Assembly: GCA_038209515.1 (NCBI GenBank)
Contig: JBBQXQ010000002.1
Coordinates: 12,364 to 76,363, forward strand
Source of the DNA: Gemmatimonadales bacterium
Lineage (GTDB): Bacteria > Gemmatimonadota > Gemmatimonadetes > Gemmatimonadales > GWC2-71-9
Direction of reading: 5' to 3'
Length of the DNA stretch: 64,000 nucleotides
Shown here: positions 1 through 64,000 of the stretch, one piece after another
Layout: each line of letters begins with the position of its first letter
Position numbering within the stretch: position 1 is the stretch's first letter
Notes under the pieces: generated by a model
Told to the model about the DNA's origin: nothing
Databases searched by the model: none
The model's input: only the letters and a program-made list of their open reading frames with translations
Position numbers and translations under genes: made by a program

Positions 1-584
1 AGTCCCGCCAGAGCGACGAAGGAGCGATCATAGCTCTCCCACGTGGCCTGATCTTCGGCCGAGAGAAGGCCGGCGCGCCAGCCTTGCGGCCCATACCAGC
101 CGCGCCAGAAACTCACGTGCAGGAGTGAGTTGGCAACCGCTCGTCCATCGCGGATGATGTGAATGAACTTCGCGTCCTCGAAAATCTCATTCAGGAATCC
201 GATGCGCGGCCACCCCGTGATCTTGGCCAGGAAGCGGTTTCGCGCCGGCGTGAGCATGGGCTGGATCGCTCCGTGCACCCGCTTCTTGACCCGGGCGGTC
301 ACGTCCGTGCGTACGAGGTCCCGGCAAGGCTCCGAGAAGCCGTAGGCGAATGTATCCCAGAACCGGTAGCACTCACCGGGCCGGATCCGCTGTCCGAAAA
401 GCCGGCGAAGGAGTGGATTACCCATCGCCTCGACCGCCCATTTATTCCAGGTCGGTCTAGTAGGGTACCAAAGAGAGAATCCGGACATCCACATCAGGTG
501 CGGGTGCGTCGCCAGCAGGCGGTGAAACACGGTTGAGCCGCAGCGTCCGGTTCCTACAATTATGATCGGTTTGGTAATCGTCAT
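1..584 (-). CDS. PAPS-dependent sulfotransferase; the C-terminal part runs off the left edge
   Basis: Absent from the ORF track because there is no stop inside the window. Hand translation from the ATG at 584..582 gives MTITKPIIIVGTGRCGSTVFHRLLATHPHL...AKFIHIIRDGRAVANSLLHVSFW. GTGRCGST matches the 5'-phosphosulfate-binding loop. IIRDGRxxxNS matches the 3'-phosphate-binding motif of bacterial sulfotransferases. Confidence 0.8.
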   Translation of the reverse strand, partial: MTITKPIIIVGTGRCGSTVFHRLLATHPHLMWMSGFSLWYPTRPTWNKWAVEAMGNPLLRRLFGQRIRPGECYRFWDTFAYGFSEPCRDLVRTDVTARVKKRVHGAIQPMLTPARNRFLAKITGWPRIGFLNEIFEDAKFIHIIRDGRAVANSLLHVSFWRGWYGPQGWRAGLLSAEDQATWESYDRSFVALAG

Positions 585-823
585 ATGGTTCGAGTTGGTC
601 ACCTTATGATCCGCGTCCGAAATAATCTTCGGCCAGCCTATCGGTGCGCTCTAGACCGAGGTGGCGCGACATGGGGCGGGTGAGCACGATCCATGCCCCC
701 AGACATCGCTGAAGCCAGGCATGAGCCACGGTGGGACGCAGTTTCCCTGCGACGTTATGCATGACCACCGCAATGCTGTAGCGATTGCGCGACATTTAGG
801 GGGCATGGCTCCTGTCTCGAATC

Positions 824-1906
824 TCACTCGACATTTATCGTCGCCCGGTGCCACGCGTTGTTGTTATAACCTTTGACGTTCCATGTCGCGTTGGTGTTCG
901 GCGGCTGAGGGACCCCCGCGGTATCGGTGGCCCGTACCACGAGCGTGTGACGCCCGCGGGCAAGGTCCAACATCGTCTCCCAAAGCGACCAGGTCCACCC
1001 TGCCCCACCGGTTACGATCCGCGCCTGAGTCCAGTCGTGCCCGCCGTTGGAAGACACCTCGACTGCCGTGAGCGAACGGCCGCCTGAACCCATCGCCCAC
1101 CCGTACACTTGCACTCGGCCCGCGGCAACCGCGTGCGCCGGCGTGGGGTGCAGGATAACGGAATTGAGCGGGATTTCACTCAGGACGGCACCACGGGAGA
1201 CCTCGCGCGAATCCTGCGGGTCGACCTCGCGCTGCATGCGGTACGCCTTGCGCTGAAAGTAATTGGGGGACGGCTCTTCCAGCAGCGTAATACGGCCGAG
1301 CCATTTGACACTTCTCGCGCCGATCCAGCCGGGCACCACCGCCCGAAGCGGAAATCCGTGCACCACTGGAAGGGGCCTCCCATTGAGCTCGCTCGCCAGG
1401 ATCACGTCGTCCCCGAGCGCTTTGGGCAGGTCGATCGAACCGCCGAAGCCAAACTGATCACCCTGTCGCTCCACCTGATCCAGGCCGACGAACTCGACAT
1501 GCCGCGCCCCCTTCGCCACTCCCACGACGTCGAGGAGATCCCGCAGGGACACGCCGGTCCACCGGCCCGTGCCGGCCGGCTCGGGCCCCCAGGGAAGCTC
1601 GCCTGGCAAGGGCCCCAGGGCTAAGAACTCGTTCCGCCTTAGCCCTGCGCATACGAGTGTCGCCGTTACCTGTCGCTGGGGAAGAGCACGGCGCAGCTCC
1701 TCGAGCGAAAAGCTGGACGCAGATTCCACCAGGCCACCCACTTCGAGTCGCCATGTGCTGGAGTCGATCTGAGGAACTGGGGCGTGACTGCGGGTGAAGA
1801 ACTGGTCGATTGGGGTAACGAGATGATTGCCTCGTACCGGCCAGATCGCCGTATTGAGGCCATCGGGATCGTGGACCAGTCGAGGGCTCTTCACCGTCGG
1901 CTTCAC
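824..1906 (-). CDS. Sulfite oxidase-family molybdopterin oxidoreductase with no recognisable signal peptide
   Basis: 360 aa ORF. LVCAGLRRNEF contains the Mo-ligating Cys motif of sulfite oxidases (CAGNRR-like). The C-terminal Ig-like dimerisation region reads VQVYGWAMGSGG...VEVSSNGGHDW. The N-terminus is neither hydrophobic nor Tat-like. Confidence 0.85.
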   Translation of the reverse strand: MKPTVKSPRLVHDPDGLNTAIWPVRGNHLVTPIDQFFTRSHAPVPQIDSSTWRLEVGGLVESASSFSLEELRRALPQRQVTATLVCAGLRRNEFLALGPLPGELPWGPEPAGTGRWTGVSLRDLLDVVGVAKGARHVEFVGLDQVERQGDQFGFGGSIDLPKALGDDVILASELNGRPLPVVHGFPLRAVVPGWIGARSVKWLGRITLLEEPSPNYFQRKAYRMQREVDPQDSREVSRGAVLSEIPLNSVILHPTPAHAVAAGRVQVYGWAMGSGGRSLTAVEVSSNGGHDWTQARIVTGGAGWTWSLWETMLDLARGRHTLVVRATDTAGVPQPPNTNATWNVKGYNNNAWHRATINVE

Positions 1907-1915
1907 AGCTGCGCC

Positions 1916-2980
1916 TCAGGAGGGCTGGGCGAACACCCGCACGTTGGTGGGAGACACATACACCCGCTTGCCCTTGGTGAGACCCAGGCTCTCAAAACGG
2001 CCGCGGGGAATGTGAGCCTCGATGGTCCTGCCGCCATCGACAAGATCCAGTTCCACCCGAACGACTGGTCCGAAGGCACGAACATGGCGGACCACCCCCT
2101 CCAGAGACGAAGCACTCGAGCGGGAAGGCTCCAGCTCCACGTCGTAGGTGCGGACGTAGGCTATGCCGGCCTGATCCGGCGCGCCAGCCCACTCGGGGGC
2201 CTCCAGCTCGCTCTCGCCGATGTTCACCCGTCCCTGATGAATTCGGCCGTGAAACAGGTTGACATCACCCAGGAAGCCATAGACGAAGGGGGTCGCGGGG
2301 CGCTCGTAGACTTCCTCAGGAGTCCCGTTCTGCTCGATCCTGCCCTGGTTCATGATCACCACGCGATCGGAGACCTCCAGCGCCTCCTCCTGGTCGTGGG
2401 TGACGAACACACTGGTGACGTGAACCTCCTCATGCAGGCGGCGCAACCAGCGGCGCAGCTCCTTCCGCACCTTGGCGTCGAGCGCACCGAACGGCTCGTC
2501 GAGCAGCAGCACTTTGGGCTTCACTGCGAGGGCCCGTGCGAGCGCCACACGCTGGCGCTGTCCACCGGACAGCTCGGACGGCCGACGCTCGGCCAGGACC
2601 TCGAGCTGGACCAGCCGCAGCAGTCCCATGACGGTGTCCCGGATTTCCGCTTCCGAGGGCCGCACGCGTCTCGGCCGGACCCGCAGCCCAAACGCGATGT
2701 TCTCGAAGACGCTCATGTGCCGGAACAGGGCATAGTGTTGGAACACGAAGCCCACTTGGCGCTCACGCACCGGCTGACCGGTCGCGTCCTCCCCCTGGAA
2801 ATGGATCGTGCCCTGATCCGCCGGCTCCAGGCCGGCGATGATTCGCAACAGGGTGGTCTTGCCGGATCCCGACGGCCCAAGCAGCGCCACCAGCTCTCCG
2901 CCCGGAACATCGAGGCTCACGTTGTCCAGCGCCACGAAGTCGCCGAACGTCTTTCGCAGGTTGCGTACCTCGATGCTCAT
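1916..2980 (-). CDS. cysA: Sulfate/thiosulfate ABC transporter ATP-binding protein
   Basis: [78 protein letters not shown]. Start re-picked at the ATG 2980..2978, which overlaps the cysW stop as ATGA. The track ORF is extended to 3046. Confidence 0.95.
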
Positions 2981-3891
2981 GCCGCGATCCTTTCGGGAAT
3001 GCTTTCGAGATCGGCTGGACCGGCTGTTGCTCGGCGCTGCTGCCACTCGACCAGGGACTTCAGCGCCAGGGTGACCAGCGCCAGGAAGGTAAGCAGCGAT
3101 GCCACTGCGAAGCTCGCCGCGAAGGCGTACTCGTTGTAGAGGATCTCCACGTGGAGCGGCAGCGTATTGGTCTCACCCCTGATGTGGCCGGAGACCACCG
3201 ACACCGCGCCGAACTCTCCCATCGCCCGCGCGTTGCAGAGGATGAGGCCGTAGAGCAGGCCCCACTTGATGCTTGGCAACGTGACCCGGAAGAAGGTCTG
3301 CCAGCCTCCGGCCCCCAACACCATGGCCGCCTCTTCCTCCTCGACACCCTGCTCCTGCATCAGGGGGATGAGCTCGCGGGCCACGAACGGGGCGGTGATG
3401 AACATGGTGGCGAGCACGATACCCGGCACCGCGAAGATGATTTTGACGTCATGCTGCGAGAGCCAGGGTCCGAACCATCCATGGGCACCAAAGAGAAGCA
3501 CGAAGATCATTCCTGAGATCACCGGTGAGACTGCGAACGGCAGGTCTATGAGGGTGATCAGAAGATTCTTTCCCGGGAAGGAGAATTTCGAGATACACCA
3601 CGCGGCGGCAACGCCGAATACGACGTTTACCGGCACCGCGATCAGCGCCACCAGCAGGGTCAGCCGCGCGGCACTGAGCGCGTCTGATTCCGTGATGGCC
3701 GCCCAGTAGGCCGGCAGTCCCTTGCCGAGCGCCTGGGCAAAGACAAGCACCAAGGGGAGCAGCAGGGTCACCGCCAGAAAGCCAAGCGCGATGGCGATCA
3801 AAGTCCAACGCACTGCCCGCGACTCGCCGGTGGCCCGGGTGACAGCTCGCGGTGCCAATGCAGCCGCGCGGTCGATCGCCGCGGTCGCCAT
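2977..3891 (-). CDS. cysW: Sulfate ABC transporter permease
   Basis: 304 aa polytopic membrane protein between cysT and cysA. Typical CysW-like sequence [17 protein letters not shown] and the EAA-type loop [22 protein letters not shown]. Confidence 0.9.
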
Positions 3892-3892
3892 G

Positions 3893-4720
3893 CTAGGCGG
3901 CCGTGCGGCGCCGAGCCGCCCACTGGAGCAGGTTGATCGTGAGGAGAAGCCCGAAGGAAATAATTAGCATGACCATCGCGATGGCGGTCGCACCGGCATA
4001 GTCGTATTGCTCCAGTTTTGTGATGATCAGTAACGGCACGATCTCGGTCTTCATCGGCATATTGCCGGCGATGAAGACCACTGAACCGTATTCTCCCACT
4101 GCCCGGGCGAACGCCAGCGCGAAGCCGGTGAGCAGCGCGGGCGCTATGGTGGGGAATACGACCCGGGTGAAGGTCTGCCAGCGTCGGGCGCCGAGGCTGG
4201 CGGCAGCTTCCTCGACCTCCACCTCCAGGTCATCGAGCACCGGCTGCACCGTGCGGACCACGAACGGAAGGCCGATGAAAACCAGGGCCACCGTTATTCC
4301 CAGCCAGGTGTACGCCACCTTGATGCCCAGCGGGTCGAGACGGCTACCGATCCAACCGTTGGCCGCGTAGAGTGTGGTGAGCGCGATGCCGGCCACGGCC
4401 GTCGGCAAGGCAAACGGCAGGTCCACCATGGCGTCCACGACCCGCCGGCCGGGGAACCGGTACCGCACCAGCACCCAGGCCACCAGCAGCCCGAACACCG
4501 TGTTGATCAGTGCGGCCACGAATGAGGCGCCGAAGGTGACCCGGTAGGAGGCCATCACTCGGGGAGCGGTGACAATAGCCCAGAGCGCCGACCCCGACAG
4601 TTCCGACGTGCGTGCAAAGACAGTCGCGAGTGGGAGCAGCACCACCAGGCTGAGATAGGTGCAGGTGATCCCCAGCGAAAGCCCGAATCCGGGGAGTACG
4701 CTCCGCGACGTTTGCCTCAT
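3893..4720 (-). CDS. cysT: Sulfate ABC transporter permease
   Basis: 275 aa membrane protein. EAA loop [21 protein letters not shown]. One-nucleotide gap to cysW, and it lies downstream of sbp. Confidence 0.9.
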
Positions 4721-4723
4721 ATT

Positions 4724-5752
4724 CTAGCGCCCCGGCTGATAGATCTGATCGAACAGCGCCCCGTCGGCGAAGTGAGTGGCCTGCGCCTTCTTCCATCCCC
4801 CGAACACATCGGTAACAGTGACGAGGCTCACTTTGGGAAACTGCGCCGCATACTTCGCCGCCACCGAGGCAAGTCTGGGACGATAGAAATGGCGTGCCGC
4901 GATCTCCTGCCCTGTCTCGGTGTACAGATACTCCAGGTAGGCCTGCGCGACGGCCTTGGTGCCATGCTTGCCGGCGATCTTGTCCACCACCGCCACCGGC
5001 GGCTCGGCAAGGATGCTGAGGGAAGGCGCCACGATCTCGAACTTCCCCTGTCCCAACTCCTCGATCGCGAGCAGGGCCTCGTTCTCCCAGGCGATGAGGA
5101 CGTCACCGATTCCCCGCTCCACGAAGGTGGTCGTGGCTCCGCGGGCACCGGCATCGAGCACCGGAACATTTTTATAGAGCCGGGTCACGAACTCCTTGGC
5201 GGTCGCCTCGTTGCCGCCGGGCTGACGTAAGGCCCAGGCCCACGCGGCCAGGTAGTTCCACCGAGCGCCGCCTGAGGTCTTGGGGTTAGGAGTCACCACG
5301 GAGACACCCGGCTTGGCCAGGTCACCCCAATCCTTGATTCCCTTGGGATTCCCCTTGCGGACCAGCAGTACAATCGTGGACGTGTACGGCGAGCTGTTAT
5401 TCGGGAGGCGGCTCTGCCAATTGGCCGGCAGCAATCCCCCCTTTTCCGCGATCTGGTCGATATCGTACGCCAGGGCGAGGGTGACCACGTCGGCCTCGAG
5501 ACCATCGATCACGGAGCGTGCCTGCTTCCCGGACCCACCGTGCGACTGGCGGGCCGTCACGTCCTGGCCGGTCTTGCCCTTCCAAAACGTCGCGAACTGC
5601 TGATTGAAGTCCTCATACAATTCGCGGGTCGGGTCATAAGACACGTTGAGCAGGGTGACTGGCTTCGGAGTATCCTGGGCCACGGCAATGCCGGCGCCGG
5701 CCATGAGCGCGAGCAGAGGGAGGGAGCCGGTCAGAGTGAGTCGGGTGCGCAT
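4724..5752 (-). CDS. sbp: Periplasmic sulfate-binding protein
   Basis: Signal peptide [40 protein letters not shown]...[31 protein letters not shown] is near-identical in pattern to E. coli Sbp/CysP as I recall it. Confidence 0.92.
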
Positions 5753-5787
5753 AGTCTTCAGAGTGCCCTCTTATGGTGGGGTCGGGA

Positions 5788-7161
5788 TCAGAACGAGTGC
5801 TGCACGCGAGTCACCACGAAATTCTCTGCCTCGCGGTCGCCCGCGGCGGTCCCACCGGTGAAGGTGGTATGCTCATAGTCGACCACAACCTTGATAGCCC
5901 GCGCGAGGTACCAGTTGACGCCCACTGCCCAGGCTTTTGCCTTGCTCGGCGTGCTGGCGGGGCTGGCAAAGGTGGGAAACGTGGCGTCATCGATGCTGAG
6001 CTCGCTGTAACGCGCCGCCAGCTCGAGGGCGCCGAAGCTGCCCGCCTTCGGGTCGAATGCCTTCTTGGGAGCGGCGCTCTTGAACGAGTTCTTCTCGCCG
6101 GTGAGGAAGAAGGAGCAGGTGGTCTGCCACGCGGTATGCTTGAGCTTGACGGTCGCCGCACCGGCGCGGCTCACAGCCTGCCACGATTGGATGTACTCGG
6201 CATGCAAGCCCAGCGGGCCGGTATGGAGGTAAGCCTGAGGCGCCAGGCGGGCCCGGCGGCCGTTGGCGAACACGTTGTTCGCGGGTGTTGTCGTGCTACT
6301 GGCGTAGCGGAACCAGGTCTGCTGCCCCGGCGTGCGATAGCTGGCGAGTGCGGATGCAGCGGCGGTCCCGCGCTCGAGCCCAGTTGTGCCGGCGACCCCA
6401 ACGCCAAGCCCCCCCAGCGTGCCGGTCTTGAATGGCTGGAGGAAGACGCGACCCGCGAAATCCTTTGCGTCGCTTACGTCACCGTCCCCATTACCTAGAT
6501 CCGGCACACCATTGAAGACCCCGGCCTGCCACGTAAGGCTCCCACTCCCGATGTCACCCGAAAGCTGGAGACCGACGTCACGGTTGGGGGCGAGATTGGT
6601 TGCGAGCGCGCGCTCGGCAAACACGATGTCGCTCGCTGCCTGGTAACGCTCCAGGTCGACTGCGGGTTTGAACTTGCCGGCTCGCACCGCGAACGCAGGC
6701 GCGATCTTCACGTCGGTATAAGCGTCGAACAGCACCGTGGTCCCCTGGCCGAAGTCGGGCTGCACCCGGAACTCGAGGTACTTGCCCACGGTTGCTTCCA
6801 GGATGGGCCGGGCTCGGCGGATAAAGAACGTGTTCGTCACCGGGACAGCACTGTCGCTCAGAAAAAAGCGCCCGTCCGTCTGAACCAGGCCCTTGAGCCG
6901 GACAGCGAATTTCCCGTCAGCCGATTTGATGCTGAATCCGTCCTTGCTGCTGGCGGTGGCCGATACCTTGTCTTTGGCCGCCGCGGCGGCGCTGTCGGCG
7001 GCGAGTTCGCGAAGCCGTTGAAGAATTCGAACCTGCTGGTCGAGCTCGTTGACCCGTGCCTCCAGCGACGTACTATCCTGTTGTGCCACGATTTGTGGTG
7101 CCCATACAACAGTTCCTGCGATCACAATTAAGCTGCTAGTCCAATACCGGACACCCCTCAT
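5788..7161 (-). CDS. Anion-selective outer-membrane porin of the phosphate-selective porin O/P family
   Basis: Start re-picked at the ATG 7161..7159 (MRGVRYWTSSLIVIAGTVVWAPQIVAQ, a signal peptide), which overlaps the upstream stop as ATGA. An N-terminal coiled segment LEARVNELDQQVRILQRL is followed by alternating beta-strand sequence ending ...FVVTRVQHSF, with a C-terminal Phe typical of outer-membrane beta-barrels. Confidence 0.8.
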   Translation of the reverse strand: MRGVRYWTSSLIVIAGTVVWAPQIVAQQDSTSLEARVNELDQQVRILQRLRELAADSAAAAAKDKVSATASSKDGFSIKSADGKFAVRLKGLVQTDGRFFLSDSAVPVTNTFFIRRARPILEATVGKYLEFRVQPDFGQGTTVLFDAYTDVKIAPAFAVRAGKFKPAVDLERYQAASDIVFAERALATNLAPNRDVGLQLSGDIGSGSLTWQAGVFNGVPDLGNGDGDVSDAKDFAGRVFLQPFKTGTLGGLGVGVAGTTGLERGTAAASALASYRTPGQQTWFRYASSTTTPANNVFANGRRARLAPQAYLHTGPLGLHAEYIQSWQAVSRAGAATVKLKHTAWQTTCSFFLTGEKNSFKSAAPKKAFDPKAGSFGALELAARYSELSIDDATFPTFASPASTPSKAKAWAVGVNWYLARAIKVVVDYEHTTFTGGTAAGDREAENFVVTRVQHSF

Positions 7162-7466
7162 ACACCGATCTCCCGAGAGCTCGAGGTGGGTGGCTTCCGG
7201 TGGTCCGGTCGGCCCTCTGACGCGGGCCACTTCACGGTCGCGCCGCGCTCGACAATGGCACCGTCTGGTTGCGTAACATCTGTCTGCAAGCGCACTTTCT
7301 CCCGCTTCTCGAGCTGGACCACGCGGCCGTCATGAATCACCAATTCGATCGCGCCATAGCGAATCGAGCGGAGCGCCAGGATCAGCTCATGGAGCAGCCC
7401 TGAGGGGAGAGACGTCGGCCCAGGCGCGCCTAGGGAATCGGCCGGCTGGGGTAATCGAGTAGCCAT
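7158..7466 (-). CDS. YezD-like small protein (DUF2292 family)
   Basis: Core LHELILALRSIRYGAIELVIHDGRVVQLEKREKVRL matches the YezD/DUF2292 pattern (..YGsv.i.vhdG.v.qie..ek.r), a family often found in sulfur-assimilation operons. It is the first gene after the AT-rich operator-like region. Confidence 0.75.
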   Translation of the reverse strand: MATRLPQPADSLGAPGPTSLPSGLLHELILALRSIRYGAIELVIHDGRVVQLEKREKVRLQTDVTQPDGAIVERGATVKWPASEGRPDHRKPPTSSSREIGV

Positions 7467-7469
7467 ATT

Positions 7470-7504
7470 CCTATATATCCTATCTTACAGATAGAGTAAA
7501 TAGG
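7470..7504. promoter_or_regulatory. Nested inverted repeats in an AT-rich spacer; candidate operator/promoter of the sulfate-import operon
   Basis: CCTATatatCCTATCTtacAGATAGagtaaATAGG. The inner perfect palindrome is CTATCT-tac-AGATAG (7480..7494). The outer arms are CCTAT (7470..7474) and ATAGG (7500..7504). It lies between the Rrf2 stop (7549) and the yezD-like start (7466). Confidence 0.4.
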
Positions 7505-7548
7505 CAATCGGCATGCCACTCGGTTCGCCGAGGGTGTCAGGTAAGAGA

Positions 7549-7989
7549 TCAGCGAGGAAGCAGTTTGACCTGTCGGACCTTACGACGCAGCGAGGCGAGG
7601 GTGGTCCCGTCGAGGACCTTCGCTGTCGCGTTGCGGACTTCCGTCATTGCCAGGTGGACTCCGCACACCGCCTCGTCGGGACAGTCCGCGCAGGGGACGT
7701 AGGCGGTCTGGCTGGCACACGGAACAGGAGCAAGAGGGCCATCGAAAATGCGGACGATCTGACCCAGGTGGATATCGGCCGGGTCGCGTGCCAGAAGGTA
7801 TCCCCCGCCCTTTCCCTTCCGACTCTGCAGAATACCCTGGTTCTTGAGGCCGAGCAGGATGAGCTCGAGAAACTTCGGCGGGATCTGCTCCGCTCGCGCG
7901 AGATCGGCGATGCGCATCGGCTCCTCAGGCTCGGAGTCGGCCAGTGCGAGGAGTGCTTTAATGGCGTACTTGGCCTTCTTGGAGAGCAT
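7549..7989 (-). CDS. Rrf2-family transcriptional regulator with a Cys cluster, so probably Fe-S binding
   Basis: Start re-picked at the ATG 7989..7987: MLSKKAKYAIKALLALADSEPEEPMRIADLARAEQIPPKFLELILLGLKNQGILQSRKGKGGGYLLARDP, a canonical Rrf2 winged HTH. Cys cluster PCASQTAYVPCADCPDEAVCGVH. Confidence 0.9.
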   Translation of the reverse strand: MLSKKAKYAIKALLALADSEPEEPMRIADLARAEQIPPKFLELILLGLKNQGILQSRKGKGGGYLLARDPADIHLGQIVRIFDGPLAPVPCASQTAYVPCADCPDEAVCGVHLAMTEVRNATAKVLDGTTLASLRRKVRQVKLLPR

Positions 7990-7999
7990 GCGCGGCGGC

Positions 8000-8812
8000 C
8001 TACCTAATGAAACGTTCGGCAGAGGCAACCCGGCTGTATCGAAAGTCCTTGGGTATGGGGTCCGAGTTTCCATGACAACCCACGTTGATGCACCGGATGT
8101 GCTTCCAGTACTCCGGCGCAATCGCTTCCAGGGTTCTCAGCTCATGACCTTCGGAATCCATTTTGAGCACATCGATTTGACCATGCCGCTGGATTGCCGG
8201 CTCCAGCACCTCATTAATATGAACAACCTGGCAAGTCACAGAATTGTTCGACCTCAACTCCAGCGACGAGTTAACGCCGGACGGTTCGATCCCGAGGCTC
8301 GCTGAGCCGTGAAAATTGCTGACGGCCTCCCGACGCGCCACGAACCGACCTTGGAAGGGCCGCAGATTAGCGACCAGGCGGTCATAGGACACGGGAGAGG
8401 GCTCATGGCAGTACACGTATGTGTCGTGGTTCCGTGTCAGCCAAAATAGAGTGCTCAGACCTATGTTGGATCCTATGTCCACCACGACTTTCGTATTCTC
8501 CGGGAGGTAATAATCCCGTCTACAGAAGACGAGGTCGAGCGTCGCCAGATCTGCAGACGAGAATAACTGGACGTTGACCGGACCTATCGGCGTCTTGATG
8601 GCGATCGTTCGGGGATAGTGACCCAACGAAAATACGTCCTCAAACAACATTCGAATGGGGTGGTGATGAACCCCGAAGAACCGGGGGATAGCCCGATAGT
8701 TGCTTCCATCAAAGAGTCTTCTCCGAAAGGCGCGAAGCCTTCTTCGGCCAATTCTCATGGTGAGACCATCTCCGGTTGGACCATCGAAAGCCATGACAGG
8801 TTGATCATACAT
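8000..8812 (-). CDS. FkbM-family SAM-dependent methyltransferase
   Basis: VVVDIGSNIGLSTLFW (SAM motif I), HEPSPVSY, and IDVLKMDSEGHELRTL, the FkbM signature. It is noticeably lower in GC than its neighbours. Confidence 0.85.
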   Translation of the reverse strand: MYDQPVMAFDGPTGDGLTMRIGRRRLRAFRRRLFDGSNYRAIPRFFGVHHHPIRMLFEDVFSLGHYPRTIAIKTPIGPVNVQLFSSADLATLDLVFCRRDYYLPENTKVVVDIGSNIGLSTLFWLTRNHDTYVYCHEPSPVSYDRLVANLRPFQGRFVARREAVSNFHGSASLGIEPSGVNSSLELRSNNSVTCQVVHINEVLEPAIQRHGQIDVLKMDSEGHELRTLEAIAPEYWKHIRCINVGCHGNSDPIPKDFRYSRVASAERFIR

Positions 8813-8821
8813 CGCCGCTAA

Positions 8822-9685
8822 TCATACCACGTCGAAATCAAGAAACTCGAAGCGCCGCGGAATGAGGTACCGGCAGACCGGCTCGACCAGGGCAGCATCG
8901 CCCAGCACGCGCACGATGTACTCGAGGGGGCTCGGCCGCAGCCTGCGGGGTACCGCGACACCACCCCCGACCCTCGAACCAAAGGAGGCGTACAGCCGCG
9001 GGGCCCAAACGGCGGGCCGGGGCAGTCCCAACCCCGCCACCACTTGTCCAGGTAGCCCGGTCGAAAGCACGGCGTCCAGCGGGACCCCGTGATGGCGCAA
9101 TCGAACCGTGAGCGCCCCTCCGGCAGGATCGCCGTAAGTGGCCACCCCCGGGCGGGCGGTGCGCCAGGCGAGGTAAGCCGGATCCTGCGCCAGCGCTCTC
9201 CGTGTGCTGACGGCCGGCATCGTCCCCGGAGCATGGATCGTGAGTGTGAGCCGGCCCAGCTGCCGGAACCCAAGCATCCGCGTGAAGCCCTGGAACGAGT
9301 TCTCGTTGGCGACTCCCAGGACCACGGCCGGTCCATCTTGCTGCAGCTCCCGGAACAGCGCCCGCGCGGTCGCCACCATCAATCCCGGCACCGGGGCGGC
9401 CGGGTCCACGGCCGTGTTGGCCGAGAAATAGGTGCCGGCGAACGCGACCGGCGGCTCGGCCAGCGGCGGTATGGGCAGGACGGCATAATGCGCGACAAGC
9501 TCACCGGATTCGGTGTACGCGTTTACGTAGCGCGCGGGACCGGCCGGATTCCTGAGGTACTGCCACTCGAGATCCGGCGCCCGGGGTCGAGCGGTCGGGA
9601 ACACGCGATCGAGTAGCGCGACGATCTCGGGTAGTGCCCCCGCGGTGGCCGCCGCCGGCGGGGAGAGCCGAACCCTCACGAGCAA
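8822..9685 (-). CDS. GNAT-fold acyltransferase-like protein; assignment tentative
   Basis: 287 aa. DLEWQYLRNPAGP...NAYTESGELVAHYAVLP...VVLGVANENSFQGFTRMLGF resembles GNAT/FemAB-like proteins of polysaccharide loci. There is no unambiguous motif, so the call rests on fold-level resemblance and context. Confidence 0.5.
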   Translation of the reverse strand: MLVRVRLSPPAAATAGALPEIVALLDRVFPTARPRAPDLEWQYLRNPAGPARYVNAYTESGELVAHYAVLPIPPLAEPPVAFAGTYFSANTAVDPAAPVPGLMVATARALFRELQQDGPAVVLGVANENSFQGFTRMLGFRQLGRLTLTIHAPGTMPAVSTRRALAQDPAYLAWRTARPGVATYGDPAGGALTVRLRHHGVPLDAVLSTGLPGQVVAGLGLPRPAVWAPRLYASFGSRVGGGVAVPRRLRPSPLEYIVRVLGDAALVEPVCRYLIPRRFEFLDFDVV

Positions 9686-9704
9686 CCGGCGTGAGGCCCA
9701 GTGA

Positions 9705-10988
9705 TCACGCGCCCCGTACCCGCACCCGCCGCAGCATGTCGTCGATCAGATGGAAACCGTCCCAGACCACGTCGAATGCCAGCGCCTCGCCGATCGGTAC
9801 CAGCCGGTCCAGGCCGCGAGCCCCGGCATGGGCGGCGAAGTCACGTAGGGCGGTCCCATCGACGCCCCAATGCGTGAGCGTCTGGTCGCCTTCATCGACG
9901 AACGAGAGCACGTCGGACAGCCGCGCGACCGGAACGTGGCGGAGCAACCCTCCCCCGCATACGTCCTTGTCGAGCGCGGCCCGGTCGCGCAGGTGTACGC
10001 CTACGAAACCGGGATGCTCGAGCACCACGCGCACGTCGGCAGAGGCGGCCAGGCCGAAGGCATAGGTCCGCCGGTGCACCGCGCTCGACACTGTGGGTTT
10101 GAAGTGCCGACGTTCGACCTCCGCCTGAAGCGCGCGCTCGAGGTCGGCGGCGGCGAGCTCGACGACATCGGGCGAACCGATCCAGAACACCACGTGAGGC
10201 GACGAGCAGGCCATCTGGTCGAACCAGAACAGATCGTTGAAGAAGCCGGACGCTACCCGTGCCCGCTCGTGCTCCGGTGCCTGCCGGAAGCGCGTACCAT
10301 CGATCACGGCAAAGGAGTACTTGCTGCCGAATACCCGCTCGCTGGCGTGGGGCGGCAGTGGCAACGGCCGGATTGCGGCGACCGCCTCATCTCCACCCCA
10401 GATGATCCGGTGGGCACACCACTCCGAGAGCGCTGTGGTGATCGCGTCGTCGTGCCCGTACGTGACGAATCGGTTGGACGCCCGAAGGTCGCCATCTTCC
10501 GCCGCAACCGAGTCGATCACCCGCAGCAGCGCCGTCACGATGACGCCCTGTTCCTGAGACAGGCGCACAACGCTCGCGTTGCCGCACAGGTATGCCAGAG
10601 CCCACGAGTAGAGAAACAACGTGTCGACGTTGGATGGGGCCATATGCAGAACGCGCCCGACGGGGACCCGCAGCACGTCGGGCTCCATTGCAGCGTGGCG
10701 AGCGTGCTCCTCGGCCAGGCGGGCGAGCTGCGCACGCCGCAGCCAGTAGGCCACCGACACGCTGGCGGGATCCTGACGGAGGACGGGGTCGGCGAGCAGT
10801 CCCGCGGACAGCCGCGCCAGAGTATCCATCCTGGTCGGGGCGAACGGCTCAGCCCGAGTGTCGCGCGTGGCGTCGAGAAATACCACGAAGCCGTCGGGGT
10901 CGTCTGCAGGAGCCAGCACCCGGACCCGACCGGCGGCGGCCTGCCAGGATCGAGCTTCGTTCAATAAAACCGGCATCTCGTCGCTCAC
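9705..10988 (-). CDS. LuxC-like acyl-CoA/acyl-ACP reductase (aldehyde-forming)
   Basis: 427 aa. LHMAPSNVDTLFLYSWALAYLCGNASVVRLS and FDQMACSSPHVVFW (catalytic Cys motif) match the LuxC family pattern. Confidence 0.85.
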   Translation of the reverse strand: MSDEMPVLLNEARSWQAAAGRVRVLAPADDPDGFVVFLDATRDTRAEPFAPTRMDTLARLSAGLLADPVLRQDPASVSVAYWLRRAQLARLAEEHARHAAMEPDVLRVPVGRVLHMAPSNVDTLFLYSWALAYLCGNASVVRLSQEQGVIVTALLRVIDSVAAEDGDLRASNRFVTYGHDDAITTALSEWCAHRIIWGGDEAVAAIRPLPLPPHASERVFGSKYSFAVIDGTRFRQAPEHERARVASGFFNDLFWFDQMACSSPHVVFWIGSPDVVELAAADLERALQAEVERRHFKPTVSSAVHRRTYAFGLAASADVRVVLEHPGFVGVHLRDRAALDKDVCGGGLLRHVPVARLSDVLSFVDEGDQTLTHWGVDGTALRDFAAHAGARGLDRLVPIGEALAFDVVWDGFHLIDDMLRRVRVRGA

Positions 10989-12079
10989 GCCGCCGCAGCG
11001 GTGAACGTGTCACTGCATCCGCGCAGCTCAGCCCTCGGCACGCGGCCTAGAATCTCGAAACACCGGCCGCCCATATCGGTCCCGTCGGGGTCGACGCCGC
11101 GGATCACGCCCAGGTCCTCGGTCAACAGTGAGTGGCCTGGATAACTCGTCGGCACGCAGCTCAGTACCTGGACCAGGCCCGGCTTTCCATCGGGTAGCGG
11201 TTCCAGCGTGACCGGGTCACGTATGATCACTTCCGAGTAGATGGGCGCATGCAGGTAGTGTAGCGGGTTCTCGAAATACACCCCGCCGACCTGCTCGACC
11301 ATGCCATAGAAGTTGATCACCCGTTCGACTCCCGTCGCTGACTGGACCCCCTCCCGAAACGTTCGCGCGTCAACGGCGGCCTCCTGCAGCTTTTTCCAAC
11401 CGCCGGAGTGCACGAGGATGCCCCCGGGAAGGTTCAGCCGGCGCCCGGCGCGCTCCAAGGGCTGAATCAAGTATTGCCACACCATGAACGTGAACCCGAA
11501 CAGCAGCACGCGCCGACCGGCGGCCTGACTCAGATATCCGTGCAGGCCTTCCTCGTCCAAACTCATATCCTCGCGCAATGCGTAGAATGGCCGATGGCCG
11601 AATTGTGCCATTCCCAGGATGCCGGCCCCGCGGGCCGAGTGACTGTGGCGGTCCCTCACAACCCCCGGGTGGTCCACGATTACCATCGGGAGCCGGTCCT
11701 TGCCAAGGAAATGTTGGGCCACCTTCACTAGCACCGCCGACTGCACCGACGCGGTCTCGGCGTCGAGGAAGACCCGACTCGGTTCCTGGCCGGTAGTGCC
11801 GCTCGAGGTAAGCACCTTGACCACCTCGGACTCAGGCACGCTGGACAGCGTGTGTGTCTTGAACAGTGTCACCGGAAGGAAGGGAACGTCTTCGAGCCGA
11901 TCCAGTCGGTGTCGGTCGACCCCTCCAAACACCCGCTCCAGCACGTTACGGTAAGGCGCACAGCGCTCGGCGTGATGCTCAGTCAGCGCCCCCAGCATCG
12001 GCAGCAATTGCGCCCGTTTATCGGTCTGGCGCAGACCGAAGGGCGGCAGATCGAGGAACGCGCGAGCCGGGCTCCTCAC
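10985..12079 (-). CDS. LuxE-like acyl-protein synthetase
   Basis: 364 aa. LTSSGTTGQEPSRVFLD (adenylate-forming motif of LuxE-type enzymes). 4-nt overlaps with both neighbours. Confidence 0.85.
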   Translation of the reverse strand: MRSPARAFLDLPPFGLRQTDKRAQLLPMLGALTEHHAERCAPYRNVLERVFGGVDRHRLDRLEDVPFLPVTLFKTHTLSSVPESEVVKVLTSSGTTGQEPSRVFLDAETASVQSAVLVKVAQHFLGKDRLPMVIVDHPGVVRDRHSHSARGAGILGMAQFGHRPFYALREDMSLDEEGLHGYLSQAAGRRVLLFGFTFMVWQYLIQPLERAGRRLNLPGGILVHSGGWKKLQEAAVDARTFREGVQSATGVERVINFYGMVEQVGGVYFENPLHYLHAPIYSEVIIRDPVTLEPLPDGKPGLVQVLSCVPTSYPGHSLLTEDLGVIRGVDPDGTDMGGRCFEILGRVPRAELRGCSDTFTAAAA

Positions 12080-13485
12080 CGGACGGCCTCCGCCGCCTTG
12101 TAATCCTTCTTGCCGGTGGCGGTGAGTGGCAGTTCCGCCACGCGACGCATCATGATTGCCGACGGAGGTACCGCGAGGAAACGCGCGAGATGGGCCACCA
12201 AATCGGCGTCGCCTACCTGCCCATCCACGGCGACGTGTACCCCGAGCCGCTCGCCGGCGTCGGTGGCGATGGCGCGCACCGGGAACGTCGATTCCAGCTC
12301 GCGCTCGACGTCCTCCAGGCTCACCCGCCTGCCGAACAGCTTGGTAAACCGCTTGAGCCGCCCGACGATCGTGAAGTAGCCATCATCATCCACGGTGGCC
12401 AGGTCACCGGTCCGCAGTAGCCCGTGTTGCACGTCGCCAAGACCCAGGTCGGCCGGGGCTTCGGCGTAGCCCATCATCACGTTATCACCCTGGTAGACCA
12501 GCTGAGCGGCGGGGCCGTCGCCTTCGAGTGGCTCGAGCCGCAGGCAACCTCCCGGAATCGGCACGCCGATCGTCCCGACCTTCTCACCCAAGCGTTCCGG
12601 GGGTACGTAGCTGATGCGCGCCGTCGCTTCGGTCTGGCCGTACATGACGACGAGCCGCGCGCCGGCCTGCGTGGCGCGGGCATGATAGTGGGCGATCAAG
12701 TCTTGGCGCAGGCCCCCTCCGGCCTGCGTAAAGGTTCGCAGTGCGGGATGGCGCGCGGGCTCGAACCGCAGCCGGTGGAGCGTCTCATACATGTACGGCA
12801 CACCGGCGAAAGAGGTGGCGCTCTGCTCGTCGGCGTCGCGCCAGAACTCGGGCCGCATAAAGGAATGCGGTGTCAGCACCACGGTGCCGCCGGCGACCAG
12901 GTGAGAGTTCAGGACCGACAGCCCATAGCTGTAGTGCATGGGAAGGCTCTGCACGGCCCGCTCACCGGGCCCGAGACCCAGGTATTCGGCGATGGCGACG
13001 GCGTTCGATTCGACGTTTCGCGCGGTGAGCCGCACCAGCTTGGGACTTCCGGTTGAGCCTGAAGTGGTGAGTAGGAGCGCCAAATCAGGGTGAAGCGGGT
13101 ATTCGACCGAACTCTCGGCGAGCGCAGCGACGTAGCCCGGAACCGGCGACGCTGTCGGCGTCCAGCCTTCGGGTGTCGCCAGGGTATCCGGGGCGAGCAC
13201 GAGTGCGGGCCGGTAGGCGTTCGCCAAACGCTCCAACGGCAAGGATTGCGGCTCGGCCAGGCAGACGGGCAGCCCGGCGCGAAGGCAGCCCAGATAAAGC
13301 AGCACGCCCTGGACGTCCGGACCGGGCGCCAGGAATACGAGCCGCCGGCCCCCGACTGCTATCTGCAGCCGCTCGGCCACCTCATTCACGCGCGCACCCA
13401 GCTCCGCATAGGTGAGGTGCACGCCCTGCGCCGGCGCGATCAACGCCGGGCTCTCGTCGGGATGCCCCAGCACCGCGTCGATCAC
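12076..13485 (-). CDS. AMP-dependent synthetase/ligase (adenylating enzyme)
   Basis: LLTTSGSTGSPKLVRLT (AMP-binding core motif), YGQTEA, TGDLATVDDDGYFTIVGRLKRFTKLFGRRV. Confidence 0.9.
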   Translation of the reverse strand: MIDAVLGHPDESPALIAPAQGVHLTYAELGARVNEVAERLQIAVGGRRLVFLAPGPDVQGVLLYLGCLRAGLPVCLAEPQSLPLERLANAYRPALVLAPDTLATPEGWTPTASPVPGYVAALAESSVEYPLHPDLALLLTTSGSTGSPKLVRLTARNVESNAVAIAEYLGLGPGERAVQSLPMHYSYGLSVLNSHLVAGGTVVLTPHSFMRPEFWRDADEQSATSFAGVPYMYETLHRLRFEPARHPALRTFTQAGGGLRQDLIAHYHARATQAGARLVVMYGQTEATARISYVPPERLGEKVGTIGVPIPGGCLRLEPLEGDGPAAQLVYQGDNVMMGYAEAPADLGLGDVQHGLLRTGDLATVDDDGYFTIVGRLKRFTKLFGRRVSLEDVERELESTFPVRAIATDAGERLGVHVAVDGQVGDADLVAHLARFLAVPPSAIMMRRVAELPLTATGKKDYKAAEAVR

Positions 13486-14219
13486 GATGCCATGCCCCCG
13501 TCAACGCCTATGACCTGGCCGGTCACATATCGCGAGAGGTCGGACGCAAGGAAGACGGCCACGCCCGCGACGTCCTCGGGCGTTCCGATGCGGCCCATGC
13601 GGATGCTCTTCAGGCGCCGCTCGTACCAATCGGACGAGACCCCGCGCACCATGTCGGTGTCGATGAAGCCAGGCGCGATCGCGTTCACCCTAATGCCCTT
13701 CGGCGCCAGCTCCTTTGCCGTCGACAATGTGTAGCCGACGACCGCCGCCTTGGACGCCGAGTAGGCGGTCACACCTTCCATGCCCTGAGTGCCGGCAATG
13801 GACGCCACGTTCACGATGCTCGGAAGCCGCTTGGAATCCATCACGCGGGTCGCGTACTGGGTGAGCGTCATGACCGCAAGCACGTTCACGTCCAGCATCT
13901 CTCGGACGTGATCGGTGGAGGTCATGCCGATCAGCCCCTGGCGGAGGACACCGGCGTTGTTCACCAGCACGTCCAGCCTGCCGTGCTCCTTACGAACCGC
14001 AGCGACGAGCGAGCGGGTGAAGGCGGGATCACTGACATCCCCGCGCATCGCACGCGCCGGACACTGCGGCGTACTCAATTCCCGGGCCAGAGTATCCACC
14101 CCCTCACCGCGGGCGCACAGCAACAGGAGCGCGCCTTCGGCGGCGAAGGCGCGAGCGATCGCAGCGCCAATCCCACGACTCGCTCCTGTTACCAGTGCGA
14201 CACGGCCCTCAAGCAGCAT
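13482..14219 (-). CDS. Short-chain dehydrogenase/reductase, FabG-like
   Basis: VALVTGASRGIGAAIA (TGxxxGIG), NNAG, and the YSASKAAV catalytic Tyr/Lys motif. Confidence 0.95.
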   Translation of the reverse strand: MLLEGRVALVTGASRGIGAAIARAFAAEGALLLLCARGEGVDTLARELSTPQCPARAMRGDVSDPAFTRSLVAAVRKEHGRLDVLVNNAGVLRQGLIGMTSTDHVREMLDVNVLAVMTLTQYATRVMDSKRLPSIVNVASIAGTQGMEGVTAYSASKAAVVGYTLSTAKELAPKGIRVNAIAPGFIDTDMVRGVSSDWYERRLKSIRMGRIGTPEDVAGVAVFLASDLSRYVTGQVIGVDGGMAS

Positions 14220-14454
14220 CGAAACTCACACCGTACCGGCTGAGGATCTCTCGTGCCTTCGCCACGCTGCTCATTCCCAGGATGTCGTCGGTGTCGAACA
14301 TGACATCGAAGGCACCTTCAAGCTCCACCACCAGCGCCATGTGGCCGATCGAGTCCCACTCTTTGAGGGTGTTGTACCCGAGGTTGTCGGTGACGCGTTC
14401 CTGGGGAATCCCCAGGGAGCGGCTGAAGCACTCGCGGAGCTTGTCGGCATTCAT
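14209..14454 (-). CDS. Acyl carrier protein
   Basis: 81 aa. LKEWDSIGHMALVVELE contains the DS(I/L) phosphopantetheine attachment motif. The size and helical pattern are typical of an ACP. Confidence 0.85.
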   Translation of the reverse strand: MNADKLRECFSRSLGIPQERVTDNLGYNTLKEWDSIGHMALVVELEGAFDVMFDTDDILGMSSVAKAREILSRYGVSFDAA

Positions 14455-14481
14455 TACGGGGTCTCCAACAGGAAAGCTGCC

Positions 14482-15339
14482 TCAGGGTAGCGTGTCGTGT
14501 GATGGGATCATCCGTTCCGCCAACAGCTTTCGCGCCGACGTAAACGAGAAATCGTCCAGCAGTCGCTCTATGCGCTCTTGGGTTTTGGTCAAGTTGTTGT
14601 AGTGCCGGAACCGTTTGGACCATGACAGCCCTTCCACGCGAGGCTGCTCCGGATCTGTCTCCCACGGATGCAGGTAGAACATCACCGGCCGTCGCTGTTC
14701 ATTGCACCGACGCATCAGCCACCGTGTCACGGCATATGGATACAGCCGAAAGTATCCCCCGCCGCAGCACGGAACCCGCCGCCCGAGCACTTCGGCCACG
14801 CCCATGGGCAGCTCGGTCAAGCCTTCTGTCAGTTCATACGGCCCCAGCTCCGCGTCGGCTATGCCGTACTCGGGATGGAATCGAACCGGAAACACCGACG
14901 AGTCGTATCGAATCCCGCTTTCCTTTAGGATGTCCGCGGCCCACAAGGTCTTTCGCGTCACCGAGAACGATGGAGCTCTAAAGCCGCGCACTTCCTGGCT
15001 GGTCGCTTTTGCCAGCGCTTCGAGAGACCGTTGCAAATCGACCCGGAACTCCCCCGGCTGCATAAATGTCAGCAACCGATGCGAGTATCCATGGGTCGCG
15101 ACCTCGTGCCCCTGGCGTTCGACTTCCTTCACTAAGTCGGGGAACCGGTCCGCTACCCAGCCCAGCACAAAAAACGTCGCTTCCACCCGGCGCTGCCGGA
15201 ACAAGTCCAGTAACCGCAGAGTGTTCTGCTCCACCCGCGATTCGCATTTGTCCCAGTCAGCGTACGGAATGAACCGGCTCAGGTTGTAGACGCAGAACCA
15301 GTCCTCCAAGTCCACCGACATCACGTTCTTCACTGTCAC
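14482..15339 (-). CDS. Polysaccharide deacetylase (NodB fold with a DUF3473-like C-terminal part)
   Basis: MSVDLEDWF (metal/catalytic Asp motif), ATHGYSH (His-His motif), and FRAPSFS. As I recall, this subfamily is common in exosortase/PEP-CTERM-type EPS loci. The start is uncertain between the GTG at 15339 and the ATG at 15321. Confidence 0.9.
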   Translation of the reverse strand: MTVKNVMSVDLEDWFCVYNLSRFIPYADWDKCESRVEQNTLRLLDLFRQRRVEATFFVLGWVADRFPDLVKEVERQGHEVATHGYSHRLLTFMQPGEFRVDLQRSLEALAKATSQEVRGFRAPSFSVTRKTLWAADILKESGIRYDSSVFPVRFHPEYGIADAELGPYELTEGLTELPMGVAEVLGRRVPCCGGGYFRLYPYAVTRWLMRRCNEQRRPVMFYLHPWETDPEQPRVEGLSWSKRFRHYNNLTKTQERIERLLDDFSFTSARKLLAERMIPSHDTLP

Positions 15340-15461
15340 GGCCTCAAGTCCCTGCGGGACCGCGCCTCCCTTGTTCGCTTGGCTCCATGCCTGAGCCAGT
15401 CGGGGCGGGCGTACTGAGTGCTGGCCGCATCGACACCATAGAGGCCGACGCCGACAGGGGC

Positions 15462-16343
15462 CTACATGTATCCATCGCGCCGGAGGGTCTCCAGCCCGCC
15501 ACCACCTTCCTTGTCCTGTGCCCTCCCCGAGCGCTCGGCGATGTTCGCGAATTTACCCGATTGCAGCTCCACGATGATGTCGTCCACGTTGCGGGCGTCG
15601 GACTCGACCGCGTTGGTGCAGGGGTGGCAGCCGAGGGACCGGTAGCGTTTTCCGTTACCCTGATTGTAGTAGAGCGAGACGGTTGGAATCTCCTCGCGTC
15701 GGATGTACTCCCAGATGTTGAGCTCGGTCCAATCGAGAAGCGGGTGGATCCGAAGGTGGGTACCCGGCGCGAACTCGGTCTTGAACTGGTTCCAGAACTC
15801 CGGCGGCTGATCGCCGACATCCCATTGCGACTGCGTAGTGCGCGGCGAGAAGTACCGCTCCTTGGAACGGCTTCCCTCCTCGTCAGCGCGAACGCCCACA
15901 ATGACGCCGGTGAACGGCTCCGTATTCCGGTCCAGCTCATACACCTTCTTGGTGTGGTTGAGCCGGTACCGCGGCCACTCACCGCTCAGCGTGTGCTTGA
16001 GCGCATCTGTCTTGAGCGCCTTACAGCAGGCGATCCGGTCCACGGCGCCGTCGGGAAAGGTCCGCTTGTCCTCCAGCGCCTGGCGGTTCTGGCCGTAAAT
16101 CATGGTCAAATTCCACTCCAGCGCCAGCCGGTCCCGGTATTCGATCATCTCCGGGATCTTGTAGGAGGTGTCAATATGGATCAGCGGAATGGGCACGTGG
16201 CCGAGGAAGGCCTTTCGCGCCAGCCAGAGGAGTACCGTGCTGTCCTTTCCGATGGACCAGAGCATCCCCAGGTTCTTGAAGTTGGCGTACGCCTCCCTGA
16301 GGATATGCACGCTCCGATTTTCCAACTGGTCGAGATGATCCAT
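15462..16343 (-). CDS. cysD: Sulfate adenylyltransferase subunit 2
   Basis: Start re-picked at the ATG 16343..16341: [46 protein letters not shown] (PP-loop SxGKDS). The C-terminal ...[20 protein letters not shown] is typical of CysD. Confidence 0.95.
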
Positions 16344-16354
16344 GTTGCCTGCCC

Positions 16355-16945
16355 TCAGAGTTGGCCTTCGAACCGCGCGAGTACTTCCGCGACACACTGC
16401 TCGACACTCAGAGCGCGGGTGTCGAGCGTCAGCTCCGGGGTCTCCGGCGGCTCGTAAGGGTCATCGATGCCCGTGAAGTTTCGAAGCTCGCCGCGCCGGG
16501 CCCGGGCATACAATCCCTTGACGTCCCGACGCTCACACTCCTCCAGCGGCGTTGCCACGTAGATCTCGACGAACTCGCGGCAGAGCTTTCGGATGAAGTC
16601 GCGCGACTCGCGGTAGGGCGAGACGAGCGACGCCACCACCGTCACTCCGTGGGCCGCCAGCCGGCTTGCCATGTACCCGGTCCGGCGGAGATGCTCCTCC
16701 CGCTCGGCTCGGGTAAAGCCGGTGTTGGGAAAGACTTCCCGCAGGGCATCCCCATCGAGGTACTCCACTTCTACACCCCGGCTCTCCAGCTCGGCGCGCA
16801 CCCGCGTCGCTATGGTGCTCTTACCCGATCCGGAGAGCCCGGTAAACCATAACACCGGGGCGGCTGCTTTAGTTCGAGACTCGCGCGGCATAGCCTCGGG
16901 CGATGGCGGGGGGCAAGAGTCAGGCCGCGTCGAGGTCCGGCTCAC
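16355..16945 (-). CDS. cysC: Adenylylsulfate (APS) kinase
   Basis: [16 protein letters not shown] (P-loop), [33 protein letters not shown]. The start is uncertain: the GTG at 16945 overlaps the cysQ stop, and there is an ATG at 16891. Confidence 0.95.
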
Positions 16946-17703
16946 AGACCGATGACGAAGCTGGTGTTGCGAAGGTCAGGCTTGTTGTAGGTGAGCGGCG
17001 AGGGCCGCTCGCCATCTCGACCGGACTGGCGGTAGATGCAATCCCCCGCAGCCACGTCCCACTCCATGGTGGGCCCCAGGCGGGGGTAAATGTCCGCGCG
17101 TCCCTCTGCCACCCAGCAGAACTTGAGCGAGCTGCCAGCCTTGACTCGGCGAGCGACCGGTATGGTGTGGAGGTACTCCTCCAACTCCGGCGAGGGATGG
17201 GAGAGACTCTCGACCACGGTGAGCGGTGTCCCTGGCGTGGGCGCGGTCGAATAAATCCGCTCGGGGGGTCTCGCCTTTTCCTCCCGCCAGGCTCCCTCGC
17301 CCTTCACCGCCCAGTAAAGCAGGTCCAGTGCCGGAGCGAGCACTACACCCAACACCGGCTCGCCATTCTCGATCAGTGCGACGTTGACGGTGAATTCCGC
17401 CCGATGCTTGATGAACTCCTTGGTGCCATCGAGGGGATCGACCAACCAGAACCGGGACCATCCGCGACGGGTCTCGAACGACGCGGCCTCGGCCTCCTCG
17501 GAGACCACCGGTGTGGCCGGGTCAAGCCGGCGGAGCCCGTCAACCAGGAGCCCATGGGCTACCTCGTCGGCGAGCGTGACGGGGCTGCGGTCGTCCTTCT
17601 CCCGCACTGCCACCGCCGCCGCGCCGTTGTAGTAGGTCATCGTCGCCCGGCCGGCCTCACGGGCGAGGCCGGTGACGGCCGACCGAAGCTCAGCCGCTAC
17701 CAT
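16942..17703 (-). CDS. cysQ: 3'(2'),5'-bisphosphate nucleotidase (PAP phosphatase)
   Basis: [20 protein letters not shown], and WDVAAGDCI, the inositol-monophosphatase/CysQ family motifs. Confidence 0.9.
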
Positions 17704-19472
17704 GGCCGGAAGATGATTCCTTTGTCCTGGATGTGCGCCTTGAGGCGGTCCACCGACTCCGCCACAGGGCCGCGGGGCAGATGGAGGTCGAAGGCAAGAT
17801 CCGTGGTAATATTGTCGCCGGCCCAGACAGTCTCGATCAGGTCGGGCTGGACCGCGGTCTTGATGACCTCCAGGTCGTCCTGGGTTAGCTCGGCCGCCGC
17901 AACGATGAGAATGATGCCTGCATCAAGCATGAGATTGGCGACCTCGGCCAATCGGCGCATGTGCTCCAGGCGGTTCACCTGTTTGCGTTCAATGTCCGCA
18001 TCCACGCCGTAGAGCACGTTGCCGATGCCCAGGAAGTACACCACCTTGCCATCCTCGAACAGCTTGCCTTCCAGGGCCTTGGCGACACCTTTCCGTTCAG
18101 TCTCGTTCGAGCCGGTCACCAAGATCAGTGCGGCTTTCTGATTGTACTTCTCGGCCCGGTGCTCGGGCTGGATGATGCTGGGCTCCCACTTGTAATTGCG
18201 GAGCAGCACCTGGTTGCGTACCGAGGCCTGGCGATCGGGGAGCGCCTCCCGGACGATGCCGCCGCCCCGGATCTCGAAGTCATCGACGATTACGAACCGG
18301 CTGGTGGCCGCGACATCCTCGGCCAAGTCGCAGGCGATGGCGCGGTCCAGTTTGAGGACGCATTCGGCTACATCGTGCCGCTGAACCACTTTCCGCTGCT
18401 CCGTGGCATCGAGAGTCGAAGCGTCCATCACCCGGAGGATTTCCTCCACTCGAGCGGTCACGCGGGCCGTTCCGAGTTTAAGCAGATACTCTTTCCGCTT
18501 TACCATCGGCTCTTTGCCGAGCCAGAAGAGACTCACCCGCAGCCTCGTGGTCACCTGGGGACGGGGCTCGGACTCCAGCGTGGCCATCTCCCCGCGCGGG
18601 ATGTAGATCTGCTCCTCCAGCGTGAACCCGATGGCCCGGCCGGCCTCGGCCCGGCTCTGCACCGGCCGATTGAAGGCTTCGATGGTCTTCACCCGGCTCT
18701 TCTTGCCCGATGGGTAAAAGATCACCGAGTCGCCCACTCTCACCGAGCCCGATTCAATCGTGCCCGCAACGATGCGCCGGTCATCACCTTGCTTGGTGAA
18801 CTTGTAGACGTCCTGGACGGGCATGCGGAACGACCGCTCAGTCGGGGCCGGCTCACTGCGGAACCCGTCCAGCGCCTCGAGGACGGTGGGTCCCTGGTGC
18901 CAGGGGATGTTGGGTGACCGCTTGGCGATGTTGTCTCCACCGCGGGCGGAGACCGGTATGAAGCAGGCGGCCTGGATGCCGACCTGGTCGAGGAACGCGC
19001 CGTACTCGCGGACAATTCGATCGTAGACGCCGCGATCCCACCCGACCAAATCCATCTTGTTGACCACGACTGCGAGCTGGCGAATGCCGAGGAGTGATAC
19101 CATGTACCCGTGGCGCCGTGAGTTTTCCTGCACGCCCTCGGCGGCGTCGATCACCAGCAGCGCCGCCTCCGCGCGGGCAGCACCGGTGATCATGTTTTTG
19201 AGAAACTCGATATGACCGGGCGCGTCGAGAATCAGATAGTAGCGGAGGTCACTCTTGAAGAACACTCGGGCGGCGTCAATGGTGATGCCCTGCGCCTGCT
19301 CGTCCTTGAGGGCGTCGAGCAGGAACGCATACTCGAAAGGTTTCGAGTTCAGCTCACATTGGGCCCGCACCTGCTCCAGCTTCCCCTCGGGAAGGGAATG
19401 CGTGTCGGCCAGGAGGCGACCAATCACGGTGCTCTTGCCGTGATCGACGTGGCCCACGATCACGATGTTCAT
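17697..19472 (-). CDS. cysN: Sulfate adenylyltransferase subunit 1 (GTPase) fused to a degenerate APS-kinase-like C-terminal domain
   Basis: [21 protein letters not shown] (G1), DAPGH (G3), NKMD (G4). The C-terminal ~150 aa aligns to CysC, for example [24 protein letters not shown] against [24 protein letters not shown]. The P-loop is replaced by [14 protein letters not shown] and LDGD by LGIG. Confidence 0.9.
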
Positions 19473-19604
19473 CCGCTGCTGCCCGTCGGGCGGGGCCGCG
19501 GACGTTCGGGACGGCGTGGGGTGCGATGAAATGCTGGTCAGACCTGTCTCCGTCGAAAATTTGAGACCGAATTTCCTGTGAGCTCGTAGCAGTAGAACGA
19601 CCTC

Positions 19605-22073
19605 TCACTGCTCCTCCGCCGCCGCATAGTCAAAGGGATAGTAGTAGTCCCCATACTGCGACACCTCCCCACCCGGATCGTTAAGCACCGTTCCTACCAC
19701 CGTTGCTCCGACATTGACGAGTTGCCGGTGCGCCCGCTTCGCAGCGACGCGGTCCGTCTGACCAGCCCGTACTACCAGGAGCACGCCGTCTGCCAGGGAG
19801 GCAAGAATTCCGGCGTCCGCCGTGGCCAGCACCGGTGGGGTGTCGAGAATGACTAGGTCGAAGCTCTTAGCGAGCTCCTGAAGTAGCACGCGCATCCGCA
19901 CTCCGCTGAGGAGGTTGGAGGGATTAGTCGGTAGAGCTCCACAGGTAAGAAGCGATAGCCCTCTCACCTGAGTGGGGCGGATCACATCGGTTACCGGCCG
20001 GCCGGATTCGCTGGAGCCAACGGCCGGATTGAATGTGAGTGACTGGGCGGCATCCGAGCCGTCGTAGGAGGGCGTCAGCAGCTCCATCAGGCCGGGAGAC
20101 CGCGGCACCTGGAAGAGGCCGTGTTGGCGGGGGCGGCGGACGTCGCAATCGATCAGGAGCACCCGCAGCCCGTCGTAGGCGAAGGTAACCGCCAGATTCG
20201 CCGCGGTCACAGTCTTCCCCTCGCCGGGAGCAGCGCTGGTGACGACGAGGGTCTTCATGTTGTCCCCCTGCTCGCACCATAGCAGGCTGCTCCGCAGCAT
20301 CCGGAACGCCTCCACCCCGACCGAGAACGGTTGTGTCGTCGTGCCAAGTGAACTGGTTGCGCCGTTGGACTCCAGCTTTGCCTTCTTCCCGGGACCGAGC
20401 AAGCCGCCGAGGCGCCGCTGGTTCGACCCCGTCCCCGTCAGGCGAGGGATCACTGCCAGCCCGGGCACGTGCAGGGCAATCTCGAGATCTTCGGGCTTCC
20501 GGATCGAGGTGTTGAGGGCCTCGAGCAGAAACGCACCGCCGGTCCCGAGCAGGAACCCCAGCAGAAGACCCAGACTGAGCTTGAGGGGAGTGGTTGTCCA
20601 CTCCGGCATGTACGGGAGGTCGGCCAAGCTGACGATCTCGACGTCCCCCGCTTCGACTTCCTCGGCCATCCGGGCGTTCTGGTACCCTTGGCGAACCTGG
20701 TCGCTGGCGGAGGTCAGGGTTTGGACTCTGCTGGTGAGGCGCGCCTCCTCGGCAGCCATTGCAGGCAGCACCTGCAGCGAAGCTCCACTCCGCGCTCGAA
20801 GGGCCCGGAGTGATTGGATCTGAGCATCGAGACTAGCCACGTGACTAGACACGGCCTGCCGGAGCTGGTTCTTGGTGCTGGCCAAGAGCCCCTTGAGCTG
20901 TATCAGATCCGGGTTGGTCGGTGCCGCCCGCCAAGGCCCCGTCGTCATTGAGTCAACACGGTACTGATACGTCTCGAGCTGTCGAAAGCTGTTGCTGACC
21001 GTTGGGTTTTCAGCCATCGCGGGCGATGTGGCAAGCGCCCGGAGGGCCTCGGTTTCACCCGCCTCGCCACCCTTCTTGAACTGGGCGAGCAGCGTGCTGA
21101 ACGTGGCGCGATCGGCTTCGAGCTGACTGGCCCGGCCTTCCAGTGTCGTCCGAAACGTCTGGACCTGGTCCAGTGCAGTCTGAGAACTGGCCAGCTGCTG
21201 CCGGCTACGGAATGATGCCAATTCACTCTGGGCACGGGCAAGCATGCTGTCGGTCTGCTGTAGTTGCTCTTCCAAGAACTGCCGGCGGCGTTGGGACTTC
21301 TGCCTGGCCGACAGGATGTTGAGATGCTGAAAGGCGAGGACGGTCGTGTTGACTACTCGCTGGGACATGCGGGGACTCAGCGAGACGTAACTGACATCCA
21401 GGATGTCGGTCTCCGGCCGATGAGTCACACTCACACCGGCATACAGCTTGTCGATCGCCATCTCCCTGGAGATCACGTAGAGGGTGGCCTCCGGGATGTT
21501 GGGCGCCTTGCGGACGGCGAATCGGACGTGGCCGAGGTCCAGCATTTCCCCGTAGGAAGCCCGCGCCTCTCGATTAGCTACCTTTGCCTTCACGCCGTTC
21601 TGGTAAAACGTCACCAGGATGCTATCGCTGGTGACTCCCGAATCGACCCGCGCCCCCTCCAGTTGATTGCTGGCGAATTCGGGTGTCATTGAGATCAGTC
21701 GCAGGCCCAGGGAATCCACGACCGCACCCATGACGCTTCGGCTGCGCACCAGCTCCACAATCGAGGCGATGGGATCCGCCAAACGATCAAGCTCCGGCGT
21801 CGGCTCGATCCCACCGGTGAGGGCCTGGCGCTCCCCGGCCAGACGGAGTACCGCGCCCGCTTTATAGGTTGCGGGTGATCTCAGTGCGAGGTAAGCGCCC
21901 GCGCCGACGCCGAGCAGCGTGAGCAGCAAGACCAGGCGGTAACGCCGGCGGAGAACCCCGAGCATCTGTCCCAGCGAGATGAACTCCCCCCCGTGACCGG
22001 GACGCTCCAACGCGCTGTCGTAGGGAGCCGGACCGGAAGGAAGCTGCCGCGCGGGCTGATACATGTCTGGCAT
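19605..22073 (-). CDS. Polysaccharide co-polymerase / bacterial tyrosine autokinase (Wzc/GumC-like)
   Basis: 822 aa. N-terminal TM segment plus a long coiled periplasmic region. The C-terminal kinase has Walker A TSAAPGEGKTVTAANLA, Walker A' VLLIDCDVRRP and Walker B DLVILDTPP. C-terminal Tyr cluster SQYGDYYYPFDY. Confidence 0.9.
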   Translation of the reverse strand: MPDMYQPARQLPSGPAPYDSALERPGHGGEFISLGQMLGVLRRRYRLVLLLTLLGVGAGAYLALRSPATYKAGAVLRLAGERQALTGGIEPTPELDRLADPIASIVELVRSRSVMGAVVDSLGLRLISMTPEFASNQLEGARVDSGVTSDSILVTFYQNGVKAKVANREARASYGEMLDLGHVRFAVRKAPNIPEATLYVISREMAIDKLYAGVSVTHRPETDILDVSYVSLSPRMSQRVVNTTVLAFQHLNILSARQKSQRRRQFLEEQLQQTDSMLARAQSELASFRSRQQLASSQTALDQVQTFRTTLEGRASQLEADRATFSTLLAQFKKGGEAGETEALRALATSPAMAENPTVSNSFRQLETYQYRVDSMTTGPWRAAPTNPDLIQLKGLLASTKNQLRQAVSSHVASLDAQIQSLRALRARSGASLQVLPAMAAEEARLTSRVQTLTSASDQVRQGYQNARMAEEVEAGDVEIVSLADLPYMPEWTTTPLKLSLGLLLGFLLGTGGAFLLEALNTSIRKPEDLEIALHVPGLAVIPRLTGTGSNQRRLGGLLGPGKKAKLESNGATSSLGTTTQPFSVGVEAFRMLRSSLLWCEQGDNMKTLVVTSAAPGEGKTVTAANLAVTFAYDGLRVLLIDCDVRRPRQHGLFQVPRSPGLMELLTPSYDGSDAAQSLTFNPAVGSSESGRPVTDVIRPTQVRGLSLLTCGALPTNPSNLLSGVRMRVLLQELAKSFDLVILDTPPVLATADAGILASLADGVLLVVRAGQTDRVAAKRAHRQLVNVGATVVGTVLNDPGGEVSQYGDYYYPFDYAAAEEQ

Positions 22074-22078
22074 GGGCC

Positions 22079-22735
22079 TTAGCGCCTGCTGGCGCGGTCG
22101 ATAAAGAGGTAAATGGAGGCGGTCGAGCCTATGACCCCGAGCGCCGGCATGAAGATGTCCTTGAAGAACGACTTCTTCCGGTCAACAACGATTTGATCTC
22201 CGGAATGCACTCGGATCTTCGCGGCCGTACCCTCCGCATCCAGTAGACTGACGACCAGCTCACGCTGCCGCCCACTGCCCTCCTGCCGCAGCACCCTCAC
22301 CCGGTTCCGGTTGGCGTACTGGCTGGGACCACCGGCTTGGGCCACGGCGTCTGCGATCGAGGTCTCCGGACGTACGGCGAATACCTGAGCTCGCCCGACC
22401 TCACCCGACACGGCTACTCGCACTAGCGGCTCGACGACGAACTGAGGGTCTTGCTCGAAACGAGCCAGAAAATTCCGGACGTTGGCTTCGGCGGTACTGA
22501 AGGGCACCCCCCCAACACGCACCGCACGGTAGAGCGGGTGGGTGATGGTGCCATCCGGACCCACGATAAAGTCGCCGCTCATCTCCGGCTTGCGCCACAC
22601 CACGACGCGCACCGAGTCGCCCGGGGCCAGTGTAACCTGCTCAGTGGTCGGCGCCGGGCTCTGGGCCTGGGCTCTAACCGAAACCAACGAGGCCGCGGTG
22701 ATAACAAGAAGGGGTCGCAGAAACGAGCGTGGCAT
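22079..22735 (-). CDS. Polysaccharide export protein (Wza-like; Poly_export plus SLBB domains)
   Basis: Start re-picked at the ATG 22735..22733: MPRSFLRPLLVITAASLVSVRAQAQ (signal peptide). LAPGDSVRVVVWRKPEMSGDFIVGPDGTITHPLYRAVRVGGV is the classic Poly_export motif (PGD...G.i..P..G.v...G). Confidence 0.85.
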   Translation of the reverse strand: MPRSFLRPLLVITAASLVSVRAQAQSPAPTTEQVTLAPGDSVRVVVWRKPEMSGDFIVGPDGTITHPLYRAVRVGGVPFSTAEANVRNFLARFEQDPQFVVEPLVRVAVSGEVGRAQVFAVRPETSIADAVAQAGGPSQYANRNRVRVLRQEGSGRQRELVVSLLDAEGTAAKIRVHSGDQIVVDRKKSFFKDIFMPALGVIGSTASIYLFIDRASRR

Positions 22736-23079
22736 AAACCTCACAGGGTCATCGAAAGGTGGGCGTGGTGCGGCGCCTGTCTGAGCAATATGGGCCTGAG
22801 CGTAAAACATCCGTCCCGCGGGCGCACGAACTATGCCCCGGAAGGTCTCCGAGCCTCGGCTTGCGCATGATCACGCAAGCTAAGGCAATGTAGCAGAGAT
22901 GCTTCCGGAGTGCACCTCGGGGAAACCGTGCGGCGCACTATGAGTAAGCAACGGGTTTCGAGGCGGTGTCAGGCATCACAGCCGGGATCTGCGGGCCTAG
23001 GGATTGTTGCGCCCGACCAACAGTATGGGGAAGGTTGAAGCTATTCAGGCCACACCGGTCCTCTTAGCCCGGAATAACA

Positions 23080-23107
23080 AACGACCGGGGTGATATCCCC
23101 GGTCGTT
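23080..23107 (-). terminator. Intrinsic terminator-like hairpin downstream of the Big_2 lipoprotein gene
   Basis: AACGACCGGGG-tgatat-CCCCGGTCGTT is a perfect 11-bp stem. On the minus strand it is followed by TTGTTATTCC. It sits 53 nt after the stop at 23160. Confidence 0.6.
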
Positions 23108-23159
23108 CGTGGAGCTCGGCGTTAGGAGCGGCGCCGACCGCTATTCAGCGAATGGGCAG

Positions 23160-25088
23160 TTACGGTCGCCTGCAGGATTTGCCCGGCAATGCTGCCAACC
23201 GAGACCGGACGTCATTGAAGGCCTGTTGGTTATCGGCGTTCAAGACGAAGGCCCCATCATATCGCCACATAGTCAGCGCACAGCCAGCCGAGCCCAGGAG
23301 GATGCCCCAGTCTCGAACTTGCTGGGGGGTCATACGACAGTTGGGCGCGTACGTCCCCATGCCCCCCGTGCCGGTGCAGTCCCAAATCCCGTCACGATCT
23401 GGGACGCCGCCGTTAAGGAGGTTGACGCTGAACAAAATGGACATGCCGTCGCGTCTCGCTAGCGCGAGTCCGTCGTCCCGGTACGTGGTGACATCTCCCT
23501 TGCGCCAGGAGTACTGGTCGAGGAGGAACTCGCAGACCCTGTAGGAATTCCCGGGCTCAAAGGTGTTGTGACCATGCGCCACGCCTACCGGTAGCGCGGG
23601 GAAGATGGCCTTAACGTAGCCGCACATTGAATCCACCCGGATCTTCGTCATCGTCCCCGCCGGTCCCCAGGTATTGCCGTCACCCGCTCCGGAGACGTTG
23701 GGTTCATCCATCACGAAGTTCCCGATGATCGTCCCGTCTGCTACCGCCGAGGCAACAGCGGTTTTGATCGCCGAGGTGTTATAGGTCTGCATCTTGCCCT
23801 GCCACTTGACCATGTCGAACTGATACACGCCGTTGATGATGCTCATGTAGTTGTTGTGCGATCCGCCTGTCATCGCCAGAATCAGCTTCATGTGCTTGGT
23901 CCGAGCTGCGGCGATCAGGTCGAGAATCATGGTCGCATTGACTGGTCCGATCGTCGCCGTGAAGGCGTCGGTGTAAGGCTTGAGCGTGGTCACATCCCAG
24001 GAGTCGAATGCACCGAAAGGAATGCCTGATGGAGTTGTGGTTCCGAGGGGCACCGTAATGGTAACGCTCGAAGTGTCCGCCAACCCATCGATGCTCGCGA
24101 TCACTCGGAAAGATCCAGCCGACGAACCCGCGGTAAACAGGCCGCCCGCCGTCACCGTCCCGCCGGTCGCCGAGAATGCCACATTGACGGCGGTGCTATC
24201 CCCGGTGGTGGTGCGCCCATAGGCGGAGAACTGTTTGGTGGTGCCCGGAGCCAGGGTGACCGATGCCGGTAGCAACGTCACCTGGGCAAGCACAGGAGCC
24301 GGTGGCGTCGGCGCGGTATCTGGTGGTGGAGGCGCCGGCTCTATGGGTATGGTCGGTGGGGCGGGAGTGATCACCGAATCCGACGGGGGCGGTGGCGATG
24401 GCGGCGCGTTGATGGTGATCGTGGCCGTGTCCGCGAGGGTGCCCGCATTCTTGATCGCGATGACCCGGAAGGTCCCAACGGTGTCACCCGCCACGTAGAG
24501 CCCGCCGGCGTCAATAGTGCCGCCTTTGGCAGACCAAGTGACCCCGATGGGCACGCTGTCGCCGCCCGCGAGCCGGCCAGTGGCCGCAAAGATTTGGCTC
24601 ACGCCGGGGTTCAGCGTGGCGCTACTAGGGGTCACTACGACCGACTTTACCTTAGCCTGGCGCCGAACGACCGTGATCGTGGAGGTCTGGACCACGTCGG
24701 TGCCGTCACTCGTGCGCGCACTTCCTGCGACCTGGTACATGCCGACCGACGCTGCGGAGAATCTGCCATCTGGCAGAATCGTCCCGCCCGTCGTGCTCCA
24801 GGTTACGGGAGCTGCGACCTCATCGCCGGCCCGATTACGGCCGCGCGCACGGAATTGAAGCAATTGGTTGGTTTCGACAATGACACTGCTGGGACTGACG
24901 AGCAGTGCCACCGGAGTGCTTTCACGAGGCCGCCAGGCGTAGATCCCGGATCCAGGGACGTCAACGGGGGAGTTATCTGGCGAGGTGGCATCGCCACCGG
25001 TGCATCCAGCGAACAGCAGTAGGACCGGCAGCATAGCGAAGTGTCGTGAGATTGCCAGTCTCCGCGCAAGCTTGAAGGTGTACGTCAT
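23160..25088 (-). CDS. Lipoprotein with three Big_2 (bacterial Ig-like) domains, a Pro-rich linker, and a C-terminal ~290 aa domain of unknown function (paralog A)
   Basis: Lipobox LLLFAGCTGG. There are three repeats of the ...V.V.P.s..l..G...qf.A.g....G......v.Ws...g.i...G.... type. Linker PPSPPPPSDSVITPAPPTIPIEPAPPPPDTAPTPPAP. The C-terminal domain is shared with 27173..28384 (DGTIIGNFVMDEPN, LNLLNGG, ALTMWRYD, ALPGKSC). Confidence 0.85.
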   Translation of the reverse strand: MTYTFKLARRLAISRHFAMLPVLLLFAGCTGGDATSPDNSPVDVPGSGIYAWRPRESTPVALLVSPSSVIVETNQLLQFRARGRNRAGDEVAAPVTWSTTGGTILPDGRFSAASVGMYQVAGSARTSDGTDVVQTSTITVVRRQAKVKSVVVTPSSATLNPGVSQIFAATGRLAGGDSVPIGVTWSAKGGTIDAGGLYVAGDTVGTFRVIAIKNAGTLADTATITINAPPSPPPPSDSVITPAPPTIPIEPAPPPPDTAPTPPAPVLAQVTLLPASVTLAPGTTKQFSAYGRTTTGDSTAVNVAFSATGGTVTAGGLFTAGSSAGSFRVIASIDGLADTSSVTITVPLGTTTPSGIPFGAFDSWDVTTLKPYTDAFTATIGPVNATMILDLIAAARTKHMKLILAMTGGSHNNYMSIINGVYQFDMVKWQGKMQTYNTSAIKTAVASAVADGTIIGNFVMDEPNVSGAGDGNTWGPAGTMTKIRVDSMCGYVKAIFPALPVGVAHGHNTFEPGNSYRVCEFLLDQYSWRKGDVTTYRDDGLALARRDGMSILFSVNLLNGGVPDRDGIWDCTGTGGMGTYAPNCRMTPQQVRDWGILLGSAGCALTMWRYDGAFVLNADNQQAFNDVRSRLAALPGKSCRRP

Positions 25089-25434
25089 CGGTCTACCCTT
25101 TCATCGCTCTCCTCGGATCAGTCCCAACCGTTCCCCGAAAGCCACCACCACCCTTGGGCTACAATTACTATACGAATGTAGGGCACTGCGCTCAAGTGGA
25201 AATTTCCGAACAGCTAGTGATTAGTGAGCATTCACTAAACATCATAACTGCCATTTCTATGGTTGGTTATACGTAGCAAGAAATTTCGTTTGTAACAAGA
25301 TAGCGCATAGTATTACTACGGTCGAGCGAGGCGGTGCAGCCTGCAAACTGATGCATAACTACTGGCCACTAGACTCCGTTCCAAGAGGCCCTACATTCAG
25401 TTCACCTGCTCCGAACGGCCCCTAGCCCTAAGCC

Positions 25435-25914
25435 ATGACCGATCTCTCCCAACCCGGCAGCGCCCAACCGGCACCCCGCCGAGCAGGGTCTGGCCCTACG
25501 GTCCTAGTCGTGGAGGATGAGGACCCCCTTCGCAGCGCCATCCGGCGGTTGCTGCAAACTGAGGGCTATGCCGTTCTGGAGGCCCAGAACGGAGCCAGGG
25601 CGCTCGAGCTCCTGACCGGGAGCGAGGCAGCAGCGGGAGTCGAGCTGGTCCTGACCGACCTTCGGATGCCGGTGATGGACGGACGCCAGCTCGCGGCTGC
25701 CCTCGCGCGGGTGCGTCCCAGCCTGCCCATCGTGTTCATGTCGGGGTTCACCGCGCAGCTCATGGACATGCGACTGGTGTCGCCGCAGCTCGCCTTCCTG
25801 GCCAAGCCGTTTCGGAATGACGACCTACTGGCCACCATTCGAAACCAACTCGGTGCCGGCAGCATCGCCCGCCGCAACGTTCAAGAACCGACCCGAAAGG
25901 ATCCTGAAGTTTGA
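25435..25914 (+). CDS. Stand-alone response-regulator receiver (CheY-like) protein
   Basis: TVLVVEDEDPLR (acidic pocket), LVLTDLRMPVMDG (phospho-acceptor Asp), IVFMSGF, FLAKPF (conserved Lys). There is no output domain. Confidence 0.9.
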   Translation: MTDLSQPGSAQPAPRRAGSGPTVLVVEDEDPLRSAIRRLLQTEGYAVLEAQNGARALELLTGSEAAAGVELVLTDLRMPVMDGRQLAAALARVRPSLPIVFMSGFTAQLMDMRLVSPQLAFLAKPFRNDDLLATIRNQLGAGSIARRNVQEPTRKDPEV

Positions 25915-27095
25915 ACATCGCTTACGTCGTGACGAGGTTGGATCCCATTGGGGGTGTGCAGATCCACCTGCGGGACCTCACGGGGGCGCTGCAGGCGCAG
26001 GGCCACGCGCCGACCGTGATCACGGGTGGAACTGGGCCGTTGATCGATGAGCTTCGGGCCCAAGGCACGCCGACGGTGATCCTCCGGCATCTCTCGCTGC
26101 CGATCAACCCCCCGCGAGACGTACGCGCACTCCGAGAGATCCGTAGCCTGCTCAAGCATCTGGGTCCTGACCTAGTAGCCGTTCATTCTTCGAAGGCCGG
26201 AATCCTCGGCCGGCTCGCCGCGCGCTCGTTAGGGCTTCCTGTCCTGCTCACGGCCCATGGCTGGAACTTTACTCCCGGCATCCCGAGGCTCGAGGCAGCG
26301 ATCTACCGGCAGATCGAACGGCTCGCTGGCCCGTTCGCCAGCAAGATCATCACCGTCTCGGAGTTTGACCGACAGCTCGCGATGAAGGCCGGCCTCGCCA
26401 CCGGGGACCGCATTGTGACGGTGTACAACGGCATGCCCGACGTACCCCCACATCTCCGAGCCGATGCGGGGCGGGCGCCGGCTCGCCTTGTCATGGTAGC
26501 CCGCTTCGGACCCCAAAAGGATCACCCGACCCTTCTCCGCGCCCTTGCCGGGTTGCAGGACCACCCCTGGGAGCTCGATCTCATCGGCGATGGTCCCCTG
26601 ATGGCAGAGATGCAGTCGCTCGCCATAACGCTTGGCATTGGCGAACGCACACGCTTCCTGGGTCAACGACTGGACGTGGAGGAGATCCTGGCCCGGGCCC
26701 AGGCCAGCCTGCTAACCACCAACTGGGAGGGCTTTCCGCTGAGTATCCTCGAGGCAATGCGCGCCGGCCTGCCGGTCGTGGCGTCTTCCGTCGGCGGCAT
26801 CGGCGAAGCCATTTGCGATGAGGAGACGGGATATCTGGTGCCTCGCGGAAACGTGGATCTGCTTCGAGATCGCATCGCGCGCCTCCTCACCGACCCTGCC
26901 TTGCGGGTTCGTTTCGGCCTCAATGGTCGCCGCCGATACGAGGCGCACTTCACCCTGAACCACTTCGTGACGAATACGCTGGCCGTGTATGAGGACGTTC
27001 TCGGGAAGGGGAAGGGCGCGGATGGCCGGATGGCCCGGAAACGAATCTCCCACCTTGATGTGGTCAGATCTCCCGATTCGACGAAGCCCTGGTAG
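25911..27095 (+). CDS. Family-4-type (GT-B) glycosyltransferase
   Basis: The TTG start at 25911 overlaps the receiver gene's stop as TTGA. HSSKAGILG; EGFPLSILEAMRAGLPVVASSVGGIGEAICDEETG (E-x7-E motif region). Confidence 0.9.
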   Translation: MNIAYVVTRLDPIGGVQIHLRDLTGALQAQGHAPTVITGGTGPLIDELRAQGTPTVILRHLSLPINPPRDVRALREIRSLLKHLGPDLVAVHSSKAGILGRLAARSLGLPVLLTAHGWNFTPGIPRLEAAIYRQIERLAGPFASKIITVSEFDRQLAMKAGLATGDRIVTVYNGMPDVPPHLRADAGRAPARLVMVARFGPQKDHPTLLRALAGLQDHPWELDLIGDGPLMAEMQSLAITLGIGERTRFLGQRLDVEEILARAQASLLTTNWEGFPLSILEAMRAGLPVVASSVGGIGEAICDEETGYLVPRGNVDLLRDRIARLLTDPALRVRFGLNGRRRYEAHFTLNHFVTNTLAVYEDVLGKGKGADGRMARKRISHLDVVRSPDSTKPW

Positions 27096-27129
27096 CGCAC
27101 AGCGATCGGGTAGTTGCTGGAAAACAAGA

Positions 27130-27155
27130 AGACCCCCGGGCAGCCCCGAGGGTCT
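27130..27155. terminator. Hairpin between the convergent GT4 and paralog-B genes
   Basis: AGACCCcCGGG-cagc-CCCGaGGGTCT gives 10 paired positions with one mismatch. On the minus strand it is followed by CTTCTTGTTTTCC, so it is best placed as the terminator of 27173..28384. Confidence 0.55.
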
Positions 27156-27172
27156 CTTGCGGTCGAGATCGA

Positions 27173-28384
27173 CTACCAGATCGTTGCGGCAGCCAGGTTG
27201 GAGCACCGGGAGCTCCGCGTTTCGCACACCTTGAACACATACTTGCCAGCGTGCCCGGGGGAACTCACCGCCAGGCCGTCATTCCGGGGCGTTCTCCCGA
27301 GGACCCCGTTACGATAGAGATCGACCCGAGTGCCTGACGCCCCTGACCATTTGAGAAGGATCGACTGGACTCCATTATGAACCTGTCGCGTGGCAGTCAA
27401 GACGATTCCACTTATGCCGGGAAGAGAAATCGGAGCCGACGAACAGCTACGCCCAGGCATCGCGCCCGCCAGTTGAGACAGATGCGACATTGCGGTCTTG
27501 ATGTCGGACCGCGCCAGATAGGCTTGATCGTATTCCCAGCTGATGAAAGCGCAGGGATAGGTATTCGCCAGCAACTTGGAGCCCCATGATTCGATCTGAC
27601 TCGCGGTCAGCTTCGCCTGGTTGGGCCCACCCTGGAGAATGTTGAGTCCGATGACAAGGGCCAGTCCCTTGCTCTTGGCTAGGGACACGTTCTCCGTGAT
27701 GAACGCACCGACCTCGCCCTTCCGCTCGACGTATGCGGCCCAGGCCGCGTCGAGATAGCGGTAATCGCCGCTCCACTCCGCCAGATAGCTCGGGTAGGCC
27801 CGGACAATGGTCGGCATCTTGGGCCAAAGCTGCTTGCTGTACCCCGCCATCGCGTCCAGCATGGAACCCGAGATCGGATCGCCATTCCAGTTGGTTGGAT
27901 CGTTGGGCTCATCGACCAGGTAATGGCCGATGATGGTCCCGTCCTCGATGTAGGAAGCGAAGTTGAGGCCCTTGAACCGATCCACCGAGGCCTTCCACAG
28001 ACTAAAGCTGAAGTGGCCCGACCCATCCTTGTACCGGGACTGACCCCCAGCCAGGTTGAGCACGACCTTGCTACCCCTCGCCCTGATGGTCGCCAAGTCC
28101 GGCATGAGGTCCTCCGGGCCGATGATCCGCAGGACACCATTGTACACGCCTCCCAGGTCGCTATACGGGTGGCCCGTGGTGCCGAAGGGCATGCCGCCCC
28201 GGAAGCTGGTCGCGAGCATTGCGACGGGAGCGGCTACGGGCCCGGACATGGGCGTATTCGCGGCATCGCCCGACGGACTCGCGAGTCGGTCGGTATCACA
28301 CCCGCCGAAGACGAGTGCGAGAGCGGGAAGCAGGAGCGCTCGAAAACGGGCTGCCCGTCTGGCTAATTTGAACAAGTATGTCAT
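27173..28384 (-). CDS. Lipoprotein with the same unknown ~290 aa domain plus a C-terminal beta-sandwich-like domain (paralog B)
   Basis: Start re-picked at the ATG 28384..28382: MTYLFKLARRAARFRALLLPALALVFGGCDTD, compared with paralog A MTYTFKLARRLAISRHFAMLPVLLLFAGCTGGD. Shared motifs are DGTIIGHYLVDEPND, LNILQGG, AFISWEYD and AMPGRSC. The track ORF is over-extended to 28552. Confidence 0.8.
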   Translation of the reverse strand: MTYLFKLARRAARFRALLLPALALVFGGCDTDRLASPSGDAANTPMSGPVAAPVAMLATSFRGGMPFGTTGHPYSDLGGVYNGVLRIIGPEDLMPDLATIRARGSKVVLNLAGGQSRYKDGSGHFSFSLWKASVDRFKGLNFASYIEDGTIIGHYLVDEPNDPTNWNGDPISGSMLDAMAGYSKQLWPKMPTIVRAYPSYLAEWSGDYRYLDAAWAAYVERKGEVGAFITENVSLAKSKGLALVIGLNILQGGPNQAKLTASQIESWGSKLLANTYPCAFISWEYDQAYLARSDIKTAMSHLSQLAGAMPGRSCSSAPISLPGISGIVLTATRQVHNGVQSILLKWSGASGTRVDLYRNGVLGRTPRNDGLAVSSPGHAGKYVFKVCETRSSRCSNLAAATIW

Positions 28385-28635
28385 TCTGGGCTTCCTACAT
28401 AGCTGAGGGTGGACTACGGCTCGCGGCGGTTCGAGGGGCCGACGCCGGCGGGGCCGGAACGGCGGCTCGTCGCAATGTTGCTGACGCGAGGGATCTGGCG
28501 TTGGCCTCGACCCGGTGGAAGAGATTGCAGGTGCTGATACGAGGGGGGACATGGTCCCCCACGCTTGTCAAGTATCGGTCAGCGGTTCTGGAGCTTTAGG
28601 GGGGCCTAAGAGGGCCTAGCGGTGGGAGATACGCC

Positions 28636-29595
28636 TCAAATCTCCCAGTTCGACATCACGATCCCCTCGCCGGGGAAACGCTGAGGGAAGCCCTGGAGCA
28701 GCATCCGGAGATCAGTCCAGTGAACCCGATATCCGAGGTCGATGAGACGAAGGTACTGCTGGGTGAACTCGGTCTGGCAGCGGAGGGCGATCCGGCTCAC
28801 CCGTTCATTCACCGCGGAAAGCTGGAGCGCTTGCACCAGACGCTCGAAGGTGGCCGGGTTCGACGCCACCAATTTGAGGACCCGCAGCTCATCCTTGGGC
28901 CGTCCGGCGGCTAGTGGAGTCGAATGCCACAGCGCGAAACCGGAAAGGGTCCGGCCGTCCCGACACAGCGTGGTGTCTCCGATACCAAGCTCGCGGGTGA
29001 GCGCGAGCTCACGGGTGAAGTCCACACCCGGAAGGATGCGGCCGGTCAGCGCTCGGCACTCTTCCAGCCGCTGCTCAAAAGCCGTTCCGGACGACGAGAG
29101 CGTCTCGGCTGTTCCCGCCACGCGCCGGGGCACGTCATGCACCAGAGTGACGGTGAGATGGCCCGGCACCAATCCGATCCGGCTGTAAAACCCGATGTTG
29201 TCCACGGTCCTGGGCATCGTTTCCAAGCCAATGGTCGTGGCTCCCTGCCCCCGCAGCCACTCGATCCCGGTGCGCACCATGGCCGACCCGATACCTTCAC
29301 CTTGCCGGTCGGGGCGTACAGCGAGTGGCCCCATCCATCCTTCCGTGCCCGAGCGGTGAACCATGTTGAACCCGACCATCTGGCCATCGACGTCGCGCCA
29401 GACCATCGATCCGTCTCCGGCGTCCTCCAGCGCGTAGCGCCACACCAGGGCGTTGAGCTGGGGAACCCGCACGCCCACCAGCCCGTCCCGACTGTAGCGG
29501 TCGGTGAACGCGTCGGCGAAGACTCGATTCAGCGACTCGATGTCCCGCAGGGTCGGCCGGTCGGGGCCGCGGACGCTTCGATCAGGCCGCCACAT
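28636..29595 (-). CDS. GNAT-family N-acetyltransferase, two-domain
   Basis: LAVRPDRQGEGIGSAMVRTGIEWLRGQGATTIGLET is the acetyl-CoA-binding Q/RxxGxG/A motif. The start at 29595 overlaps the rad50/sbcC stop at 29582 by 14 nt. Confidence 0.85.
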   Translation of the reverse strand: MWRPDRSVRGPDRPTLRDIESLNRVFADAFTDRYSRDGLVGVRVPQLNALVWRYALEDAGDGSMVWRDVDGQMVGFNMVHRSGTEGWMGPLAVRPDRQGEGIGSAMVRTGIEWLRGQGATTIGLETMPRTVDNIGFYSRIGLVPGHLTVTLVHDVPRRVAGTAETLSSSGTAFEQRLEECRALTGRILPGVDFTRELALTRELGIGDTTLCRDGRTLSGFALWHSTPLAAGRPKDELRVLKLVASNPATFERLVQALQLSAVNERVSRIALRCQTEFTQQYLRLIDLGYRVHWTDLRMLLQGFPQRFPGEGIVMSNWEI

Positions 29596-31999
29596 CGCGA
29601 TCTCCCTGATCGTCTCGTGCGGTGGCCACCCCAGTGGCTAGATCGAAGCCGACTCGCACGACGTGGTCGACGCCGTCATTTACTGATTCAATGTGGGTGA
29701 CGAGGATGACCTGCGAGAAGCGGTCGGCCAGGCTGCGGAGCAGGTCTATGACGGCGCTGCGGCGGTCCTCATCGAGCGAGCCAAAGATCTCGTCGAGGAT
29801 GAGCAAGGACAGCGGCTGCCCCGCCAGCTCGGCGATCATCTGACTGATCGCCAACCGGAAAGCCAGGTTAGCTACGTCCTCCTCGCCGCCCGAGATGACC
29901 GTCTGCGGGTCACCATCATCCAGTACTGAAATTGAATAGTCCTCGTCGAGCTCGAGCTCCACATAGCGCCCACGGGTGAGGTCGCTAAGGAAACCGGATG
30001 CGAGGTCGGAGAGGTCGGGACGCAGGCTCGAATTGAGATCGTCGCGCAGATCGGTAAGCGCGCGGTCCAGCTCTTGGTGCAGCGCAAGCTCGCCGGCGGT
30101 CTCGGTGGCCGACCGCTCCCGTTGGTCCCGCTCAGCCTGGCGCCGAACCACTGCCTCCACTGCCTCGCCGGCGGCGCTCCGTTCGGCCTTCGCCCGCACC
30201 AGAGCCAGCTCAGCCTCACGGCGCGCCCGCTCCGCCGCCTGCTCGGCATCCCGAAAGTCCTTGAACGTCGACTCGCTGTATTCGAGGCCCGCCAAGCGGG
30301 TCCTCAGGTCGGCGATGGCCCCGGCGATCTCGGCGGCGACCGCGCGCGCGGTTTCGAGCTCGACGGCGACCGCCTCGCTTCGTTCCGCCACGACCCGAAA
30401 GCGCTCTGCCTGCAAGGAGAGCGGCTCGAGAGCCCGAGTCTCGCGAACGACCGCCTCATGCCGGGCCTGGTCGTAGGAGTCAGCCAGCCCCGCAAGAGCC
30501 CCTTCCACCTCGCCGATGCGGAGCAGCAGCCGCTTTTCCTCCTCCCGCAGGGGACCGGCCTCATGGGCCTGGGCATGGAGTCGACCCTGCTGCGCGGTGG
30601 CTTCGGAGAGCTCGCGTTCCAGCGCGACCTTCTGCGCATCGATGTCGGCCAGCGTCGCCGGCTCCTGCTGCAGCTGGTCGATCCGCTGCTTGTAATAATT
30701 GCCGTTGGAGCGCACCTCCTCGACCTGGCGGTCAAGCAGCTCGAGCACCTTGGCGTACTCAACGCCGAGAGGGCGGGCACAGGTGGGGCACACTCCATCG
30801 GCGCCCGCCTGCACGATGCGCTGGCGCTGCTCCTTCAGCTCCTGGTAGTGATCGAGGAGACCTTGCCGCTTGGTCTTGGCATCCTGGGCATCGCGGACCC
30901 AGACGGTTCGCTGCTCTTCCGACTCGAGACTGGCGGCCGTAAGCGAAGCGCGGGAAGCGTTGACCCGCTCGAGCGCTTGGTCGAGAAGCTGCTTGGAGGG
31001 TACCCGGGAGATCCGTTCCTGGATGGAGGCGAGATGCGCCTTCACTTCGTCGAGCTGGGCCTGGTAGCTCTTGCGGGCGGCAAACGCCTCGGCCTGGCGC
31101 TCCAGCGCCTGCGCCTCTTCCCGAAGCGCGGGCAGCGGCGTGAGACGCCGGCGGACCTCATCCAACTTCTGCCGCGCCGTAGCCGCCTCTGCCGCCTCAT
31201 GCTCGAGCCGTGCCACGCGCTCGGATGTCGCTACGGCCTTCTGGTCAGCGAGCTTGATCTCCGCCTCGAGGGCCATCGCCGCTTCGCGCAGATGCTGCAG
31301 CTTCTCCCACTGGGGGCGGATGGTAGCCAGGCGCTGCTCCGCGGCTTCGCTGGCGGTGGCGGCAGCCGTCTCTGCCCTTCGGGCGGCCTCCAGGCGGTCG
31401 TCGGCCTGCTTCCTAGCGGCCTCCAACTCCGCACCGTCAGGCAGCCCCGCCCGCAGTCCTTCGAGCCGGGCGCGCAGTGTCGATCGCCTTTCCTTCAATC
31501 GCTCCTGCCCGATGCGGAGCCGTTCGTAGCCGAGGACCTGGGAGAGAAACTGGGCCCGCTCGGGCGCGCTCATGGCCGCCATCACGGCGAGCTGCTTCTG
31601 CCCGGTGAAGTAGGTGTTGAAGAACTGCTCGCGGGTCATGCCCAGCAGCCGGGTTACCCGCTCGGTGACAGCGCCGATGCTGTTGGCGATGGCCGCTGGA
31701 TCTCCATCCTGGTAGAGCTCGGCACTGTTGAGGGAACGCACGATGCGATACTGGTGGGCGCCGAGGGTGAAGTCGACCTCCACCGCCACTCTGGCCTTGG
31801 GCGGCGCACCGCGACGTCGAAGGGTCTCCCGACTTCCGCGGGCCGCAGGCATGCCGTACATAGCCCAGGCGATGGCCTCGAGGAGCGTGGTCTTGCCTGC
31901 ACCGTTGGGCCCGATGATCCCTGTGACACCAGGGCCGAACTCGATCTCGGTATCCTCGTGCTGACGGAAATTCACCAGACGTAGCCGGTTTATTTGCAT
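29582..31999 (-). CDS. sbcC: Rad50/SbcC-family SMC-like ATPase
   Basis: MQINRLRLVNFRQHEDTEIEFGPGVTGIIGPNGAGKTTLLEAI (Walker A). Long coiled coil with a central zinc hook GVCPTCARPL. Signature SGGEEDVANLAFRLAIS. Walker B LSLLILDEIFGSLD. Confidence 0.9.
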   Translation of the reverse strand: MQINRLRLVNFRQHEDTEIEFGPGVTGIIGPNGAGKTTLLEAIAWAMYGMPAARGSRETLRRRGAPPKARVAVEVDFTLGAHQYRIVRSLNSAELYQDGDPAAIANSIGAVTERVTRLLGMTREQFFNTYFTGQKQLAVMAAMSAPERAQFLSQVLGYERLRIGQERLKERRSTLRARLEGLRAGLPDGAELEAARKQADDRLEAARRAETAAATASEAAEQRLATIRPQWEKLQHLREAAMALEAEIKLADQKAVATSERVARLEHEAAEAATARQKLDEVRRRLTPLPALREEAQALERQAEAFAARKSYQAQLDEVKAHLASIQERISRVPSKQLLDQALERVNASRASLTAASLESEEQRTVWVRDAQDAKTKRQGLLDHYQELKEQRQRIVQAGADGVCPTCARPLGVEYAKVLELLDRQVEEVRSNGNYYKQRIDQLQQEPATLADIDAQKVALERELSEATAQQGRLHAQAHEAGPLREEEKRLLLRIGEVEGALAGLADSYDQARHEAVVRETRALEPLSLQAERFRVVAERSEAVAVELETARAVAAEIAGAIADLRTRLAGLEYSESTFKDFRDAEQAAERARREAELALVRAKAERSAAGEAVEAVVRRQAERDQRERSATETAGELALHQELDRALTDLRDDLNSSLRPDLSDLASGFLSDLTRGRYVELELDEDYSISVLDDGDPQTVISGGEEDVANLAFRLAISQMIAELAGQPLSLLILDEIFGSLDEDRRSAVIDLLRSLADRFSQVILVTHIESVNDGVDHVVRVGFDLATGVATARDDQGDRDVAA

Positions 32000-33177
32000 C
32001 AGCCCCCCATCAGATCGCGCTCGACGCTATCCATCAGCTCACGCCCCAGCCGCACGAACGCCGCCCGATCCAGTTCGGCCGGAAGGGGCCGGCCTTCGAG
32101 ATAGCTAGTTACCAGCTCGGGCAGGGTCAGCCGTCGCCCTGGAGAACCTACGCCGATAATCCGATGAGTCTCTGGACGGCGAAGATCGAGGTGGAAATGC
32201 AGGGCGTCAGTCTTGAAGCTTCGAACCGCGGCGTGGTTCAGCTCGCGCGCCACATACCGTGGAATATCGAACACCCGCAGCCGTACGATCTGCCCGGAAA
32301 TGCCATCAGGAATGGAGGTGACCCGCTCGGCAATCAAAGCGTCCACCGCCTCCGCGGACTTGCCCTCCGCCCTGACCGGCTCCAGATCGAGCACCGCGCG
32401 AGCCGCTGGTACCGGATGGCGCTGGGCCTGCTTGGTCTTCAGATCGACGAGGAGCCAACCCTTTCCGTGGGAGCCGTGGTCGGCCTCGTCGGACGCCTCG
32501 CCCCAGACGTTGGGTCCGATGAAGTCGAGGGAGCCGGCATACCAGGCATTCTTGGCCACCTGGTGTTGGGTGTGGTAATGGCCCAGGGCGACGTAGGTCC
32601 AATCCTCCAAGTGCAATTCCCGGCGACTAATGACCGCGCCACCGTACTCGGTGGCGACGTGGCCGAGCGGGTACTCTCCCGCGACCTCGGAATGTGCCAC
32701 CAGCACCTGATGTTTTTGAGGCCCTTCAGGCTGTAGAGCGGGAGGATCAGCGGCCACGAGTGCCTGTTGAGGCACGGCAAAGATGCTGAGGTCGAGCTCA
32801 GGGTAGACCAGCCGGCGGGGCTCGTCCGCAGCCACGTCGACACCCAGCTCCTCGAATAACCGGAGAATCGAACCGGTCTCTATCGTGCGAGGGGTGTCGT
32901 GGTTCCCGGCGATGAGGACGACGGGGGTGTCTGGGAGGGCTTCGCGGAGTCGCTGGAGCTGCCTGAAGGCAAAGACGATCGCGGAATTGCTGGGCCGGAC
33001 GGAATGAAAGAGATCGCCCGCGAAGACGACCACTTCGGGTCGGGCGGCGATGACGCCGTCAATAGCGGTGCGAAAGGCCTGGGCAATGTCGGCTTCCCGC
33101 TGATTGATGCCTGCCGAGGTTTGCCGATGGTACTGCCGGATGCCCAGGTGGGGGTCCGCGATGTGGGCAAGTTTCAC
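31999..33177 (-). CDS. sbcD: Mre11/SbcD-family nuclease
   Basis: Calcineurin-like phosphoesterase motifs HIADPHLG, AGDLFHS, IAGNHD, VAHSEV and GHYH. 1-nt overlap with the downstream rad50/sbcC start. Confidence 0.9.
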   Translation of the reverse strand: MKLAHIADPHLGIRQYHRQTSAGINQREADIAQAFRTAIDGVIAARPEVVVFAGDLFHSVRPSNSAIVFAFRQLQRLREALPDTPVVLIAGNHDTPRTIETGSILRLFEELGVDVAADEPRRLVYPELDLSIFAVPQQALVAADPPALQPEGPQKHQVLVAHSEVAGEYPLGHVATEYGGAVISRRELHLEDWTYVALGHYHTQHQVAKNAWYAGSLDFIGPNVWGEASDEADHGSHGKGWLLVDLKTKQAQRHPVPAARAVLDLEPVRAEGKSAEAVDALIAERVTSIPDGISGQIVRLRVFDIPRYVARELNHAAVRSFKTDALHFHLDLRRPETHRIIGVGSPGRRLTLPELVTSYLEGRPLPAELDRAAFVRLGRELMDSVERDLMGG

Positions 33178-33236
33178 GGGTGGAGAATGGGTCCAAAAGC
33201 GGTAAAGAGCAAGCAGTTAACGCACGGCCGGCGGGG

Positions 33237-35180
33237 CTACCCACCGTATGAATCGTCGGCGCGCTTGAGAGCGGGAATCCCCCGTCGGGCTGTCACGACC
33301 TCTGCGTTGACCCGACGGCCGAGACATGCGGTAAAGAAGGCGTATGCGTCTGCCGGACGCTCGCGGCGGGTAGCGGACAGGGCCCGGCGCACATCCTCCT
33401 CCCGTCGTCCGTCGATCAGCGAGCGAACGGCCTCCGATGAGACACGTCGGTCGAGCCTTCGCATCTGACGCACCACCGCGTCCTCGAAGGAGAGCTCTCC
33501 GGCGGGAGGAAAACGTTCGATGCCCTCCCGGCTGTTGAGCACCGCGGGCCGGGGGAACTTGACGAAGATCGGCTGGGTGAAGTGGGGGTGGCGGAGCATC
33601 AGCTCACCCTTGGGCAATGTGGCCAGCTTGATCTTGGTCGCCGGCGATTGCGTGCCATACCCGGGCGTGGCGAGCTCGTCGGAATCCATCCGGCCGTAGA
33701 TCGCGGTGCCGGCATTCCCCACTACCCTGCGCTGGACCTGGGAGCGGAATTGCTGGGCTGAGAAGAGCACGAGGCCCAGGTAACGTCCACGCTCGGAGAG
33801 ATCGATGAGCATCTTTCTCACGTACGTGTCGGGCCCGTCGGCGGGCGCATACTTGTTCAGCTCATCCACGAACACGACGACATGGTCCACGCCGAGGTCT
33901 CGCCGCTCGAGATGTTCCCTGAGCTTCGAAACCACCCGCGCAAAGACCAGATCCTGAGCGAGCGGATCGAGACCCGCCACGTCGATGACATGCACGCTGC
34001 GATCCTCGAAGCGCCCCCAAGGCAGATCACTGGCTATGCCGTCATCGGTTACGAGGCCCTTGGAGCGAGTGCTGATATTGCTGAGCCGGTTCCGCACTTT
34101 CCGGATCGTGGCCACATGGTGCGTCTTCCACACTTCCCCACCCTTCCCCAGCAGCTCCATGAAATCAAAGATGGCGCGGAAGAACTCCTCCAGGTCGGCG
34201 AAGCTCTGTACCAGGAAGGGCTTTCGTCGCAGCATCTCGTCCTGATACTCGCGGCCCACGACTCGCTCCGCCAGGAAATCAATGAAGGCATCGGCCTTGG
34301 CATCGATGTCGTCCCGGTTCAGCACGACCTCCGCGTAGTCCAGAACTTCACGCAAGCCCCACACGAGCGGCTCGGTGTTTCCCGAGAGCGCCTCATGGGT
34401 CCGTAGCGTATTCAGGTTCACTCCATCGGGTTTCAGCGGGGCATAGTAGCGAACATTGGCGAAGGGCTCCGGTTGAAGACCCAGGCGGGCGTACTGCCGC
34501 AGATCCTCCTCCCCCAGCGTCCCGGGCTGGTCGAGGAAGCAGAGATCAGGCCCCTTTACGTTGAAGCAGAGGGCCGCGACGGTTCCCTTGTGCGAGGGGA
34601 AGGTCTGAAAGATGCTGCCCAGAAGGAACTCGACCGCGCTGGTCTTGGTAGCGAGACCGGACACCCCGGTAATGTTGAGGTGGGCCGCCTCGGGACCCAG
34701 CAAGAAGTCGCAGTCCAGATACACCGGGCAGTCGAAGCCCCCGGCGGCATAGAGTCCGACCGGGATGCCGGTGGGACGGTCTCCGGTTGTAAACCCATCC
34801 ATGCGGAGCGCCTGCACGACATCGCTGTCCGATGCAAGCCAGACCGCTCCGAGCGGGACGGGCTGGAGCGGTTCCTCCGGGATCTGCCGGAGCACGGCGG
34901 CGGTGAAGAGCCGGATCTCGGCCCGTGCCGTCGGCTCGGCGCCGGCAGCAACCGGATCACCGTCGGCGCCGATCACCGCGTGCATGGGCGTCATTAAATC
35001 GGAATACGCGAACCCGTCCGTCACCACCCCGAAGACGACCCGTTCGTTTTCCTGCACGCGAACGATCGCCCCGATGCCGATGGGCGTTTCGCGGGCGGTC
35101 CAGAAGTGGAACTGGTGTGGAGTGGAGGGCTTCAGCTCGGTGGCCACGACGCGGCCGACCGGGAGAGTTTCTGGGGGCAT
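33237..35180 (-). CDS. herA: HerA-like (FtsK/HerA superfamily, DUF87-type) ATPase
   Basis: N-terminal barrel-like segment VGRVVATELKPSTPHQFHFWTARETPIGIGAIVRV...VVFGVVTD. P-loop region NITGVSGLATKTSAVEF. Walker B HVVVFVDELNKYAP. Sits between the NurA-like and Mre11-like genes. Confidence 0.8.
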   Translation of the reverse strand: MPPETLPVGRVVATELKPSTPHQFHFWTARETPIGIGAIVRVQENERVVFGVVTDGFAYSDLMTPMHAVIGADGDPVAAGAEPTARAEIRLFTAAVLRQIPEEPLQPVPLGAVWLASDSDVVQALRMDGFTTGDRPTGIPVGLYAAGGFDCPVYLDCDFLLGPEAAHLNITGVSGLATKTSAVEFLLGSIFQTFPSHKGTVAALCFNVKGPDLCFLDQPGTLGEEDLRQYARLGLQPEPFANVRYYAPLKPDGVNLNTLRTHEALSGNTEPLVWGLREVLDYAEVVLNRDDIDAKADAFIDFLAERVVGREYQDEMLRRKPFLVQSFADLEEFFRAIFDFMELLGKGGEVWKTHHVATIRKVRNRLSNISTRSKGLVTDDGIASDLPWGRFEDRSVHVIDVAGLDPLAQDLVFARVVSKLREHLERRDLGVDHVVVFVDELNKYAPADGPDTYVRKMLIDLSERGRYLGLVLFSAQQFRSQVQRRVVGNAGTAIYGRMDSDELATPGYGTQSPATKIKLATLPKGELMLRHPHFTQPIFVKFPRPAVLNSREGIERFPPAGELSFEDAVVRQMRRLDRRVSSEAVRSLIDGRREEDVRRALSATRRERPADAYAFFTACLGRRVNAEVVTARRGIPALKRADDSYGG

Positions 35181-35223
35181 GGATGGAACGTAGTGGGAGA
35201 AGCGTGAGCGGGAAAGGAAAAAC

Positions 35224-36147
35224 TTACGCTTTGGCTTTGAGATACTGCTCTACACTGTGGATCCCGTAGAGCAGCCGGTCCCATCGGTGATCGGGTGCGC
35301 TGACCGGCGACCGCTCGGCCAGGATCCAGCGGGAAATCGCATCCACGTTCTTGATAGCCTCGTTGGCCGGCGCGACCTCGACCCGGACCAACCCGTGAAG
35401 CAGGTCCTTTCCTTCCCAGGGCCAGAGACGAAGCCCCCACGCGCGAACCGGCGCCAGACTCCTCGTCGCGGGTGTATACACCGAGGATCGGTGGGCAGCT
35501 GGGAGCCGCAGGTAGCGTTCGAGATCGTCGCCTTCGAACGGCAGGATCGAGTGGCTCTTCGAGATACCCACTAGCCGCGGATCCTCTGCCCAGCGTGGGC
35601 TCTCCGCCAGCGAGCCGTCTACGATGAGCCAGCCGTCGGAACGGGCCCGGTAGGCATCGCCGACCGCGAGCTCGAGTGCTCCTCGTTCGCGGTCGAGGGC
35701 TCGCGCCGCGTTAAGCAGATCACGCACGGGATGCGGGGCGTCGTCATCCGGCAGCGGGACCGGCTCACGATCGCGGAGCGCCTCCCCGGCGGCCGCGAGC
35801 GCCGAGGGGCGGGCCAGAACTAGGAGACGGCTCTTCTGCGTGGCGGTGTGCAAGCGGCGATCGCGCCGCTCGCGAACGGCGGCGGCGATCTCGGCAGCGA
35901 GGATTGGTGAGGACCCATGGTAGCCCACCACCTCGGACCGCTGAATTCCATCCAGGTACGCGAGCGGCCCAGGCCATGGCTCGGCACTGCCCACCGGAAT
36001 GGCCTCGAGCCGGGTACCCTCCAGCAGGCGAGCCGGCTTAATGCTGGCCTCTTCAAGCCTGCCTCCACTCGCTTCAGGAACAAAGGAGGCTGGTGTCAGC
36101 CCTTTCCGGGCCAAAGCCCGCCGAAGCGGTTCGAGGTTCCGGCTCAT
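35224..36147 (-). CDS. nurA: NurA-like nuclease
   Basis: 307 aa. LAYLDGIQRSEVVG and DGWLIVDGSLAESP resemble the catalytic Asp motifs of the NurA domain. Its position directly upstream of herA supports the call. Confidence 0.65.
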   Translation of the reverse strand: MSRNLEPLRRALARKGLTPASFVPEASGGRLEEASIKPARLLEGTRLEAIPVGSAEPWPGPLAYLDGIQRSEVVGYHGSSPILAAEIAAAVRERRDRRLHTATQKSRLLVLARPSALAAAGEALRDREPVPLPDDDAPHPVRDLLNAARALDRERGALELAVGDAYRARSDGWLIVDGSLAESPRWAEDPRLVGISKSHSILPFEGDDLERYLRLPAAHRSSVYTPATRSLAPVRAWGLRLWPWEGKDLLHGLVRVEVAPANEAIKNVDAISRWILAERSPVSAPDHRWDRLLYGIHSVEQYLKAKA

Positions 36148-36227
36148 GTTAATCGGCTAGGTTTAGGGGGCTCGCGGGACACGCATACCGGCCGTATTAC
36201 AGGTCACAACCTAGCGGCGCAGGATCG

Positions 36228-36656
36228 GTGATGCACGCAAAGAAAGCAGGCAAGAAAAGGTCGGCCGACTCGACCAGTGACGGAGCTCAGGAGCGACTCA
36301 GCGAGGTCCTGTCCACCTTCGCGACGCTGCGAGAAGACGGACGGGCGCTGATCGAGCGCATTCACGGCTCACTGCTGGAGATGCGCGACCTGCGGCAGCA
36401 GATACGGGCGCAGCGAACGGAACGAACGCCGGGTGGTGGTTTCGCACCGGCCCGGACCGCGTACCTGCAAATGGAGTTCGGCCTCACGGTCCGGGAGACC
36501 CAAGTGGCCCTGCTGCTGGGGCAAGGGCGCTCCAATGTCGCCATCGCGAAGACACTCGGCATCAGCACCCACACCGCCAGGCACCACACCCAGCGTGTGC
36601 TTGGCAAGATGAAGGTGCACTCTTGGGCGGAGGCAGGCGCGAAGCTCCGTGGTTGA
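36228..36656 (+). CDS. LuxR/GerE-type HTH transcriptional regulator
   Basis: C-terminal LTVRETQVALLLGQGRSNVAIAKTLGISTHTARHHTQRVLGKMKV is a canonical GerE HTH. The N-terminal ~70 aa has no recognisable domain. Confidence 0.85.
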   Translation: MMHAKKAGKKRSADSTSDGAQERLSEVLSTFATLREDGRALIERIHGSLLEMRDLRQQIRAQRTERTPGGGFAPARTAYLQMEFGLTVRETQVALLLGQGRSNVAIAKTLGISTHTARHHTQRVLGKMKVHSWAEAGAKLRG

Positions 36657-36904
36657 GGTCGCCATTTCCAGTGCAGTATGCAGGGCGACAATCCAGAGTT
36701 TTTTCCCGGCCAGTCTCACTCTAGCGTCTACAGCGGTTCGCTCGAGCAGGTGAGTCGCTCGTAACTCATTGGCGAGCAAAGATTCCTGAGCAGCGTGCCG
36801 GGGTGAGAAGGAACGCGCACAGGCGCTTTCGCAAGACCACGTCGAGGCATTGAACTTGCTTCTCGGGATGGACTAATCACTTCGTCCCTCTTCATTCCCT
36901 GAGA

Positions 36905-38674
36905 ATGCAAGCGAAACAAACCGGATTCCAGCTTACCCTACGGTCGCTCGAGTTCGTGCGGCCGTACCGCCGCACCCTGATCGCTGTCACCTGTCTCGCG
37001 CTCGTGCTCGCTGCCCTGAGCGCCGTCGATCCCCTCGTCATGAAATACCTCTTCGACCAGCTCGGCGCCGGCACCGGGCTCTCCAAGTTCAGCCTGGCCA
37101 TCGCGGCATTGGTGGTCCTGGAGATCGCGCGTTCGGGGCTTCAGGCATGGCTCGGTGTGCTGAGCTGGGACGTCCGGCTCGGGGTGGACTACACGGTGCG
37201 CGAGCGGGTGATGAGCAAGCTCAATTCGCTCCCGATGTCGTTTCACCAGAGGGAGACGATCGGCGCCACGATGAACCGGATCAACGCCGGAATCAACGGC
37301 TGCGTCACCGCCTTCTGCGACACCGCCTTCAATCTTCTGCCAACCCTGCTCTACCTCGTGCTCTCCGTCGCCGCGATGCTCCGACTGGAGTGGCACATGG
37401 CCGTTGCCGTCATCGTCTTCGCTCCGGTTCCGGCGCTCATCGGCGCCTGGGCCGCACCGGAGCAGGAGCAACGGGAACGACGCCTGGTCGAGCGCTGGAA
37501 CTCGATCTATGGGCGGTTCAACGAGGTGCTGGCCGGGATGATGACGGTGAAGGGGTTCGTGATGGAGGAGGAGGAGAAGCGGCGATTCCTGGCCGGGGTG
37601 CGGGAGGGGAACGTCGTCGTACGTCGAGGCGTACGCACCGACAACTTCACCGGTACGCTCCGAAGCCTCGCCGCCACCGCCGCCCGGCTCGCGGCCTTGG
37701 CCATCGGTGGCTACCTCGTGTATCGCAACGAGATGACCCTCGGAACGCTGGTAGCATTCCTGGGGTACATCGGAGGGCTTTTCGGACCGGTGCAGGGGCT
37801 CACCAACACCTATCAGACGCTTCGCCGGGCCACTGTCTCGCTCGAGGCCATCTTCAATATTCTAGACGCCGACGACGTGGTGGCCGACAGCCCGGGCGCG
37901 GCGGACGTCAGAGCGCTCCGGGGGGAAGTGGAGTTCCGCAGCGTGAGCTTCGGATACCAGCCGGGGTCATCGGTGCTGAGGAACATCAACCTGACCGTCC
38001 CCGCGGGTGAGACGATCGCCCTGATCGGGCCCAGCGGGAGCGGCAAGACCACGATGGCCACGCTGCTGCAGCGATTCTACCGGGTAACCGAAGGGGCGAT
38101 CACCATCGACGGCGTAGACATCCGGGACATGACCCAGCATTCGCTTCGGAGCCAGATCGGCGTGGTCTTCCAGGATGCTCACCTGTTTAATGACACGGTG
38201 CGGGCCAACATCGCGTACGGCCGCCCGGATGCCTCTCAGGAACAGGTCGAGATGGCGGCGCGAGCGGCCCAGGCCCACAGCTTCATCACGAACCTCCCGG
38301 AAGGCTACGACACCGTCGTGCGCGAGCGAGGCAGCCGGCTCTCTGGGGGCGAACGGCAGCGCATCGCGATCGCCCGCGCCCTGCTCAAGAACCCCCCGAT
38401 CCTCATTCTGGATGAGCCAACCTCGGCGCTCGACGTCGAGTCCGAGCACCTGATTCAGCGCGCGCTCAAGGCGCTCCTGCACGGACGCACGGCGTTCGTT
38501 ATCGCCCATCGGCTGTCGACGGTGCGCGACGCCGACCGGATTGTCGTGATCAAGGATGGGGAGATTGCGGAGGCAGGTAACCACACCGAGCTGCTCGCCC
38601 AGGGCGGGTATTACGCGTCACTGCTGAACAAACAGACCACGGGGTTCTTCCAGGAATCGGAGCGGGCGGCTTAG
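36905..38674 (+). CDS. ABC exporter with fused permease and ATPase (MsbA-like half transporter)
   Basis: Six-TM N-terminal domain. [43 protein letters not shown]. Confidence 0.95.
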   Translation: MQAKQTGFQLTLRSLEFVRPYRRTLIAVTCLALVLAALSAVDPLVMKYLFDQLGAGTGLSKFSLAIAALVVLEIARSGLQAWLGVLSWDVRLGVDYTVRERVMSKLNSLPMSFHQRETIGATMNRINAGINGCVTAFCDTAFNLLPTLLYLVLSVAAMLRLEWHMAVAVIVFAPVPALIGAWAAPEQEQRERRLVERWNSIYGRFNEVLAGMMTVKGFVMEEEEKRRFLAGVREGNVVVRRGVRTDNFTGTLRSLAATAARLAALAIGGYLVYRNEMTLGTLVAFLGYIGGLFGPVQGLTNTYQTLRRATVSLEAIFNILDADDVVADSPGAADVRALRGEVEFRSVSFGYQPGSSVLRNINLTVPAGETIALIGPSGSGKTTMATLLQRFYRVTEGAITIDGVDIRDMTQHSLRSQIGVVFQDAHLFNDTVRANIAYGRPDASQEQVEMAARAAQAHSFITNLPEGYDTVVRERGSRLSGGERQRIAIARALLKNPPILILDEPTSALDVESEHLIQRALKALLHGRTAFVIAHRLSTVRDADRIVVIKDGEIAEAGNHTELLAQGGYYASLLNKQTTGFFQESERAA

Positions 38675-39180
38675 TCGTCGTCGAGACCCTGGAAGGCCGG
38701 CACGTTGGTGAGCCAGAACCCAGCCAAGCCCCCTTCGTGATCCACTTCGATATAGAAGTTATCGGCGGCGCGCACCCCCTCGACCTGGCGCCGGGGACCG
38801 ATCTGGAGGTGGAAGACGCTTTCGGCGCCGTTGGTCTGCACCGAGAGCGTGGTGTCTACCTCGACCGAGGCGACCCCGGGACGTGAAGGCCGGGAGGGCA
38901 CGACCACGCGCCCGTCGGTCAGCTTGGCCGGGACCTGAAGGTCGGACACCGCGATCACCTCAGGCCACACCACCACGTCGAGGCCGCAGATCACGCCGTT
39001 GTTCACGTCCAGCACGGCCACCGACCCCTCCGCATCCGTGAGCTCCACGGTGCCGGTCATTCCTCCGCTTTTCCGGTTTCCCTTGAATGCGCCCGAGAGG
39101 ATGTCGGTCTCCGGGTCCCACCGCCAGCTGACCGAAGGTAGGGCTCCGCTCAACGGCTCGATCCTCGCGTCCATGCTCAT
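38671..39180 (-). CDS. Hypothetical protein
   Basis: 169 aa with high GC3. The start overlaps the aminotransferase stop by 4 nt, so it is probably co-transcribed. I recognise no motif. Confidence 0.6.
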   Translation of the reverse strand: MSMDARIEPLSGALPSVSWRWDPETDILSGAFKGNRKSGGMTGTVELTDAEGSVAVLDVNNGVICGLDVVVWPEVIAVSDLQVPAKLTDGRVVVPSRPSRPGVASVEVDTTLSVQTNGAESVFHLQIGPRRQVEGVRAADNFYIEVDHEGGLAGFWLTNVPAFQGLDDD

Positions 39181-40403
39181 GATGCTGTCATCACGCGGCT
39201 CGGCGCGGAGGCAAGACGCTGGATGAGGCGAAGGATCCGGTCCAGGCCCTGCTCCAGCTCATCATCGGACACCGCGTAACTCAGCCGCACCCAGCGGTCG
39301 TCCGCAAAGGCAGCGCCCGGCACCAGGGCCACACCTTCCTGCTTCATGAGCTGCTCGCAAAAGCTTTGGCCCGTCACCGGATCGGTCTCCCGGATCCCGT
39401 CCACCCGGAAGAAAAAGTAGAACGCGCCATGGGGCTCGACGAACTCGATCCCAGGCGCCTCGGTCCGGAAGCGGTCCACCAGGTAGTCGCGGCGGCGGCG
39501 GAACGCGGCGACCATTCGGGTCACCTCCGCATCGACCCGCTCATCGATGAACGCGGTGGCAGCGGCCCACTGCGCCGGATGGTTGGCGCCTGTGGTGGTG
39601 TGAGACTGGAGCGCTGCCATGGCCTTGGTAAGGTGCGGCGGGGCCAACGCCGCGCCGATGCGCCAGCCGGTCATCGCGTACGCCTTGCTCGCTCCGTAGA
39701 TGATCACCGTGCGCTCGAGTAGCTCGTCGGGCAGGTCGAGCAGCGAAGGCGCGGGACCGGGGCTGTAGTTGATCCGCCTATAGATCTCGTCCGAGATGAT
39801 CCAGATGTCGTTCTTCCGCGCCCACTCGGCGATGGCCCTGAGCTCGGCGAGGGTATACACCGCACCGGTCGGGTTACAGGGGGAGCAGAGGATGAGTCCG
39901 CGGGTGAGCTTGTGGCTCATCCGGTCGAGGTCCTTGACGCTCACCTTGAGGCCCCACTCAGGATCACCGGGGACCAGGACCGGCTCCGCGCGGGTCAAAT
40001 GCACGATCTGGGGATAGGAGACCCACGCCGGAGACGGAATCAGCACTCCGTCCTTGGGTCCAAACAGGGCAAAGCAGGCGTTGAAGATCGACTGCTTCGA
40101 CCCGGAGCTTACCACGATCTGATCGGGATCGATCCGGCGCCCGCCAGACATGACTGAGAGTTGCTGGGCTATGCCCCGCCGCAGCTCAGCAATGCCGACG
40201 TTGGGAGGATACCGGGTCATACCCTTCTGAATGGCCTGAATACCGGCCTGCGCTGCGGGGGCCGGGGTATCGAAGTCAGGCTCACCGACGCCCAGGTCGA
40301 GGACGTCCTCCCCGGCGGCCTTGCGGCGTTTAGCCTCATTGCTGATGGCGATGGTTTCGGACGCCTTGAGATGCTGAACGTTCAGCGACAAAGGATCAGG
40401 CAT
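39177..40403 (-). CDS. Class I/II pyridoxal-phosphate aminotransferase (aspartate aminotransferase-like)
   Basis: Start re-picked at the ATG 40403..40401: MPDPLSLNVQHLKASETIAISNEAKRRKAAGEDVLDLGVGEPDFDTP. SKAYAMTGWRIG contains the PLP lysine. The track ORF is over-extended to 40805. Confidence 0.9.
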   Translation of the reverse strand: MPDPLSLNVQHLKASETIAISNEAKRRKAAGEDVLDLGVGEPDFDTPAPAAQAGIQAIQKGMTRYPPNVGIAELRRGIAQQLSVMSGGRRIDPDQIVVSSGSKQSIFNACFALFGPKDGVLIPSPAWVSYPQIVHLTRAEPVLVPGDPEWGLKVSVKDLDRMSHKLTRGLILCSPCNPTGAVYTLAELRAIAEWARKNDIWIISDEIYRRINYSPGPAPSLLDLPDELLERTVIIYGASKAYAMTGWRIGAALAPPHLTKAMAALQSHTTTGANHPAQWAAATAFIDERVDAEVTRMVAAFRRRRDYLVDRFRTEAPGIEFVEPHGAFYFFFRVDGIRETDPVTGQSFCEQLMKQEGVALVPGAAFADDRWVRLSYAVSDDELEQGLDRILRLIQRLASAPSRVMTAS

Positions 40404-40502
40404 GCAGCAATCCGATGTGGGGGTCAGGTGCGGGGAGACCGGGGAAAAGTTTGTCCACGGCCGGGGGATGTCAACCGGAGCAATCGAGCTTAGCTTCACC
40501 GG

Positions 40503-41945
40503 GTGCCTACCTTCGAAGACCTGCATCTCACGCCTCCAATCGCGGTGGCGCTCGAACGGCTCGGTTGGAGCCCCGCCGACGCCAGGGCCAGGGAAGCCGC
40601 GCCGACGACGGCTCGAGGCAACAATCTCGTCGCCTATACGCCACCGGTGCCGTCTTATGCCGCACCCGGGCTTGCCGGTCTTCTCAGCCGTCTGCTCGAG
40701 GGTGGACTGGGACTCCTGCTGGCGCCCTCGAGCCAGCTGGACGAGTGGGGAGCCCTGGTGCACGACCTCTCCCGGGACAGCGGCCTCAGGGTGCAAGTCT
40801 CCCACGGGACCTCACGAGCGATGCGAAGGCTTCGGACAGGTGCGCTGGATCTGGTGATCGCGAGCCCGGAGACCGCGCTGACGCTGGCCACCCGATCCGC
40901 TCTCCGAATGGAGGATGTGACCGCACTCTTCCTGGCCTGGCCGGAGACCTGGGCCGACGAGGACAAGATCACCCCGTTGATGCAAGACCTGCCCAAAGAC
41001 GCAATGCGGGTCATCTACACCGCCAGCGCGGAGCGGATGGGGGCTCTGGTCGAGCGCTACGCGCGGAAGGCGCTCACCATCGGCGTCCCGGCCGAGAGCC
41101 TCCCCACCGTTGGCCCGGTTCGCACGGTGGGCGTACCGTGGGCACGGCGAGTACCGGTCCTGGCCGACCTGGTGGAGTTGCTCGACCCGGCTTCGCTCGT
41201 CATCTGGACCGCGGACCGGAGCCGGCATGCGGCCATATCGCAGGTCGTATCGGCCGGTGAGCCCGACGTCCGCCTGGTGACGGGAGACGCGCCCGCAGCC
41301 GGGACCATCATCGCATTCGATCTTCCCACTGGAGAACGGCTCCGGCAGCTGCTCGGCGCAGGCGAAGTGGTCCTGCTGGTTCCCCCCGAGGCGGAGAGCT
41401 ATGCCGCCCGAATCGCGGCGCCGCGGCGCCCGCTCCAGCTCCCCAGCCTGGTGGACTCCGTCATGGACGCGGCCAGTGGCCAGCGAGCCGCCATCACCAA
41501 GGCCATTGAGCAGGGGAAGCCCAACCGGGCGCTGCTGACGCTGGCGCCGCTCTTCGAGCGGCACGATCCCGCGGCCGTGGCAGCCGCGCTGTTCGACCTC
41601 TGGACCAGTTCGGCTCCAGCCGCGCCGGCCCCGCGGCCGGATATTCCGGCGACATCGAAAATCTATGTCGGCCTGGGAAAGAAGGACGGGGCGACGGCGA
41701 ATGACTTTGTGGCGGTGCTGACGAAGGAGCTGCGATTCGAGCGGGGCAAGATCGGGAGAATCGAGCTGCGGGACGCCTACTCGCTCATCGAGATCCCGGC
41801 CCAGGATGCGGAGAAGCTGGCCGGCGCGCTCAATGGGGTCACGGTGCGGCGGAAGCGGGTGACGGCCCGGGTCGACCGGGGGCCCGCCCGTCCACCGCGG
41901 CGCGAGAACGGTCCCTCGGGGAGGCCTGTCCGCCCCCGACCGTAG
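40503..41945 (+). CDS. DEAD-box helicase homolog with degenerate catalytic motifs and a DbpA-type C-terminal RNA-binding domain
   Basis: GTG start. The N-terminus FEDLHLTPPIAVALERLGW aligns to the Q-motif region of DbpA-like helicases. Walker A is YTPPVPSYA, DEAD is LAWPE and SAT is TAS. The C-terminal SKIYVGLGKKDGATANDFVAVLTKE...IGRIELRDAYSLIEIP matches the DbpA RNA-binding domain pattern. Confidence 0.75.
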   Translation: MPTFEDLHLTPPIAVALERLGWSPADARAREAAPTTARGNNLVAYTPPVPSYAAPGLAGLLSRLLEGGLGLLLAPSSQLDEWGALVHDLSRDSGLRVQVSHGTSRAMRRLRTGALDLVIASPETALTLATRSALRMEDVTALFLAWPETWADEDKITPLMQDLPKDAMRVIYTASAERMGALVERYARKALTIGVPAESLPTVGPVRTVGVPWARRVPVLADLVELLDPASLVIWTADRSRHAAISQVVSAGEPDVRLVTGDAPAAGTIIAFDLPTGERLRQLLGAGEVVLLVPPEAESYAARIAAPRRPLQLPSLVDSVMDAASGQRAAITKAIEQGKPNRALLTLAPLFERHDPAAVAAALFDLWTSSAPAAPAPRPDIPATSKIYVGLGKKDGATANDFVAVLTKELRFERGKIGRIELRDAYSLIEIPAQDAEKLAGALNGVTVRRKRVTARVDRGPARPPRRENGPSGRPVRPRP

Positions 41946-41963
41946 GCCGCACGCCGGATCCCC

Positions 41964-42254
41964 TTACCGTTTTCGGTTTACCAGATCCCTCAGGGCCCGG
42001 CTGGCCCGGAAGGCCGGCACGGTGGACGCCTTGATGTTCGCAGCCTTTCCGGTGCGCGGGTCCCGCCACTCGCGCGCGGCCCGCTTCCGGGTCTCGAAGC
42101 TTCCAAACCCCGTGATCGCGACCTTCCCGCCCCGCTTCAGCTCGGACGCGATAATCCCGCCCGACGCGAAGAAGAGCTCGGCGATTTCGGTTGCCTTGGC
42201 CTTGGTCACACCCAGTCGTTTGGCGACGGCGGCGACCAATTCCTGCTTGTTCAC
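41964..42254 (-). CDS. hup: HU/IHF-family DNA-binding protein
   Basis: Start re-picked at the GTG 42254..42252: (M)[28 protein letters not shown]...[44 protein letters not shown]. The track ORF is over-extended to 42323. Confidence 0.9.
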
Positions 42255-42388
42255 TGGGGCTCCTTGCGAGGCAGAGAGAGCAATCGGCGGACGAATATCG
42301 TGGAGCGGACGAATCGTCCGCAAGGTGGCTGGAGTTTCCCGCTCGTGGCTCTACATTTTGCATCCCCACCCAACCAGGCGGAGTTGAA

Positions 42389-42994
42389 ATGAACTACGGG
42401 ATGCACCCCGGATGGATCGAAGTGATCAGCGGCGTCATGTTCAGCGGCAAGAGCGAGGAGCTGATCCGTCGAGTCCGTCGCGCCACGATAGCCAGGCGCA
42501 AGGTGCAGGTCTTCAAATCCCACCTCGACGCTCGCTATGCCGGGCTGTACAGCGTTTCCAGCCATGATGGGAGGGAGTTTGAGGCCAGTCCGGTGGATTC
42601 CGCCGGCGAGATCTTCCGCCTGGTGCGGCCCGACACCGAGATCGTCGCGATCGACGAGGCCCAGTTCCTCGACTCGCAGATCCTGAACGTCGCCACCACC
42701 CTGTCGGGCCAGGGCGTGCGGGTCATCCTGGCCGGCACCGACACCGACTTCCGGGGCGAGCCATTCGGCTCCATGGGCGAGCTCATGGCCATCGCCGAGA
42801 TGGTGGACAAGCTCCAGGCCATCTGCGTCATCTGCGGCGACCCCGCGTGCCGTAATCAGCGTCTCATCGATGGGAAGCCAGCCCGGTACGACTCGCCGAC
42901 GATCATGATCGGTGGTCGGGAGAGCTACCAGGCGAGGTGTAGGCACTGTCATTCCGTGCCGCGTCGAGACGAGGATCAAACGGCGTTGTTGTGA
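42389..42994 (+). CDS. tdk: Thymidine kinase
   Basis: Start re-picked at the ATG at 42389: [29 protein letters not shown] (P-loop), AIDEAQF, and the zinc-ribbon CVICGDPA...ARCRHCH. Confidence 0.9.
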
Positions 42995-43593
42995 TGCTCT
43001 CCGTAGCCTTGACGGGAAATATCGGGGCCGGAAAATCCACAGTCGCTGAGCTTTTCAAGCGCTGGGGAGCCACCGTGATTGACGCTGACCGACTGGGCCG
43101 GGACGCGCAGGCGCCGGGCCAGCCAGTGCTGGCGAAGATCGTCTCGAGGTTTGGAAAGGAGCTGCTACAGGCGGACGGGACCCTCGACCGGGCAGCGCTT
43201 CGGCTCAAGGTGCTCGCGGATGCGCGCGCGCTGGCCGATCTCAACCGCATCGTTCATCCGGAGGTGCAGCGGCGCCGACAGGCCTTGCTCGCCGAGGCAC
43301 GGGCCCGGGGCGACCGGATCGTGGTGAGCGACATCCCCCTCCTCTTCGAGTCGGCCGATCCGGCCGAGTTCGACGCCATCGTGCTGGTGGATGCGCCCGA
43401 GGCCGTGCGGCGGACCCGTCTCCTGACCACACGACCGCTGCCGCCGGAAGCAGCCGACCGCCTCATGGCGGTGCAGCTACCGTCCATTCCGAAGCGAGCC
43501 CGGAGCGATTACGTGATCGAGAACGACGGTGACCTGCCCGCACTCGAGCGTGCGGCCTCCGCCGTGTGGGATGCCCTCGTCGCGCGCGCTTGA
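42991..43593 (+). CDS. coaE: Dephospho-CoA kinase
   Basis: [31 protein letters not shown]. 4-nt overlap with the tdk stop. Confidence 0.9.
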
Positions 43594-43646
43594 CCTCACC
43601 CTCCGCTCCGCCTATCCTCCGTCGCGCAACCACATCGGAGAGCGCG

Positions 43647-44036
43647 GTGTCGAACGTACCGGACGATCTGCTGTACACCCTCGAACACGAATACGTCGCG
43701 CCCACCACCGATCCCGCCATCGTGCGGGTCGGGATCACTGACTACGCCCAGGGCGAATTGGGCGATGTGGTGTTCGTCCGGCTTCCGAAGCAGGGCGAGC
43801 GCGTCACCGCTCACCAGCCGTTTGGCGAGATCGAAGCCGTGAAGGCGGTCTCCGAGCTGTTCAGTCCGGTCACCGGCGAGGTCACCGCGATCAACGACGC
43901 GCTCGACAGCGACTCGGGCGTGGTCAACCGCGACCCATACGGCGACGGGTGGATGGTCAAGCTCCGGGTGTCCAGCCCGGCCCAGCTGAAAGAGCTGATG
44001 TCGCCCAAGGCGTACCGGTCTCACATCGGGGAGTAA
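43647..44036 (+). CDS. gcvH: Glycine cleavage system H protein
   Basis: Start re-picked at the GTG at 43647: (M)[16 protein letters not shown]...[19 protein letters not shown]...[19 protein letters not shown], which contains the lipoyl-lysine motif E(S/A)VKA. Confidence 0.9.
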
Positions 44037-44076
44037 GCGTCGATCCGCAAGGCCCACCAGGAGCACCACTCTCACC

Positions 44077-46980
44077 ATGACCAGCGTTCTTGCCCGTAAG
44101 CTGAGTAACCCCACGCTCGACGTCCTCCATCCCTCGCACTTTGCTTACCGGCACATCGGGCCCCGGCGCGCCGACGTGGATGAGATGCTCGAGCTGCTCG
44201 GATATGAATCGCTCGAGAGCTTCATCGATGCGGTTGTCCCCGACGAGATCCGCCTCCGCCGTCCGCTGGCGCTCCCGCCGGGACGGAGCGAGCGGGAGGT
44301 GCTCCAGGCACTCCGGGGGATCGCCGGAATGAACCGGGTATTCCGTTCCTACATCGGTATGGGGTATGCCGGCTGCTTTACCCCCCAGGTGATCCAGCGC
44401 AACGTGCTGGAAAACCCGGGTTGGTACACCGCCTACACTCCCTACCAGCCCGAGATCGCCCAGGGCCGGCTCGAGGCGCTGCTCAATTTTCAGACGATGG
44501 TGTCGGATCTGACCGGGCTCGAGATCGCCAACGCCTCCTTGCTGGACGAGGCCACGGCTGCCGCAGAGGCGATGAACCTGAGCTTGGCGGTGCATCCCAG
44601 CAAAGACCATCCGGTGTACCGGGTAGACGAGCGCTGCCATCCCCAGACCATTGCGGTGGTGCAGACCCGGGCCGAGGCCCGCGGCATCGAGGTCAGAGTG
44701 GGCGACCCCGCATCATTCGAGTTCGGGCCGGGCGTGATCGGCGCGTTGGTGCAGTACCCGGCCACCGACGGCCAGGTCCCAAGCTTCCGGCCACTCTGCG
44801 AGCGGGCTCACGCCGCCTCCGCGCTCGTTACCGCCGCCACCGACCTGCTCAGCCTGACCCTCCTCACCCCGCCGGGCGAGTGGGGTGCGGACGTAGCGGT
44901 TGGAAACAGCCAGCGCTTCGGCGTGCCGATGGGCTACGGCGGGCCGCATGCCGCGTTCTTTGCCACCCGCGACGCTTACAAACGGTTCCTACCCGGACGG
45001 ATCATCGGCGTCTCCAAGGACCGGGACGGTCGTCCCGCTCTTCGGATGGCGCTGCAGACCCGGGAGCAGCACATCCGGCGCGACAAGGCAACCAGCAACG
45101 TGTGCACCGCCCAGGTGCTGCTCGCGGTGATGGCCAGCATGTATGCCGTGTATCATGGGCCGTCCGGGCTTCGCCGCATTGCGGAACGGGTGCACGCCCG
45201 AACGGTGATCCTGGCCAACGCGCTGCGCCGGCTGCGGTACCGGCTGGTTCACGAAGATTTCTTCGACACCATCTGCGTCGAGGTGGAAGGCTGGGCCCTG
45301 CCCCGTCTGCTCGATGCTGCCCGGGTGCGCAACATTAACCTGCGCCAGCTCTCGTCCACCCGCATCTGCGTCGCGCTGGACGAGACGGTCACCCTGGGCG
45401 ACGTGGCCGACCTGATCACCATCTTTTCGCTGAACGAGGCGCTGCCGTTCATGCTGGACGACATCGGGGTCAAGCGCGAGCGGGCGATCCCCCAGGGGCT
45501 CGCCCGCACCACGTCCTACATGGAGCATCCGGTCTTTCACCGGTACCACTCCGAGACCGAGATGCTCCGCTACATCAAGCGTCTCGAGGCCCGCGACCTG
45601 TCGCTCACCTCAGCCATGATCCCGCTCGGCTCCTGCACCATGAAGCTCAACGCCACGACCGAGATGATGCCGGTGAGCTGGCGCGAGTTCAACCGGCTTC
45701 ACCCCTTCGCGCCGCGCGACCAGGCGGCCGGCTACCAGCTGCTCTTCAACCAGCTGGAGTATCAGCTCGCGGAGATCACCGGGTTTGCGGCGGTGTCGCT
45801 CCAGCCCAACGCGGGGTCGCAGGGCGAGTATGCGGGACTGCTGGTCATCCGCTCGTATCATCGATCCAGAGGCGAGGCCCACCGCACTACCTGTCTCATC
45901 CCGCAGTCCGCCCACGGCACCAACCCGGCGAGCGCGGTAATGGCAGGCATGCAGGTGGTAGCAGTCAAGAGCGACCCGCAGGGCAACATCGATCTCAAGG
46001 ATCTCGGCGCCAAGGCGGCCGCCCACAAGGACACGCTGGCGGCGCTGATGATCACGTACCCTTCGACCCACGGGGTGTTCGAGGGTTCGGTAGTAGAGAT
46101 CTGCCGGATCGTGCATGAGCACGGCGGCCAGGTCTACATGGATGGGGCCAACATGAACGCGCAGGTCGGTCTCTGCCGTCCGGGTGACATCGGTGCCGAC
46201 GTCTGTCACCTGAACCTGCACAAGACGTTCTGCATTCCGCATGGTGGCGGAGGTCCAGGGATGGGCCCGATCGGAGTGGCGGCGCACCTGATTCCGTTTC
46301 TGCCCGGACATCCGGTGGTGGATGTGGGTCACTCCGCGGCGTGCGGGACCGTGTCCGCCGCGCCCTGGGGGAGCGCCGCGATTCTTCCGATCTCCTGGGC
46401 CTACATCGCTCTGATGGGCTACGACGGCCTGACCGAGGCCACCTGCATCGCCATTCTCAGCGCGAACTATGTCGCGCGCCGCCTCGCGGAACACTATCCC
46501 CTGCTCTACACCGGGCAGAACGGACTGGTTGCCCACGAGTGCATCATCGACACCCGTCCCTTCAAGGCTTCCGCCGGGGTGGACGTCGAGGACATCGCCA
46601 AGCGAATCATCGATTACGGCTTCCACCCGCCGACGGTCTCGTTTCCGGTCCCCGGCACGCTCATGATCGAGCCAACCGAGAGCGAATCAAAGGAAGAGCT
46701 CGACCGCTTCTGTGACGCTCTCATTGCCATCCGGCAGGAGATTCGAGAGATCGAGGAGGGACGGGCACAGCGGGACAACAATCTGCTGACGAACGCGCCT
46801 CACACCCTGGAGCAGGTGATCGCCGATACGTGGGACCGACCCTACCCGCGGGAGCGGGCCGCCTATCCCTCGCGGGCGGTGCGCGAGCACAAGGTGTGGC
46901 CCACGGTGGGGCGGGTCGACAGCGCGTTTGGCGATCGCAATTTGGTCTGTAGCTGCCCACCTGTCGAAGCATATGGATAG
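44077..46980 (+). CDS. gcvP: Glycine dehydrogenase (decarboxylating), single-chain P protein
   Basis: 967 aa. [27 protein letters not shown] and [24 protein letters not shown] (PLP lysine region). Confidence 0.97.
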
Positions 46981-47770
46981 AGGTGACAACCATGAATGGT
47001 TCCTCTGGGTAGATGAAACTCCCCGCCCCGGCTGGGCCAACATGGCCACCGATCAAACCCTCCTCGACCGCGCGGAGCTGCTCGGCGAAAGCTGGCTGCG
47101 CTTGTACGCCTGGGAGCCGCACTGTCTCTCGTTCGGGAGGCACGAGCCGGCCACCCGACGGTATGATGCGGAGCGTATCGCGGCGCTGGGCATCGATACG
47201 GTGCGACGGCCAACCGGCGGGCGAGCCGTCTGGCATGGACACGAGCTTACCTACGCGGTCGTGGCACCGGGTCCTCGCTTCGGCTCGCTGCAGGAGGCCT
47301 ATCTCGAGATTCATGACATGATCGGCCACGCGCTCGGGGAGCTCGGCATCGAGGCCGTGCTGGCGTCGAGTCGCCGGTCTGTGCCGCTCGACGCAGGAGC
47401 CTGCTTCTCTCAGCCGACCGGCGGCGAGGTGCTGGTGGGCGGGCGCAAGGTCGTCGGGAGTGCGCAGCTCCGGCACGGTGGGGCGCTACTCCAGCACGGC
47501 TCGATCCTGCTCGCCGACCGGCAGCGCATCGTTGGGGAGCTGATGCAAGGACCGAGGGGCCACGACTCTTTGAGCAGCCTGCGTGAGACAGCCTTGCCCC
47601 TGCTGGGCCGATCGCTCGCGGTAGCGGAGCTGGCGGAGGCGATCGCCGATACCGCGGCTGCCCGCTGGCCAGGCAACTGGCATCGGATGACTGCTGCGAG
47701 CGAGGTGATCGAGGCGGCGTCGCGACACTATTCCCAGTTTCGCTCTCCGGCGTGGACCTGGGCGAGGTGA
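46973..47770 (+). CDS. Lipoate-protein ligase / octanoyltransferase family protein
   Basis: BPL/LplA/LipB-family motifs [21 protein letters not shown] and [24 protein letters not shown]. The proposed ATG at 46973 overlaps the gcvP stop; the exact start is uncertain. Confidence 0.8.
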
Positions 47771-47772
47771 GC

Positions 47773-49410
47773 ATGACACGAACGGCTGTGATTTCTATCC
47801 TCGTGGGGTTCTCCGCCTGGCACCCGGCCGAGGGGCAGTCACGCGCGGACGAGCGAAACAGCATCGTCATTGTGACCGGTCTCCAGGCCACGCTCCCGAT
47901 TCCAACTCTGATGGAAGGCGCAGCAGGCAATGTCGCCAACATGGAGATCGCCGATCAGCTGTTCCTGCGGCTGGCGGGGCTCGGCCCGACGCTGCTGACA
48001 GCCGGCGACCGGAACTTCGTGCCGCTGCTGGCGAGCTCGTGGTCCCGGCGGGACTCGGTGACGCTCGTATTCGAGCTGAATCCGCGCGCGCGATGGCAGG
48101 ACGGTGTACCGGTGACGGCGCGGGATGTCGTGTTCACCATGGAGCGCGCTCGCAACCGGTCGGTCTCGCCGCGATTGGCGGACCTGCTGAAGCACATCAT
48201 CGCGGTGACGGCAGAAGGAGAGCATCGGGTTGTCTTCCGCTTCTCCCATCCTTATGCGGAGCAGCTCTACGACGCCACCTTTCACGTCGCCCCCATCCCG
48301 GCCCACCTGCTGGATACGATACCACCGGACGCGCTCTTCCGATCGGCCTTTGCGGCGCAGCCGGTGGGCAACGGCCCGTACCGCTGGGTTCGGACCGTCC
48401 CCGGACAGTTCATCGAGCTCAGGCGAAATGACGATTTCTTCCTCGGCACGCCGAAGATCGAGCGGGTCATCGTGCGAGCCGCGGCCGACCCCGACGCGCG
48501 GGTGAATCTGATGCTCAGCGGGCAGGCCGATGCGATGGACAACATCCCTCCGCCGCAGGACAACATCCGGCGGATTGCGGCGGAGCCCTCGCTGCGCCTC
48601 ATACCGGTCCCCTCTCCCACCGTCGGGTATCTCCTTTTCAACCAGCGCGACCGGCGTGATCGCGAGCGGCCCCATCCGATTCTGGGCGACCTCAGAGTCC
48701 GGCGGGCCATCGGGCTCGCCCTCGATCGCCGGCTCCTGGTGCAGGTGATCCTCGGATCGTACGGCGAGGTGCCGTATGGGCCGGCCTCGCCGATCCTGTG
48801 GATCCGCCACGGCGCTCCCAGGCCCGAGCGGCAGAACCTGCCCGAAGCCCGCCGGCTATTGGCTGCGGCCGGATGGCGGGACACCGACGGCGACGGCACG
48901 CTCGATCGCGAAGGACATCCGCTCACCCTGAGCCTCTCGCTGCCGAATACCAGCGCCATTCGCAAGCAGATGTCGGTGCTCATTCAGGAGGAGCTCCGCG
49001 GGATCGGCGTCACGCTGAATCTCCAGCAGTATGACTTTCCGGTCTGGACCGAGCGGCGGACGGCGGGAGACTTCGATGTCGATTTCGCCTCGCTGAGCCA
49101 GGATCCTTCGCCGACGGGACTGACCCAGAGCTGGACCTGCAACGGCGGCAATAACGTCGCGCGATACTGCAATCCACGGGTCGACTCGCTGATCGAACAG
49201 GCGGTGCTGGGCCGGGGAGATCCCGCCGAGCATTGGCACGCGGTACTCCGGCAGATCGAAGCGGATGCGCCGGCTGTCTTCCTTTATGCCCCCACCTACG
49301 TGTACGCCGTGAACCGGCGCTTCCGAAACGTGAGCCTCAGCCCCGTGTCGTCCTGGCTCCTGCTCCGCGAATGGTCGGTCGCCCCGGCATCCTCCACCCC
49401 GAGCCGCTGA
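47773..49410 (+). CDS. ABC transporter substrate-binding protein, family 5 (peptide/nickel type)
   Basis: Signal-like N-terminus MTRTAVISILVGFSAW. WQDGVPVTARDVVFT, PVGNGPYRW and FDVDFASL are typical of the DppA/OppA SBP_bac_5 family. Confidence 0.9.
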   Translation: MTRTAVISILVGFSAWHPAEGQSRADERNSIVIVTGLQATLPIPTLMEGAAGNVANMEIADQLFLRLAGLGPTLLTAGDRNFVPLLASSWSRRDSVTLVFELNPRARWQDGVPVTARDVVFTMERARNRSVSPRLADLLKHIIAVTAEGEHRVVFRFSHPYAEQLYDATFHVAPIPAHLLDTIPPDALFRSAFAAQPVGNGPYRWVRTVPGQFIELRRNDDFFLGTPKIERVIVRAAADPDARVNLMLSGQADAMDNIPPPQDNIRRIAAEPSLRLIPVPSPTVGYLLFNQRDRRDRERPHPILGDLRVRRAIGLALDRRLLVQVILGSYGEVPYGPASPILWIRHGAPRPERQNLPEARRLLAAAGWRDTDGDGTLDREGHPLTLSLSLPNTSAIRKQMSVLIQEELRGIGVTLNLQQYDFPVWTERRTAGDFDVDFASLSQDPSPTGLTQSWTCNGGNNVARYCNPRVDSLIEQAVLGRGDPAEHWHAVLRQIEADAPAVFLYAPTYVYAVNRRFRNVSLSPVSSWLLLREWSVAPASSTPSR

Positions 49411-49411
49411 G

Positions 49412-50383
49412 GTGAGCGGTTGGGTGCTCCGCCGGGCGCTCCAGGCGGCGGTCACCTTCCTGGTGGCGCTCGCGATTCTATTTGTCCTCATGCGCGCGGC
49501 ACCCGGCGATCCATTGCTTCGCCTGGGTGGAGACCGCCCCATCTCGCCGAAAGAGATCGCGGTACTACGTGCCCGCTACGGGCTGGATCAGCCGGTCGGC
49601 AGACAGCTCACTGCCTTCCTCCAGGGTCTGGTCCACGGCGACCTCGGCGTATCGATCGAGTATGGACGGCCGGTCACCGCGCTGCTCGCGGAACGCCTGC
49701 CCGCGACGCTGCTGCTCGGCGGGAGCGTCCTGCTGCTCAACTTCACGGTCGGGCTCTGGCTGGGAGTACGCCAAGCAGTCCGGCGGGGCCGGAGAGAGGA
49801 TCGCTGGCTGACCACGCTCAGCCTCGCCGGATACGCAATGCCCTCGTTCTGGCTGGGGTTGGTGCTCGCATGGCTGGTCGGGATTCACTGGCGGCTGCTG
49901 CCCGCCGCGGGCATGCAGGATCCGCTGCTGAGCTCCCACGCAGGTTGGGGCACGCGCGCGGTGGACGTGCTCAGCCACCTGGTGCTGCCCGTGCTGACCC
50001 TCTCGGTGGTGAGCATCGCGGCCACTATGCGGCACCAGCGATCTGCCATGCTCGAGGTGTTGCGTCTTCCATATATACTGACCGCACGCGCCAAGGGGCT
50101 GCCTGAGCGGGACATCACCTGGCGGCATGCGTGGCGCAACGCACTGTTCCCAGTGATCACGTTGTTCGGACTCTGGCTCCCGATCCTGGTGACAGGATCG
50201 GTGTTCGTGGAGGCAGTGTTCGCCTGGCCGGGGCTGGGGTCGCTCGCCGCGGGAGCGGTGGGAAATCGCGACTACCCACTCCTCATGGGCACGTCCCTCC
50301 TGGTCGCGGCGCTCGTCGTGGCGAGCGGGTTCGCCACCGATGTCGCATACGCGCTCCTCGATCCCCGGGTGCGGCTGGCGTGA
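49412..50383 (+). CDS. ABC transporter permease (DppB/OppB-like)
   Basis: 323 aa polytopic protein. YILTARAKGLPERDITWRHAWRNAL is the EAA-type loop of BPD_transp_1 permeases. Confidence 0.9.
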   Translation: MSGWVLRRALQAAVTFLVALAILFVLMRAAPGDPLLRLGGDRPISPKEIAVLRARYGLDQPVGRQLTAFLQGLVHGDLGVSIEYGRPVTALLAERLPATLLLGGSVLLLNFTVGLWLGVRQAVRRGRREDRWLTTLSLAGYAMPSFWLGLVLAWLVGIHWRLLPAAGMQDPLLSSHAGWGTRAVDVLSHLVLPVLTLSVVSIAATMRHQRSAMLEVLRLPYILTARAKGLPERDITWRHAWRNALFPVITLFGLWLPILVTGSVFVEAVFAWPGLGSLAAGAVGNRDYPLLMGTSLLVAALVVASGFATDVAYALLDPRVRLA

Positions 50384-51219
50384 GGCCGGTGCTCGATGCC
50401 CTCGCGGCCGCGTGGCATCATCCACAGGGGCGCATCGGCGCGTTCATCCTGCTGATCGTCGCGGTCACGGCGATCGTGGGACCCTGGCTTCTCCCCGATC
50501 CTCTGTCGCAGCCGGACATTCTGATCGGCAGCACGCCCCCGGGCCTGGGGCATCCGTTCGGCACCGACCAGCTCAACCGCGATATCCTCTCACGGGTCGT
50601 GACCGGCGCCCGGGTCTCCCTAGGTGTCGCGCTGCTGGCAGTGGCGCTCTCGATGACACTCGGTGCGGCGGTCGGACTGGTCTCCGGCTACCTCGGTGGT
50701 GTGGTCGATGCCGTACTCATGCGCCTGGTAGATGGGGCCCTCGCCATCCCCCGGCTCTTTATTCTTCTGCTGGTGCTCGCGGTCTGGGAGCGGGTGCCGG
50801 TCCTCGCGCTGATCCTGCTCATCGGGGCGACCGGCTGGTTTGCCACCAGTCGCATCGTACGGGCGGAGGTCCTAAGGCTCAGGGAAGAGGCCTACGTGCG
50901 AGCGGCCGAGGCGCTGGGGGCCCGCCGGCGCCGGATTATCTTCCGGCACTTGCTTCCCAACGTGGTCGGACCGCTGCTCGTCACGGCGACGCTCGCCGTG
51001 GGCGACGTGATTCTGCTGGAAGCCGGACTCTCCTTTCTGGGCCTGGGAATTCAGCCCCCCATGCCATCCTGGGGCGGCATGATCCTGGAGTCCAAGGAGG
51101 TGCTGGTGAGCGCACCCTGGGCCGGCATTTTTCCGGGACTCGCTATTGTGATCACCGTACTGTCCGCAAACCTGTTCGGTGACGCCTTGCGCGACGCCGT
51201 GGATCCCCGAAGCGCATGA
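50380..51219 (+). CDS. ABC transporter permease (DppC/OppC-like)
   Basis: Start re-picked at the GTG at 50380, which forms a GTGA overlap with the upstream stop. YVRAAEALGARRRRIIFRHLLPN is the EAA-type loop. The track ORF is over-extended to 50131. Confidence 0.9.
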   Translation: MRPVLDALAAAWHHPQGRIGAFILLIVAVTAIVGPWLLPDPLSQPDILIGSTPPGLGHPFGTDQLNRDILSRVVTGARVSLGVALLAVALSMTLGAAVGLVSGYLGGVVDAVLMRLVDGALAIPRLFILLLVLAVWERVPVLALILLIGATGWFATSRIVRAEVLRLREEAYVRAAEALGARRRRIIFRHLLPNVVGPLLVTATLAVGDVILLEAGLSFLGLGIQPPMPSWGGMILESKEVLVSAPWAGIFPGLAIVITVLSANLFGDALRDAVDPRSA

Positions 51220-52223
51220 GCCGAGTGCTCGAGGTACGGGATCTCAGGGTGTCGTTCCCCGGACCCGACCACCGCCGATTCTATCCGGTGGATGGAGTGA
51301 CCTTCTCGCTCGAGCGGGGCAAGACCATGGCGCTCGTGGGGGAATCCGGCTCCGGGAAGAGCCTCACCAGCCTCGCGCTGCTCCAGCTGGTCCCCTCTCC
51401 GGGCCGCATCGAGACTGGCAGCGTCATCCGGATGGGCGAGACCGACGTACTCGCGCTCCGGGGCGAGGCGCTGCGGCGGATCCGGGGACGCCGCGTGGGC
51501 GTGATCTTCCAGGACCCGATGACCAGCCTGAATCCGGTCTTCACGGTGGGCGACCAGATCATCGAAGGAATTCTGGCGCACTTCAAGATGCCGCGTGCCA
51601 CCGCGCGCGAGCGGGCGCTCCACCTCCTCCAGGAAGTGGGCATTCCGGACCCGTCGGGGCGACTCAAGGCCTACCCCCATCAGCTCAGTGGCGGCATGCG
51701 CCAGCGAGTGATGATTGCAATTGCCCTCTCAGCGGAGCCGGAGATCCTGGTGGCCGACGAGCCGACGACGGCGCTCGACGTCACGGTGCAGGCGCAGATT
51801 CTGGAAGTGCTGGATCGGTTGCAAGAGAGCCGGGGAATGGCGGTACTCCTGATCACGCACGATCTCGGCATCGTCGCGGGGCGAGCCGACCGGGTGGCGG
51901 TGATGTACGCGGGACAGATCGTCGAGGAGGCACCCACCGCCCGGCTGTTCGCCAATCCATCCCATCCCTACACTCAGGGACTCTTCGCGTCGGTGCCGAG
52001 GATCAAGGGCCCGCTCCGGAGGCTCAACCCGATCGGCGGAAGCATCCCGGCGCCTACGGCATGGCCCAGCGGCTGCCGGTTTCGTCCCCGGTGTCCCAAG
52101 GCATTCGACAAGAGCGAGCTGGAGCCGCCCCTGCTGATGGTCGAGCCGGACCACCAGATGCGGTGTTGGCTGGCTGAGGAACCACAAAGAAGCAGCCACG
52201 CGGTCAATGAAGCCATTGGTTGA
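51216..52223 (+). CDS. ABC transporter ATP-binding protein (DppD/OppD-like)
   Basis: [34 protein letters not shown]. The C-terminal oligopeptide-type extension reads HPYTQGL...CRFRPRC. Confidence 0.95.
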
Positions 52224-53205
52224 AGTGCGCGACCTGGTGAAGCACTACCACTCCGCCGGCCTCTTCGGACGGGCGGCGCCGCCGGTGCGTGCCGTGGATG
52301 GGGTGTCGTTCGACGTAGGCCGGGGAGAGACGCTCGCGCTGGTGGGCGAGTCGGGCTGCGGCAAGTCATCGGCCGGGCGAACGATCCTCCGCCTTCAGGA
52401 GCCGACCAGCGGCACGATGCTCTTCGATGGAGCAGATGTGTTCTCGCTTGACCGCAACCCGCTTCGGGAGCTGCGGCGGCGGATGCAGATCATCTTTCAG
52501 GATCCCTACAGCTCGCTCAATCCGCGGATGACCATAGGCGCAGCGATTGCCGAGGGAATCGAGATCCACCGGCTGGCACCGCGGGCGGAGATCCCCAGGC
52601 GCGTTGCCGCGCTGCTCGAAGAGGTGGGGCTCGATCCCACCTACGCGCGCCGGTATCCCCACGAGTTCTCCGGAGGCCAGCGGCAGCGGATCGGCATCGC
52701 CCGGGCGCTCGCGGTCGAGCCGGCGTTCATCGTGTGCGACGAGCCGGTCTCGGCGCTCGACGTCTCGGTGCAGGCCCAAGTGCTCAACCTGCTCTCCGAT
52801 CTCCAGGAGCATCGCGGCCTCTCGTATCTCTTCATCGCCCACGATCTCGCGGTGGTGCGACAGATCGCGCACCGAATCGCAGTGATGTACCTGGGCCGCA
52901 TCGTGGAGGAGGGGCCTACTGACCAGATCCTCTCCAACCCGCGTCACCCCTACACCGTCGCGCTGCTCTCGGCGGTTCCAGAACCGGATCCCACCGCGCG
53001 CCGGGACCGCATCGTACTGGCCGGCGATCTGCCGAGCCCCTCGAATCCGCCGCCCGGCTGTCCTTTTCACACCCGTTGCTTCCACCCACTCAAGAACGAG
53101 CGCTGCCGCACCGAGGTGCCGCTGCTCCGGCCGTTGGCGGGAACCGTTGCCGCGTGCCACTATGCCGAAGCGACGCCCACACTTGCCAAGGTCGGCGCGA
53201 GCTGA
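52207..53205 (+). CDS. ABC transporter ATP-binding protein (DppF/OppF-like)
   Basis: [47 protein letters not shown]...CPFHTRC. Confidence 0.95.
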
Positions 53206-53298
53206 CCTGTCGGTGACCGTGGTCACGGCCGCCCCAGCCTCACGGGCCGATGTTCCAAGCTCACGCATGACCTTAATCCCGAATTCGAGGGTGAACTC

Positions 53299-53520
53299 AT
53301 GGGCGATCGAAAGGATCTTGCATCCGAAGGGCTCAACGACGAGATCAAGGGCACGGCAAAGCAGGTCGAAGGCAGAATTCGAAGCGCCGTCGGAGGAGCC
53401 AGGGGCGACACCGGTCAGCAGGTGAAGGGCAAGGCGCAAGAGATCAAGGGCAAGGTGCAGCAGAAGGTGGGCAGGGCCAAGGAGGAGGCGGACCCGAACC
53501 CCGGAGTGGATGACGTATAG
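53299..53520 (+). CDS. CsbD-family stress-response protein
   Basis: 73 aa. Repeated KG(T/K)AK/QE..GK pattern: NDEIKGTAKQVEGRIR...GQQVKGKAQEIKGKVQQKVG. Confidence 0.85.
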   Translation: MGDRKDLASEGLNDEIKGTAKQVEGRIRSAVGGARGDTGQQVKGKAQEIKGKVQQKVGRAKEEADPNPGVDDV

Positions 53521-53588
53521 GCGGGGAGGCGGGAAGGCGGGGAAGCAGGGAAGTAAAACAGTAGATGATAAATAGCAGGCATGACGAA

Positions 53589-53619
53589 GGGGCCGGATGC
53601 TGTTTCCAGCATCGGCCCC
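53589..53619. terminator. Hairpin between the convergent csbD-like and sigma-factor genes
   Basis: GGGGCCGGATGCTG-tttc-CAGCATCGGCCCC is a 13-bp stem with one bulged G, lying between the stops at 53520 (+) and 53664 (-). There is no clean T-run, so terminator function is inferred. Confidence 0.5.
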
Positions 53620-53663
53620 TCGTTACTCTCAGGTAACAGGCCTTTGTTTCTGCTTCCCCGCCG

Positions 53664-54485
53664 CTATGATGCCAGCGAGCTCGCCGAGACCTCGGCCTTG
53701 AGCCGCTTCAATGCCTGGCTCCGAATCTGGGAGATCCGCGACTCGCTCACCTGTAGTATCTCGCCGACCTGCCGCAGGTTTAGCTCCTCGTAGTAGTACA
53801 GGGCGAGTACCCGGCGCTGCTGGCTGGGCAGGCGCGAAATCAACCGCTGCAGCTGGGTGACGTGCTCTGATTCCACCAGACGCTGGGGCGCCGAGGTGGC
53901 GGAGGGGTCGGCGTGGTTCTCGGCATCGCGAGACATCCGGCGTCCCTTCACGGGGGGCGGCGTATCAGCCTCGGCGTAGCTTCCTACCGCATCCTTCCAC
54001 TTCCAGTACGTGGCCATGTCGATTTCCAACCGGTCCGCCACCTCTTTCGCGGTCGGCGCGCGACCGAGCTCGCCTTCCAGCATGGCGGCAACGGAGTCGA
54101 TCCTCCTCCGCTTCACCCGCACCGAGCGGGGCGTCGAATCGCGGCTTCTCAGGTCATCGAGAATTGCGCCCCGTATACGCAGCACCGCGTAAGTGCTGAA
54201 AGCGAGACCGCGGGACAGGTCGAAGCTGTCCAGCGCCTTCATCAGGCCCAAGGCCCCGGCGCTGACCAACTCTCCCAACTCGACGGTCGGAATCCGGCGG
54301 GATACTTCACGGGCCACGTGATGCACCAGGCCCAGATGGCGGGTGAGCAGCTGAGCCCGCGCGTCCGGGTCGCCCGCAGAGCGGTACCGCGTCCAGAGGA
54401 CATCGGTGCGGTCATCGGTCTCGGCGATCGGGAGGGCGGTCAACGGAGGTGCCCCGCGTGCGTAGTGGTGAAGGACATCTCGCAT
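53664..54485 (-). CDS. fliA: Sigma-70 family sigma factor of the FliA/WhiG (sigma-28) type
   Basis: Start re-picked at the ATG 54485..54483. FSTYAVLRIRGAILDDLRSRDSTPRSVR and LALYYYEELNLRQVGEILQVSESRISQIRSQALKRLK closely parallel E. coli FliA regions 2.4/3 and 4.2 as I recall them. Confidence 0.88.
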   Translation of the reverse strand: MRDVLHHYARGAPPLTALPIAETDDRTDVLWTRYRSAGDPDARAQLLTRHLGLVHHVAREVSRRIPTVELGELVSAGALGLMKALDSFDLSRGLAFSTYAVLRIRGAILDDLRSRDSTPRSVRVKRRRIDSVAAMLEGELGRAPTAKEVADRLEIDMATYWKWKDAVGSYAEADTPPPVKGRRMSRDAENHADPSATSAPQRLVESEHVTQLQRLISRLPSQQRRVLALYYYEELNLRQVGEILQVSESRISQIRSQALKRLKAEVSASSLAS

Positions 54486-54789
54486 CCGGGTTCGAAGTGT
54501 GGTTGGGGGCGGGGCGCTCGGAGCAACCCAGGTGATTCGTAGGGCTACGGTGAGCACCCCCGCGTCTGGAAGGAGGTATGGGCAACGCCTGTACCATCTA
54601 GTATTTGGGGGTCTGAGCCGGAAGGTGCTGGCGCTTGCAGCGCTACCCTATCGCACCTATGGCCAGGCACTTATACCGGGCAAAGCGGCGCCATTAGGTA
54701 CGCTAAGGAGCGCGGCATGACTATTTTTTGTAGGGTGGACCAGCCCGGGGTGGGCCTGAGACGGCCAGAGTTGTCGGCAAGATGCTAGG

Positions 54790-55869
54790 CTAGAGCACGG
54801 GCTCCCTGCCCTGCTCATCACCCAGGAATACCAGGGCGTTGCCCCGATCCACTACCGCGGCGAGAAGCCGATTGACTTCTGGCGCCAGCACCGTTCCCGT
54901 GAGCTCCCGCATGCGTTCAACGGCCAGCTCGGGGGTCAGCTGCTCCCGATACGGTCGAGCGGTGGTGAGCGCGTCGTAGATCTCGGCGGCCCCGATGAGT
55001 CGGGCTCCCCAGGGGATCGCTTCGCCGGCCAGGCCGTCCGGGTACCCCTTGCCATTCCAGCGTTCGTGGTGGCCGCGGACGAAGGTGGCCACGTGGCCGA
55101 GGTGCGGCAGGGGGGCCAGGATCTGGGCGCCAACGATGGGGTGTCGCTTGATCAGATCGAACTCTGCCGGCGTGAGCGCGCCCTCCTTGGACTGGAAACC
55201 TTCCGGAACGCAGATCATCCCGATGTCATGGAGGCGGCCCGCCTGGCGTACCTGTTCCACCTCTTCATCGGTCCGGCCGCTCTCCGCTGCGATCGAGGCG
55301 GCAAGCTGAGCCACCCTCAGGGAGTGGCCGGCGAACCAGGAATCCTGGGCCTCGCTGACCTTGACGAGAGCCTCCAGGGTGGCAATCGCGAGCCCCGAGA
55401 CGGTGACCCGCTCCTGGGCCAGATCGGCGGCGAGTCTCACCACTTCTTCCTTGAGGATCCGGGACGACCCACGTTCCTGGATCAGCTCGGCGCGCCGCCG
55501 GAGCGCCCGCTGCACCGAGGCCTCCAGCTGGGTGAGGTCGAGTGGCTTCGGGAGATAGTCCATGGCGCCGTACTGGAGGTACCGTACGGCGTCGCCGACA
55601 TCGGCGATCGCGCTGAGCACCACCGCGGCGAGATGAGGATCGCGCTTGAAGCACAGTGACAGGAGCTCGCCGCTGCTGGTTGCAAACAGGCGGGAATCAG
55701 CCAGCATGCAGGCGATCTTCTGTCGCGCGAGGATCTCGAGTGCCTCCTCGCCGGAGCCCGCCAACACCACCTCGTATCCATGCTGCCTCAGATGCGCTTC
55801 GATGGAGTCACGAGCCGACGGCTGATCGTCGACGACCAGGATACGATCAGGCACTCGGATCGACAGCAT
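54790..55869 (-). CDS. Response regulator with an HD-GYP phosphodiesterase domain (RpfG-like)
   Basis: Start re-picked at the ATG 55869..55867. Receiver: ILVVDDQPSARD, CMLAD, YLPKP. HD-GYP: HSLRVAQLA, GRLHDIGMICVP, HHERWNGKGYPDGL. Confidence 0.9.
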   Translation of the reverse strand: MLSIRVPDRILVVDDQPSARDSIEAHLRQHGYEVVLAGSGEEALEILARQKIACMLADSRLFATSSGELLSLCFKRDPHLAAVVLSAIADVGDAVRYLQYGAMDYLPKPLDLTQLEASVQRALRRRAELIQERGSSRILKEEVVRLAADLAQERVTVSGLAIATLEALVKVSEAQDSWFAGHSLRVAQLAASIAAESGRTDEEVEQVRQAGRLHDIGMICVPEGFQSKEGALTPAEFDLIKRHPIVGAQILAPLPHLGHVATFVRGHHERWNGKGYPDGLAGEAIPWGARLIGAAEIYDALTTARPYREQLTPELAVERMRELTGTVLAPEVNRLLAAVVDRGNALVFLGDEQGREPVL

Positions 55870-56173
55870 GGACCTCCTTCTGGGAACCTGGTGCCGTGAG
55901 GCGGGGGGAAACGAGAGAAGGATCGGCTCGGGCGGGGATTTCTTGAGTGCCGGCGTGGTGGCGCGCACGGGGGCTGGCCGGCTTGGTGATGACTGGTTAC
56001 TATCCGATCAGCAATGTCGATCGGTGTCACAGTTCGACGCCTCTGCAGATGAGTCGCCCGCGGCCGCGTAAAGATTCGGGTGCCATGGGCCGAAAACTCA
56101 CTGGCAGATCACCACCTGACGGGTTCACCCTATACGCGCCGGCGTCGCGCGCCCGTGTTCGGAGAGGACGAGC

Positions 56174-56350
56174 GTGCCGAAACCCGAAGACTCCCAAGCT
56201 ACGGTCACCCTCGAGCCCGGCCGGCGTCGGCTGATACTCGAGCGGCTGCGCGGCGACTTCTACGGCGAGCCCGTCCCGTCGGAGCGGATCGCCACTGCCG
56301 TGCTGGCGGCGCTGCGCGACCTCGACAAAGGTCCTGCCTTTCCCCACTGA
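56174..56350 (+). CDS. Small ORF (58 aa) missed by the ORF track; hypothetical
   Basis: GTG at 56174, preceded by GGAGAGGA five nt upstream. High GC3. Translation VPKPEDSQATVTLEPGRRRLILERLRGDFYGEPVPSERIATAVLAALRDLDKGPAFPH. It ends 22 nt before the phzF-like start. Confidence 0.4.
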   Translation: MPKPEDSQATVTLEPGRRRLILERLRGDFYGEPVPSERIATAVLAALRDLDKGPAFPH

Positions 56351-56372
56351 CTCGAGCCCGACCCATCCGGCC

Positions 56373-57167
56373 GTGAGCTCGCAGCGCTTCACCCAAGTAG
56401 ACGCCTTCACCGACCGTCCGTTCGCCGGCAACCCAGCAGCGGTGTGCCTGCTCCCTTCCCCGCGCGACCCCGAGTGGATGCAGCATGTGGCCCAGGAGAT
56501 GAACCTGGCCGAGACCGCGTTTCTGGTGCGGCGGGCCGATGGGTTCGACCTTCGCTGGTTCACGCCCGCCCTCGAGGTGGATCTCTGCGGCCATGCGACT
56601 CTCGCGAGCGCGCACGTGCTGTGGGAAGAGGGTCACCTCCGTGCCGCGCAGCCCGCGCGGTTCCACACCCGGAGCGGCGTGCTTGCCGCCACACGCGACG
56701 GCGAGATGATCTGGCTCGACTTTCCCGCGACGCCGAGTCAGCCGGCCGATGCGCCGTCCGATCTTCGGGGTGGAATAGGCTCAGCCATGCTGTACGTGGG
56801 CCGTACCCCATTCGACTACCTGGTGGAGCTCGAATCCGAGTCTCGGGTGCGCTCGCTCGCGCCCGATCTGGCCGCCCTGGCGCGGCTCGGCACCCGCGGG
56901 GTCATCGTCACCGCCCTTTCAACCGATCCAGCCTACGACTTCGTCTCCCGGTTCTTTGCCCCGGGCTCCGGCATAGCGGAGGACCCGGTCACCGGCTCGG
57001 CCCATTGCGCTCTTGGTCCCTTCTGGGCGGACCGCCTGGATAAGAAGGAGCTGGTCGGGTATCAGGCGTCGGCGCGGGGCGGCGCCGTCCGGGTACGCCT
57101 CGAGGGCGACCGGGCACACCTCGGCGGTCAGGCGGTAACGGTGCTGCGGGGGGAGCTCCTGCACTGA
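56373..57167 (+). CDS. PhzF-family isomerase/epimerase-like protein
   Basis: FTQVDAFTDRPFAGNPAAVCLL, ETAFL, CGHATLA and PVTGSAHCAL are PhzF family hallmarks. Confidence 0.9.
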   Translation: MSSQRFTQVDAFTDRPFAGNPAAVCLLPSPRDPEWMQHVAQEMNLAETAFLVRRADGFDLRWFTPALEVDLCGHATLASAHVLWEEGHLRAAQPARFHTRSGVLAATRDGEMIWLDFPATPSQPADAPSDLRGGIGSAMLYVGRTPFDYLVELESESRVRSLAPDLAALARLGTRGVIVTALSTDPAYDFVSRFFAPGSGIAEDPVTGSAHCALGPFWADRLDKKELVGYQASARGGAVRVRLEGDRAHLGGQAVTVLRGELLH

Positions 57168-57177
57168 CCGTACCGGG

Positions 57178-57507
57178 ATGAATCCGTTCGAGGCGTTCGA
57201 GACCCTCGATCTCCGGGTCGGCCGGATTCTTCGGGCCGAGCCGAACGAGCGGGCCCGGAAGCCGTCGTACAAGCTGTGGATCGACTTCGGGCCGTTAGGG
57301 GAGAAGACCTCGAGCGCGCAGCTGGCTGCTCTCTATCGGGTGGACGAGTTGGTGGGGCGGCTGGTGATCGCGGCGGTCAATCTGGGGAGCCGGAACATCG
57401 CCGGCTTCGGATCGGAGGTCCTGGTGCTTGGGGTGCCGAATGCGGCGGGTGATGTGGTCCTGTTGGGGGTCGAGCGGGAAGTGCCGCTGGGTGGGCGGGT
57501 GTTCTGA
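57178..57507 (+). CDS. csaA: tRNA-binding domain protein (CsaA-like)
   Basis: FETLDLRVGRILRAEPNERARKPSYKLWIDFGPLGEKTSSAQL...LVGRLVIAAVNL is the CsaA/EMAP-II-type OB fold pattern. Confidence 0.9.
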   Translation: MNPFEAFETLDLRVGRILRAEPNERARKPSYKLWIDFGPLGEKTSSAQLAALYRVDELVGRLVIAAVNLGSRNIAGFGSEVLVLGVPNAAGDVVLLGVEREVPLGGRVF

Positions 57508-57524
57508 AGTGGGTGAGAGGTTTC

Positions 57525-57932
57525 TCACTGCTTCGTCGAATCCAGGGCCGGCCGGACAACCAGGCCCGTCACCGCGCCATCCTTGGCGAGGCTCCACTCG
57601 ATCAGCATCCGGTGGCTCGACTTATTGAAGGATGCGCTGCGGGTGTAGACCCGGTACGGGTCGGCATTCTCCACTCGCTCGTCCACCTTGCCGCGCTCGG
57701 TGCCGAGCCGGCGCACCGCGCGGCTGGCGAAGCTGGCGAGATCAGCCACGCTGCCGAAGGTCTGCTGCATCTCCGGGGAGAACCGCTCCCAGAGCTTGCT
57801 GTATTCGTTGCCGTACAGCCACGCCGTATACATCCGGCCCTGTTGCAGCGGCTCGCTGTCGGACTGGTCCCGTTGGGGTGCGCAGGCGAGCGCCGCCATC
57901 GCGATCGCCAGTACCCATTTGCGTGCATCCAT
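57525..57932 (-). CDS. Hypothetical lipoprotein
   Basis: Start re-picked at the ATG 57932..57930: MDARKWVLAIAMAALACAPQ (lipobox-like LACA). No catalytic motif recognised. Confidence 0.6.
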   Translation of the reverse strand: MDARKWVLAIAMAALACAPQRDQSDSEPLQQGRMYTAWLYGNEYSKLWERFSPEMQQTFGSVADLASFASRAVRRLGTERGKVDERVENADPYRVYTRSASFNKSSHRMLIEWSLAKDGAVTGLVVRPALDSTKQ

Positions 57933-57981
57933 AACTCTTCCTCGGTATTCTTCGCGCCGGATAGCCACCTTCGGAGAACTC

Positions 57982-58806
57982 ATGCGGGTCTACATCTCGG
58001 TCGATATGGAGGGAGTCGCCGGAGTCGCCCACGAAGATCAGACCGATCCAATCGACCCCCGCCATACCGGAGATTATAACAGGTTTCGCCGTCTGATGAC
58101 GAACGAAGCCAATGCTGCAATCGCTGGCGCACTCGAGGCAGGTGCAAAGGCTGTTCTCGTGAACGACAGTCACTGGCTCATGCGCAATCTTCTTGCCGAG
58201 GAGCTCAACCCGGCGGCGGAATTGTTGAGCGGCGGACCCAAGCGTCTCTCGATGGTCGAAGGCATCGAGGGGGGTTTCGATGCAGCAATGTTCATCGGGT
58301 ATCATGCCCGAGCGGGCACGCGGAATGCCACGATCGATCACACCTACACCAGCCGAGTGTATGAGGCACGACTCAATGGCGAGCCGGTGGGGGAGCTGGC
58401 ATTGAACGCCGCGATGGCCGGAGTGCACGGAGTGGCGGTGGCGCTGGTGAGCGGCGACCAGGCGCTAGCGGCCGAGGCGCGGACGCTGCTGGGCGACGGG
58501 ATCGAGACCGTGGTGGTGAAGGAGGCGGTGGGACGGTTTGCGGCCAGGGGCGTGGCGCCGACGGTCGCGTGCGAGCGGATCCGCTCGGGTGCGGCAGCGG
58601 CGCTCAGGCGGAAGCACGTGCCCTTCACGTTCAAAGCGCCGATCAGGCTAGAGGTGGACTTCGTTGTGAGCCAGATGGCGGACATGGCCGAACTGGTGCC
58701 GGGATCCGGTCGGACAGGCGGGCGGACAGTCAGCTATGCGGGTAAGGATTACCAGGAGGTGTTCCGGGCCTGGCGGGCGATGTACAACCTGGCGTCAGTG
58801 GAGTAG
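57982..58806 (+). CDS. dppA: D-aminopeptidase DppA (peptidase M55)
   Basis: Start re-picked at the ATG at 57982: MRVYISVDMEGVAGVAHEDQ, then VNDSHW, GYHARAG. The track ORF is over-extended to 57688. Confidence 0.9.
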   Translation: MRVYISVDMEGVAGVAHEDQTDPIDPRHTGDYNRFRRLMTNEANAAIAGALEAGAKAVLVNDSHWLMRNLLAEELNPAAELLSGGPKRLSMVEGIEGGFDAAMFIGYHARAGTRNATIDHTYTSRVYEARLNGEPVGELALNAAMAGVHGVAVALVSGDQALAAEARTLLGDGIETVVVKEAVGRFAARGVAPTVACERIRSGAAAALRRKHVPFTFKAPIRLEVDFVVSQMADMAELVPGSGRTGGRTVSYAGKDYQEVFRAWRAMYNLASVE

Positions 58807-58918
58807 GGGCTGGGATCCCCCCTGTCTTGTAGTGGCTCGGGCGGCTAACCAGCGCGGGGAAGCTGGCGGCGCTGACGCGCGGTCTGGTAGGCACCCACGT
58901 CAGGAGAGGAGAAACCTG

Positions 58919-59736
58919 ATGAAGAGTCACAGAGTCGCGGGTGGCGGAGGCACACAGCTCCACCTCGTTGAGACGGGTAACCCAAGGGGTCGCCCAATTG
59001 TATTCATCCATGGCTTTTCACAGTGTCGGCTCGCGTGGAGCCGGCAGCTGAGCTCCGACTTGGCCGATAGCTACCGACTCGTCGCAATGGATTTGCGCGG
59101 CCATGGTCTCTCAGAGAAGCCTCGCGAGGGCTACACTGACTCGAGACTCTGGGCTGATGACGTCAACGCCGCCATACAGGCTCTGAGTCTTGATCATCCG
59201 ATCCTGTGTGGCTGGTCATACGGCCGCTCGTAATGCTCGACTATATCCGGCATTACGGCGAGGATAGCATCAGCGGAGTCCACTTTGTGGGTGCAGTCAC
59301 GAAGCTTGGCAGTGACGAGGCGACGTCGGTCATCACGCCAGAGTTTCTCAGTCTCATACCAGGTTTCTTTGCCACGGATGCGGCAGAGAGCGTACGCAGT
59401 CTTGAATCGTTGCTACGCATGTGCTTCGCCGAAGAGCCCGCCGCCGAGGACCTGTATCTGATGCTGGGGTACAATGTGTCGGTTCCAGCCTATGTTCGTC
59501 AGGCGCTCTTCTCTCGCTCGTTCGACAATGACGATCTTCTACCGAAGGTCCGTAAGCCGGTCCTGATTACCCATGGCTCTGATGACGCGGTTATCAAACC
59601 AGCCGCGGTCGATCAGCACAAGGCTGCCATAGCTCACGCTCAAATTCAGATGATGGCGAACGCAGGGCACGCATGTTTTTGGGATGACGCGGCAACCTTC
59701 AACCGGCGCCTGCGGGCCTTTGCCGAAAGTCTGTAA
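58919..59736 (+). pseudogene. Alpha/beta hydrolase interrupted by a frameshift directly after the nucleophile elbow
   Basis: Frame A (ATG 58919, RBS AGGAGAGGAG) gives ...IVFIHGF...DLRGHGLS...ILCGWSYGRS*, with the stop at 59231..59233. Frame B continues PLVMLDYIRHYGEDS...ITHGSDDAV...ANAGHACFWDD. The Ser is in frame A and the Asp and His are in frame B. A one-nt gap near 59225 would restore GWSYGxLVMLDY. Confidence 0.75.
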
Positions 59737-60366
59737 ATGAATCTCTTGATCGTCGGCGCGACTGGCGGGACCGGTCGGCAACTCGTCACCCAGGCTCTCG
59801 AACGGGGACATCAGGTCACCGCCCTCGTCCGCAGGCCACCCCGCGCGGAGCCGCGCCCCGCGTTCACTCCGGTCGAGGGCGATGTCCTCGACCCCGGCTC
59901 GCTGGATCGGGCCATGCCGGGCCACGAGGCCGTTCTGTCCGCTCTCGGTCACAAGCGCTGGCTGGGACCGAGCCCCATTCTGTCCGAGGGCACACGCAAT
60001 CTGATCGCTGCGATGGTCCGCTATGGCGTCCAACGCTTTGTCTGCGAGACTGCCCTGGGGATCTCGGATGCCTGGTGGCAAATGGGCCTTTACTACACTC
60101 TCTTCGTCCGACCGGTCATCTTGCCATTCTATTTCTGGGACAAGGTTCGGCAGGAGGCGGTGATTCGGGCCTCCAACCTTGCATGGACCATCGTGCGCCC
60201 GGGCATGCTCACGAACGGCCCGCCGCGTGGACGCTACCGCCACGGCCCACACGTCGGCCACTGGCTTTGGACCGTGCGGATCTCGCGGGCGGATGTCGCG
60301 GCGTTCATGCTCGACCAGCTCACGGACCGCCGCTATGTCCGAGCGACCGTCGGGGTCGCTGACTAG
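59737..60366 (+). CDS. NAD(P)H-binding atypical SDR (NmrA/BVR-B-like)
   Basis: MNLLIVGATGGTGRQLVTQALERGHQVTALVR (Rossmann GxxGxxG), and WTIVRPGML. Confidence 0.85.
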   Translation: MNLLIVGATGGTGRQLVTQALERGHQVTALVRRPPRAEPRPAFTPVEGDVLDPGSLDRAMPGHEAVLSALGHKRWLGPSPILSEGTRNLIAAMVRYGVQRFVCETALGISDAWWQMGLYYTLFVRPVILPFYFWDKVRQEAVIRASNLAWTIVRPGMLTNGPPRGRYRHGPHVGHWLWTVRISRADVAAFMLDQLTDRRYVRATVGVAD

Positions 60367-60418
60367 CTGGCGACGATGCTTGCTGCGCGCGGCCCAACAC
60401 TCTGACGCGGTGAACCGG

Positions 60419-60450
60419 TGGGTGCCGAAACACCTGGGTGCCGAAACACC
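60419..60450. repeat. Perfect tandem duplication of a 16-bp unit
   Basis: TGGGTGCCGAAACACC occurs at 60419..60434 and again at 60435..60450. The second copy ends 25 nt upstream of the ATG at 60476. Confidence 0.9.
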
Positions 60451-60475
60451 CGAGGCGATCCTGACCCGAGAAGAT

Positions 60476-60976
60476 ATGCGCGTTGCGTTCGTGATAGCGA
60501 TCGTCGGCATGCTCGCGTCGGCAGGGTCCTCCCAAGCGCAGAGCCCCGCCCGGCGAGCACCCGGCGCGGTGGCCCGGCGATTCATCGACGCTCAGCTGTC
60601 GGATAGCGCCTTCCGGCATCTGCGCTGCGTGTCGGCCGGGGTTGGCGATTGCCCTGGTGGCGTGCTGATCGTACGAGGCTACAGCCTGGGTGACGGCGTG
60701 AGGACTCCTGATACAGCGCGGTATGCCGTCGAATTCCAGGTCGTCGGCATCGTGGGCGTGAGTGAGGGGGGCCCGTTTTTCATGCCGCGCTCAGGGGTCG
60801 ATAGTGCAGAGGTCCTCGTAGTGCGCCGCGCGGGGCATTGGATGGTCCGCCCATCACGAAACCCGAGTGAGGAGCGGGTACGAACGACCGCGGACGTGGC
60901 CCGGGGCTACTTCGACCTGGATGCGAGCGACCGCCGTCTTCTCGATACGGCGGTCGCTATGCCTCGTCGTCCCTGA
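60476..60976 (+). CDS. Hypothetical secreted protein
   Basis: Start re-picked at the ATG at 60476: MRVAFVIAIVGMLASAGSSQAQS (signal peptide). No recognised domain. Confidence 0.6.
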   Translation: MRVAFVIAIVGMLASAGSSQAQSPARRAPGAVARRFIDAQLSDSAFRHLRCVSAGVGDCPGGVLIVRGYSLGDGVRTPDTARYAVEFQVVGIVGVSEGGPFFMPRSGVDSAEVLVVRRAGHWMVRPSRNPSEERVRTTADVARGYFDLDASDRRLLDTAVAMPRRP

Positions 60977-61000
60977 GGCATCGCTCAGCGCCAGGATCCG

Positions 61001-61408
61001 ATGGATTCGCAGCTCTTGGAATCGCTCGACTACCTCTACGTGGCGGCGCCGGACTTCGAAGCGGCCCTCGCGTTCTATACCGGCACGCTCGGTGGTCAGC
61101 TCCGCTGGCGGATTCGGCACGGCAGCACCTGGGTAGCCGCGATTCGGCTCGCCGACGCGAGCCCATTGGTTCTGTTGGCGAATCACCTCGAGCCGGGACA
61201 ATTGCTGTTGATTTACCGAACGCGTAGCCTGGCGGAGGTGCAGCACGCCCTGTCGAATGCCGGCTGGGCGGTCGAGGGATCTGTCTTCGAGCTGCCGCCA
61301 GGCCCATGCGTCATCGTCCGCGATCCCGGGGGGCAGCGAGTCGCCGTGTACGAGCGGGCTCGACCCGAGGTCGAGGCGGCGTTCGAAGGGCGGTTCGATG
61401 ACCTCTGA
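61001..61408 (+). CDS. VOC (glyoxalase/bleomycin-resistance fold) family protein
   Basis: LDYLYVAAPDFEAALAFYTGTLGG...CVIVRDPGGQRVAVYE is the typical VOC beta-alpha-beta-beta-beta module pattern. Confidence 0.75.
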   Translation: MDSQLLESLDYLYVAAPDFEAALAFYTGTLGGQLRWRIRHGSTWVAAIRLADASPLVLLANHLEPGQLLLIYRTRSLAEVQHALSNAGWAVEGSVFELPPGPCVIVRDPGGQRVAVYERARPEVEAAFEGRFDDL

Positions 61409-61739
61409 AGTCAGAATGGCGATTCTTCGGTCGAAGCTGGGTTGGGCGTTGGTCGTGATCTACGTGGTCGCGTTCATGACGGTGTATTCTCACGTCCAGG
61501 CCCACCGCGGGACGTTTCTCTATGACATCGGCCTCGACCTCCTGGCCCTGCCATACATTCTCGTTGTGGGGCGACTGCTCTTGCAACAGCCGACGTTCGC
61601 GGTCCATGCCCATGAGCCGTGGGGGCTCGTGCCGGCAGTCATCTTCTGCAGCGGGGTGGTCTTGCTGGCGGGGGCCGGACTGGAGCGGGCGGTGCGAGCG
61701 CTGTGGGCGGTCGTGCTACGCGGGCGGCGACCTAAGTAA
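61398..61739 (+). CDS. Hypothetical membrane protein
   Basis: The ATG at 61398 overlaps the upstream gene's end. Three hydrophobic segments: WALVVIYVVAFMTVY, LLALPYILVVGRLLL, VPAVIFCSGVVLLAGAG. Confidence 0.55.
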   Translation: MTSEVRMAILRSKLGWALVVIYVVAFMTVYSHVQAHRGTFLYDIGLDLLALPYILVVGRLLLQQPTFAVHAHEPWGLVPAVIFCSGVVLLAGAGLERAVRALWAVVLRGRRPK

Positions 61740-61833
61740 CGAAGACGAAGATGGATTCGTTGGCTCAAGCGCTTTAGCACAGAAGCGGGGAGACATTTCA
61801 TTAAGCGGCAACATTACCAGCAGGGAGGACCCG

Positions 61834-62274
61834 ATGCCTACTCGTGTCCGGCTCTTTTTTTCCATCTTCAGCGTGGTGCTCTTTCTCATTGCGGCCGCTC
61901 CGCCTTACCGAGAACTGTCCCGGCCAAAGGACCTCTGGTGGACACCTCACACGATGCTGGTTCTGCTCGCCCGGAGCCAGGACCGGGTGGAGATCTACCT
62001 CCGCGGGAAGCCGCTCGGGACCCTGATCGAGGCGGGACAGTTGCGGCTCACCGACGAACGCGGCTCGAGCGTTTTGACGCCAAACGAGATCGGCCTCCGC
62101 TTCAATAACTGGGACCGGGTTCGAGCCGAGCACCTCCCGATGTCACTGGTTTCCGCGGCAGCGGGCTGTGCAATGGTACTGCTCTTCATCCTCGTCGCCA
62201 CGGGACGCCTCACCTACCGCGACGACGAGGGAATGCACAACTCGTCAGGCCGCCCCCCGAGATCGCGAGGCTAG
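61834..62274 (+). CDS. Hypothetical membrane protein
   Basis: The ATG at 61834 is preceded by AGGGAGGA. N-terminal TM segment LFFSIFSVVLFLIAAAP and C-terminal TM segment VSAAAGCAMVLLFILVATG. Confidence 0.55.
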   Translation: MPTRVRLFFSIFSVVLFLIAAAPPYRELSRPKDLWWTPHTMLVLLARSQDRVEIYLRGKPLGTLIEAGQLRLTDERGSSVLTPNEIGLRFNNWDRVRAEHLPMSLVSAAAGCAMVLLFILVATGRLTYRDDEGMHNSSGRPPRSRG

Positions 62275-62277
62275 AGC

Positions 62278-62487
62278 GTGCAGGAGTGGATCGCCGACCC
62301 GGTCACCTTCGGGCGTCGCTACTTGGGGCCTTTGTCCGAACTGCTCCTCGGCTGGGTCCTGCTCGTCTACGGCCTGCTGAGGCTGCTGGGACGAGTGCAG
62401 GCGGAGGAGCGGGGGCGCTACGTCGGCGGGGGCCTCGCGTTAGCCGTCGGGAGCCTCCTTCTGGGCCACGCGTGTAGCCGACTGTGA
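62278..62487 (+). CDS. Possible small membrane protein
   Basis: 69 aa, with a GTG start 4 nt after the previous stop. Two hydrophobic stretches, LLLGWVLLVYGLL and LALAVGSLLLG. No homology recognised. Confidence 0.35.
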   Translation: MQEWIADPVTFGRRYLGPLSELLLGWVLLVYGLLRLLGRVQAEERGRYVGGGLALAVGSLLLGHACSRL

Positions 62488-62491
62488 GCGC

Positions 62492-62830
62492 TCACCGCCC
62501 CCATCCTCGGTCGTATGCCTGCTTCAAGCGTTTTATGTCGATCTTGTCCATCTGAAGCATTGTCTTCATGACCCTTTGTGATCTCTCGGCATCTTTGTCT
62601 TGCAACAACTTGACCAAAACAGAGGGAACGATTTGCCAGGATAGGCCATATTTGTCTTTTAGCCAGCCACAGCGTCCTTCTTCCCCCCCTTCCGACAACT
62701 TCTCCCACAGCTCATCCACTTCTTTCTGAGTTTCACAGTTCACGACGAACGAGATGGCTTCGGTGAACTTGAATTGCGGGCTACCGTTCAGGGCTACGAA
62801 TTCTTGCCCGTCGAGGGTGAACGTCGTACT
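62492..62830 (-). pseudogene. 5'-truncated remnant of a PhnB-like VOC gene (3-demethylubiquinone-9 3-methyltransferase-domain family)
   Basis: Reading the minus strand in the frame of the track ORF gives (STT)[66 protein letters not shown].... This is the C-terminal two-thirds of the family. The ~50 aa N-terminal part (MQKITPFLWF...) is absent in all frames. The in-frame TGA at 62831..62833 is the stop of the upstream membrane-protein gene. GC is about 45%. Confidence 0.75.
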
Positions 62831-63259
62831 TCATCGTTTGGTCTGCCTGATACGGAGAACGCCGCCAAGCCAGGCACAGGGCAAGGCGGTGAGCGCGATC
62901 GCGATCGGGTACCAGTCTGGGCCCAGGTGCATCGGCATGGCGGCAATGGCGCCGGCCATGCCAACGATGAACCCAATGACACCCAACGCCCAAACGTGAC
63001 GCATCGGTGAGTGGGGCGCGAGCCTCGCAGTGATGTAGCTTCCGAGAACGGTGTAAATGATGCGATAGGACAACGCCAGAAGGTTCAAGCCCGGGCCGTA
63101 CATCGGCTGGCCCCAAGCTGGATAGACCCGGAGTACGTGCAGCAATTGGTCGGTGCCGAGCGAAAGAACCACGACCGTGATGAACCCCAGGAATACTGCG
63201 CCCACGGAGCGCCAGCGGCGGCGGGGACGCGCATCTGTGTTGGTCCTTGGACGTGTCAT
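62831..63259 (-). CDS. Hypothetical four-TM membrane protein
   Basis: 142 aa. Hydrophobic segments VGAVFLGFITVVVLSLG, LLALSYRIIYTVLGSYI, VWALGVIGFIVGMAGAIAA and IAIALTALPCAWLGGVL. 4-nt overlap with the upstream SRPBCC gene. Confidence 0.7.
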   Translation of the reverse strand: MTRPRTNTDARPRRRWRSVGAVFLGFITVVVLSLGTDQLLHVLRVYPAWGQPMYGPGLNLLALSYRIIYTVLGSYITARLAPHSPMRHVWALGVIGFIVGMAGAIAAMPMHLGPDWYPIAIALTALPCAWLGGVLRIRQTKR

Positions 63260-63768
63260 TTGACTCCCTGGCCCACTCTCGACGCCAACACTTCAGCCAT
63301 CTTGTCGTAGCTCTCGGCGACTCCGGTCAGCATGGGGGTCTTGAGGACGGCATCACGAACCTCCCGCGATGCGTAGCGTACCGTGGTCGTGGCCGTAGTC
63401 TTGCCCCCGCGCTCTACGAAGGTCGTCGTGTCCAGTGCGTCCCCTTCGTACCAGGATTCGTCGAACTTCTCGGTGGCGACGAGCCGTTCGGGCCGGACGA
63501 TCTCTCGATATACGCCGCCCATTCCCATCTCGGCTCCGGTCGGTCCACGCCAGACGAAGCGATAGGCACCGCCCACCCTTAGATCGACCTCGCGGACCGC
63601 GAACGTCCAGTCGCCGCGGACTCCCAACCAACGTTTGAGCAGCTCGGGCCTGGTCCAGGCGTCAAAGACCAGATCGCGGGGAGCAGCAAAGTCGCGTGTC
63701 ATGGCGATCTCCCGCTCCGAGGGCGTGGTGACCTGCAACGTTCCAATGTTCTTGACGGCGTTCGTCAT
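63256..63768 (-). CDS. SRPBCC-superfamily protein (AHSA1/START-like)
   Basis: REIAMTRDFAAPRDLVFDAWTRPELLKRWLG...GGAYRFVWRGPTGAEMGMGGVYREIVRPERLV is the typical Aha1-like bacterial family pattern. Confidence 0.9.
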   Translation of the reverse strand: MTNAVKNIGTLQVTTPSEREIAMTRDFAAPRDLVFDAWTRPELLKRWLGVRGDWTFAVREVDLRVGGAYRFVWRGPTGAEMGMGGVYREIVRPERLVATEKFDESWYEGDALDTTTFVERGGKTTATTTVRYASREVRDAVLKTPMLTGVAESYDKMAEVLASRVGQGVK

Positions 63769-63782
63769 CGGGTGCTCTCCCC

Positions 63783-64000
63783 CTATCGCTTGGTGGACCT
63801 GCCTTTTTTCTGCGTGGTCTTCAACTCTTCGAGCAGGGCGTCGAGACGCTGGTAGTTGCCCTCCCAGAACTCACGGTAGCGCTCCAGCCATTCGGTGGCT
63901 TCCTCGAGCGACTTGGCCTCGAGCCGTCGTGGCCGGCGCTGGGCGTCGCGTCCGCGCGAAATCAGGCCGGCGCGCTCCAGCACCTTGAGATGCTTGGAGA
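63783..64000 (-). CDS. ArsR/SmtB-family transcriptional regulator; the N-terminal part lies beyond the right edge
   Basis: Hand translation from the window edge gives SKHLKVLERAGLISRGRDAQRRPRRLEAKSLEEATEWLERYREFWEGNYQRLDALL. This is the recognition helix (SKHLKVLxxAGL) followed by a C-terminal extension commonly paired with AHSA1-like genes. Confidence 0.85.
   Translation of the reverse strand, partial: SKHLKVLERAGLISRGRDAQRRPRRLEAKSLEEATEWLERYREFWEGNYQRLDALLEELKTTQKKGRSTKR

Follow-up and report, generated by a model that had tools for sequence, protein, structure and literature searches.

A probable gene cluster in a soil Gemmatimonadales bacterium for a sulfated exopolysaccharide and the PAPS it requires

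The locus described here probably (we estimate a likelihood of about 75%) contains most of a biosynthetic cluster for a sulfated extracellular or capsular heteropolysaccharide that would be built by a Wzx/Wzy pathway, exported through Wza and Wzc, and served by its own supply of PAPS. It lies in a 64-kb stretch of DNA, the window, from a soil Gemmatimonadales bacterium, and it is compared with relatives that are likewise uncultured, being MAGs or contigs from metagenomes. The first-pass annotation had proposed a route, complete in itself, from sulfate through PAPS to a sulfated, exported polymer, and comparative genomics now supports it through the conserved linkage of the genes.

Organisation of the locus

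The 23 genes from the Wza-like gene to the left edge of the window, where the run is cut, are all on the minus strand and in the order first claimed. Profile searches against Pfam and NCBIfam uphold the proposed identities for all but the gene at 8822–9685, many of the calls being made by curated models that score above their own cutoffs. GC3 is 0.71–0.83 in the minus-strand genes, with the FkbM gene (0.63) as the exception; long plus-strand ORFs have high GC at codon position 1 and, set against these GC3 values, are antisense shadows. Most gene junctions are overlaps (−4, −7 or −11 nt) or gaps of ≤50 nt, in keeping with the tight packing initially described. The count of three spacers longer than 80 nt was, however, one too few, since a fourth is present at 585–823. 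This spacer and the region to the right of the run comprise:

585–823, minus strand: spacer of 239 nt between the stop of the SorA-like gene and the start of the sulfotransferase gene
22736–23159, minus strand: 424-nt region upstream of wza, with a terminator-like hairpin at 23083–23104 after the Big_2 gene
23160–25088, minus strand: Big_2 lipoprotein
25435–25914, plus strand: response regulator
25911–27095, plus strand: GT4
27173–28384, minus strand: second lipoprotein
28636–29595, minus strand: GNAT

The spacer at 585–823 would still measure 221 nt if the sulfotransferase started at the GTG at 602, and no terminator or promoter consensus was found within it. At the other end, the main transcription unit probably starts within 22736–23159. 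Polysaccharide-related genes continue rightward to ∼29.6 kb, beyond the range first considered, and the flanking genes of 23160–29595 also border the cluster in four relatives (L006, L007, L023 and L118); beyond 29.6 kb lie housekeeping genes (SbcCD, GcvP and an Opp transporter).

Export machinery

19605–22073, minus strand: Wzc-like polysaccharide co-polymerase/tyrosine autokinase with Wzz, GNVR and P-loop ATPase domains (TIGR01007, 159.8 against a cutoff of 108)
22079–22735, minus strand: Wza-like outer-membrane polysaccharide export protein, short form of 218 aa (Poly_export and SLBB)

The Wzc-like protein has a periplasmic part between two transmembrane segments and ends in a tyrosine-rich tail, YGDYYYPFDY. 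The Wza-like protein carries a signal peptide and a hydrophobic C-terminal helix, and its orthologues are of similar length (217–219 aa). Wzx, Wzy and most of the glycosyltransferases are not in the window, and their presence is predicted from the relatives; neither the window nor the relatives examined yielded a priming phospho-glycosyltransferase.

Synthesis and recycling of PAPS

The PAPS module, cysN-cysQ-cysC-cysD, spans 15462–19472 on the minus strand:

17697–19472, minus strand: cysN, GTPase with a degenerate APS-kinase-like C-terminal domain (TIGR02034, 342.5 bits against 336.1)
16942–17703, minus strand: cysQ (CysQ model, 267.5 against 228.8)
16355–16891, minus strand: cysC, standalone (APS kinase TIGR00455, 197 against 138.7)
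15462–16343, minus strand: cysD (CysD model, 345 bits against 195)

The P-loop of the standalone CysC is intact (GLSGSGKST). In the C-terminal domain of CysN it is replaced by GSNETERKG, and every one of the 11 orthologues with sequence at this position keeps the degenerate form. The kinase-like tail is taken to be catalytically dead, and it is probably regulatory. The reductive branch had been reported missing from this run, and no sign of it was found: the cysH motif ECG[LIV]H and the sulfite-reductase cysteine-cluster motif are absent from all six frames of the whole 64-kb window, and six Pfam-annotated relatives (L133–L138) contain neither a second PAPS_reduct gene nor a NIR_SIR gene. The cys genes and importer of the cluster may be the only copies in the organism and may also serve assimilation.

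Sulfate import and its proposed regulation

The sulfate ABC importer, sbp-cysT-cysW-cysA, occupies 1916–5752 on the minus strand and is preceded by genes for a porin, a small protein and a regulator:

7549–7989, minus strand: Rrf2-family transcription regulator (Pfam Rrf2, 1.7e-36)
7504–7518, minus strand: sigma-54-type −24/−12 element TGGCAT-N5-TTGC, in the 82-nt AT-rich spacer 7467–7548
7480–7494, minus strand: inverted repeat CTATC-N5-GATAG, operator-like, downstream of the sigma-54-type element
7158–7466, minus strand: DUF2292/OscA-like (YezD-like) small protein (PF10055, 2e-15; NCBIfam OscA under cutoff)
5788–7161, minus strand: Porin_O_P outer-membrane anion porin with signal peptide (Pfam, 3.7e-33)
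4724–5752, minus strand: sbp (NCBIfam sulfate-binding protein, 526 bits, above cutoff)
3893–4720, minus strand: cysT (NCBIfam CysT, 429 bits, above cutoff)
2977–3891, minus strand: cysW (NCBIfam CysW, 417 bits, above cutoff)
1916–2980, minus strand: cysA (sulfate ABC ATPase subfamily model, 385 bits against a cutoff of 343)

The porin gene is always found between the DUF2292 gene and sbp in relatives. The sigma-54-type element is the sole exact match to its pattern in the window, and both it and the downstream inverted repeat are kept in seven of seven related Rrf2-to-porin spacers. The importer block thus appears to carry a separate, conserved promoter of sigma-54-like type together with an operator-like repeat, which makes one single transcript for the whole cluster unlikely. 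The best named NCBIfam model for the Rrf2 protein is CymR, under cutoff. The promoter and the DUF2292/OscA-family gene, whose namesake OscA is designated a sulfur-starvation response protein, point to sulfur status, and not EPS synthesis, as what controls the block.

Conserved linkage in relatives

Three blocks recur, sometimes shuffled, in Gemmatimonadales MAGs and soil contigs: Wza-Wzc-cysN-cysQ-cysC-cysD; Rrf2-DUF2292-porin-sbp-cysTWA; and a run of two to five sulfotransferases leading into Wzx, GT4, Wzy and GT2. The gene order of the window is found in L003 and L004. In L006 and L023 the acyl block (described below) precedes Wza-Wzc-cysNQCD; in L008, L012, L013 and L015 the order is cysNQCD, acyl block, sulfotransferases, Wzx, GT4, Wzy and GT2; and in L101 and L102 a sulfotransferase directly follows cysNQCD. 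The importer is not part of the cluster in L006, L023, L008, L012, L013 and L015. Since the linkage recurs in dozens of related loci, rearranged ones included, it is more than chance, and the adjacency is not peculiar to this genome, a point on which the original proposal depended.

Two further samplings give the same picture. A sulfotransferase orthologue with at least 3 kb of sequence upstream of it is present in 18 loci, and in 13 of these a cys or importer gene lies no more than 5 kb away. All five contigs sampled through sbp alone have the order Wza-Wzc-cysNQCD-Rrf2-DUF2292-porin-sbp-cysTWA; four continue past it into between one and five sulfotransferases, Wzx comes next in three of the four, and L137, the fifth, ends before the sulfotransferase region. 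The content of the DNA to the left of position 1 is indicated by L133, which is ∼92% identical in DNA to 1–9271 of the window and, past the sulfotransferase, carries a second sulfotransferase, a methyltransferase and an APH-like (kinase-like) gene on the other strand, and further on Wzx, GT4, Wzy_C and GT2. Wherever downstream sequence suffices, it shows Wzx, Wzy and glycosyltransferases after the sulfotransferase orthologues, and Wza and Wzc head the cluster in every complete relative.

Sulfotransferase and SorA/SorT-like protein

1–584 (fragment 3–584), minus strand: sulfotransferase, N-terminal 194 aa, cut by the edge (Sulfotransfer_3, 2e-14)
824–1906, minus strand: SorA/SorT-like molybdopterin oxidoreductase of sulfite-oxidase fold (Oxidored_molyb, 8.8e-54, and Mo-co_dimer)

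Both PAPS-binding motifs of the sulfotransferase are intact, GTGRCGST at residue 11 and RDGRAVANS at residue 145. A full-length counterpart (P0121, 309 aa) is 100% identical, and its predicted model (pLDDT 82) has a sulfotransferase fold. The nearest solved structures to this model, with TM-scores of ≤0.59, are the PAPS sulfotransferases Stf9 and Stf1, both mycobacterial, and the tyrosylprotein sulfotransferase TPST, with no carbohydrate sulfotransferase among them. The acceptor is predicted to be the repeat unit of the polymer, which would then carry a sulfate ester.

The SorA/SorT-like gene is limited to the closest relatives (L072, L073 and L133). Its product scores 194 bits against the NCBIfam SorA model, far under the cutoff of 600, and no signal peptide was detected in it.

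An optional acyl module

Between cysD and the Rrf2 gene lies a further group of genes:

14482–15339, minus strand: XrtA-system-type polysaccharide deacetylase, Polysacc_deac_1 and DUF3473 (TIGR03006, 355.8 bits against 276.2)
14209–14454, minus strand: ACP (Pfam)
13482–14219, minus strand: FabG-like SDR (Pfam)
12076–13485, minus strand: AMP-ligase, 469 aa (Pfam)
10985–12079, minus strand: LuxE-like (Pfam)
9705–10988, minus strand: LuxC-like (Pfam)
8822–9685, minus strand: GNAT-like protein (predicted model, and two homologues with PF13527)
8000–8812, minus strand: FkbM-family methyltransferase (TIGR01444, 54.6 bits against 37.7)

The five genes from ACP to LuxC-like (9705–14454, minus strand) form a cassette that keeps the same order in most of 70 loci from at least seven phyla. 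At least 95% of the sequences retain its motifs: FWFDQMACSSP (Cys261) in the LuxC-like protein, SSGTxGQ in the LuxE-like protein and Asp34-Ser35 in the ACP. Scores against the NCBIfam LuxC and LuxE equivalogs are far under the cutoffs (41 against 750 and 81 against 550). In other phyla the cassette neighbours GNATs, a CMP-sugar cytidylyltransferase, NeuB and polysaccharide deacetylases, and in most cassette-bearing Gemmatimonadales loci the deacetylase gene is directly upstream of the ACP gene.

The protein encoded at 8822–9685 has no sequence match in Pfam, NCBIfam or the PDB. Its AF2 model is of low confidence (pLDDT 61), and the 50 Foldseek matches listed for it (E < 1e-3) are nearly all GNAT/Eis-like acetyltransferases. 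Its gene comes after the LuxC-like gene in the loci of Gemmatimonadales and, of three Eisenbacteria loci, in one (L024). We propose that it is an acyl-ACP:amino-sugar N-acyltransferase; the acyl chemistry of the cassette is likewise putative.

The polymer had been pictured as deacetylated, acylated and methylated. The corresponding genes are indeed present, but they seem to provide optional decorations and not core functions: the FkbM gene is found in some relatives only, and the cassette is missing from eight loci that keep cysNQCD, sulfotransferases and Wzx/Wzy (L074, L077, L101, L102, L134, L135, L137 and L138). We conclude from this distribution that the deacetylase/ACP/LuxE/LuxC/GNAT-like module is an optional insert.

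Comparison with known systems

In the rhizobial NodP/NodQ/NodH and Xanthomonas RaxP/RaxQ/RaxST systems, a dedicated second copy of the genes for ATP sulfurylase and APS kinase lies beside a sulfotransferase gene and provides PAPS for a product that is secreted; the acceptor is a lipo-chitooligosaccharide in the rhizobia and a peptide in Xanthomonas. To our knowledge, neither system has cysQ, an importer, or machinery to assemble or export a polysaccharide.

The closest precedent is the sulfated capsular polysaccharide cluster of Cobetia marina KMM 1449, which contains cysN/cysC, cysD, cysQ, a sulfate transporter and sulfotransferases (Kokoulin et al. 2025, PMC11766843) and whose sulfated polymer has a solved structure. 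A polysaccharide cluster with PAPS genes and cysQ in it, along with a sulfate transporter and sulfotransferases, has therefore already been published and is less unprecedented than the first-pass annotation held, although the present locus does differ in export pathway and importer. C. marina, a marine gammaproteobacterium, has a Kps ABC-transporter (group 3 capsule), a fused CysN/C and a sulfate permease, whereas the soil Gemmatimonadales have Wzx/Wzy with Wza/Wzc, a CysN with a dead kinase-like domain beside a separate CysC, and a full ABC importer with porin, Rrf2 regulator and sigma-54-like promoter, together with up to five sulfotransferases and the optional N-acyl module. The Synechocystis xss (synechan) cluster resembles the present one in being an EPS cluster of Wzx/Wzy type that has a PCP protein and two sulfotransferases, and its sulfated EPS is genetically proven (Maeda et al. 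2021, PMC8205485); cyanobacterial sulfated-EPS units are also treated in PMC13125312. In the description of xss, however, genes for PAPS synthesis, cysQ and sulfate import do not appear (the word PAPS is absent from the paper, PMC8205485), the OPX gene of xss is elsewhere in the genome, the cluster is regulated by XssQRS, and the phylum differs.

The acyl cassette has counterparts of its own. The same five gene families (ACP, 3-oxoacyl-ACP reductase, AMP-dependent synthetase, LuxE and LuxC), biochemically uncharacterised, occur in the flagellin glycosylation islands of Aeromonas group II and Enterobacteriaceae (PMC7874193, PMC4875605), and published gene listings give the Aeromonas order as identical. 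There they accompany pseudaminic-acid genes, with a GT2 (Fgi-1) after luxC, whereas here a polysaccharide deacetylase precedes the cassette and the GNAT-like protein follows it, within an EPS locus. In Vibrio cholerae O1 the tetronate genes VC0248–VC0252 (wbeK-O) N-acylate perosamine, and WbeL is a 471-aa ATP-binding enzyme (PMC3441752), close in size to the 469-aa AMP-ligase. Both are five-gene sets in a polysaccharide locus, giving, or here possibly giving, an unusual hydroxy-acyl group for amino-sugar N-acylation; sugar, export (an ABC transporter pathway in V. cholerae) and organism differ. Presumably the V. cholerae set also includes an ACP and a LuxC/LuxE-like protein.

Alternative interpretations

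The importer, and possibly cysDN, might simply perform general sulfate assimilation from within a polysaccharide locus, with the sulfotransferases drawing on a general PAPS pool and nothing dedicated to them. The importer's conserved promoter and operator-like repeat, the Rrf2 regulator with CymR as its best named match, the OscA-family gene and the relatives whose cluster lacks the importer would all fit such an arrangement. We nevertheless consider it unlikely: cysC and cysQ are unneeded for assimilation of the APS-reductase type, yet they stay with Wzc through every rearrangement; the importer sits in the cluster, after cysD, in all five sbp-centred samples; and no cysH, sulfite reductase or cysK adjoins it in any locus. 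There is also a small chance that the product is a sulfated glycoconjugate rather than free EPS, either LPS O-antigen or the glycan of a surface or S-layer protein, with the Wzy_C protein acting as ligase or oligosaccharyltransferase. The Wzy_C family includes O-antigen ligases as well as polymerases, and the acyl cassette is otherwise known from protein glycosylation. Against this, Wza and the Wzc autokinase, invariably at the head of complete clusters, are a hallmark of capsule/EPS export, and no flagellin, Maf or nonulosonic-acid genes occur among all genes of 1–33.2 kb and ten long ORFs beyond.

The first-pass annotation had itself raised a sulfolipid as the alternative product, and such a lipid or a sulfated small molecule, formed from a LuxE/LuxC/ACP-derived fatty aldehyde or alcohol or from a menaquinone-type lipid, with the polysaccharide genes as bystanders, now seems very improbable. 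LuxC and LuxE are fatty-acid reductase components of the lux system, many sulfotransferase homologues bear the automatic JGI name 'omega-hydroxy-beta-dihydromenaquinone-9 sulfotransferase', and mycobacterial Stf enzymes are among the nearest solved structures. The equivalog scores, however, fall far short of the LuxC and LuxE cutoffs, and the cassette is absent from many loci that keep the sulfation genes, adjoins glycan genes in other phyla and is placed in glycosylation islands in the literature. Wzx, Wzy and glycosyltransferases follow the sulfotransferases wherever the downstream sequence is long enough.

Proposed pathway

For the preferred product, an exported sulfated heteropolysaccharide, sulfate would enter through the Porin_O_P porin in the outer membrane and Sbp-CysTWA in the inner membrane, under control of the sigma-54-type promoter and the operator-like repeat, to which the adjacent Rrf2 protein is the likely binding partner. 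CysD and CysN would form APS and the standalone CysC would convert it to PAPS, from which at least two sulfotransferases, one cut by the window edge and others predicted just to its left, would transfer sulfate to a lipid-linked repeat unit, itself the product of GT4 and GT2. CysQ would remove the inhibitory by-product PAP. Wzx would flip the unit, Wzy would polymerise it, and the Wzc tyrosine autokinase and Wza would export the chain. Where the optional module is inserted, an amino sugar would be modified: the deacetylase would take off its N-acetyl group, the AMP-ligase, ACP, LuxE-like, LuxC-like and SDR proteins would build an unusual acyl-ACP, possibly with a reduced hydroxy-acyl group, the GNAT-like protein would transfer this group, and FkbM would add a methyl group.

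The Gemmatimonadales, an abundant soil group, thus probably make a sulfated slime of a kind reported until now chiefly from cyanobacteria and a small number of marine bacteria.

Gene content and organisation

An open reading frame listing and profile searches bear out every gene named in the first-pass annotation of window 1-22735, together with its minus-strand orientation and the order described. The description of tight junctions given there also holds, most neighbours either overlapping by 4-11 nt or lying no more than 50 nt apart. The count of only three spacers above 80 nt is incorrect, however, as there are four, the extra one being the 239 nt at 585-823, upstream of the sulfotransferase gene. 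Long plus-strand reading frames in the run are antisense shadows according to codon-position GC, and the window right of 29.6 kb carries housekeeping genes.

Features of the window run (coordinates, strand, identity and basis)
3-584, minus: sulfotransferase fragment (Sulfotransfer_3), truncated by the window edge; Pfam match
824-1906, minus: SorA/SorT-like molybdoenzyme; profile match
1916-5752, minus: cysA, cysW, cysT, sbp; all four pass curated NCBIfam models (cysA that of the sulfate ABC ATPase subfamily)
5788-7161, minus: Porin_O_P porin; profile match
7158-7466, minus: DUF2292/OscA-like small protein; profile match
7549-7989, minus: Rrf2; profile match
8000-8812, minus: FkbM methyltransferase; profile match
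8822-9685, minus: 287-aa protein; without family match
9705-14454, minus: LuxC-like, LuxE-like, AMP-ligase, FabG-like SDR, ACP; profile matches
14482-15339, minus: polysaccharide deacetylase; 'XrtA system polysaccharide deacetylase' model TIGR03006, 355.8 bits against a cutoff of 276.2
15462-19472, minus: cysD, cysC, cysQ, cysN; profile matches
19605-22073, minus: Wzc-like tyrosine autokinase; profile matches
22079-22735, minus: short Wza-like exporter; profile matches

The FkbM gene (8000-8812) has a GC3 of 0.63, compared with 0.71-0.83 in all its neighbours, and is found in only some relatives; the low GC3 and patchy presence suggest a recent insertion. The sulfite-oxidase-fold protein of 824-1906 has no detected signal peptide and falls well short of the cutoffs for SorA and SorT. 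Its gene follows cysA in the closest relatives alone (L072, L073 and L133; L numbers denote related MAG or soil-metagenome loci). Beyond wza, two lipoproteins (23160-25088 and 27173-28384) with near-identical N-termini (MTY[TL]FKLARR...lipobox GC) flank a divergent response-regulator/GT4 pair. Neither has an informative family match, a Big_2 domain being present only in the first, and in L006, L007, L023 and L118 the cluster is bordered by homologues of the two. Both may be accessories in processing or exporting the polymer. At 27129-27156 lies a strong terminator with a 12-bp stem. Downstream of SbcCD, two minus-strand reading frames of 647 and 307 aa (33237-36147) have zero Pfam or NCBIfam matches.

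Sulfate activation and sulfuryl transfer

Both PAPS-binding motifs, GTGRCGST (5'-PSB) and RDGRAVANS (3'-PB), are carried by the window sulfotransferase, the fragment of which is 100% identical to P0121, a full-length protein of 309 aa; the contig that encodes P0121 also encodes a protein 100% identical to the window sbp. The full-length model has a pLDDT of 82, and the solved structures that resemble it most are PAPS sulfotransferases, namely mycobacterial Stf9 and Stf1, TPSTs and the CurM sulfotransferase, none with a TM-score above 0.59. This match of the predicted structure confirms the sulfotransferase fold, not the acceptor. Homologues in the protein database number more than 2,000, the best 120 all being at least 77% identical.

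The genes for PAPS supply score above the cutoffs of their family models. ATP sulfurylase is represented by CysD (NF003587, 345 bits against a cutoff of 195) and CysN (TIGR02034, 342.5 against 336.1), and PAP removal by CysQ (TIGR01331, 267.5 against 228.8). The standalone CysC, encoded two genes downstream of cysN, is of functional type, with an intact P-loop GLSGSGKST (TIGR00455, 197 bits against 138.7). CysN itself ends in an APS-kinase-like domain of ~165 aa (window 17697-18200), the P-loop of which is degenerate (GSNETERKG); this degenerate form is kept in all 11 orthologues that cover the site, with domain identities of 84-92%. In fungal ATP sulfurylase the kinase-like domain is allosteric, and by analogy we infer that the CysN tail is a nucleotide-binding, regulatory pseudo-kinase.

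The reductive branch, reported missing in the first-pass annotation, was indeed not found: neither the CysH motif ECG[LIV]H nor a sulfite-reductase cysteine cluster occurs in any of the six frames of the 64-kb window. In the relatives L133-L138, CysD accounts for every PAPS_reduct match and NIR_SIR genes are absent. The linkage of CysH and CysI/J or Sir to cysDN that would mark an assimilatory operon is thus found neither in the window nor in L133-L138.

Polysaccharide assembly and export

The exporter encoded at 22079-22735 is an OPX protein with Poly_export and SLBB domains (Pfam 1.2e-15 and 7.2e-10), a signal peptide and a hydrophobic helix at its C-terminus. Wzc is of the PCP-2a tyrosine autokinase type, with a Wzz and GNVR periplasmic part, a P-loop ATPase (TIGR01007, 159.8 bits against a cutoff of 108) and the C-terminal tyrosine cluster YGDYYYPFDY. 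Wzx and Wzy are not encoded inside the window; in six relatives (L015, L008, L075, L133, L134 and L138) they lie directly downstream of the sulfotransferases.

The flank to the left of position 1 was predicted from L133, L071 and L073, with L133 and L073 sharing ~92% DNA identity with window 1-9271. Past the importer side, L133 encodes two sulfotransferases (312 and 305 aa), then a SAM methyltransferase and an APH-like kinase on the opposite strand, then Wzx (Polysacc_synt_3), GT4, Wzy_C and GT2, a layout with which L071 and L075 agree. The relatives thus answer the question of what adjoins the cluster: more sulfotransferases, glycosyltransferases, Wzx and Wzy, and no cysH. The convergent methyltransferase/APH-like phosphotransferase pair between the sulfotransferases and Wzx (L133 11571-13028, L071 2091-3695, L075 4502-6016) is predicted to sit just left of the window, a hint that the polymer may bear additional methyl or phosphate groups. 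No Bac_transf or Glycos_transf_4 match, indicative of an initiating phospho-glycosyltransferase of the WbaP or WecA type, was found among the scanned proteins of the window and its relatives; this priming enzyme may be encoded elsewhere.

Conservation and rearrangement among relatives

A search of a genome collection with the LuxC-like protein gave 70 loci, the closest at 74-83% amino acid identity and nearly all from Gemmatimonadales or Gemmatimonadota MAGs; the sulfotransferase fragment gave 62 further loci from metagenomes. A tblastn synteny table shows that four blocks remain neighbours while their order varies.

Blocks and their arrangements
Block A: Wza-Wzc-cysN-cysQ-cysC-cysD
Block B: deacetylase, ACP, SDR, ligase, LuxE, LuxC, 287-aa protein, sometimes FkbM
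Block C: Rrf2-DUF2292-porin-sbp-cysTWA
Block D: two to five sulfotransferases, then Wzx, GT4, Wzy_C, GT2, GT4
A-B-C-D (the order of the window): L003, L004
A-B-D: L008, L012, L013, L015
B-A: L006, L023
A, then sulfotransferase directly: L101, L102

Eighteen loci combine a sulfotransferase orthologue with 3 kb or more of upstream sequence, and in 13 of these a cys or importer gene lies within 5 kb. Because the sulfotransferase itself had served to select that sample, a second was drawn through the sulfate-binding protein alone (five long contigs, sbp 87-90% identical). Blocks A and C adjoin in all five, and four run on into D, the fifth contig ending first, so that the importer is a regular part of the unit. 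Its absence from L008, L012, L013 and L015 had pointed to a loose association, a view reversed by this sample. Block B, in contrast, is present in only one of the five contigs, and the acyl module is thus an optional part. HTTM-domain genes (vitamin K-dependent gamma-carboxylase domain) adjoin the importer block in L135 (20838-21029) and L138 (13867-14829), with none in the window.

The adjacency is therefore not peculiar to one genome, since the same blocks recur in related loci, also in rearranged form. Linkage kept through rearrangement gives good support to the reading of the first-pass annotation, a probable self-contained sulfated-polysaccharide system.

The acyl module

The core order ACP-SDR-ligase-LuxE-LuxC is common to Gemmatimonadota, Eisenbacteria, Acidobacteriota, Bacillota, Chloroflexota, Betaproteobacteria and Omnitrophota. 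Residues kept in at least 95% of the sequences (FWFDQMACSSP in the LuxC-like protein, SSGTxGQ in the LuxE-like protein, Asp-Ser in ACP) are consistent with active enzymes. In other phyla the cassette neighbours GNAT acetyltransferases, CMP-sugar cytidylyltransferase, NeuB and polysaccharide deacetylase, and the same five gene families occur, uncharacterised, in flagellin glycosylation islands of Aeromonas group II and of enterobacteria (PMC7874193, PMC4875605).

In Gemmatimonadales loci that bear the cassette, it is mostly preceded directly by the deacetylase and followed by the 287-aa protein. The PDB yielded nothing useful for this protein (8822-9685), by sequence or by profile search. As the AF2 model reaches a pLDDT of only 61, assignment of the protein as GNAT-like is tentative; the Foldseek matches listed are nearly all GNAT or Eis-like acetyltransferases, and two homologues carry PF13527. 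With a deacetylase before the cassette, a GNAT-like protein after it and glycan genes around it elsewhere, block B can be read as an 'N-acyl swap', in which an N-acetyl group would be taken off, an unusual acyl-ACP made, and the acyl group moved onto the free amine. The tetronate genes of V. cholerae O1 presumably resemble block B gene by gene. They provide a functional precedent as a five-gene N-acylation set (PMC3441752); in the literature searched on tetronate and perosamine together with ACP or LuxC, no account of the enzymology appeared.

Alternative readings

The deacetylase passes the model of the XrtA/PEP-CTERM exopolysaccharide locus, and it alone does so: the other models of that locus fall below cutoff (export 76 against 180, kinase 131 against 231, chain-length 91 against 279, ligase 142 against 592) and no XrtA/EpsH exosortase is found among the genes of 1-33.2 kb, so that this assignment is rejected. 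Pairing of the deacetylase with an N-sulfotransferase, as in heparan NDST, is also rejected, because the deacetylase goes with the acyl cassette and not with the sulfotransferases.

The LuxC and LuxE proteins possess the Pfam domains of a LuxCDE fatty-acid reductase complex, but score only 41 against 750 and 81 against 550 on the NCBIfam equivalogs, and LuxD, LuxA and LuxB were not found among the window genes scanned; they are homologues of that complex rather than members. The alternative product in the first-pass annotation, a sulfolipid derived from a fatty alcohol, is opposed both by the glycan context of the cassette and by the many loci that have the sulfation genes but not the cassette. 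A sulfated polysaccharide remains the preferred product. Its acylation, deacetylation and methylation would come from optional genes that are not in every relative.

Predicted promoters and transcription units

A gap of 424 nt precedes wza, and a hairpin with a T-rich run follows the Big_2 gene upstream, which together suggest that the main transcription unit begins at wza. Within the run, the minus-strand spacer between Rrf2 and DUF2292-porin-sbp-cysTWA (7467-7548; 82 nt, 45% GC) contains TGGCAT-N5-TTGC and, after it, an inverted repeat. Nowhere else in the window is the sigma-54 -24/-12 pattern matched exactly. The element (TGGCAY-N5-TTGCC across loci) and the repeat are present in all seven related spacers (L003 at ~12600, L004 at ~13560, L014 at ~12590, L073, L074, L111 and L133), or eight of eight with the window, and the repeat arms co-vary as CTATC/GATAG or ACTCTA/TAGAGT. 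The importer block thus very probably has its own regulated promoter, and the spacer probably combines an RpoN promoter and an Rrf2 operator that serve sulfate uptake. The common strand of the genes stands, but the picture of one unidirectional unit must be qualified by this conserved promoter-like element.

One-mismatch sigma-54 matches, the total of which equals chance expectation in the window, include two at intergenic positions, 36845-36859 (plus) just ahead of an ABC exporter gene (36905) and 54582-54596 (minus) just ahead of the reading frame 53664-54557. Scans for sigma-70 promoters and intrinsic terminators did no better on the window than on shuffled sequence, and no site fell in the minus-strand spacers; 10-mers shared among five or six spacers revealed no convincing common operator, and Rfam no RNA family in the window.

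Comparison with described systems

Bacterial producers of sulfated polysaccharides are called 'limited' in recent reviews, and our literature search found no paper linking Gemmatimonadota with sulfated polysaccharides. Among described systems, the design comes closest to the capsule cluster of Cobetia marina KMM 1449 (PMC11766843), and is less unusual than the first-pass annotation supposed. In that cluster, cysN/C, cysD and cysQ are joined by genes for a sulfate permease and for sulfotransferases; the structure of its sulfated polymer is solved (PMC11766843). Assembly in Cobetia is by Kps, whereas the window locus would use Wzx/Wzy with Wza/Wzc. The window locus also differs in splitting CysN, with its dead kinase domain, from a separate CysC, in its full porin and ABC importer with their own regulator and probable promoter, and in sulfotransferase number, optional acyl module, phylum and habitat. 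Synechocystis xss shares the Wzx/Wzy logic and two sulfotransferases, but is described without PAPS or import genes (PMC8205485).

Biological significance

We give a probability of about 0.5 to the fuller reading, in which one self-sufficient supercluster, with two to five sulfotransferases at each locus, would enable a widespread clade of soil Gemmatimonadales to make a heavily sulfated heteropolysaccharide; its porin and ABC importer would be under sigma-54/Rrf2 control, and the dead APS-kinase domain of CysN would serve as an APS/PAPS sensor. If true, genetically defined sulfated-EPS systems would for the first time extend beyond cyanobacteria and marine bacteria. The locus would also be a candidate basis of desiccation and ion-binding traits in a dry-soil phylum and would yield new polysaccharide sulfotransferases.

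Importer, PAPS synthesis, PAP removal and sulfotransferases would form a co-evolved natural toolbox of a kind that engineers of microbial sulfated polysaccharides report lacking. The uncharacterised but widespread ACP/LuxE/LuxC glycan cassette is here set beside a deacetylase and a GNAT-like protein, which suggests the testable 'N-acyl swap'. This context of the cassette, the CysN pseudo-kinase tail and the predicted sigma-54/Rrf2 control of the importer are three testable side findings.

The main value lies in extending the genetics of sulfated EPS to an abundant soil phylum. A conserved, abundant locus of this kind in soil Gemmatimonadales would carry the chemistry into terrestrial soils, and would offer a gene set with which to probe the part played by sulfated matrix polymers in water retention and cation binding in dry soil.

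Follow-up and report, generated by a model that had tools for sequence, protein, structure and literature searches.

The enzymes of clan GH-A (GH5, GH113, GH26, GH30, GH158 and GH2) carry their acid/base at the end of strand 4 of an eight-stranded barrel, where the preceding residue is usually Asn, and their nucleophile Glu at the end of strand 7. The GH20 hexosaminidases, GH123 and the related beta-N-acetylgalactosaminidases are (beta/alpha)8 barrels with an adjacent Asp-Glu pair that operate without an enzyme nucleophile; GH20 works with such a pair (PMC4752478) and the DE motif of the GH123-like enzymes has been confirmed by mutagenesis and by thiazoline complexes (PMC11087588). Cwp19 of C. 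difficile, a lytic transglycosylase (PMC6016235), has Asp195-Asp196 at the end of strand 4, a Tyr on strand 6 and no strand-7 Glu, and its gene is located in a polysaccharide-synthesis locus (PMC5765458). DigH of E. coli is a lipoprotein glycosidase that acts on denuded glycan strands (PMC12288456), and the known substrate of both proteins is peptidoglycan. Finally, the PelA hydrolase domain (GH166), PslG (GH39) and the C-terminal domain of PgaB (GH153) are barrel glycosidases whose genes accompany those for making and exporting the polymer that they cut, PgaB being a lipoprotein that works with de-N-acetylation, and enzymes of this type have a documented role in biofilm polymers (PMC9894940, PMC12022489).

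The genes compared here with these systems, encoding paralogs A and B, lie in a window of 64,000 nucleotides, which is the whole stretch of DNA that was analysed (Table 1). Their host is a soil bacterium of the Gemmatimonadales, from an uncultured lineage known from a MAG. All elements of the original observation were found at the positions given and it is confirmed: Pfam identifies a Response_reg receiver and a GT4 enzyme between the two bracketing genes, and each of the latter ends in its own strong hairpin. The start of the glycosyltransferase gene overlaps the receiver stop by 4 nt. The receiver neighbourhood recurs in a syntenic locus that also holds a full-length ortholog of A (locus L091, 51% identity), and metagenome searches returned further A-type homologs. 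The reading frame of B is open as far as 28552, but a start at MTY is supported by the N-termini of homologs and by a GGAAG in front of it that resembles an SD sequence; GAAAGGG is found at the same position upstream of gene A.

Table 1. Features of the A and B region, in window coordinates
Feature	Position	Strand	Description and basis
Terminator-like hairpin after A	23077..23110	-	14-bp stem, -26.4 kcal/mol, z -5.3; then UUUGUUAUU, U-rich tail
Paralog A	23160..25088	-	642-aa lipoprotein: signal peptide, three Big_2 repeats, Pro-rich linker, barrel domain; ORF and translation
A barrel domain, (beta/alpha)8	23169..24035	-	residues 352-640; AlphaFold2 (AF2) pLDDT 94.7, pTM 0.91, eight strands predicted
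A Asp461-Glu462-Pro463 codons	23700..23708	-	proposed catalytic dyad, end of strand 4 (strand 110-117 of domain model)
A Big_2 repeat 3	24048..24299	-	residues 264-347; Pfam PF02368
A Pro-rich linker	24300..24404	-	residues 229-263; sequence
A Big_2-like repeat 2	24405..24656	-	residues 145-228; colinear alignment; Pfam gives two Big_2 stretches
A Big_2-like repeat 1	24663..24914	-	residues 59-142; colinear alignment of three repeats
A signal peptide	25002..25088	-	family-specific MTYTFKLARRLA n-region and lipobox LFAG-C29
Stand-alone response-regulator receiver	25435..25914	+	between A and B; Pfam Response_reg, E 6.7e-21
GT4 glycosyltransferase	25911..27095	+	Pfam Glycos_transf_1, E 1.7e-36; Glyco_transf_4, E 9e-29
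Terminator-like hairpin after B	27129..27156	-	12-bp stem, 8 GC pairs, -29.9 kcal/mol, z -3.9; then CUUGUUUUCC, T-rich tail
Paralog B	27173..28384	-	403-aa lipoprotein: signal peptide, barrel domain, C-terminal beta-sandwich
B C-terminal beta-sandwich tail	27176..27412	-	residues 325-403; seven predicted strands
B barrel domain, (beta/alpha)8	27437..28207	-	residues 60-316; AF2 pLDDT above 90 over barrel
B Asp158-Glu159-Pro160 codons	27905..27913	-	end of strand 4 (strand 151-158)
B signal peptide	28298..28384	-	MTYLFKLARRAA n-region and lipobox VFGG-C29

The N-termini of the two proteins, described beforehand as nearly the same, are 38% identical over 65 aa (BLASTP) and both run into a lipobox, LFAGC in A and VFGGC in B. 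The signal motif of A is present in 33 of the 87 family ORFs and in none of 882 other ORFs of related loci, and within this genome it is confined to A and B. The proteins had been called surface-anchored: the lipoprotein anchoring stands, on sequence, whereas the membrane face that they occupy is something we infer.

The accessory modules also turned out as foreseen. The last of the three Big_2 domains of A exceeds the Pfam cut-off (PF02368, residues 268-331, E 1.3e-6, 28.7 bits against 22.8) and the three segments, of roughly 84 aa each, align colinearly. In B, the AlphaFold2 model shows the tail as a seven-strand beta-sandwich (residues 327-402, pLDDT about 88-94), which is found in all B-type homologs of approximately 400 aa. 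Other family members bear PKD, Big_2, fn3, Ricin-B, CBM96, CBM9 and Laminin_G_3 modules, linking the family to carbohydrates, and the repeats of A and the sandwich of B would serve as spacers or binding modules.

The two proteins share a colinear domain, as was claimed, of some 270 aa (BLASTP, E = 8e-29, with 27% of about 300 colinear residues identical), a similarity that is far beyond chance at the sequence level. The domain had not been recognised as a named family, and even at E <= 1 Pfam gives no hit to it in any of 123 diverse members, nor do NCBIfam, PHROGs or PDB sequence searches return a match. It probably represents a new, undescribed family of glycosidase-like, exported, lipid-anchored proteins. 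The suspected (beta/alpha)8 glycoside-hydrolase-like fold is upheld by confident AlphaFold models of B and of the domain of A (pLDDT 84 and 95 for the two models), both of which are eight-stranded barrels, and by Foldseek, in which glycoside hydrolases lead the structural neighbours. For the domain of A the top matches are GH5 (4awe, E 5e-8, TM 0.60), GH113 and Cwp19, and for B they are GH158 (E 3.9e-9), 1nof, CfMan26, GH5, PelA and Cwp19; overall, the best PDB neighbours are GH158, GH30, GH26, GH5, GH113, GH2, GH39, PelA and Cwp19 (E 4e-9 to 1e-5), and those in the viral library are phage GH5-domain tail proteins. These matches are distant, with TM values of 0.4-0.6 and about 10-14% identity, and for the domain of A the list includes, from rank 5 onwards and at E about 1e-5, TIM barrels that are not glycosidases (SfnG monooxygenase, psicose epimerases). 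As modelled, the shared domain is built like the clan GH-A glycosidases, and the order of barrel and then beta-sandwich in B is also that of GH158, GH30 and GH26, but no relationship to the clan is seen at the sequence level.

Conservation was mapped over 123 representatives of 50% clusters, with equivalences to GH-A drawn from strand order in the predicted models. As in the clan, a Glu-Pro ends strand 4, a Tyr ends strand 6 and a Trp is found at strand 8. Unlike the clan, the family has Asp rather than Asn before the Glu, and strand 7 ends with Asn in place of the nucleophile Glu in 118 of the 123, so that the earlier impression of a DEPN motif resembling a GH-A acid/base with the canonical nucleophile missing is supported. 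In B numbering, D158 is kept in 121 of the representatives, E159 and P160 in 120 each, W166 in 122, Q217 in 111, Y218 in 109, N248 in 118 and W283 in 119. Among the other acidic positions at the top of the barrel, none reaches 85% conservation. The Glu of ISWEY in B was considered as a candidate catalytic residue and rejected as unconserved.

The missing nucleophile could also mean that the domain is non-catalytic and acts in the manner of a lectin or a scaffold, holding or guiding polymer at the envelope, and the Ala that B has at position 217, where most representatives have Gln, fits such a role. In 72 tandem two-domain relatives the second copies persist without the Glu (kept in 2 of 72) and with little of the Asp (32%), Q217 (24%), W283 (25%) or G113 (33%), but they still hold W130, W166, Y218, N248 and both Cys, which suggests that the fold can bind. 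The D and the E, however, survive in 70-71 of the 72 first copies, and Asp-Glu-Pro is nearly invariant, in approximately 98% of single and first-copy domains from clusters that are mutually only 22-30% identical. The pattern of loss is as expected of an inactivated enzyme duplicate, and since it is exactly the duplicated copy that loses the dyad, it argues for selection for chemistry beyond binding alone; a purely binding or scaffolding role is very improbable.

If the domain is an enzyme, the strand-4 Glu (Glu159 in B, Glu462 in A) would be the general acid/base that protonates the leaving group and the Asp before it would orient and polarise the 2-acetamido group of the substrate. By analogy with GH20 and GH123, the mechanism may be neighbouring-group, or substrate-assisted, catalysis on N-acetylated sugars. 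These families differ from A and B in having no Pfam or PDB sequence match to them, and the A/B family is probably endo-acting on a polymer. Neither GH20 nor GH123 is among the top 50 PDB fold matches, and the viral library yields just two phage 'beta-N-acetylhexosaminidase' models, at ranks 16 and 31.

Several features are shared with Cwp19, a barrel that likewise ends strand 4 in an acidic pair, has the strand-6 Tyr and lacks a strand-7 Glu, and which ranks third for the domain of A (E 8e-7) and 18th and 48th for B. The family might be a peptidoglycan muramidase or lytic transglycosylase like GHL10 Cwp19/DigH, its phage copies being secreted endolysins; lytic transglycosylases need a single acid without a nucleophile, DigH is a lipoprotein as A and B are, and the gene for Cwp19 resembles theirs in lying within a polysaccharide-synthesis locus. 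The acidic pair is Asp-Asp in Cwp19 and Asp-Glu here, and its strand 7 ends with Gly rather than Asn. Against the peptidoglycan reading, Pfam GHL10 (PF02638) matches no family member, even weakly.

The surroundings of the genes point to a different polymer. Five paralogs are encoded in this genome, of which C, A and B fall within one Wzx/Wzy locus whose product is probably a sulfated polysaccharide: the window and the 12 kb upstream hold sulfotransferases, a sulfate transporter, CysDNC, CysQ and a CE4-type deacetylase, along with GT4s, a GT2, Wzy, Wzx, Wzc and Wza. The polymer has probably also lost part of its N-acetyl groups, the neighbouring deacetylase being the sole pointer to N-acetylhexosamine within it. 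In related genomes the third paralog is a constant part of the Wzx/Wzy gene cluster, and about 25-30 of 80 related loci have the order SulfoT-Wzx-GT4-Wzy-GT2-GT4-PMT2-family member-Bac_transf, and another family member lies in a separate Wzx/GT4/Wzc cluster. This arrangement recalls PelA, PslG and PgaB, and the PelA hydrolase domain is found at ranks 16 and 19 for B (E about 1e-5). Those enzymes belong to other families without sequence match to A and B, however, and their systems are synthase-dependent rather than Wzx/Wzy-dependent. A locus of the present type encodes several paralogs, and its deacetylase has a gene of its own.

Lipid anchors combined with Ig-like or CBM-type modules are also typical of surface glycan-degrading enzymes, and A and B could be nutrient-scavenging glycosidases that digest foreign soil polysaccharides of plant, fungal or microbial origin. 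The family is expanded to several paralogs per genome, two of the five here (D and E) are encoded away from polysaccharide-synthesis loci, which also weighs against a role on the cell's own polymer, D is near a galactokinase gene, and mannanases and glucanases head the fold matches. But A, B and C are accompanied neither by a transporter or TonB-dependent receptor nor by a sugar-catabolic operon, and both the conserved place in a biosynthetic cluster and the co-distribution described below indicate a self-made polymer, making a scavenging role unlikely.

The family and the neighbouring PMT2-like membrane glycosyltransferase gene, which has the same distribution, are almost confined to one uncultured genus: in a sample of the phylum, family members occur in all 12 genomes of this Gemmatimonadales genus and in none of 81 other genera. 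Copies number from two to nine per genome. The family is also present in phages of the genus, two different phage genomes bearing A-type copies near tail-fibre genes (48-49% identical to the domain of A, with DEP kept). Their position fits an enzyme that attacks the host surface polysaccharide, and such a substrate does not suit scavenging. These copies bear signal peptides and one comes after small genes behind the tail module, a frequent site of lysis cassettes, so that they could be peptidoglycan lysis enzymes instead of capsule depolymerases. For the family as a whole, a wall enzyme is nonetheless unlikely. Peptidoglycan is universal and such a narrow distribution would be unexpected; housekeeping wall hydrolases do not typically come as two to nine copies of which many bear carbohydrate-binding or Ig-like modules, and one paralog is fixed in the Wzx/Wzy cluster and, like it, restricted to the genus.

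That the enzymes work on the exopolysaccharide made next door, as first proposed, is still something we infer, now much better supported by the fixed Wzx/Wzy paralog, the narrow co-distribution and the phage copies near tail fibres. With a probability of about 0.6, A and B belong to a new glycosidase-like family of lipid-anchored proteins that cut the cell's own exopolysaccharide, and they may do so by a substrate-assisted mechanism. They would act on the product of the surrounding Wzx/Wzy pathway once it is across the inner membrane, and the polymer would thereby be trimmed, released or remodelled.

With a probability of roughly 0.6, the paralogous lipoproteins A and B represent a new enzyme family, glycoside-hydrolase-like and lipid-anchored, which processes the exopolysaccharide of their own lineage. 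The window has 62–68% GC and, by its named homologs, belongs to a soil Gemmatimonadales MAG. As the original prediction had it, each of the two genes ends in its own strong hairpin, and the two bracket a receiver-domain gene and a glycosyltransferase gene; the latter encodes a GT4 enzyme, and the bracketed genes are on the opposite strand and overlap by 4 nt. Nearly identical N-termini with lipoboxes, and a colinear shared domain, had also been described. Both hold, in that the dodecapeptides MTYTFKLARRLA (A) and MTYLFKLARRAA (B) lead into a hydrophobic segment and a lipobox cysteine at residue 29 in each protein, and BLASTP aligns A with B at 27% identity over about 300 colinear residues (E = 8e-29). 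The remaining parts of the two proteins were likewise recovered. A has three Big_2-like repeats that align colinearly (PF02368, 28.7 bits, above the Pfam gathering threshold of 22.8) together with a Pro-rich linker, whilst the C-terminal tail of B, earlier called beta-sandwich-like, is predicted to form a sandwich of seven strands.

Positions of the features discussed (window coordinates unless a contig is named)
Feature	Position	Strand	Remarks
Lipoprotein A	23160-25088	-	642 aa
Lipoprotein B	27173-28384	-	403 aa
Leader motif of A	25053-25088
Leader motif of B	28349-28384
Hairpin 3' of A			-26.4 kcal/mol, z -5.3, U-rich tail
Hairpin 3' of B			-29.9 kcal/mol, z -3.9, U-rich tail
A-receiver intergenic region	25200-25330		divergent, AT-rich
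Codon for Ala217 of B	27734-27736
Polysaccharide locus carrying the sulfate-supply genes	1-22810 and L008		L008 lies 12 kb upstream on the same contig
Paralog C and PMT_2-like glycosyltransferase gene	L008 217-3199		divergent
Paralog E and TMEM260-like glycosyltransferase gene	L007 7021-11056		contig beyond the window
Phage-borne member	L089 8001-9158		contig beyond the window
Phage-borne member	L092 9001-10047		contig beyond the window

The reading frame of B is open further upstream, and the MTY start is common to the homologs and preceded by an SD-like GGAAG, with GAAAGGG at the matching place in A. All five paralogs of the genome carry a lipobox (LFAGC in A, VFGGC in B, and AFSGC, LLGGC and PLLAC in the three further paralogs C, D and E), as do most family representatives; the pattern [LVI][ASTG][GA]C was found, and lipidation is predicted from it. 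The leader M-T-Y-x-F-K-L-x-R-R-x-A is more conserved between A and B than is the enzyme domain. Across 80 related loci it occurs in 33 of 87 family ORFs as against none of 882 other ORFs, and within this genome in A and B only. Judged from its sequence, the leader may serve for export or as a sorting tag peculiar to the family, or may be a poor signal of the Tat kind; a Tat signal proper, suggested by the Arg-Arg pair, is doubtful, as the residues following the pair are off the Tat consensus. The intergenic region between A and the receiver gene contains the palindrome TTAGTGA-N4-TCACTAA, which is likely to be an operator that co-regulates A and the receiver/GT4 pair.

That the barrel domain common to A and B belongs to no named family, as first supposed, is borne out by database searches. 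Pfam and NCBIfam gave nothing significant on the domain, PHROGs gave no match and profile searches against PDB sequences returned noise only. When 123 diverse members (one representative per 50%-identity cluster of the family) were scanned singly, none matched a glycosidase model even at E <= 1. The Pfam models Glyco_hydro_20, GH123 and DUF4091 found no match in A, B or the 121 other members at E <= 0.1–1, and the GHL10 profile PF02638 matched none of the 123. A hit of DUF4434 (NCBIfam) to residues 214–274 of B (E 0.08, 12 bits against a cut-off of 344) is noise, and matches to PurE at E of about 4e-3, obtained with two alignments in the PDB profile searches and confined to the N-terminal part, are spurious. 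For each paralog, metagenomes yield over 620 clusters (90% identity), all annotated as 'hypothetical' and, where the organism is named, from Gemmatimonadales; among 1.84 billion representatives searched by profile, 3135 clusters score at E <= 1e-3, of which 593 reach E <= 1e-30.

AlphaFold2 models B with a pLDDT of 84 for the whole protein and more than 90 within the barrel, and the A domain alone with a pLDDT of 94.7 and a pTM of 0.91. Both are predicted to be eight-stranded (beta/alpha) barrels with strands alternating with helices, an arrangement that is the commonest glycosidase fold. The top PDB neighbours of B in Foldseek are GH158 (E 3.9e-9), the GH30 xylanase 1nof, a Cellulomonas GH26 mannanase, GH2 glucuronidases and GH5, with PelA, Cwp19, GH191 and Endo H lower in the list. 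The list for the A domain opens with a GH5 mannanase (E 5e-8, TM 0.60), followed by GH113 mannanases, Cwp19 and a fucosidase, with unrelated TIM barrels from rank 5 (E about 1e-5). In a viral library, phage proteins with GH5 domains are the nearest models. The models, with GH-A families atop the Foldseek results, agree with the glycoside-hydrolase-like (beta/alpha)8 fold of the original prediction. Because TM-scores are 0.4–0.6 and identities about 10–14%, the likeness is one of superfamily level and establishes no family membership. The barrels from rank 5 brought a sugar epimerase or luciferase-like monooxygenase into consideration, and these were rejected because the proteins are exported lipoproteins, no His/Asp/Glu metal set is conserved and carbohydrate-binding accessory modules occur in the family.

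Residues were placed by strand order in both predicted models and are numbered as in B. Strand 4 ends in Asp158-Glu159-Pro160, conserved in 121, 120 and 120 of the 123 representatives, the first two being the acidic residues of the DEPN motif whose conservation had been singled out for mapping. Strand 6 ends in Gln217-Tyr218 (111 and 109 of 123) and strand 7 in Asn248 (118), and strand 8 carries Trp283 (119); the counterparts in A are Asp461-Glu462-Pro463 on strand 4 and N556 at the end of strand 7. In clan GH-A the acid/base Glu ends strand 4 within Asn-Glu-Pro and the nucleophile Glu ends strand 7. The family shares the (beta/alpha)8 barrel of this clan in the models. A Glu-Pro stands at the end of its strand 4 (about 98% conserved), with Asp instead of Asn before it, and Asn takes the place of the strand-7 nucleophile, where only one of the 123 has Glu. 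The canonical GH-A nucleophile is thus missing, as had been suspected. No further acidic residue at the top of the barrel reaches 85% conservation; Asp286, considered as a second carboxylate, is acidic in 96 of 123 and so falls under this cut-off, and the Glu of the ISWEY of B, considered as a strand-8 nucleophile, occupies a position that is mostly Arg, Lys or Gln across the family. Cys278 and Cys314 hardly vary across the family and are a possible disulfide pair.

In 72 relatives, such as the homologs P0010 and P0015 (about 590 aa), the domain occurs twice in tandem, with a poly-Pro linker between the copies. Their first copies keep Asp158 in 70, Glu159 in 71, Gln217 in 64 and Trp283 in 71 of the 72. 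Second copies retain Glu159 in 2 of 72, Asp158 in 32%, Gly113 in 33%, Trp283 in 25% and Gln217 in 24%, and keep Trp130, Trp166, Tyr218, Asn248 and both cysteines. The active site of barrel enzymes is found at the C-terminal ends of the strands, and it is at such ends that all of the lost positions lie in the models. This selective loss of the Asp-Glu dyad supports the modelled active-site assignment, and the second copy is probably an enzyme-derived binding module. A non-catalytic binder, which such second copies bring to mind, is a very improbable role for the family at large, the dyad being kept in nearly all first copies. B itself has Ala at position 217, where Gln stands in most representatives and also in P0003, a homolog 92% identical to B. 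As this position is lost in the inactive second copies, the activity of B may be altered or weakened.

By analogy, a conserved Asp-Glu pair without an enzyme nucleophile marks barrels in which the 2-acetamido group of the substrate serves as nucleophile. GH20 enzymes have an invariant Asp-Glu couple with the 2-acetamido group of the substrate as nucleophile (PMC4752478). In the (beta/alpha)8 barrel of GH123 and of its recently described relatives, a DE motif provides the acetamido stabiliser and the acid/base, roles confirmed by mutagenesis and by complexes with thiazolines (PMC11087588). The family is like these enzymes in its adjacent Asp-Glu and lack of an enzyme nucleophile, with the topology taken from models only, and unlike them in sequence, the Pfam profiles being unmatched. 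On these precedents, cleavage next to an N-acetylated hexosamine is preferred, in which Glu159 would act as the acid/base and Asp158 would orient the acetamido group of the substrate. This substrate-assisted mechanism is more specific than the rest of the proposal and less certain, and is put at somewhat below even odds.

A second precedent is Cwp19, which has a strand-4 acidic pair and a strand-6 Tyr, with Gly replacing the strand-7 Glu (PMC5765458), and is a lytic transglycosylase (PMC6016235). The likeness of the family to GHL10 (Cwp19, DigH) is at fold level only (E 8e-7, TM about 0.5), and a peptidoglycan-active enzyme is an unlikely alternative for proteins encoded amongst exopolysaccharide genes. 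With one acid, an Asp beside it and the enzyme nucleophile lacking, the exopolysaccharide might instead be cleaved non-hydrolytically to anhydro-sugars, as by a lytic transglycosylase, or its chains transferred to another acceptor. This would be a genus-specific remodelling, its catalytic module exchanged with phages that have to get through the polymer and the MTYxFKLxRR leader acting as a dedicated sorting tag; this version is improbable.

The window and the 12 kb upstream form one long polysaccharide locus. It runs from paralog C, divergent from a PMT_2-like membrane glycosyltransferase, through GT4, GT2, Wzy, GT4 and Wzx, methyltransferases and sulfotransferases, a sulfate ABC transporter with a porin, a LuxC/LuxE/ligase/SDR acyl module, a CE4-type polysaccharide deacetylase, CysD, CysC, CysQ and CysN, and Wzc and Wza, to A, receiver, GT4 and B, downstream of which are unrelated DNA-repair genes. 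The sulfate supply consists of the sulfate ABC transporter with its OprO/P-type porin, CysD, a CysN-CysC-like fusion, CysC, CysQ and three sulfotransferase genes. Together, the sulfate supply chain, the CE4-type deacetylase and the LuxC/LuxE module point to a polymer that is sulfated, partly deacetylated and possibly acylated. Paralogs D and E are encoded outside the locus, E near a TMEM260-like membrane glycosyltransferase, a protein O-mannosyltransferase homolog. The divergent pairing of C with the PMT_2-like GT-C gene is conserved across the genus, and the Pro/Thr/Ser-rich linkers that follow the lipobox could, from their composition, be O-glycosylation sites.

The 80 related loci all come from Gemmatimonadales MAGs, and many have two to four members side by side. 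A SulfoT-Wzx-GT4-Wzy-GT2-GT4-PMT2-[family member]-priming sugar transferase block is kept in about 25–30 of them. One metagenome contig (L091) has the order deacetylase, A ortholog (51% identity), GT4, receiver, second member and GNAT-Rad50-Mre11, and one further member lies inside a different Wzx/GT4/Wzc cluster. PKD, fn3, Ricin-B, CBM96, CBM9 and Laminin_G_3 modules accompany other members and are those of carbohydrate-active proteins. Such modules would also suit a glycosidase that scavenges foreign glycans, a role considered unlikely for genes that recur within biosynthetic loci.

In an even phylum sample of 151 genomes from 82 genera, the family, called at E <= 1e-10, is present in 12 of 12 genomes of the GTDB genus of the window, with 2–9 copies each, and was not found in the other 81 genera at this threshold. 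A same-family sample (121 genomes, 78 genera) added only three further genera, sporadically. Orthologs of the PMT_2-like gene (at least 50% identity) show the same own-genus pattern, in 12 of 12, and adjoin a family member in at least seven genomes. Sharing this distribution, the enzyme family and the biosynthetic cluster travel together, and they constitute a genus-defining surface-polysaccharide system.

Two A-type members are phage-borne (contigs L089 and L092); they are 48–49% identical to the domain of A, keep the DEP and have ordinary signal peptides. One lies directly after a tail-fibre gene on a prophage-like, T7-like contig that also encodes an internal virion protein, a terminase large subunit (E 1e-96) and an integrase (E 5e-68), and the other follows a lambda-J-like central tail fibre (E 1e-45) and further phage-family genes. 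Both contigs have 62–64% GC, like the host lineage. They were reached as contigs bearing the exact representative proteins, and a pattern scan of viral contigs gave no relative. Phages commonly carry enzymes against the surface polysaccharide of the host, and the phage copies therefore fit action on the exopolysaccharide; alternatively, with their signal peptides, they may be secreted endolysins.

Glycosidases encoded in polysaccharide loci are familiar from PelA, PslG and PgaB (PMC9894940, PMC12022489), and this well-known theme limits the reach of the finding. Its scope is also narrow, the family being found almost solely in one uncultured genus and the phages of that genus. What appears to be new, as far as the models go, is an unnamed family with a catalytic constellation atypical for its scaffold. 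The naturally inactivated second copies offer ready-made controls for which residues matter. If activity is confirmed, these proteins would be the founding set for a new glycoside-hydrolase family, and a GH-A-like scaffold with a DE-type pair would join two mechanistic classes usually kept apart. The enzymes would also serve as biochemical tools for work on the exopolysaccharide, apparently sulfated, of an abundant uncultured soil Gemmatimonadales lineage, and would tie this exopolysaccharide to the phages that infect the lineage.

Follow-up and report, generated by a model that had tools for sequence, protein, structure and literature searches.

On the minus strand at positions 28636-36147 of the window (the whole 64,000-nt stretch of DNA analysed), a check of the open reading frames revealed five co-directional genes: nurA, herA, mre11, rad50 and a gene for a GNAT acetyltransferase. 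The spacing between them, in this order, is 43, 59, -1 and -14 nt, and the mre11 stop and rad50 start share 1 nt. The features of the locus are the following:

36228-36656, plus strand: small LuxR/GerE-family HTH protein, 142 aa (Pfam GerE, E = 1.2e-11); cluster membership uncertain
36148-36227, no strand: divergent intergenic region between nurA and the LuxR/GerE-type gene, 80 nt; presumed cluster promoter region
35224-36147, minus strand: nurA, predicted nuclease with an RNase H fold, bacterial NurA clade, 307 aa
33237-35180, minus strand: herA, FtsK/HerA-superfamily ATPase, 647 aa
31999-33177, minus strand: mre11/sbcD phosphoesterase, 392 aa, GTG start
29582-31999, minus strand: rad50/sbcC SMC-like ATPase with a central zinc hook, 805 aa
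30779-30790, minus strand: zinc-hook CPTC codons, Rad50 residues 404-407 (motif scan)
29601-29606, minus strand: GGGAGA Shine-Dalgarno sequence of the GNAT gene, in the last rad50 codons (read from sequence)
28636-29595, minus strand: two-domain GNAT acetyltransferase, 319 aa

The ORF coordinates reproduce the five co-directional genes and the gaps given in the first-pass annotation, and a motif scan located each motif claimed there for NurA, HerA, Mre11 and Rad50. All five protein assignments were borne out by family, profile and structure evidence.

NurA carries the motifs YLDG (residue 64) and IVDGSL (residue 175). Its sequence is very divergent, and the single sequence matched neither Pfam nor the NurA of Deinococcus radiodurans. 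The NurA family profile A2 gave its best match to Thermotoga maritima TM1739 (1zup, E = 1.9e-8) and also matched D. radiodurans NurA (7f6d_H, E = 6.5e-8); PF09376 was matched by 11 of 55 family members. A Foldseek search with the AF2 model (pLDDT 93.5) returned 1zup first (TM 0.61, E = 2e-11), with 7f6d_G and 2ygk also among the top matches. Residues D177 and E159 do not vary in the family, and at least 90% of its members keep D66. Based on the profile matches and the NurA fold of the model, we assign the first protein as a genuine NurA of the bacterial (Deinococcus/Thermotoga) clade.

At residue 172, HerA has a deviant Walker A motif (GVSGLATKT), and its Walker B motif, VFVDE, lies at 436. 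In phmmer searches it matched D. radiodurans HerA (7f6d_B) with E = 4.1e-42, the alignment taking in the N-terminal part as well as the ATPase part, and gave no match to archaeal HerA. Both proteins share the deviant form of Walker A, G-x-S-G-x-ATKTS, as well as the Walker B sequence VFVDELNKYAP. The single sequence had no significant match to its Pfam model, and the Pfam HAS-barrel match was weak (E = 0.026). By sequence comparison, the second protein is a genuine HerA of the bacterial clade, orthologous to that of D. radiodurans.

In Mre11, the motifs DPHLG (8), GDLF (54), GNHD (91) and GHYH (199) were found together with a Pfam Metallophos match (E = 6.7e-11). Among solved structures, Mre11 of M. 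jannaschii and P. furiosus matches it best; T. maritima comes next and bacterial SbcD last. Rad50 possesses a Walker A motif (GPNGAGKT at 30), SGGE, LLILDE, and a CPTC hook at 404, halfway along the predicted coiled coil; its Pfam matches are AAA_23, SMC_N and SbcC_Walker_B. Rad50 scored 210 bits against the archaeal Rad50 model PRK03918 and 103 bits against sbcc TIGR00618 in NCBIfam, and 108-111 bits against M. jannaschii and P. furiosus Rad50, 88 against T. maritima and 29 against E. coli SbcC in the PDB. By score, E. coli SbcCD is thus a more distant match to both proteins than their archaeal and Thermotoga counterparts. Since both fell under every curated NCBIfam cut-off, neither is an equivalog of a characterised subfamily.

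The GNAT matched Pfam Acetyltransf_1 at residues 54-141 (E = 7.4e-13), with the acetyl-CoA motif QGEGIG at residue 98 in the N-terminal GNAT domain. By profile, it comes closest among solved structures to Naa30 and RimI, which acetylate protein N-termini, albeit weakly (E ~1e-6). The C-terminal half matched Acetyltransf_17 (PF17668) below threshold (E = 0.005-0.17). No significant match spanned the full protein, and no SCP2 domain was found. The ATG at 29595 lies 5 nt 3' of the GGGAGA (29606-29601) within the rad50 3' end, and this overlapping start is considered real because the N-terminus MWRPDRS is kept in orthologues. The C-terminus SNWEI is invariant among them.

Full-length orthologues of all five proteins, in unchanged order, were found in dozens of Gemmatimonadota genomes. 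All except one of the 201 genome matches were labelled Gemmatimonadota; each locus has one cluster, and identity declines in parallel for the five proteins. The mre11-rad50 junction was intact in 54/54 informative Gemmatimonadota loci, nurA-herA in 57/74 and herA-mre11 in 35/57. The latter two are interrupted by unrelated genes in 23% and 39% of informative loci, respectively, so co-transcription of all four genes is not obligatory. Consequently, the four-gene operon proposed in the first-pass annotation holds as a cluster at this locus, but not always as one operon, as relatives carry insertions at two junctions. The rad50-GNAT pair was adjacent in 45/45 informative loci (median gap -14 nt), and the GNAT is better conserved than Rad50 (median identity 75.5% versus 66.5%). 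The link persists in lineages whose NurA is only 34% identical, and bacterium HR33 keeps the mre11-rad50-GNAT trio with nurA-herA not nearby. From these comparisons, the predicted translational coupling of the GNAT to rad50 is specific to Gemmatimonadota and forms an unbreakable mre11-rad50-GNAT module, which appears not to have been described previously. The coupling had been proposed from the window; its invariance across the phylum makes it firmer than the annotation could tell.

Orthologous nurA-herA-mre11-rad50 clusters were also found in Armatimonadota (L088) and Melainabacteria (L089), at locus L090 (its NurA 65% identical to that of L089), at L086 and at a distant Gemmatimonadota locus (L084). 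Three or more bacterial phyla therefore possess such clusters, and the identities of 31-65% are typical of old divergence; those outside Gemmatimonadota contain no GNAT. The arrangement had been regarded as unusual in a bacterium. This view is contradicted by the synteny survey and by a precedent in Oceanithermus: on sequence evidence, the cluster is no oddity, being common in several bacterial phyla and conserved across Gemmatimonadota.

NurA, HerA, Mre11 and Rad50 together make up a machine for trimming the ends of broken DNA, known chiefly from thermophilic archaea. As a whole, the locus is probably best explained as a bacterial DNA-end-processing cluster with a rad50-coupled GNAT in Gemmatimonadota. 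We infer the mechanism by orthology from archaeal and D. radiodurans NurA-HerA. Mre11-Rad50, a Mn-phosphoesterase nuclease with a zinc-hook SMC-like ATPase, would recognize and tether the ends and make the first cuts. The HerA ring ATPase would then pass duplex DNA into the NurA nuclease dimer, and degradation by NurA would leave a 3' tail for RecA. The most likely role of the GNAT would be acetyl-CoA-dependent protein acetylation tuning end processing; candidate targets are one of the machine's own components or a partner bound to DNA, for instance SSB, HU or RecA.

Lateral acquisition of this "archaeal-style" operon was suggested in the first-pass annotation. A recent gain of the cluster from archaea would agree with the scores of Mre11 and Rad50, which are higher for archaeal models and structures than for SbcCD of E. 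coli, Bacillus or Staphylococcus. Mre11-Rad50 of the bacterium T. maritima scores well too, though, and NurA and HerA fall in the bacterial clade. The GC content does not differ from that of the neighbouring DNA, the gene order is unlike the archaeal one, and the clusters in several phyla are old, which leaves such a transfer scarcely credible. Judged from sequence, NurA and HerA form a bacterial-clade pair, and the neighbourhood of the four genes is a bacterial arrangement that is both old and widespread. A defence role was also left open earlier. In such a system, directed against phages or plasmids, the HerA-type ATPase, the nucleases and the SMC-like ATPase would destroy invading DNA and the GNAT would act as effector or modifier. 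HerA-family ATPases are known in Sir2-HerA and DUF4297-HerA defence systems, and PADLOC matched Rad50 to LmuB (1e-36), mad3 and PbeC and HerA to mad8 (7e-8). The Rad50 matches reflect generic SMC/ABC-ATPase similarity, however, and NurA and the GNAT had no PADLOC match. HerA, so close to the repair HerA of D. radiodurans, matched HerA chain 8xau, which we take to be from a defence system, with only E = 0.076. The cluster contains no Sir2, DUF4297 or other effector, and is phylum-wide with steady divergence, neither patchy nor island-like. On either side lie ordinary genes for metabolism or transport. These housekeeping flanks and the bacterial-clade NurA and HerA leave both recent archaeal transfer and defence unsupported, and we consider the latter highly improbable.

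For the GNAT, a passenger status has to be weighed, namely a small-molecule acetyltransferase, acting on an antibiotic, a polyamine, a sugar or an amino acid, that has no repair role and sits on the rad50 transcript as a matter of history. GNATs are promiscuous operon hitch-hikers, and single-sequence matches included puromycin, nourseothricin and streptothricin acetyltransferases (E = 1e-5 to 1e-3). An orthologue is listed in one source as a dTDP-fucosamine acetyltransferase, and the absence of the GNAT from clusters in other phyla points the same way. Against this stand the rad50 junction, never broken and with its 14-nt overlap kept while other junctions in the cluster often are, its survival through NurA divergence and in HR33, and the stronger conservation of the GNAT than of Rad50. 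We therefore regard a passenger as unlikely and favor the rad50-coupled GNAT as part of the end-processing cluster.

The archaeal operon (Sulfolobus, Pyrococcus) comprises the same four families, presumably with the same division of labour, and it is archaeal models and structures that give the present Mre11 and Rad50 their highest scores. The archaeal order, reportedly given by Constantinesco in 2004, is herA-mre11-rad50-nurA, and nurA is last in the Sulfolobus operon. Here, in contrast, nurA comes first, HerA and NurA are of the bacterial clade, a GNAT is added, and the host, a member of the Gemmatimonadota, is a mesophilic-type soil bacterium. The Deinococcus nurA-herA pair stands alone, away from sbcCD, and the genes are likewise apart in Thermus; at the present locus, mre11-rad50 directly follows herA, and a GNAT is added. 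In D. radiodurans NurA-HerA (PDB 7F6D; PMC9960219), HerA is a clear orthologue with Walker A (GxSGxATKTS) and Walker B (DELNKYAP) alike, NurA is related by profile and fold, and nurA likewise precedes herA in one direction. A nurA-hepA-sbcD-sbcC cluster of Oceanithermus profundus was described by Blesa et al. (2017; PMC5448004) and read as an archaeal-like DSB repair architecture. By published gene content it has the same four families, its herA homologue being followed downstream by sbcD/sbcC; it belongs to the phylum Deinococcota, is mentioned only in passing, and no GNAT is reported (PMC5448004). TM1739 (PDB 1ZUP), the best structural and profile match of NurA, is a NurA-like nuclease from structural genomics with no partner context described in the sources used.

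RimI and Naa30 are the best alignment partners of the N-terminal GNAT domain, and the C-terminal half weakly matches the second GNAT domain (PF17668) of Eis-like proteins. In Eis and NMT, a C-terminal carboxylate reaches the active site, and the invariant GNAT C-terminus is reminiscent of these enzymes, as a lead only. Compared with RimI and Naa30 and with two-domain GNATs such as Eis and MshD, the acetyl-CoA motif here sits in the N-terminal GNAT domain. To our knowledge, none of these four is genomically coupled to rad50.

A damage-response operator was looked for upstream of the cluster and none was found. By eye, without statistics, a TGTAAT/TTGTAAC-like element was seen upstream of several orthologous clusters, each time in roughly the same place. 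A divergently oriented orthologue of the LuxR/GerE gene lies no more than 500 nt from nurA in 27 of the 76 loci with enough upstream sequence, and its product is a possible local regulator of the cluster.

The cluster consists of five co-directional genes. Their position, order and spacing agree exactly, on ORF coordinates, with those proposed in the first-pass annotation, and all motifs quoted there were found:

35224-36147, minus strand: nurA-like gene, 307 aa
33237-35180, minus strand: herA-like gene, 647 aa
31999-33177, minus strand: mre11, 392 aa
29582-31999, minus strand: rad50, 805 aa
28636-29595, minus strand: GNAT acetyltransferase gene, 319 aa

The successive gaps are 43, 59, -1 and -14 nt, and none of the intergenic gaps contains a terminator-like hairpin. 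A GGGAGA Shine-Dalgarno sequence upstream of the GNAT ATG is embedded in the final codons of rad50, and the sole strong terminator (27156-27129) is located beyond the next gene 3' of the GNAT gene. Scanning the window with Rfam and for tRNAs revealed no RNA genes. As in the archaeal herA-mre11-rad50-nurA operon, nurA, herA, mre11 and rad50 are clustered and co-directional, but their order in the window is nurA-herA-mre11-rad50.

Single-sequence Pfam and NCBIfam family scans of the window HerA gave no match above cut-off. By phmmer, the best PDB match was the bacterial HerA of Deinococcus radiodurans (DrHerA, chain 7f6d_B; E=4.1e-42), aligned over residues 8-279 and again over 357-555, and none of the archaeal HerA chains in the PDB was found at E<=10. 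The Walker A sequence GVSGLATKTS at residue 172, of the unusual form GxSGxATKTS, aligns with GISGVATKTS of DrHerA, and the Walker B sequence VFVDELNKYAP at 436 with VVLDELNKYAP. The N-terminus matches the Pfam HAS-barrel below cut-off (E=0.026) and aligns with the N-terminus of DrHerA. The predicted orthology to D. radiodurans HerA is unambiguous. HerA is 52-56% identical between Gemmatimonadota, Armatimonadota and Melainabacteria, and over 6,000 homologues reach E<=1e-20. The bacterial family has no precomputed Pfam domain, and its members are mostly annotated as 'ATP-binding protein' or 'hypothetical'.

For the window NurA, single-sequence searches returned neither PF09376, even at E<=10, nor any NCBIfam or PDB match, so profile and fold methods were needed. 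An exhaustive HMMER search yielded 513 cluster representatives. Among 55 diverse members, 11 reached PF09376 (best E=1.5e-5), and a profile of all 55 matched the Thermotoga maritima NurA-like nuclease TM1739 (E=1.9e-8) and D. radiodurans NurA (DrNurA, E=6.5e-8) in the PDB. An AlphaFold2 model built from the 55-member alignment (pLDDT 93.5, pTM 0.91) superseded one based on close homologues only, which had a pLDDT of 66.6 and low TM-scores. Foldseek aligned the later model to TM1739 (1zup, TM 0.61), DrNurA (7f6d_G, 0.55) and Sulfolobus solfataricus NurA (2ygk, 0.46), all with probability 1.00. Across the 55 sequences E159 and D177 show no variation and D66 is kept in at least 90%, giving a D...E...D acidic pattern; the motifs around D66 and D177 align with FVDG and DGP in TM1739 and DrNurA, and these residues are putative metal binders. 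Because profile matches, modelled fold and conserved acidic residues agree, the concern that the protein might belong to an unrelated family can be set aside: it is assigned to the NurA family, with a predicted RNase H-like NurA fold. Its gene adjoins herA not only in the window (43 nt) but also in Armatimonadota and other loci. The family is annotated as 'hypothetical protein' almost everywhere and is overlooked by Pfam; one member, from a MAG labelled Fimbriimonas ginsengisoli, is named 'NurA domain-containing protein' by one source. With HerA closest to DrHerA, the NurA profile closest to TM1739 and DrNurA, and the gene order differing from the archaeal one, the label 'archaeal-style' does not fit the pair.

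Mre11 carries phosphoesterase motifs I-IV (DPHLG, GDLF, GNHD and GHYH) and scores 43 bits against Metallophos (cut-off 21.5). Its best curated NCBIfam scores were 90 bits for Mre11_Sulfo (cut-off 500) and 73.4 for sbcd TIGR00619 (cut-off 77.65), and on these scores it is classed as a superfamily member outside every curated subfamily. Rad50 contains GPNGAGKT at 30, a CPTC zinc hook at 404, SGGE and LLILDE, and exceeds the Pfam cut-offs for AAA_23, SMC_N and SbcC_Walker_B; its curated NCBIfam scores were 210 bits for the archaeal PRK03918 (cut-off 700) and 103 for sbcc TIGR00618 (cut-off 478). As the scores of both proteins lie far under the curated cut-offs, Mre11 and Rad50 of the window appear to form a separate subfamily. 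Against individual proteins, Rad50 scored 108-111 bits with those of M. jannaschii and P. furiosus, 88 bits with that of T. maritima and 29 bits with E. coli SbcC. The corresponding values for Mre11 were about 58-61 bits (M. jannaschii and P. furiosus), 37 bits (T. maritima) and 29 bits for the bacterial SbcD chain 7dog.

The closest homologues all come from Gemmatimonadales MAGs. Related loci were surveyed with one genome per species and a five-sequence NurA alignment as query, and the best 80 of 201 NurA relatives were examined; all of these 80 were Gemmatimonadota except one MAG labelled Bacillota. When the five proteins were compared with these 80 loci by tblastn, the gene order was identical throughout. 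Adjacency differed between junctions: nurA-herA was adjacent in 57 of 74 informative loci and herA-mre11 in 35 of 57, mre11-rad50 in 54 of 54 (median gap -1) and rad50-GNAT in 45 of 45 (median gap -14). Many Gemmatimonadales genomes carry insertions at nurA/herA or herA/mre11 (loci L024 10855-12600, L005 12933-14774, L039 13072-15081 and L035 8763-9851). The inserted genes encode a glycerol-3-phosphate-dehydrogenase-like FAD oxidoreductase, a ClC chloride channel (gene on the opposite strand), a PAS histidine kinase/response regulator and a molybdopterin oxidoreductase; being unrelated, they were rejected as extra components. The 'four-gene operon' is therefore no fixed operon; it is a neighbourhood of three modules, namely nurA, herA and mre11-rad50-GNAT.

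Over 39 complete loci, the median identity to the window counterpart was 85.7% for HerA, 75.5% for GNAT, 68.2% for Mre11, 66.5% for Rad50 and 65.7% for NurA, the fastest-evolving partner. In a distant member of the phylum (L084), NurA is only 34% identical to that of the window, yet the five genes and the overlap are kept. Bacterium HR33 (L091 5387-9975, GCA_002923375.1) has mre11-rad50-GNAT with the usual overlap, and neither herA nor a recognisable nurA was found in the 5 kb upstream or the 9 kb downstream of the trio. Its flanks are syntenic with those of the five-gene L084, and the place expected for nurA-herA is taken by a gene for a 288-aa protein with no Pfam match and no tblastn similarity to NurA. 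The HR33 trio and the overlap kept in L084 thus indicate that the GNAT travels with Mre11-Rad50. In one further MAG (MFD04935.bin.2.79, L014 16595-17563), the GNAT frame departs from the family in two stretches and the tblastn matches to herA, mre11 and rad50 are fragmented, reflecting either frameshifts of a long-read assembly or a decaying cluster.

Outside Gemmatimonadota, orthologous nurA-herA-mre11-rad50 clusters without the GNAT gene were found in an Armatimonadota MAG (L088) and on a further contig (L086). Others, likewise without it, occur on a Melainabacteria contig that ends after mre11 (L089) and on a contig of 2.5 Mb (L090), the NurA of which shares 65% identity with that of L089. 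Mre11 and Rad50 of these clusters are 31-38% identical to those of the window, and HerA 52-56%. The genes 3' of rad50 (355 aa in L086, 408 aa in L090 and 237 aa in L088) resemble neither one another nor the GNAT and were rejected as its counterparts. MAGs labelled Fimbriimonas have contigs with nurA-herA alone. At one such Armatimonadota locus, in a MAG labelled Fimbriimonas ginsengisoli, a 139-aa single-domain GNAT gene (L081 12963-13382) is convergent to herA and overlaps its end; the protein has no blastp similarity to the Gemmatimonadota GNAT, and its place beside herA may be a coincidence. In Oceanithermus profundus, SbcD and SbcC homologues downstream of nurA-hepA have been read as an archaeal-like architecture for double-strand break repair (Blesa et al. 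2017, PMC5448004). Literature searches for NurA or HerA in Gemmatimonadota found no paper linking them. The rarity first ascribed to the four-gene cluster was overstated: it is phylum-wide in Gemmatimonadota, occurs in Armatimonadota and Melainabacteria and had already been published for Oceanithermus. It is an old arrangement across several bacterial phyla, common to little-studied lineages and Oceanithermus, and no archaeal hallmark strayed into one bacterium. The mre11-rad50-GNAT module is a new variant, conserved in Gemmatimonadota.

The GNAT domain spans residues 54-141 (Acetyltransf_1, 49 bits; cut-off 20.7) and includes the acetyl-CoA motif QGEGIG at 98-103 (Q/RxxGxG/A), in which Q98, G101 and G103 are invariant. 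For a profile of 22 orthologues, the nearest solved structures were those of Naa30 (E=1.7e-6) and RimI (E=4e-6), both protein N-terminal acetyltransferases. The C-terminal 165 residues gave no significant match; PF17668, the second GNAT domain of Eis-like enzymes, remained sub-threshold (E=0.17 for the window protein, 0.0054 for L084), and an SCP2 domain was not matched. When the N- and C-terminal halves were compared by hhalign, beta-hairpin regions aligned at P=0.07, giving no significant evidence of an internal duplication. The last five residues (SNWEI) and a long TIGLETMPRT...NIGFY block are invariant across the family. Among the candidates scored, 6,241 homologues were found at E<=1e-5, the named members being Gemmatimonadota.

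Gene content, orthology, motif integrity and conservation pattern of the cluster follow directly from these comparisons, and the mechanism is inferred from characterised archaeal and D. radiodurans systems (PMC9960219, PMC3326311). By analogy, Mre11-Rad50 would bind DNA ends and open or nick them, the HerA ring would translocate duplex DNA into a NurA dimer, NurA would resect, and RecA would be loaded on the resulting 3' tail. Judged from gene coupling only, the GNAT would act on Mre11-Rad50 or together with it, and protein acetylation is its most plausible activity. That the GNAT is simply a passenger of the cluster seems improbable to us, as this fits poorly with an invariant overlap while other cluster junctions break freely. 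The mre11-rad50-GNAT junction, intact at all 45 loci surveyed, gives strong comparative grounds for linking Mre11-Rad50 function in Gemmatimonadota to protein acetylation or another acyl transfer. A more specific proposal, which we make tentatively and with low confidence, is that the GNAT serves the bacterial Mre11-Rad50 of this phylum as a dedicated third subunit or regulator, acetylating a resection component or a DNA-bound partner. If so, acetyl-CoA status would be linked to double-strand-break processing, and the GNAT would fill the accessory role played by Nbs1/CtIP-type proteins in eukaryotes. We know of no bacterial counterpart of such factors and of essentially no accessory regulators of bacterial SbcCD/MR; literature searches for a GNAT tied to SbcCD/MR likewise found no paper. 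The mre11-rad50-GNAT module merits experiment.

Two other origins or roles had been raised by the first-pass annotation. An anti-phage or anti-plasmid defence system of the Sir2-HerA, DUF4297-HerA, Lamassu or MADS type is unlikely: genes for Sir2, DUF4297 or LmuA-type effectors are absent at the cluster, the PADLOC matches are generic for Rad50 and reach only 30 bits for HerA to mad8, and the match of HerA to chain 8xau, which we take to be the HerA of a defence system, is at E=0.076 against 4.1e-42 for DrHerA. Phylum-wide distribution and housekeeping flanking genes likewise argue against defence. A recent transfer from archaea is contradicted by NurA and HerA of the bacterial clade, by a uniform GC content (about 64% in the window, the composition being unbroken at the cluster) and by the distribution over several phyla. 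Since the cluster is common to Gemmatimonadota, Armatimonadota, Melainabacteria and Oceanithermus, NurA-HerA with Mre11-Rad50 may be a main resection route in these lineages.

A small LuxR/GerE-type HTH gene (36228-36656, plus strand) is divergent from nurA over an 80-nt intergenic region. Of 76 related loci, 27 have a divergent orthologue no more than 500 nt from nurA, and the encoded protein could therefore be a local regulator. Inspection of the nurA upstream regions by eye revealed no palindrome and only a possible -10-like element.

Two further features adjoin the 3' side of the cluster. An ORF downstream of the GNAT gene (27173-28552, minus strand; 459 aa, no Pfam match), followed by the terminator at 27129-27156, was rejected as a sixth member; read from its likely start M57, its product begins with a sequence resembling a lipoprotein signal peptide (LLPALALVFGGC), so that it is likelier a lipoprotein gene with its own leader, and its position is not conserved. 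Other genomes have weakly similar paralogues (25-36% identity) close to the cluster, in either orientation. Beyond it, a polysaccharide biosynthesis and export set occupies 19605-27095:

25911-27095: GT4 glycosyltransferase
25435-25914: lone response regulator
within 19605-27095: Big_2-domain protein
22079-22810: Poly_export/SLBB protein
19605-22073: Wzz/GNVR tyrosine-kinase-type chain-length protein
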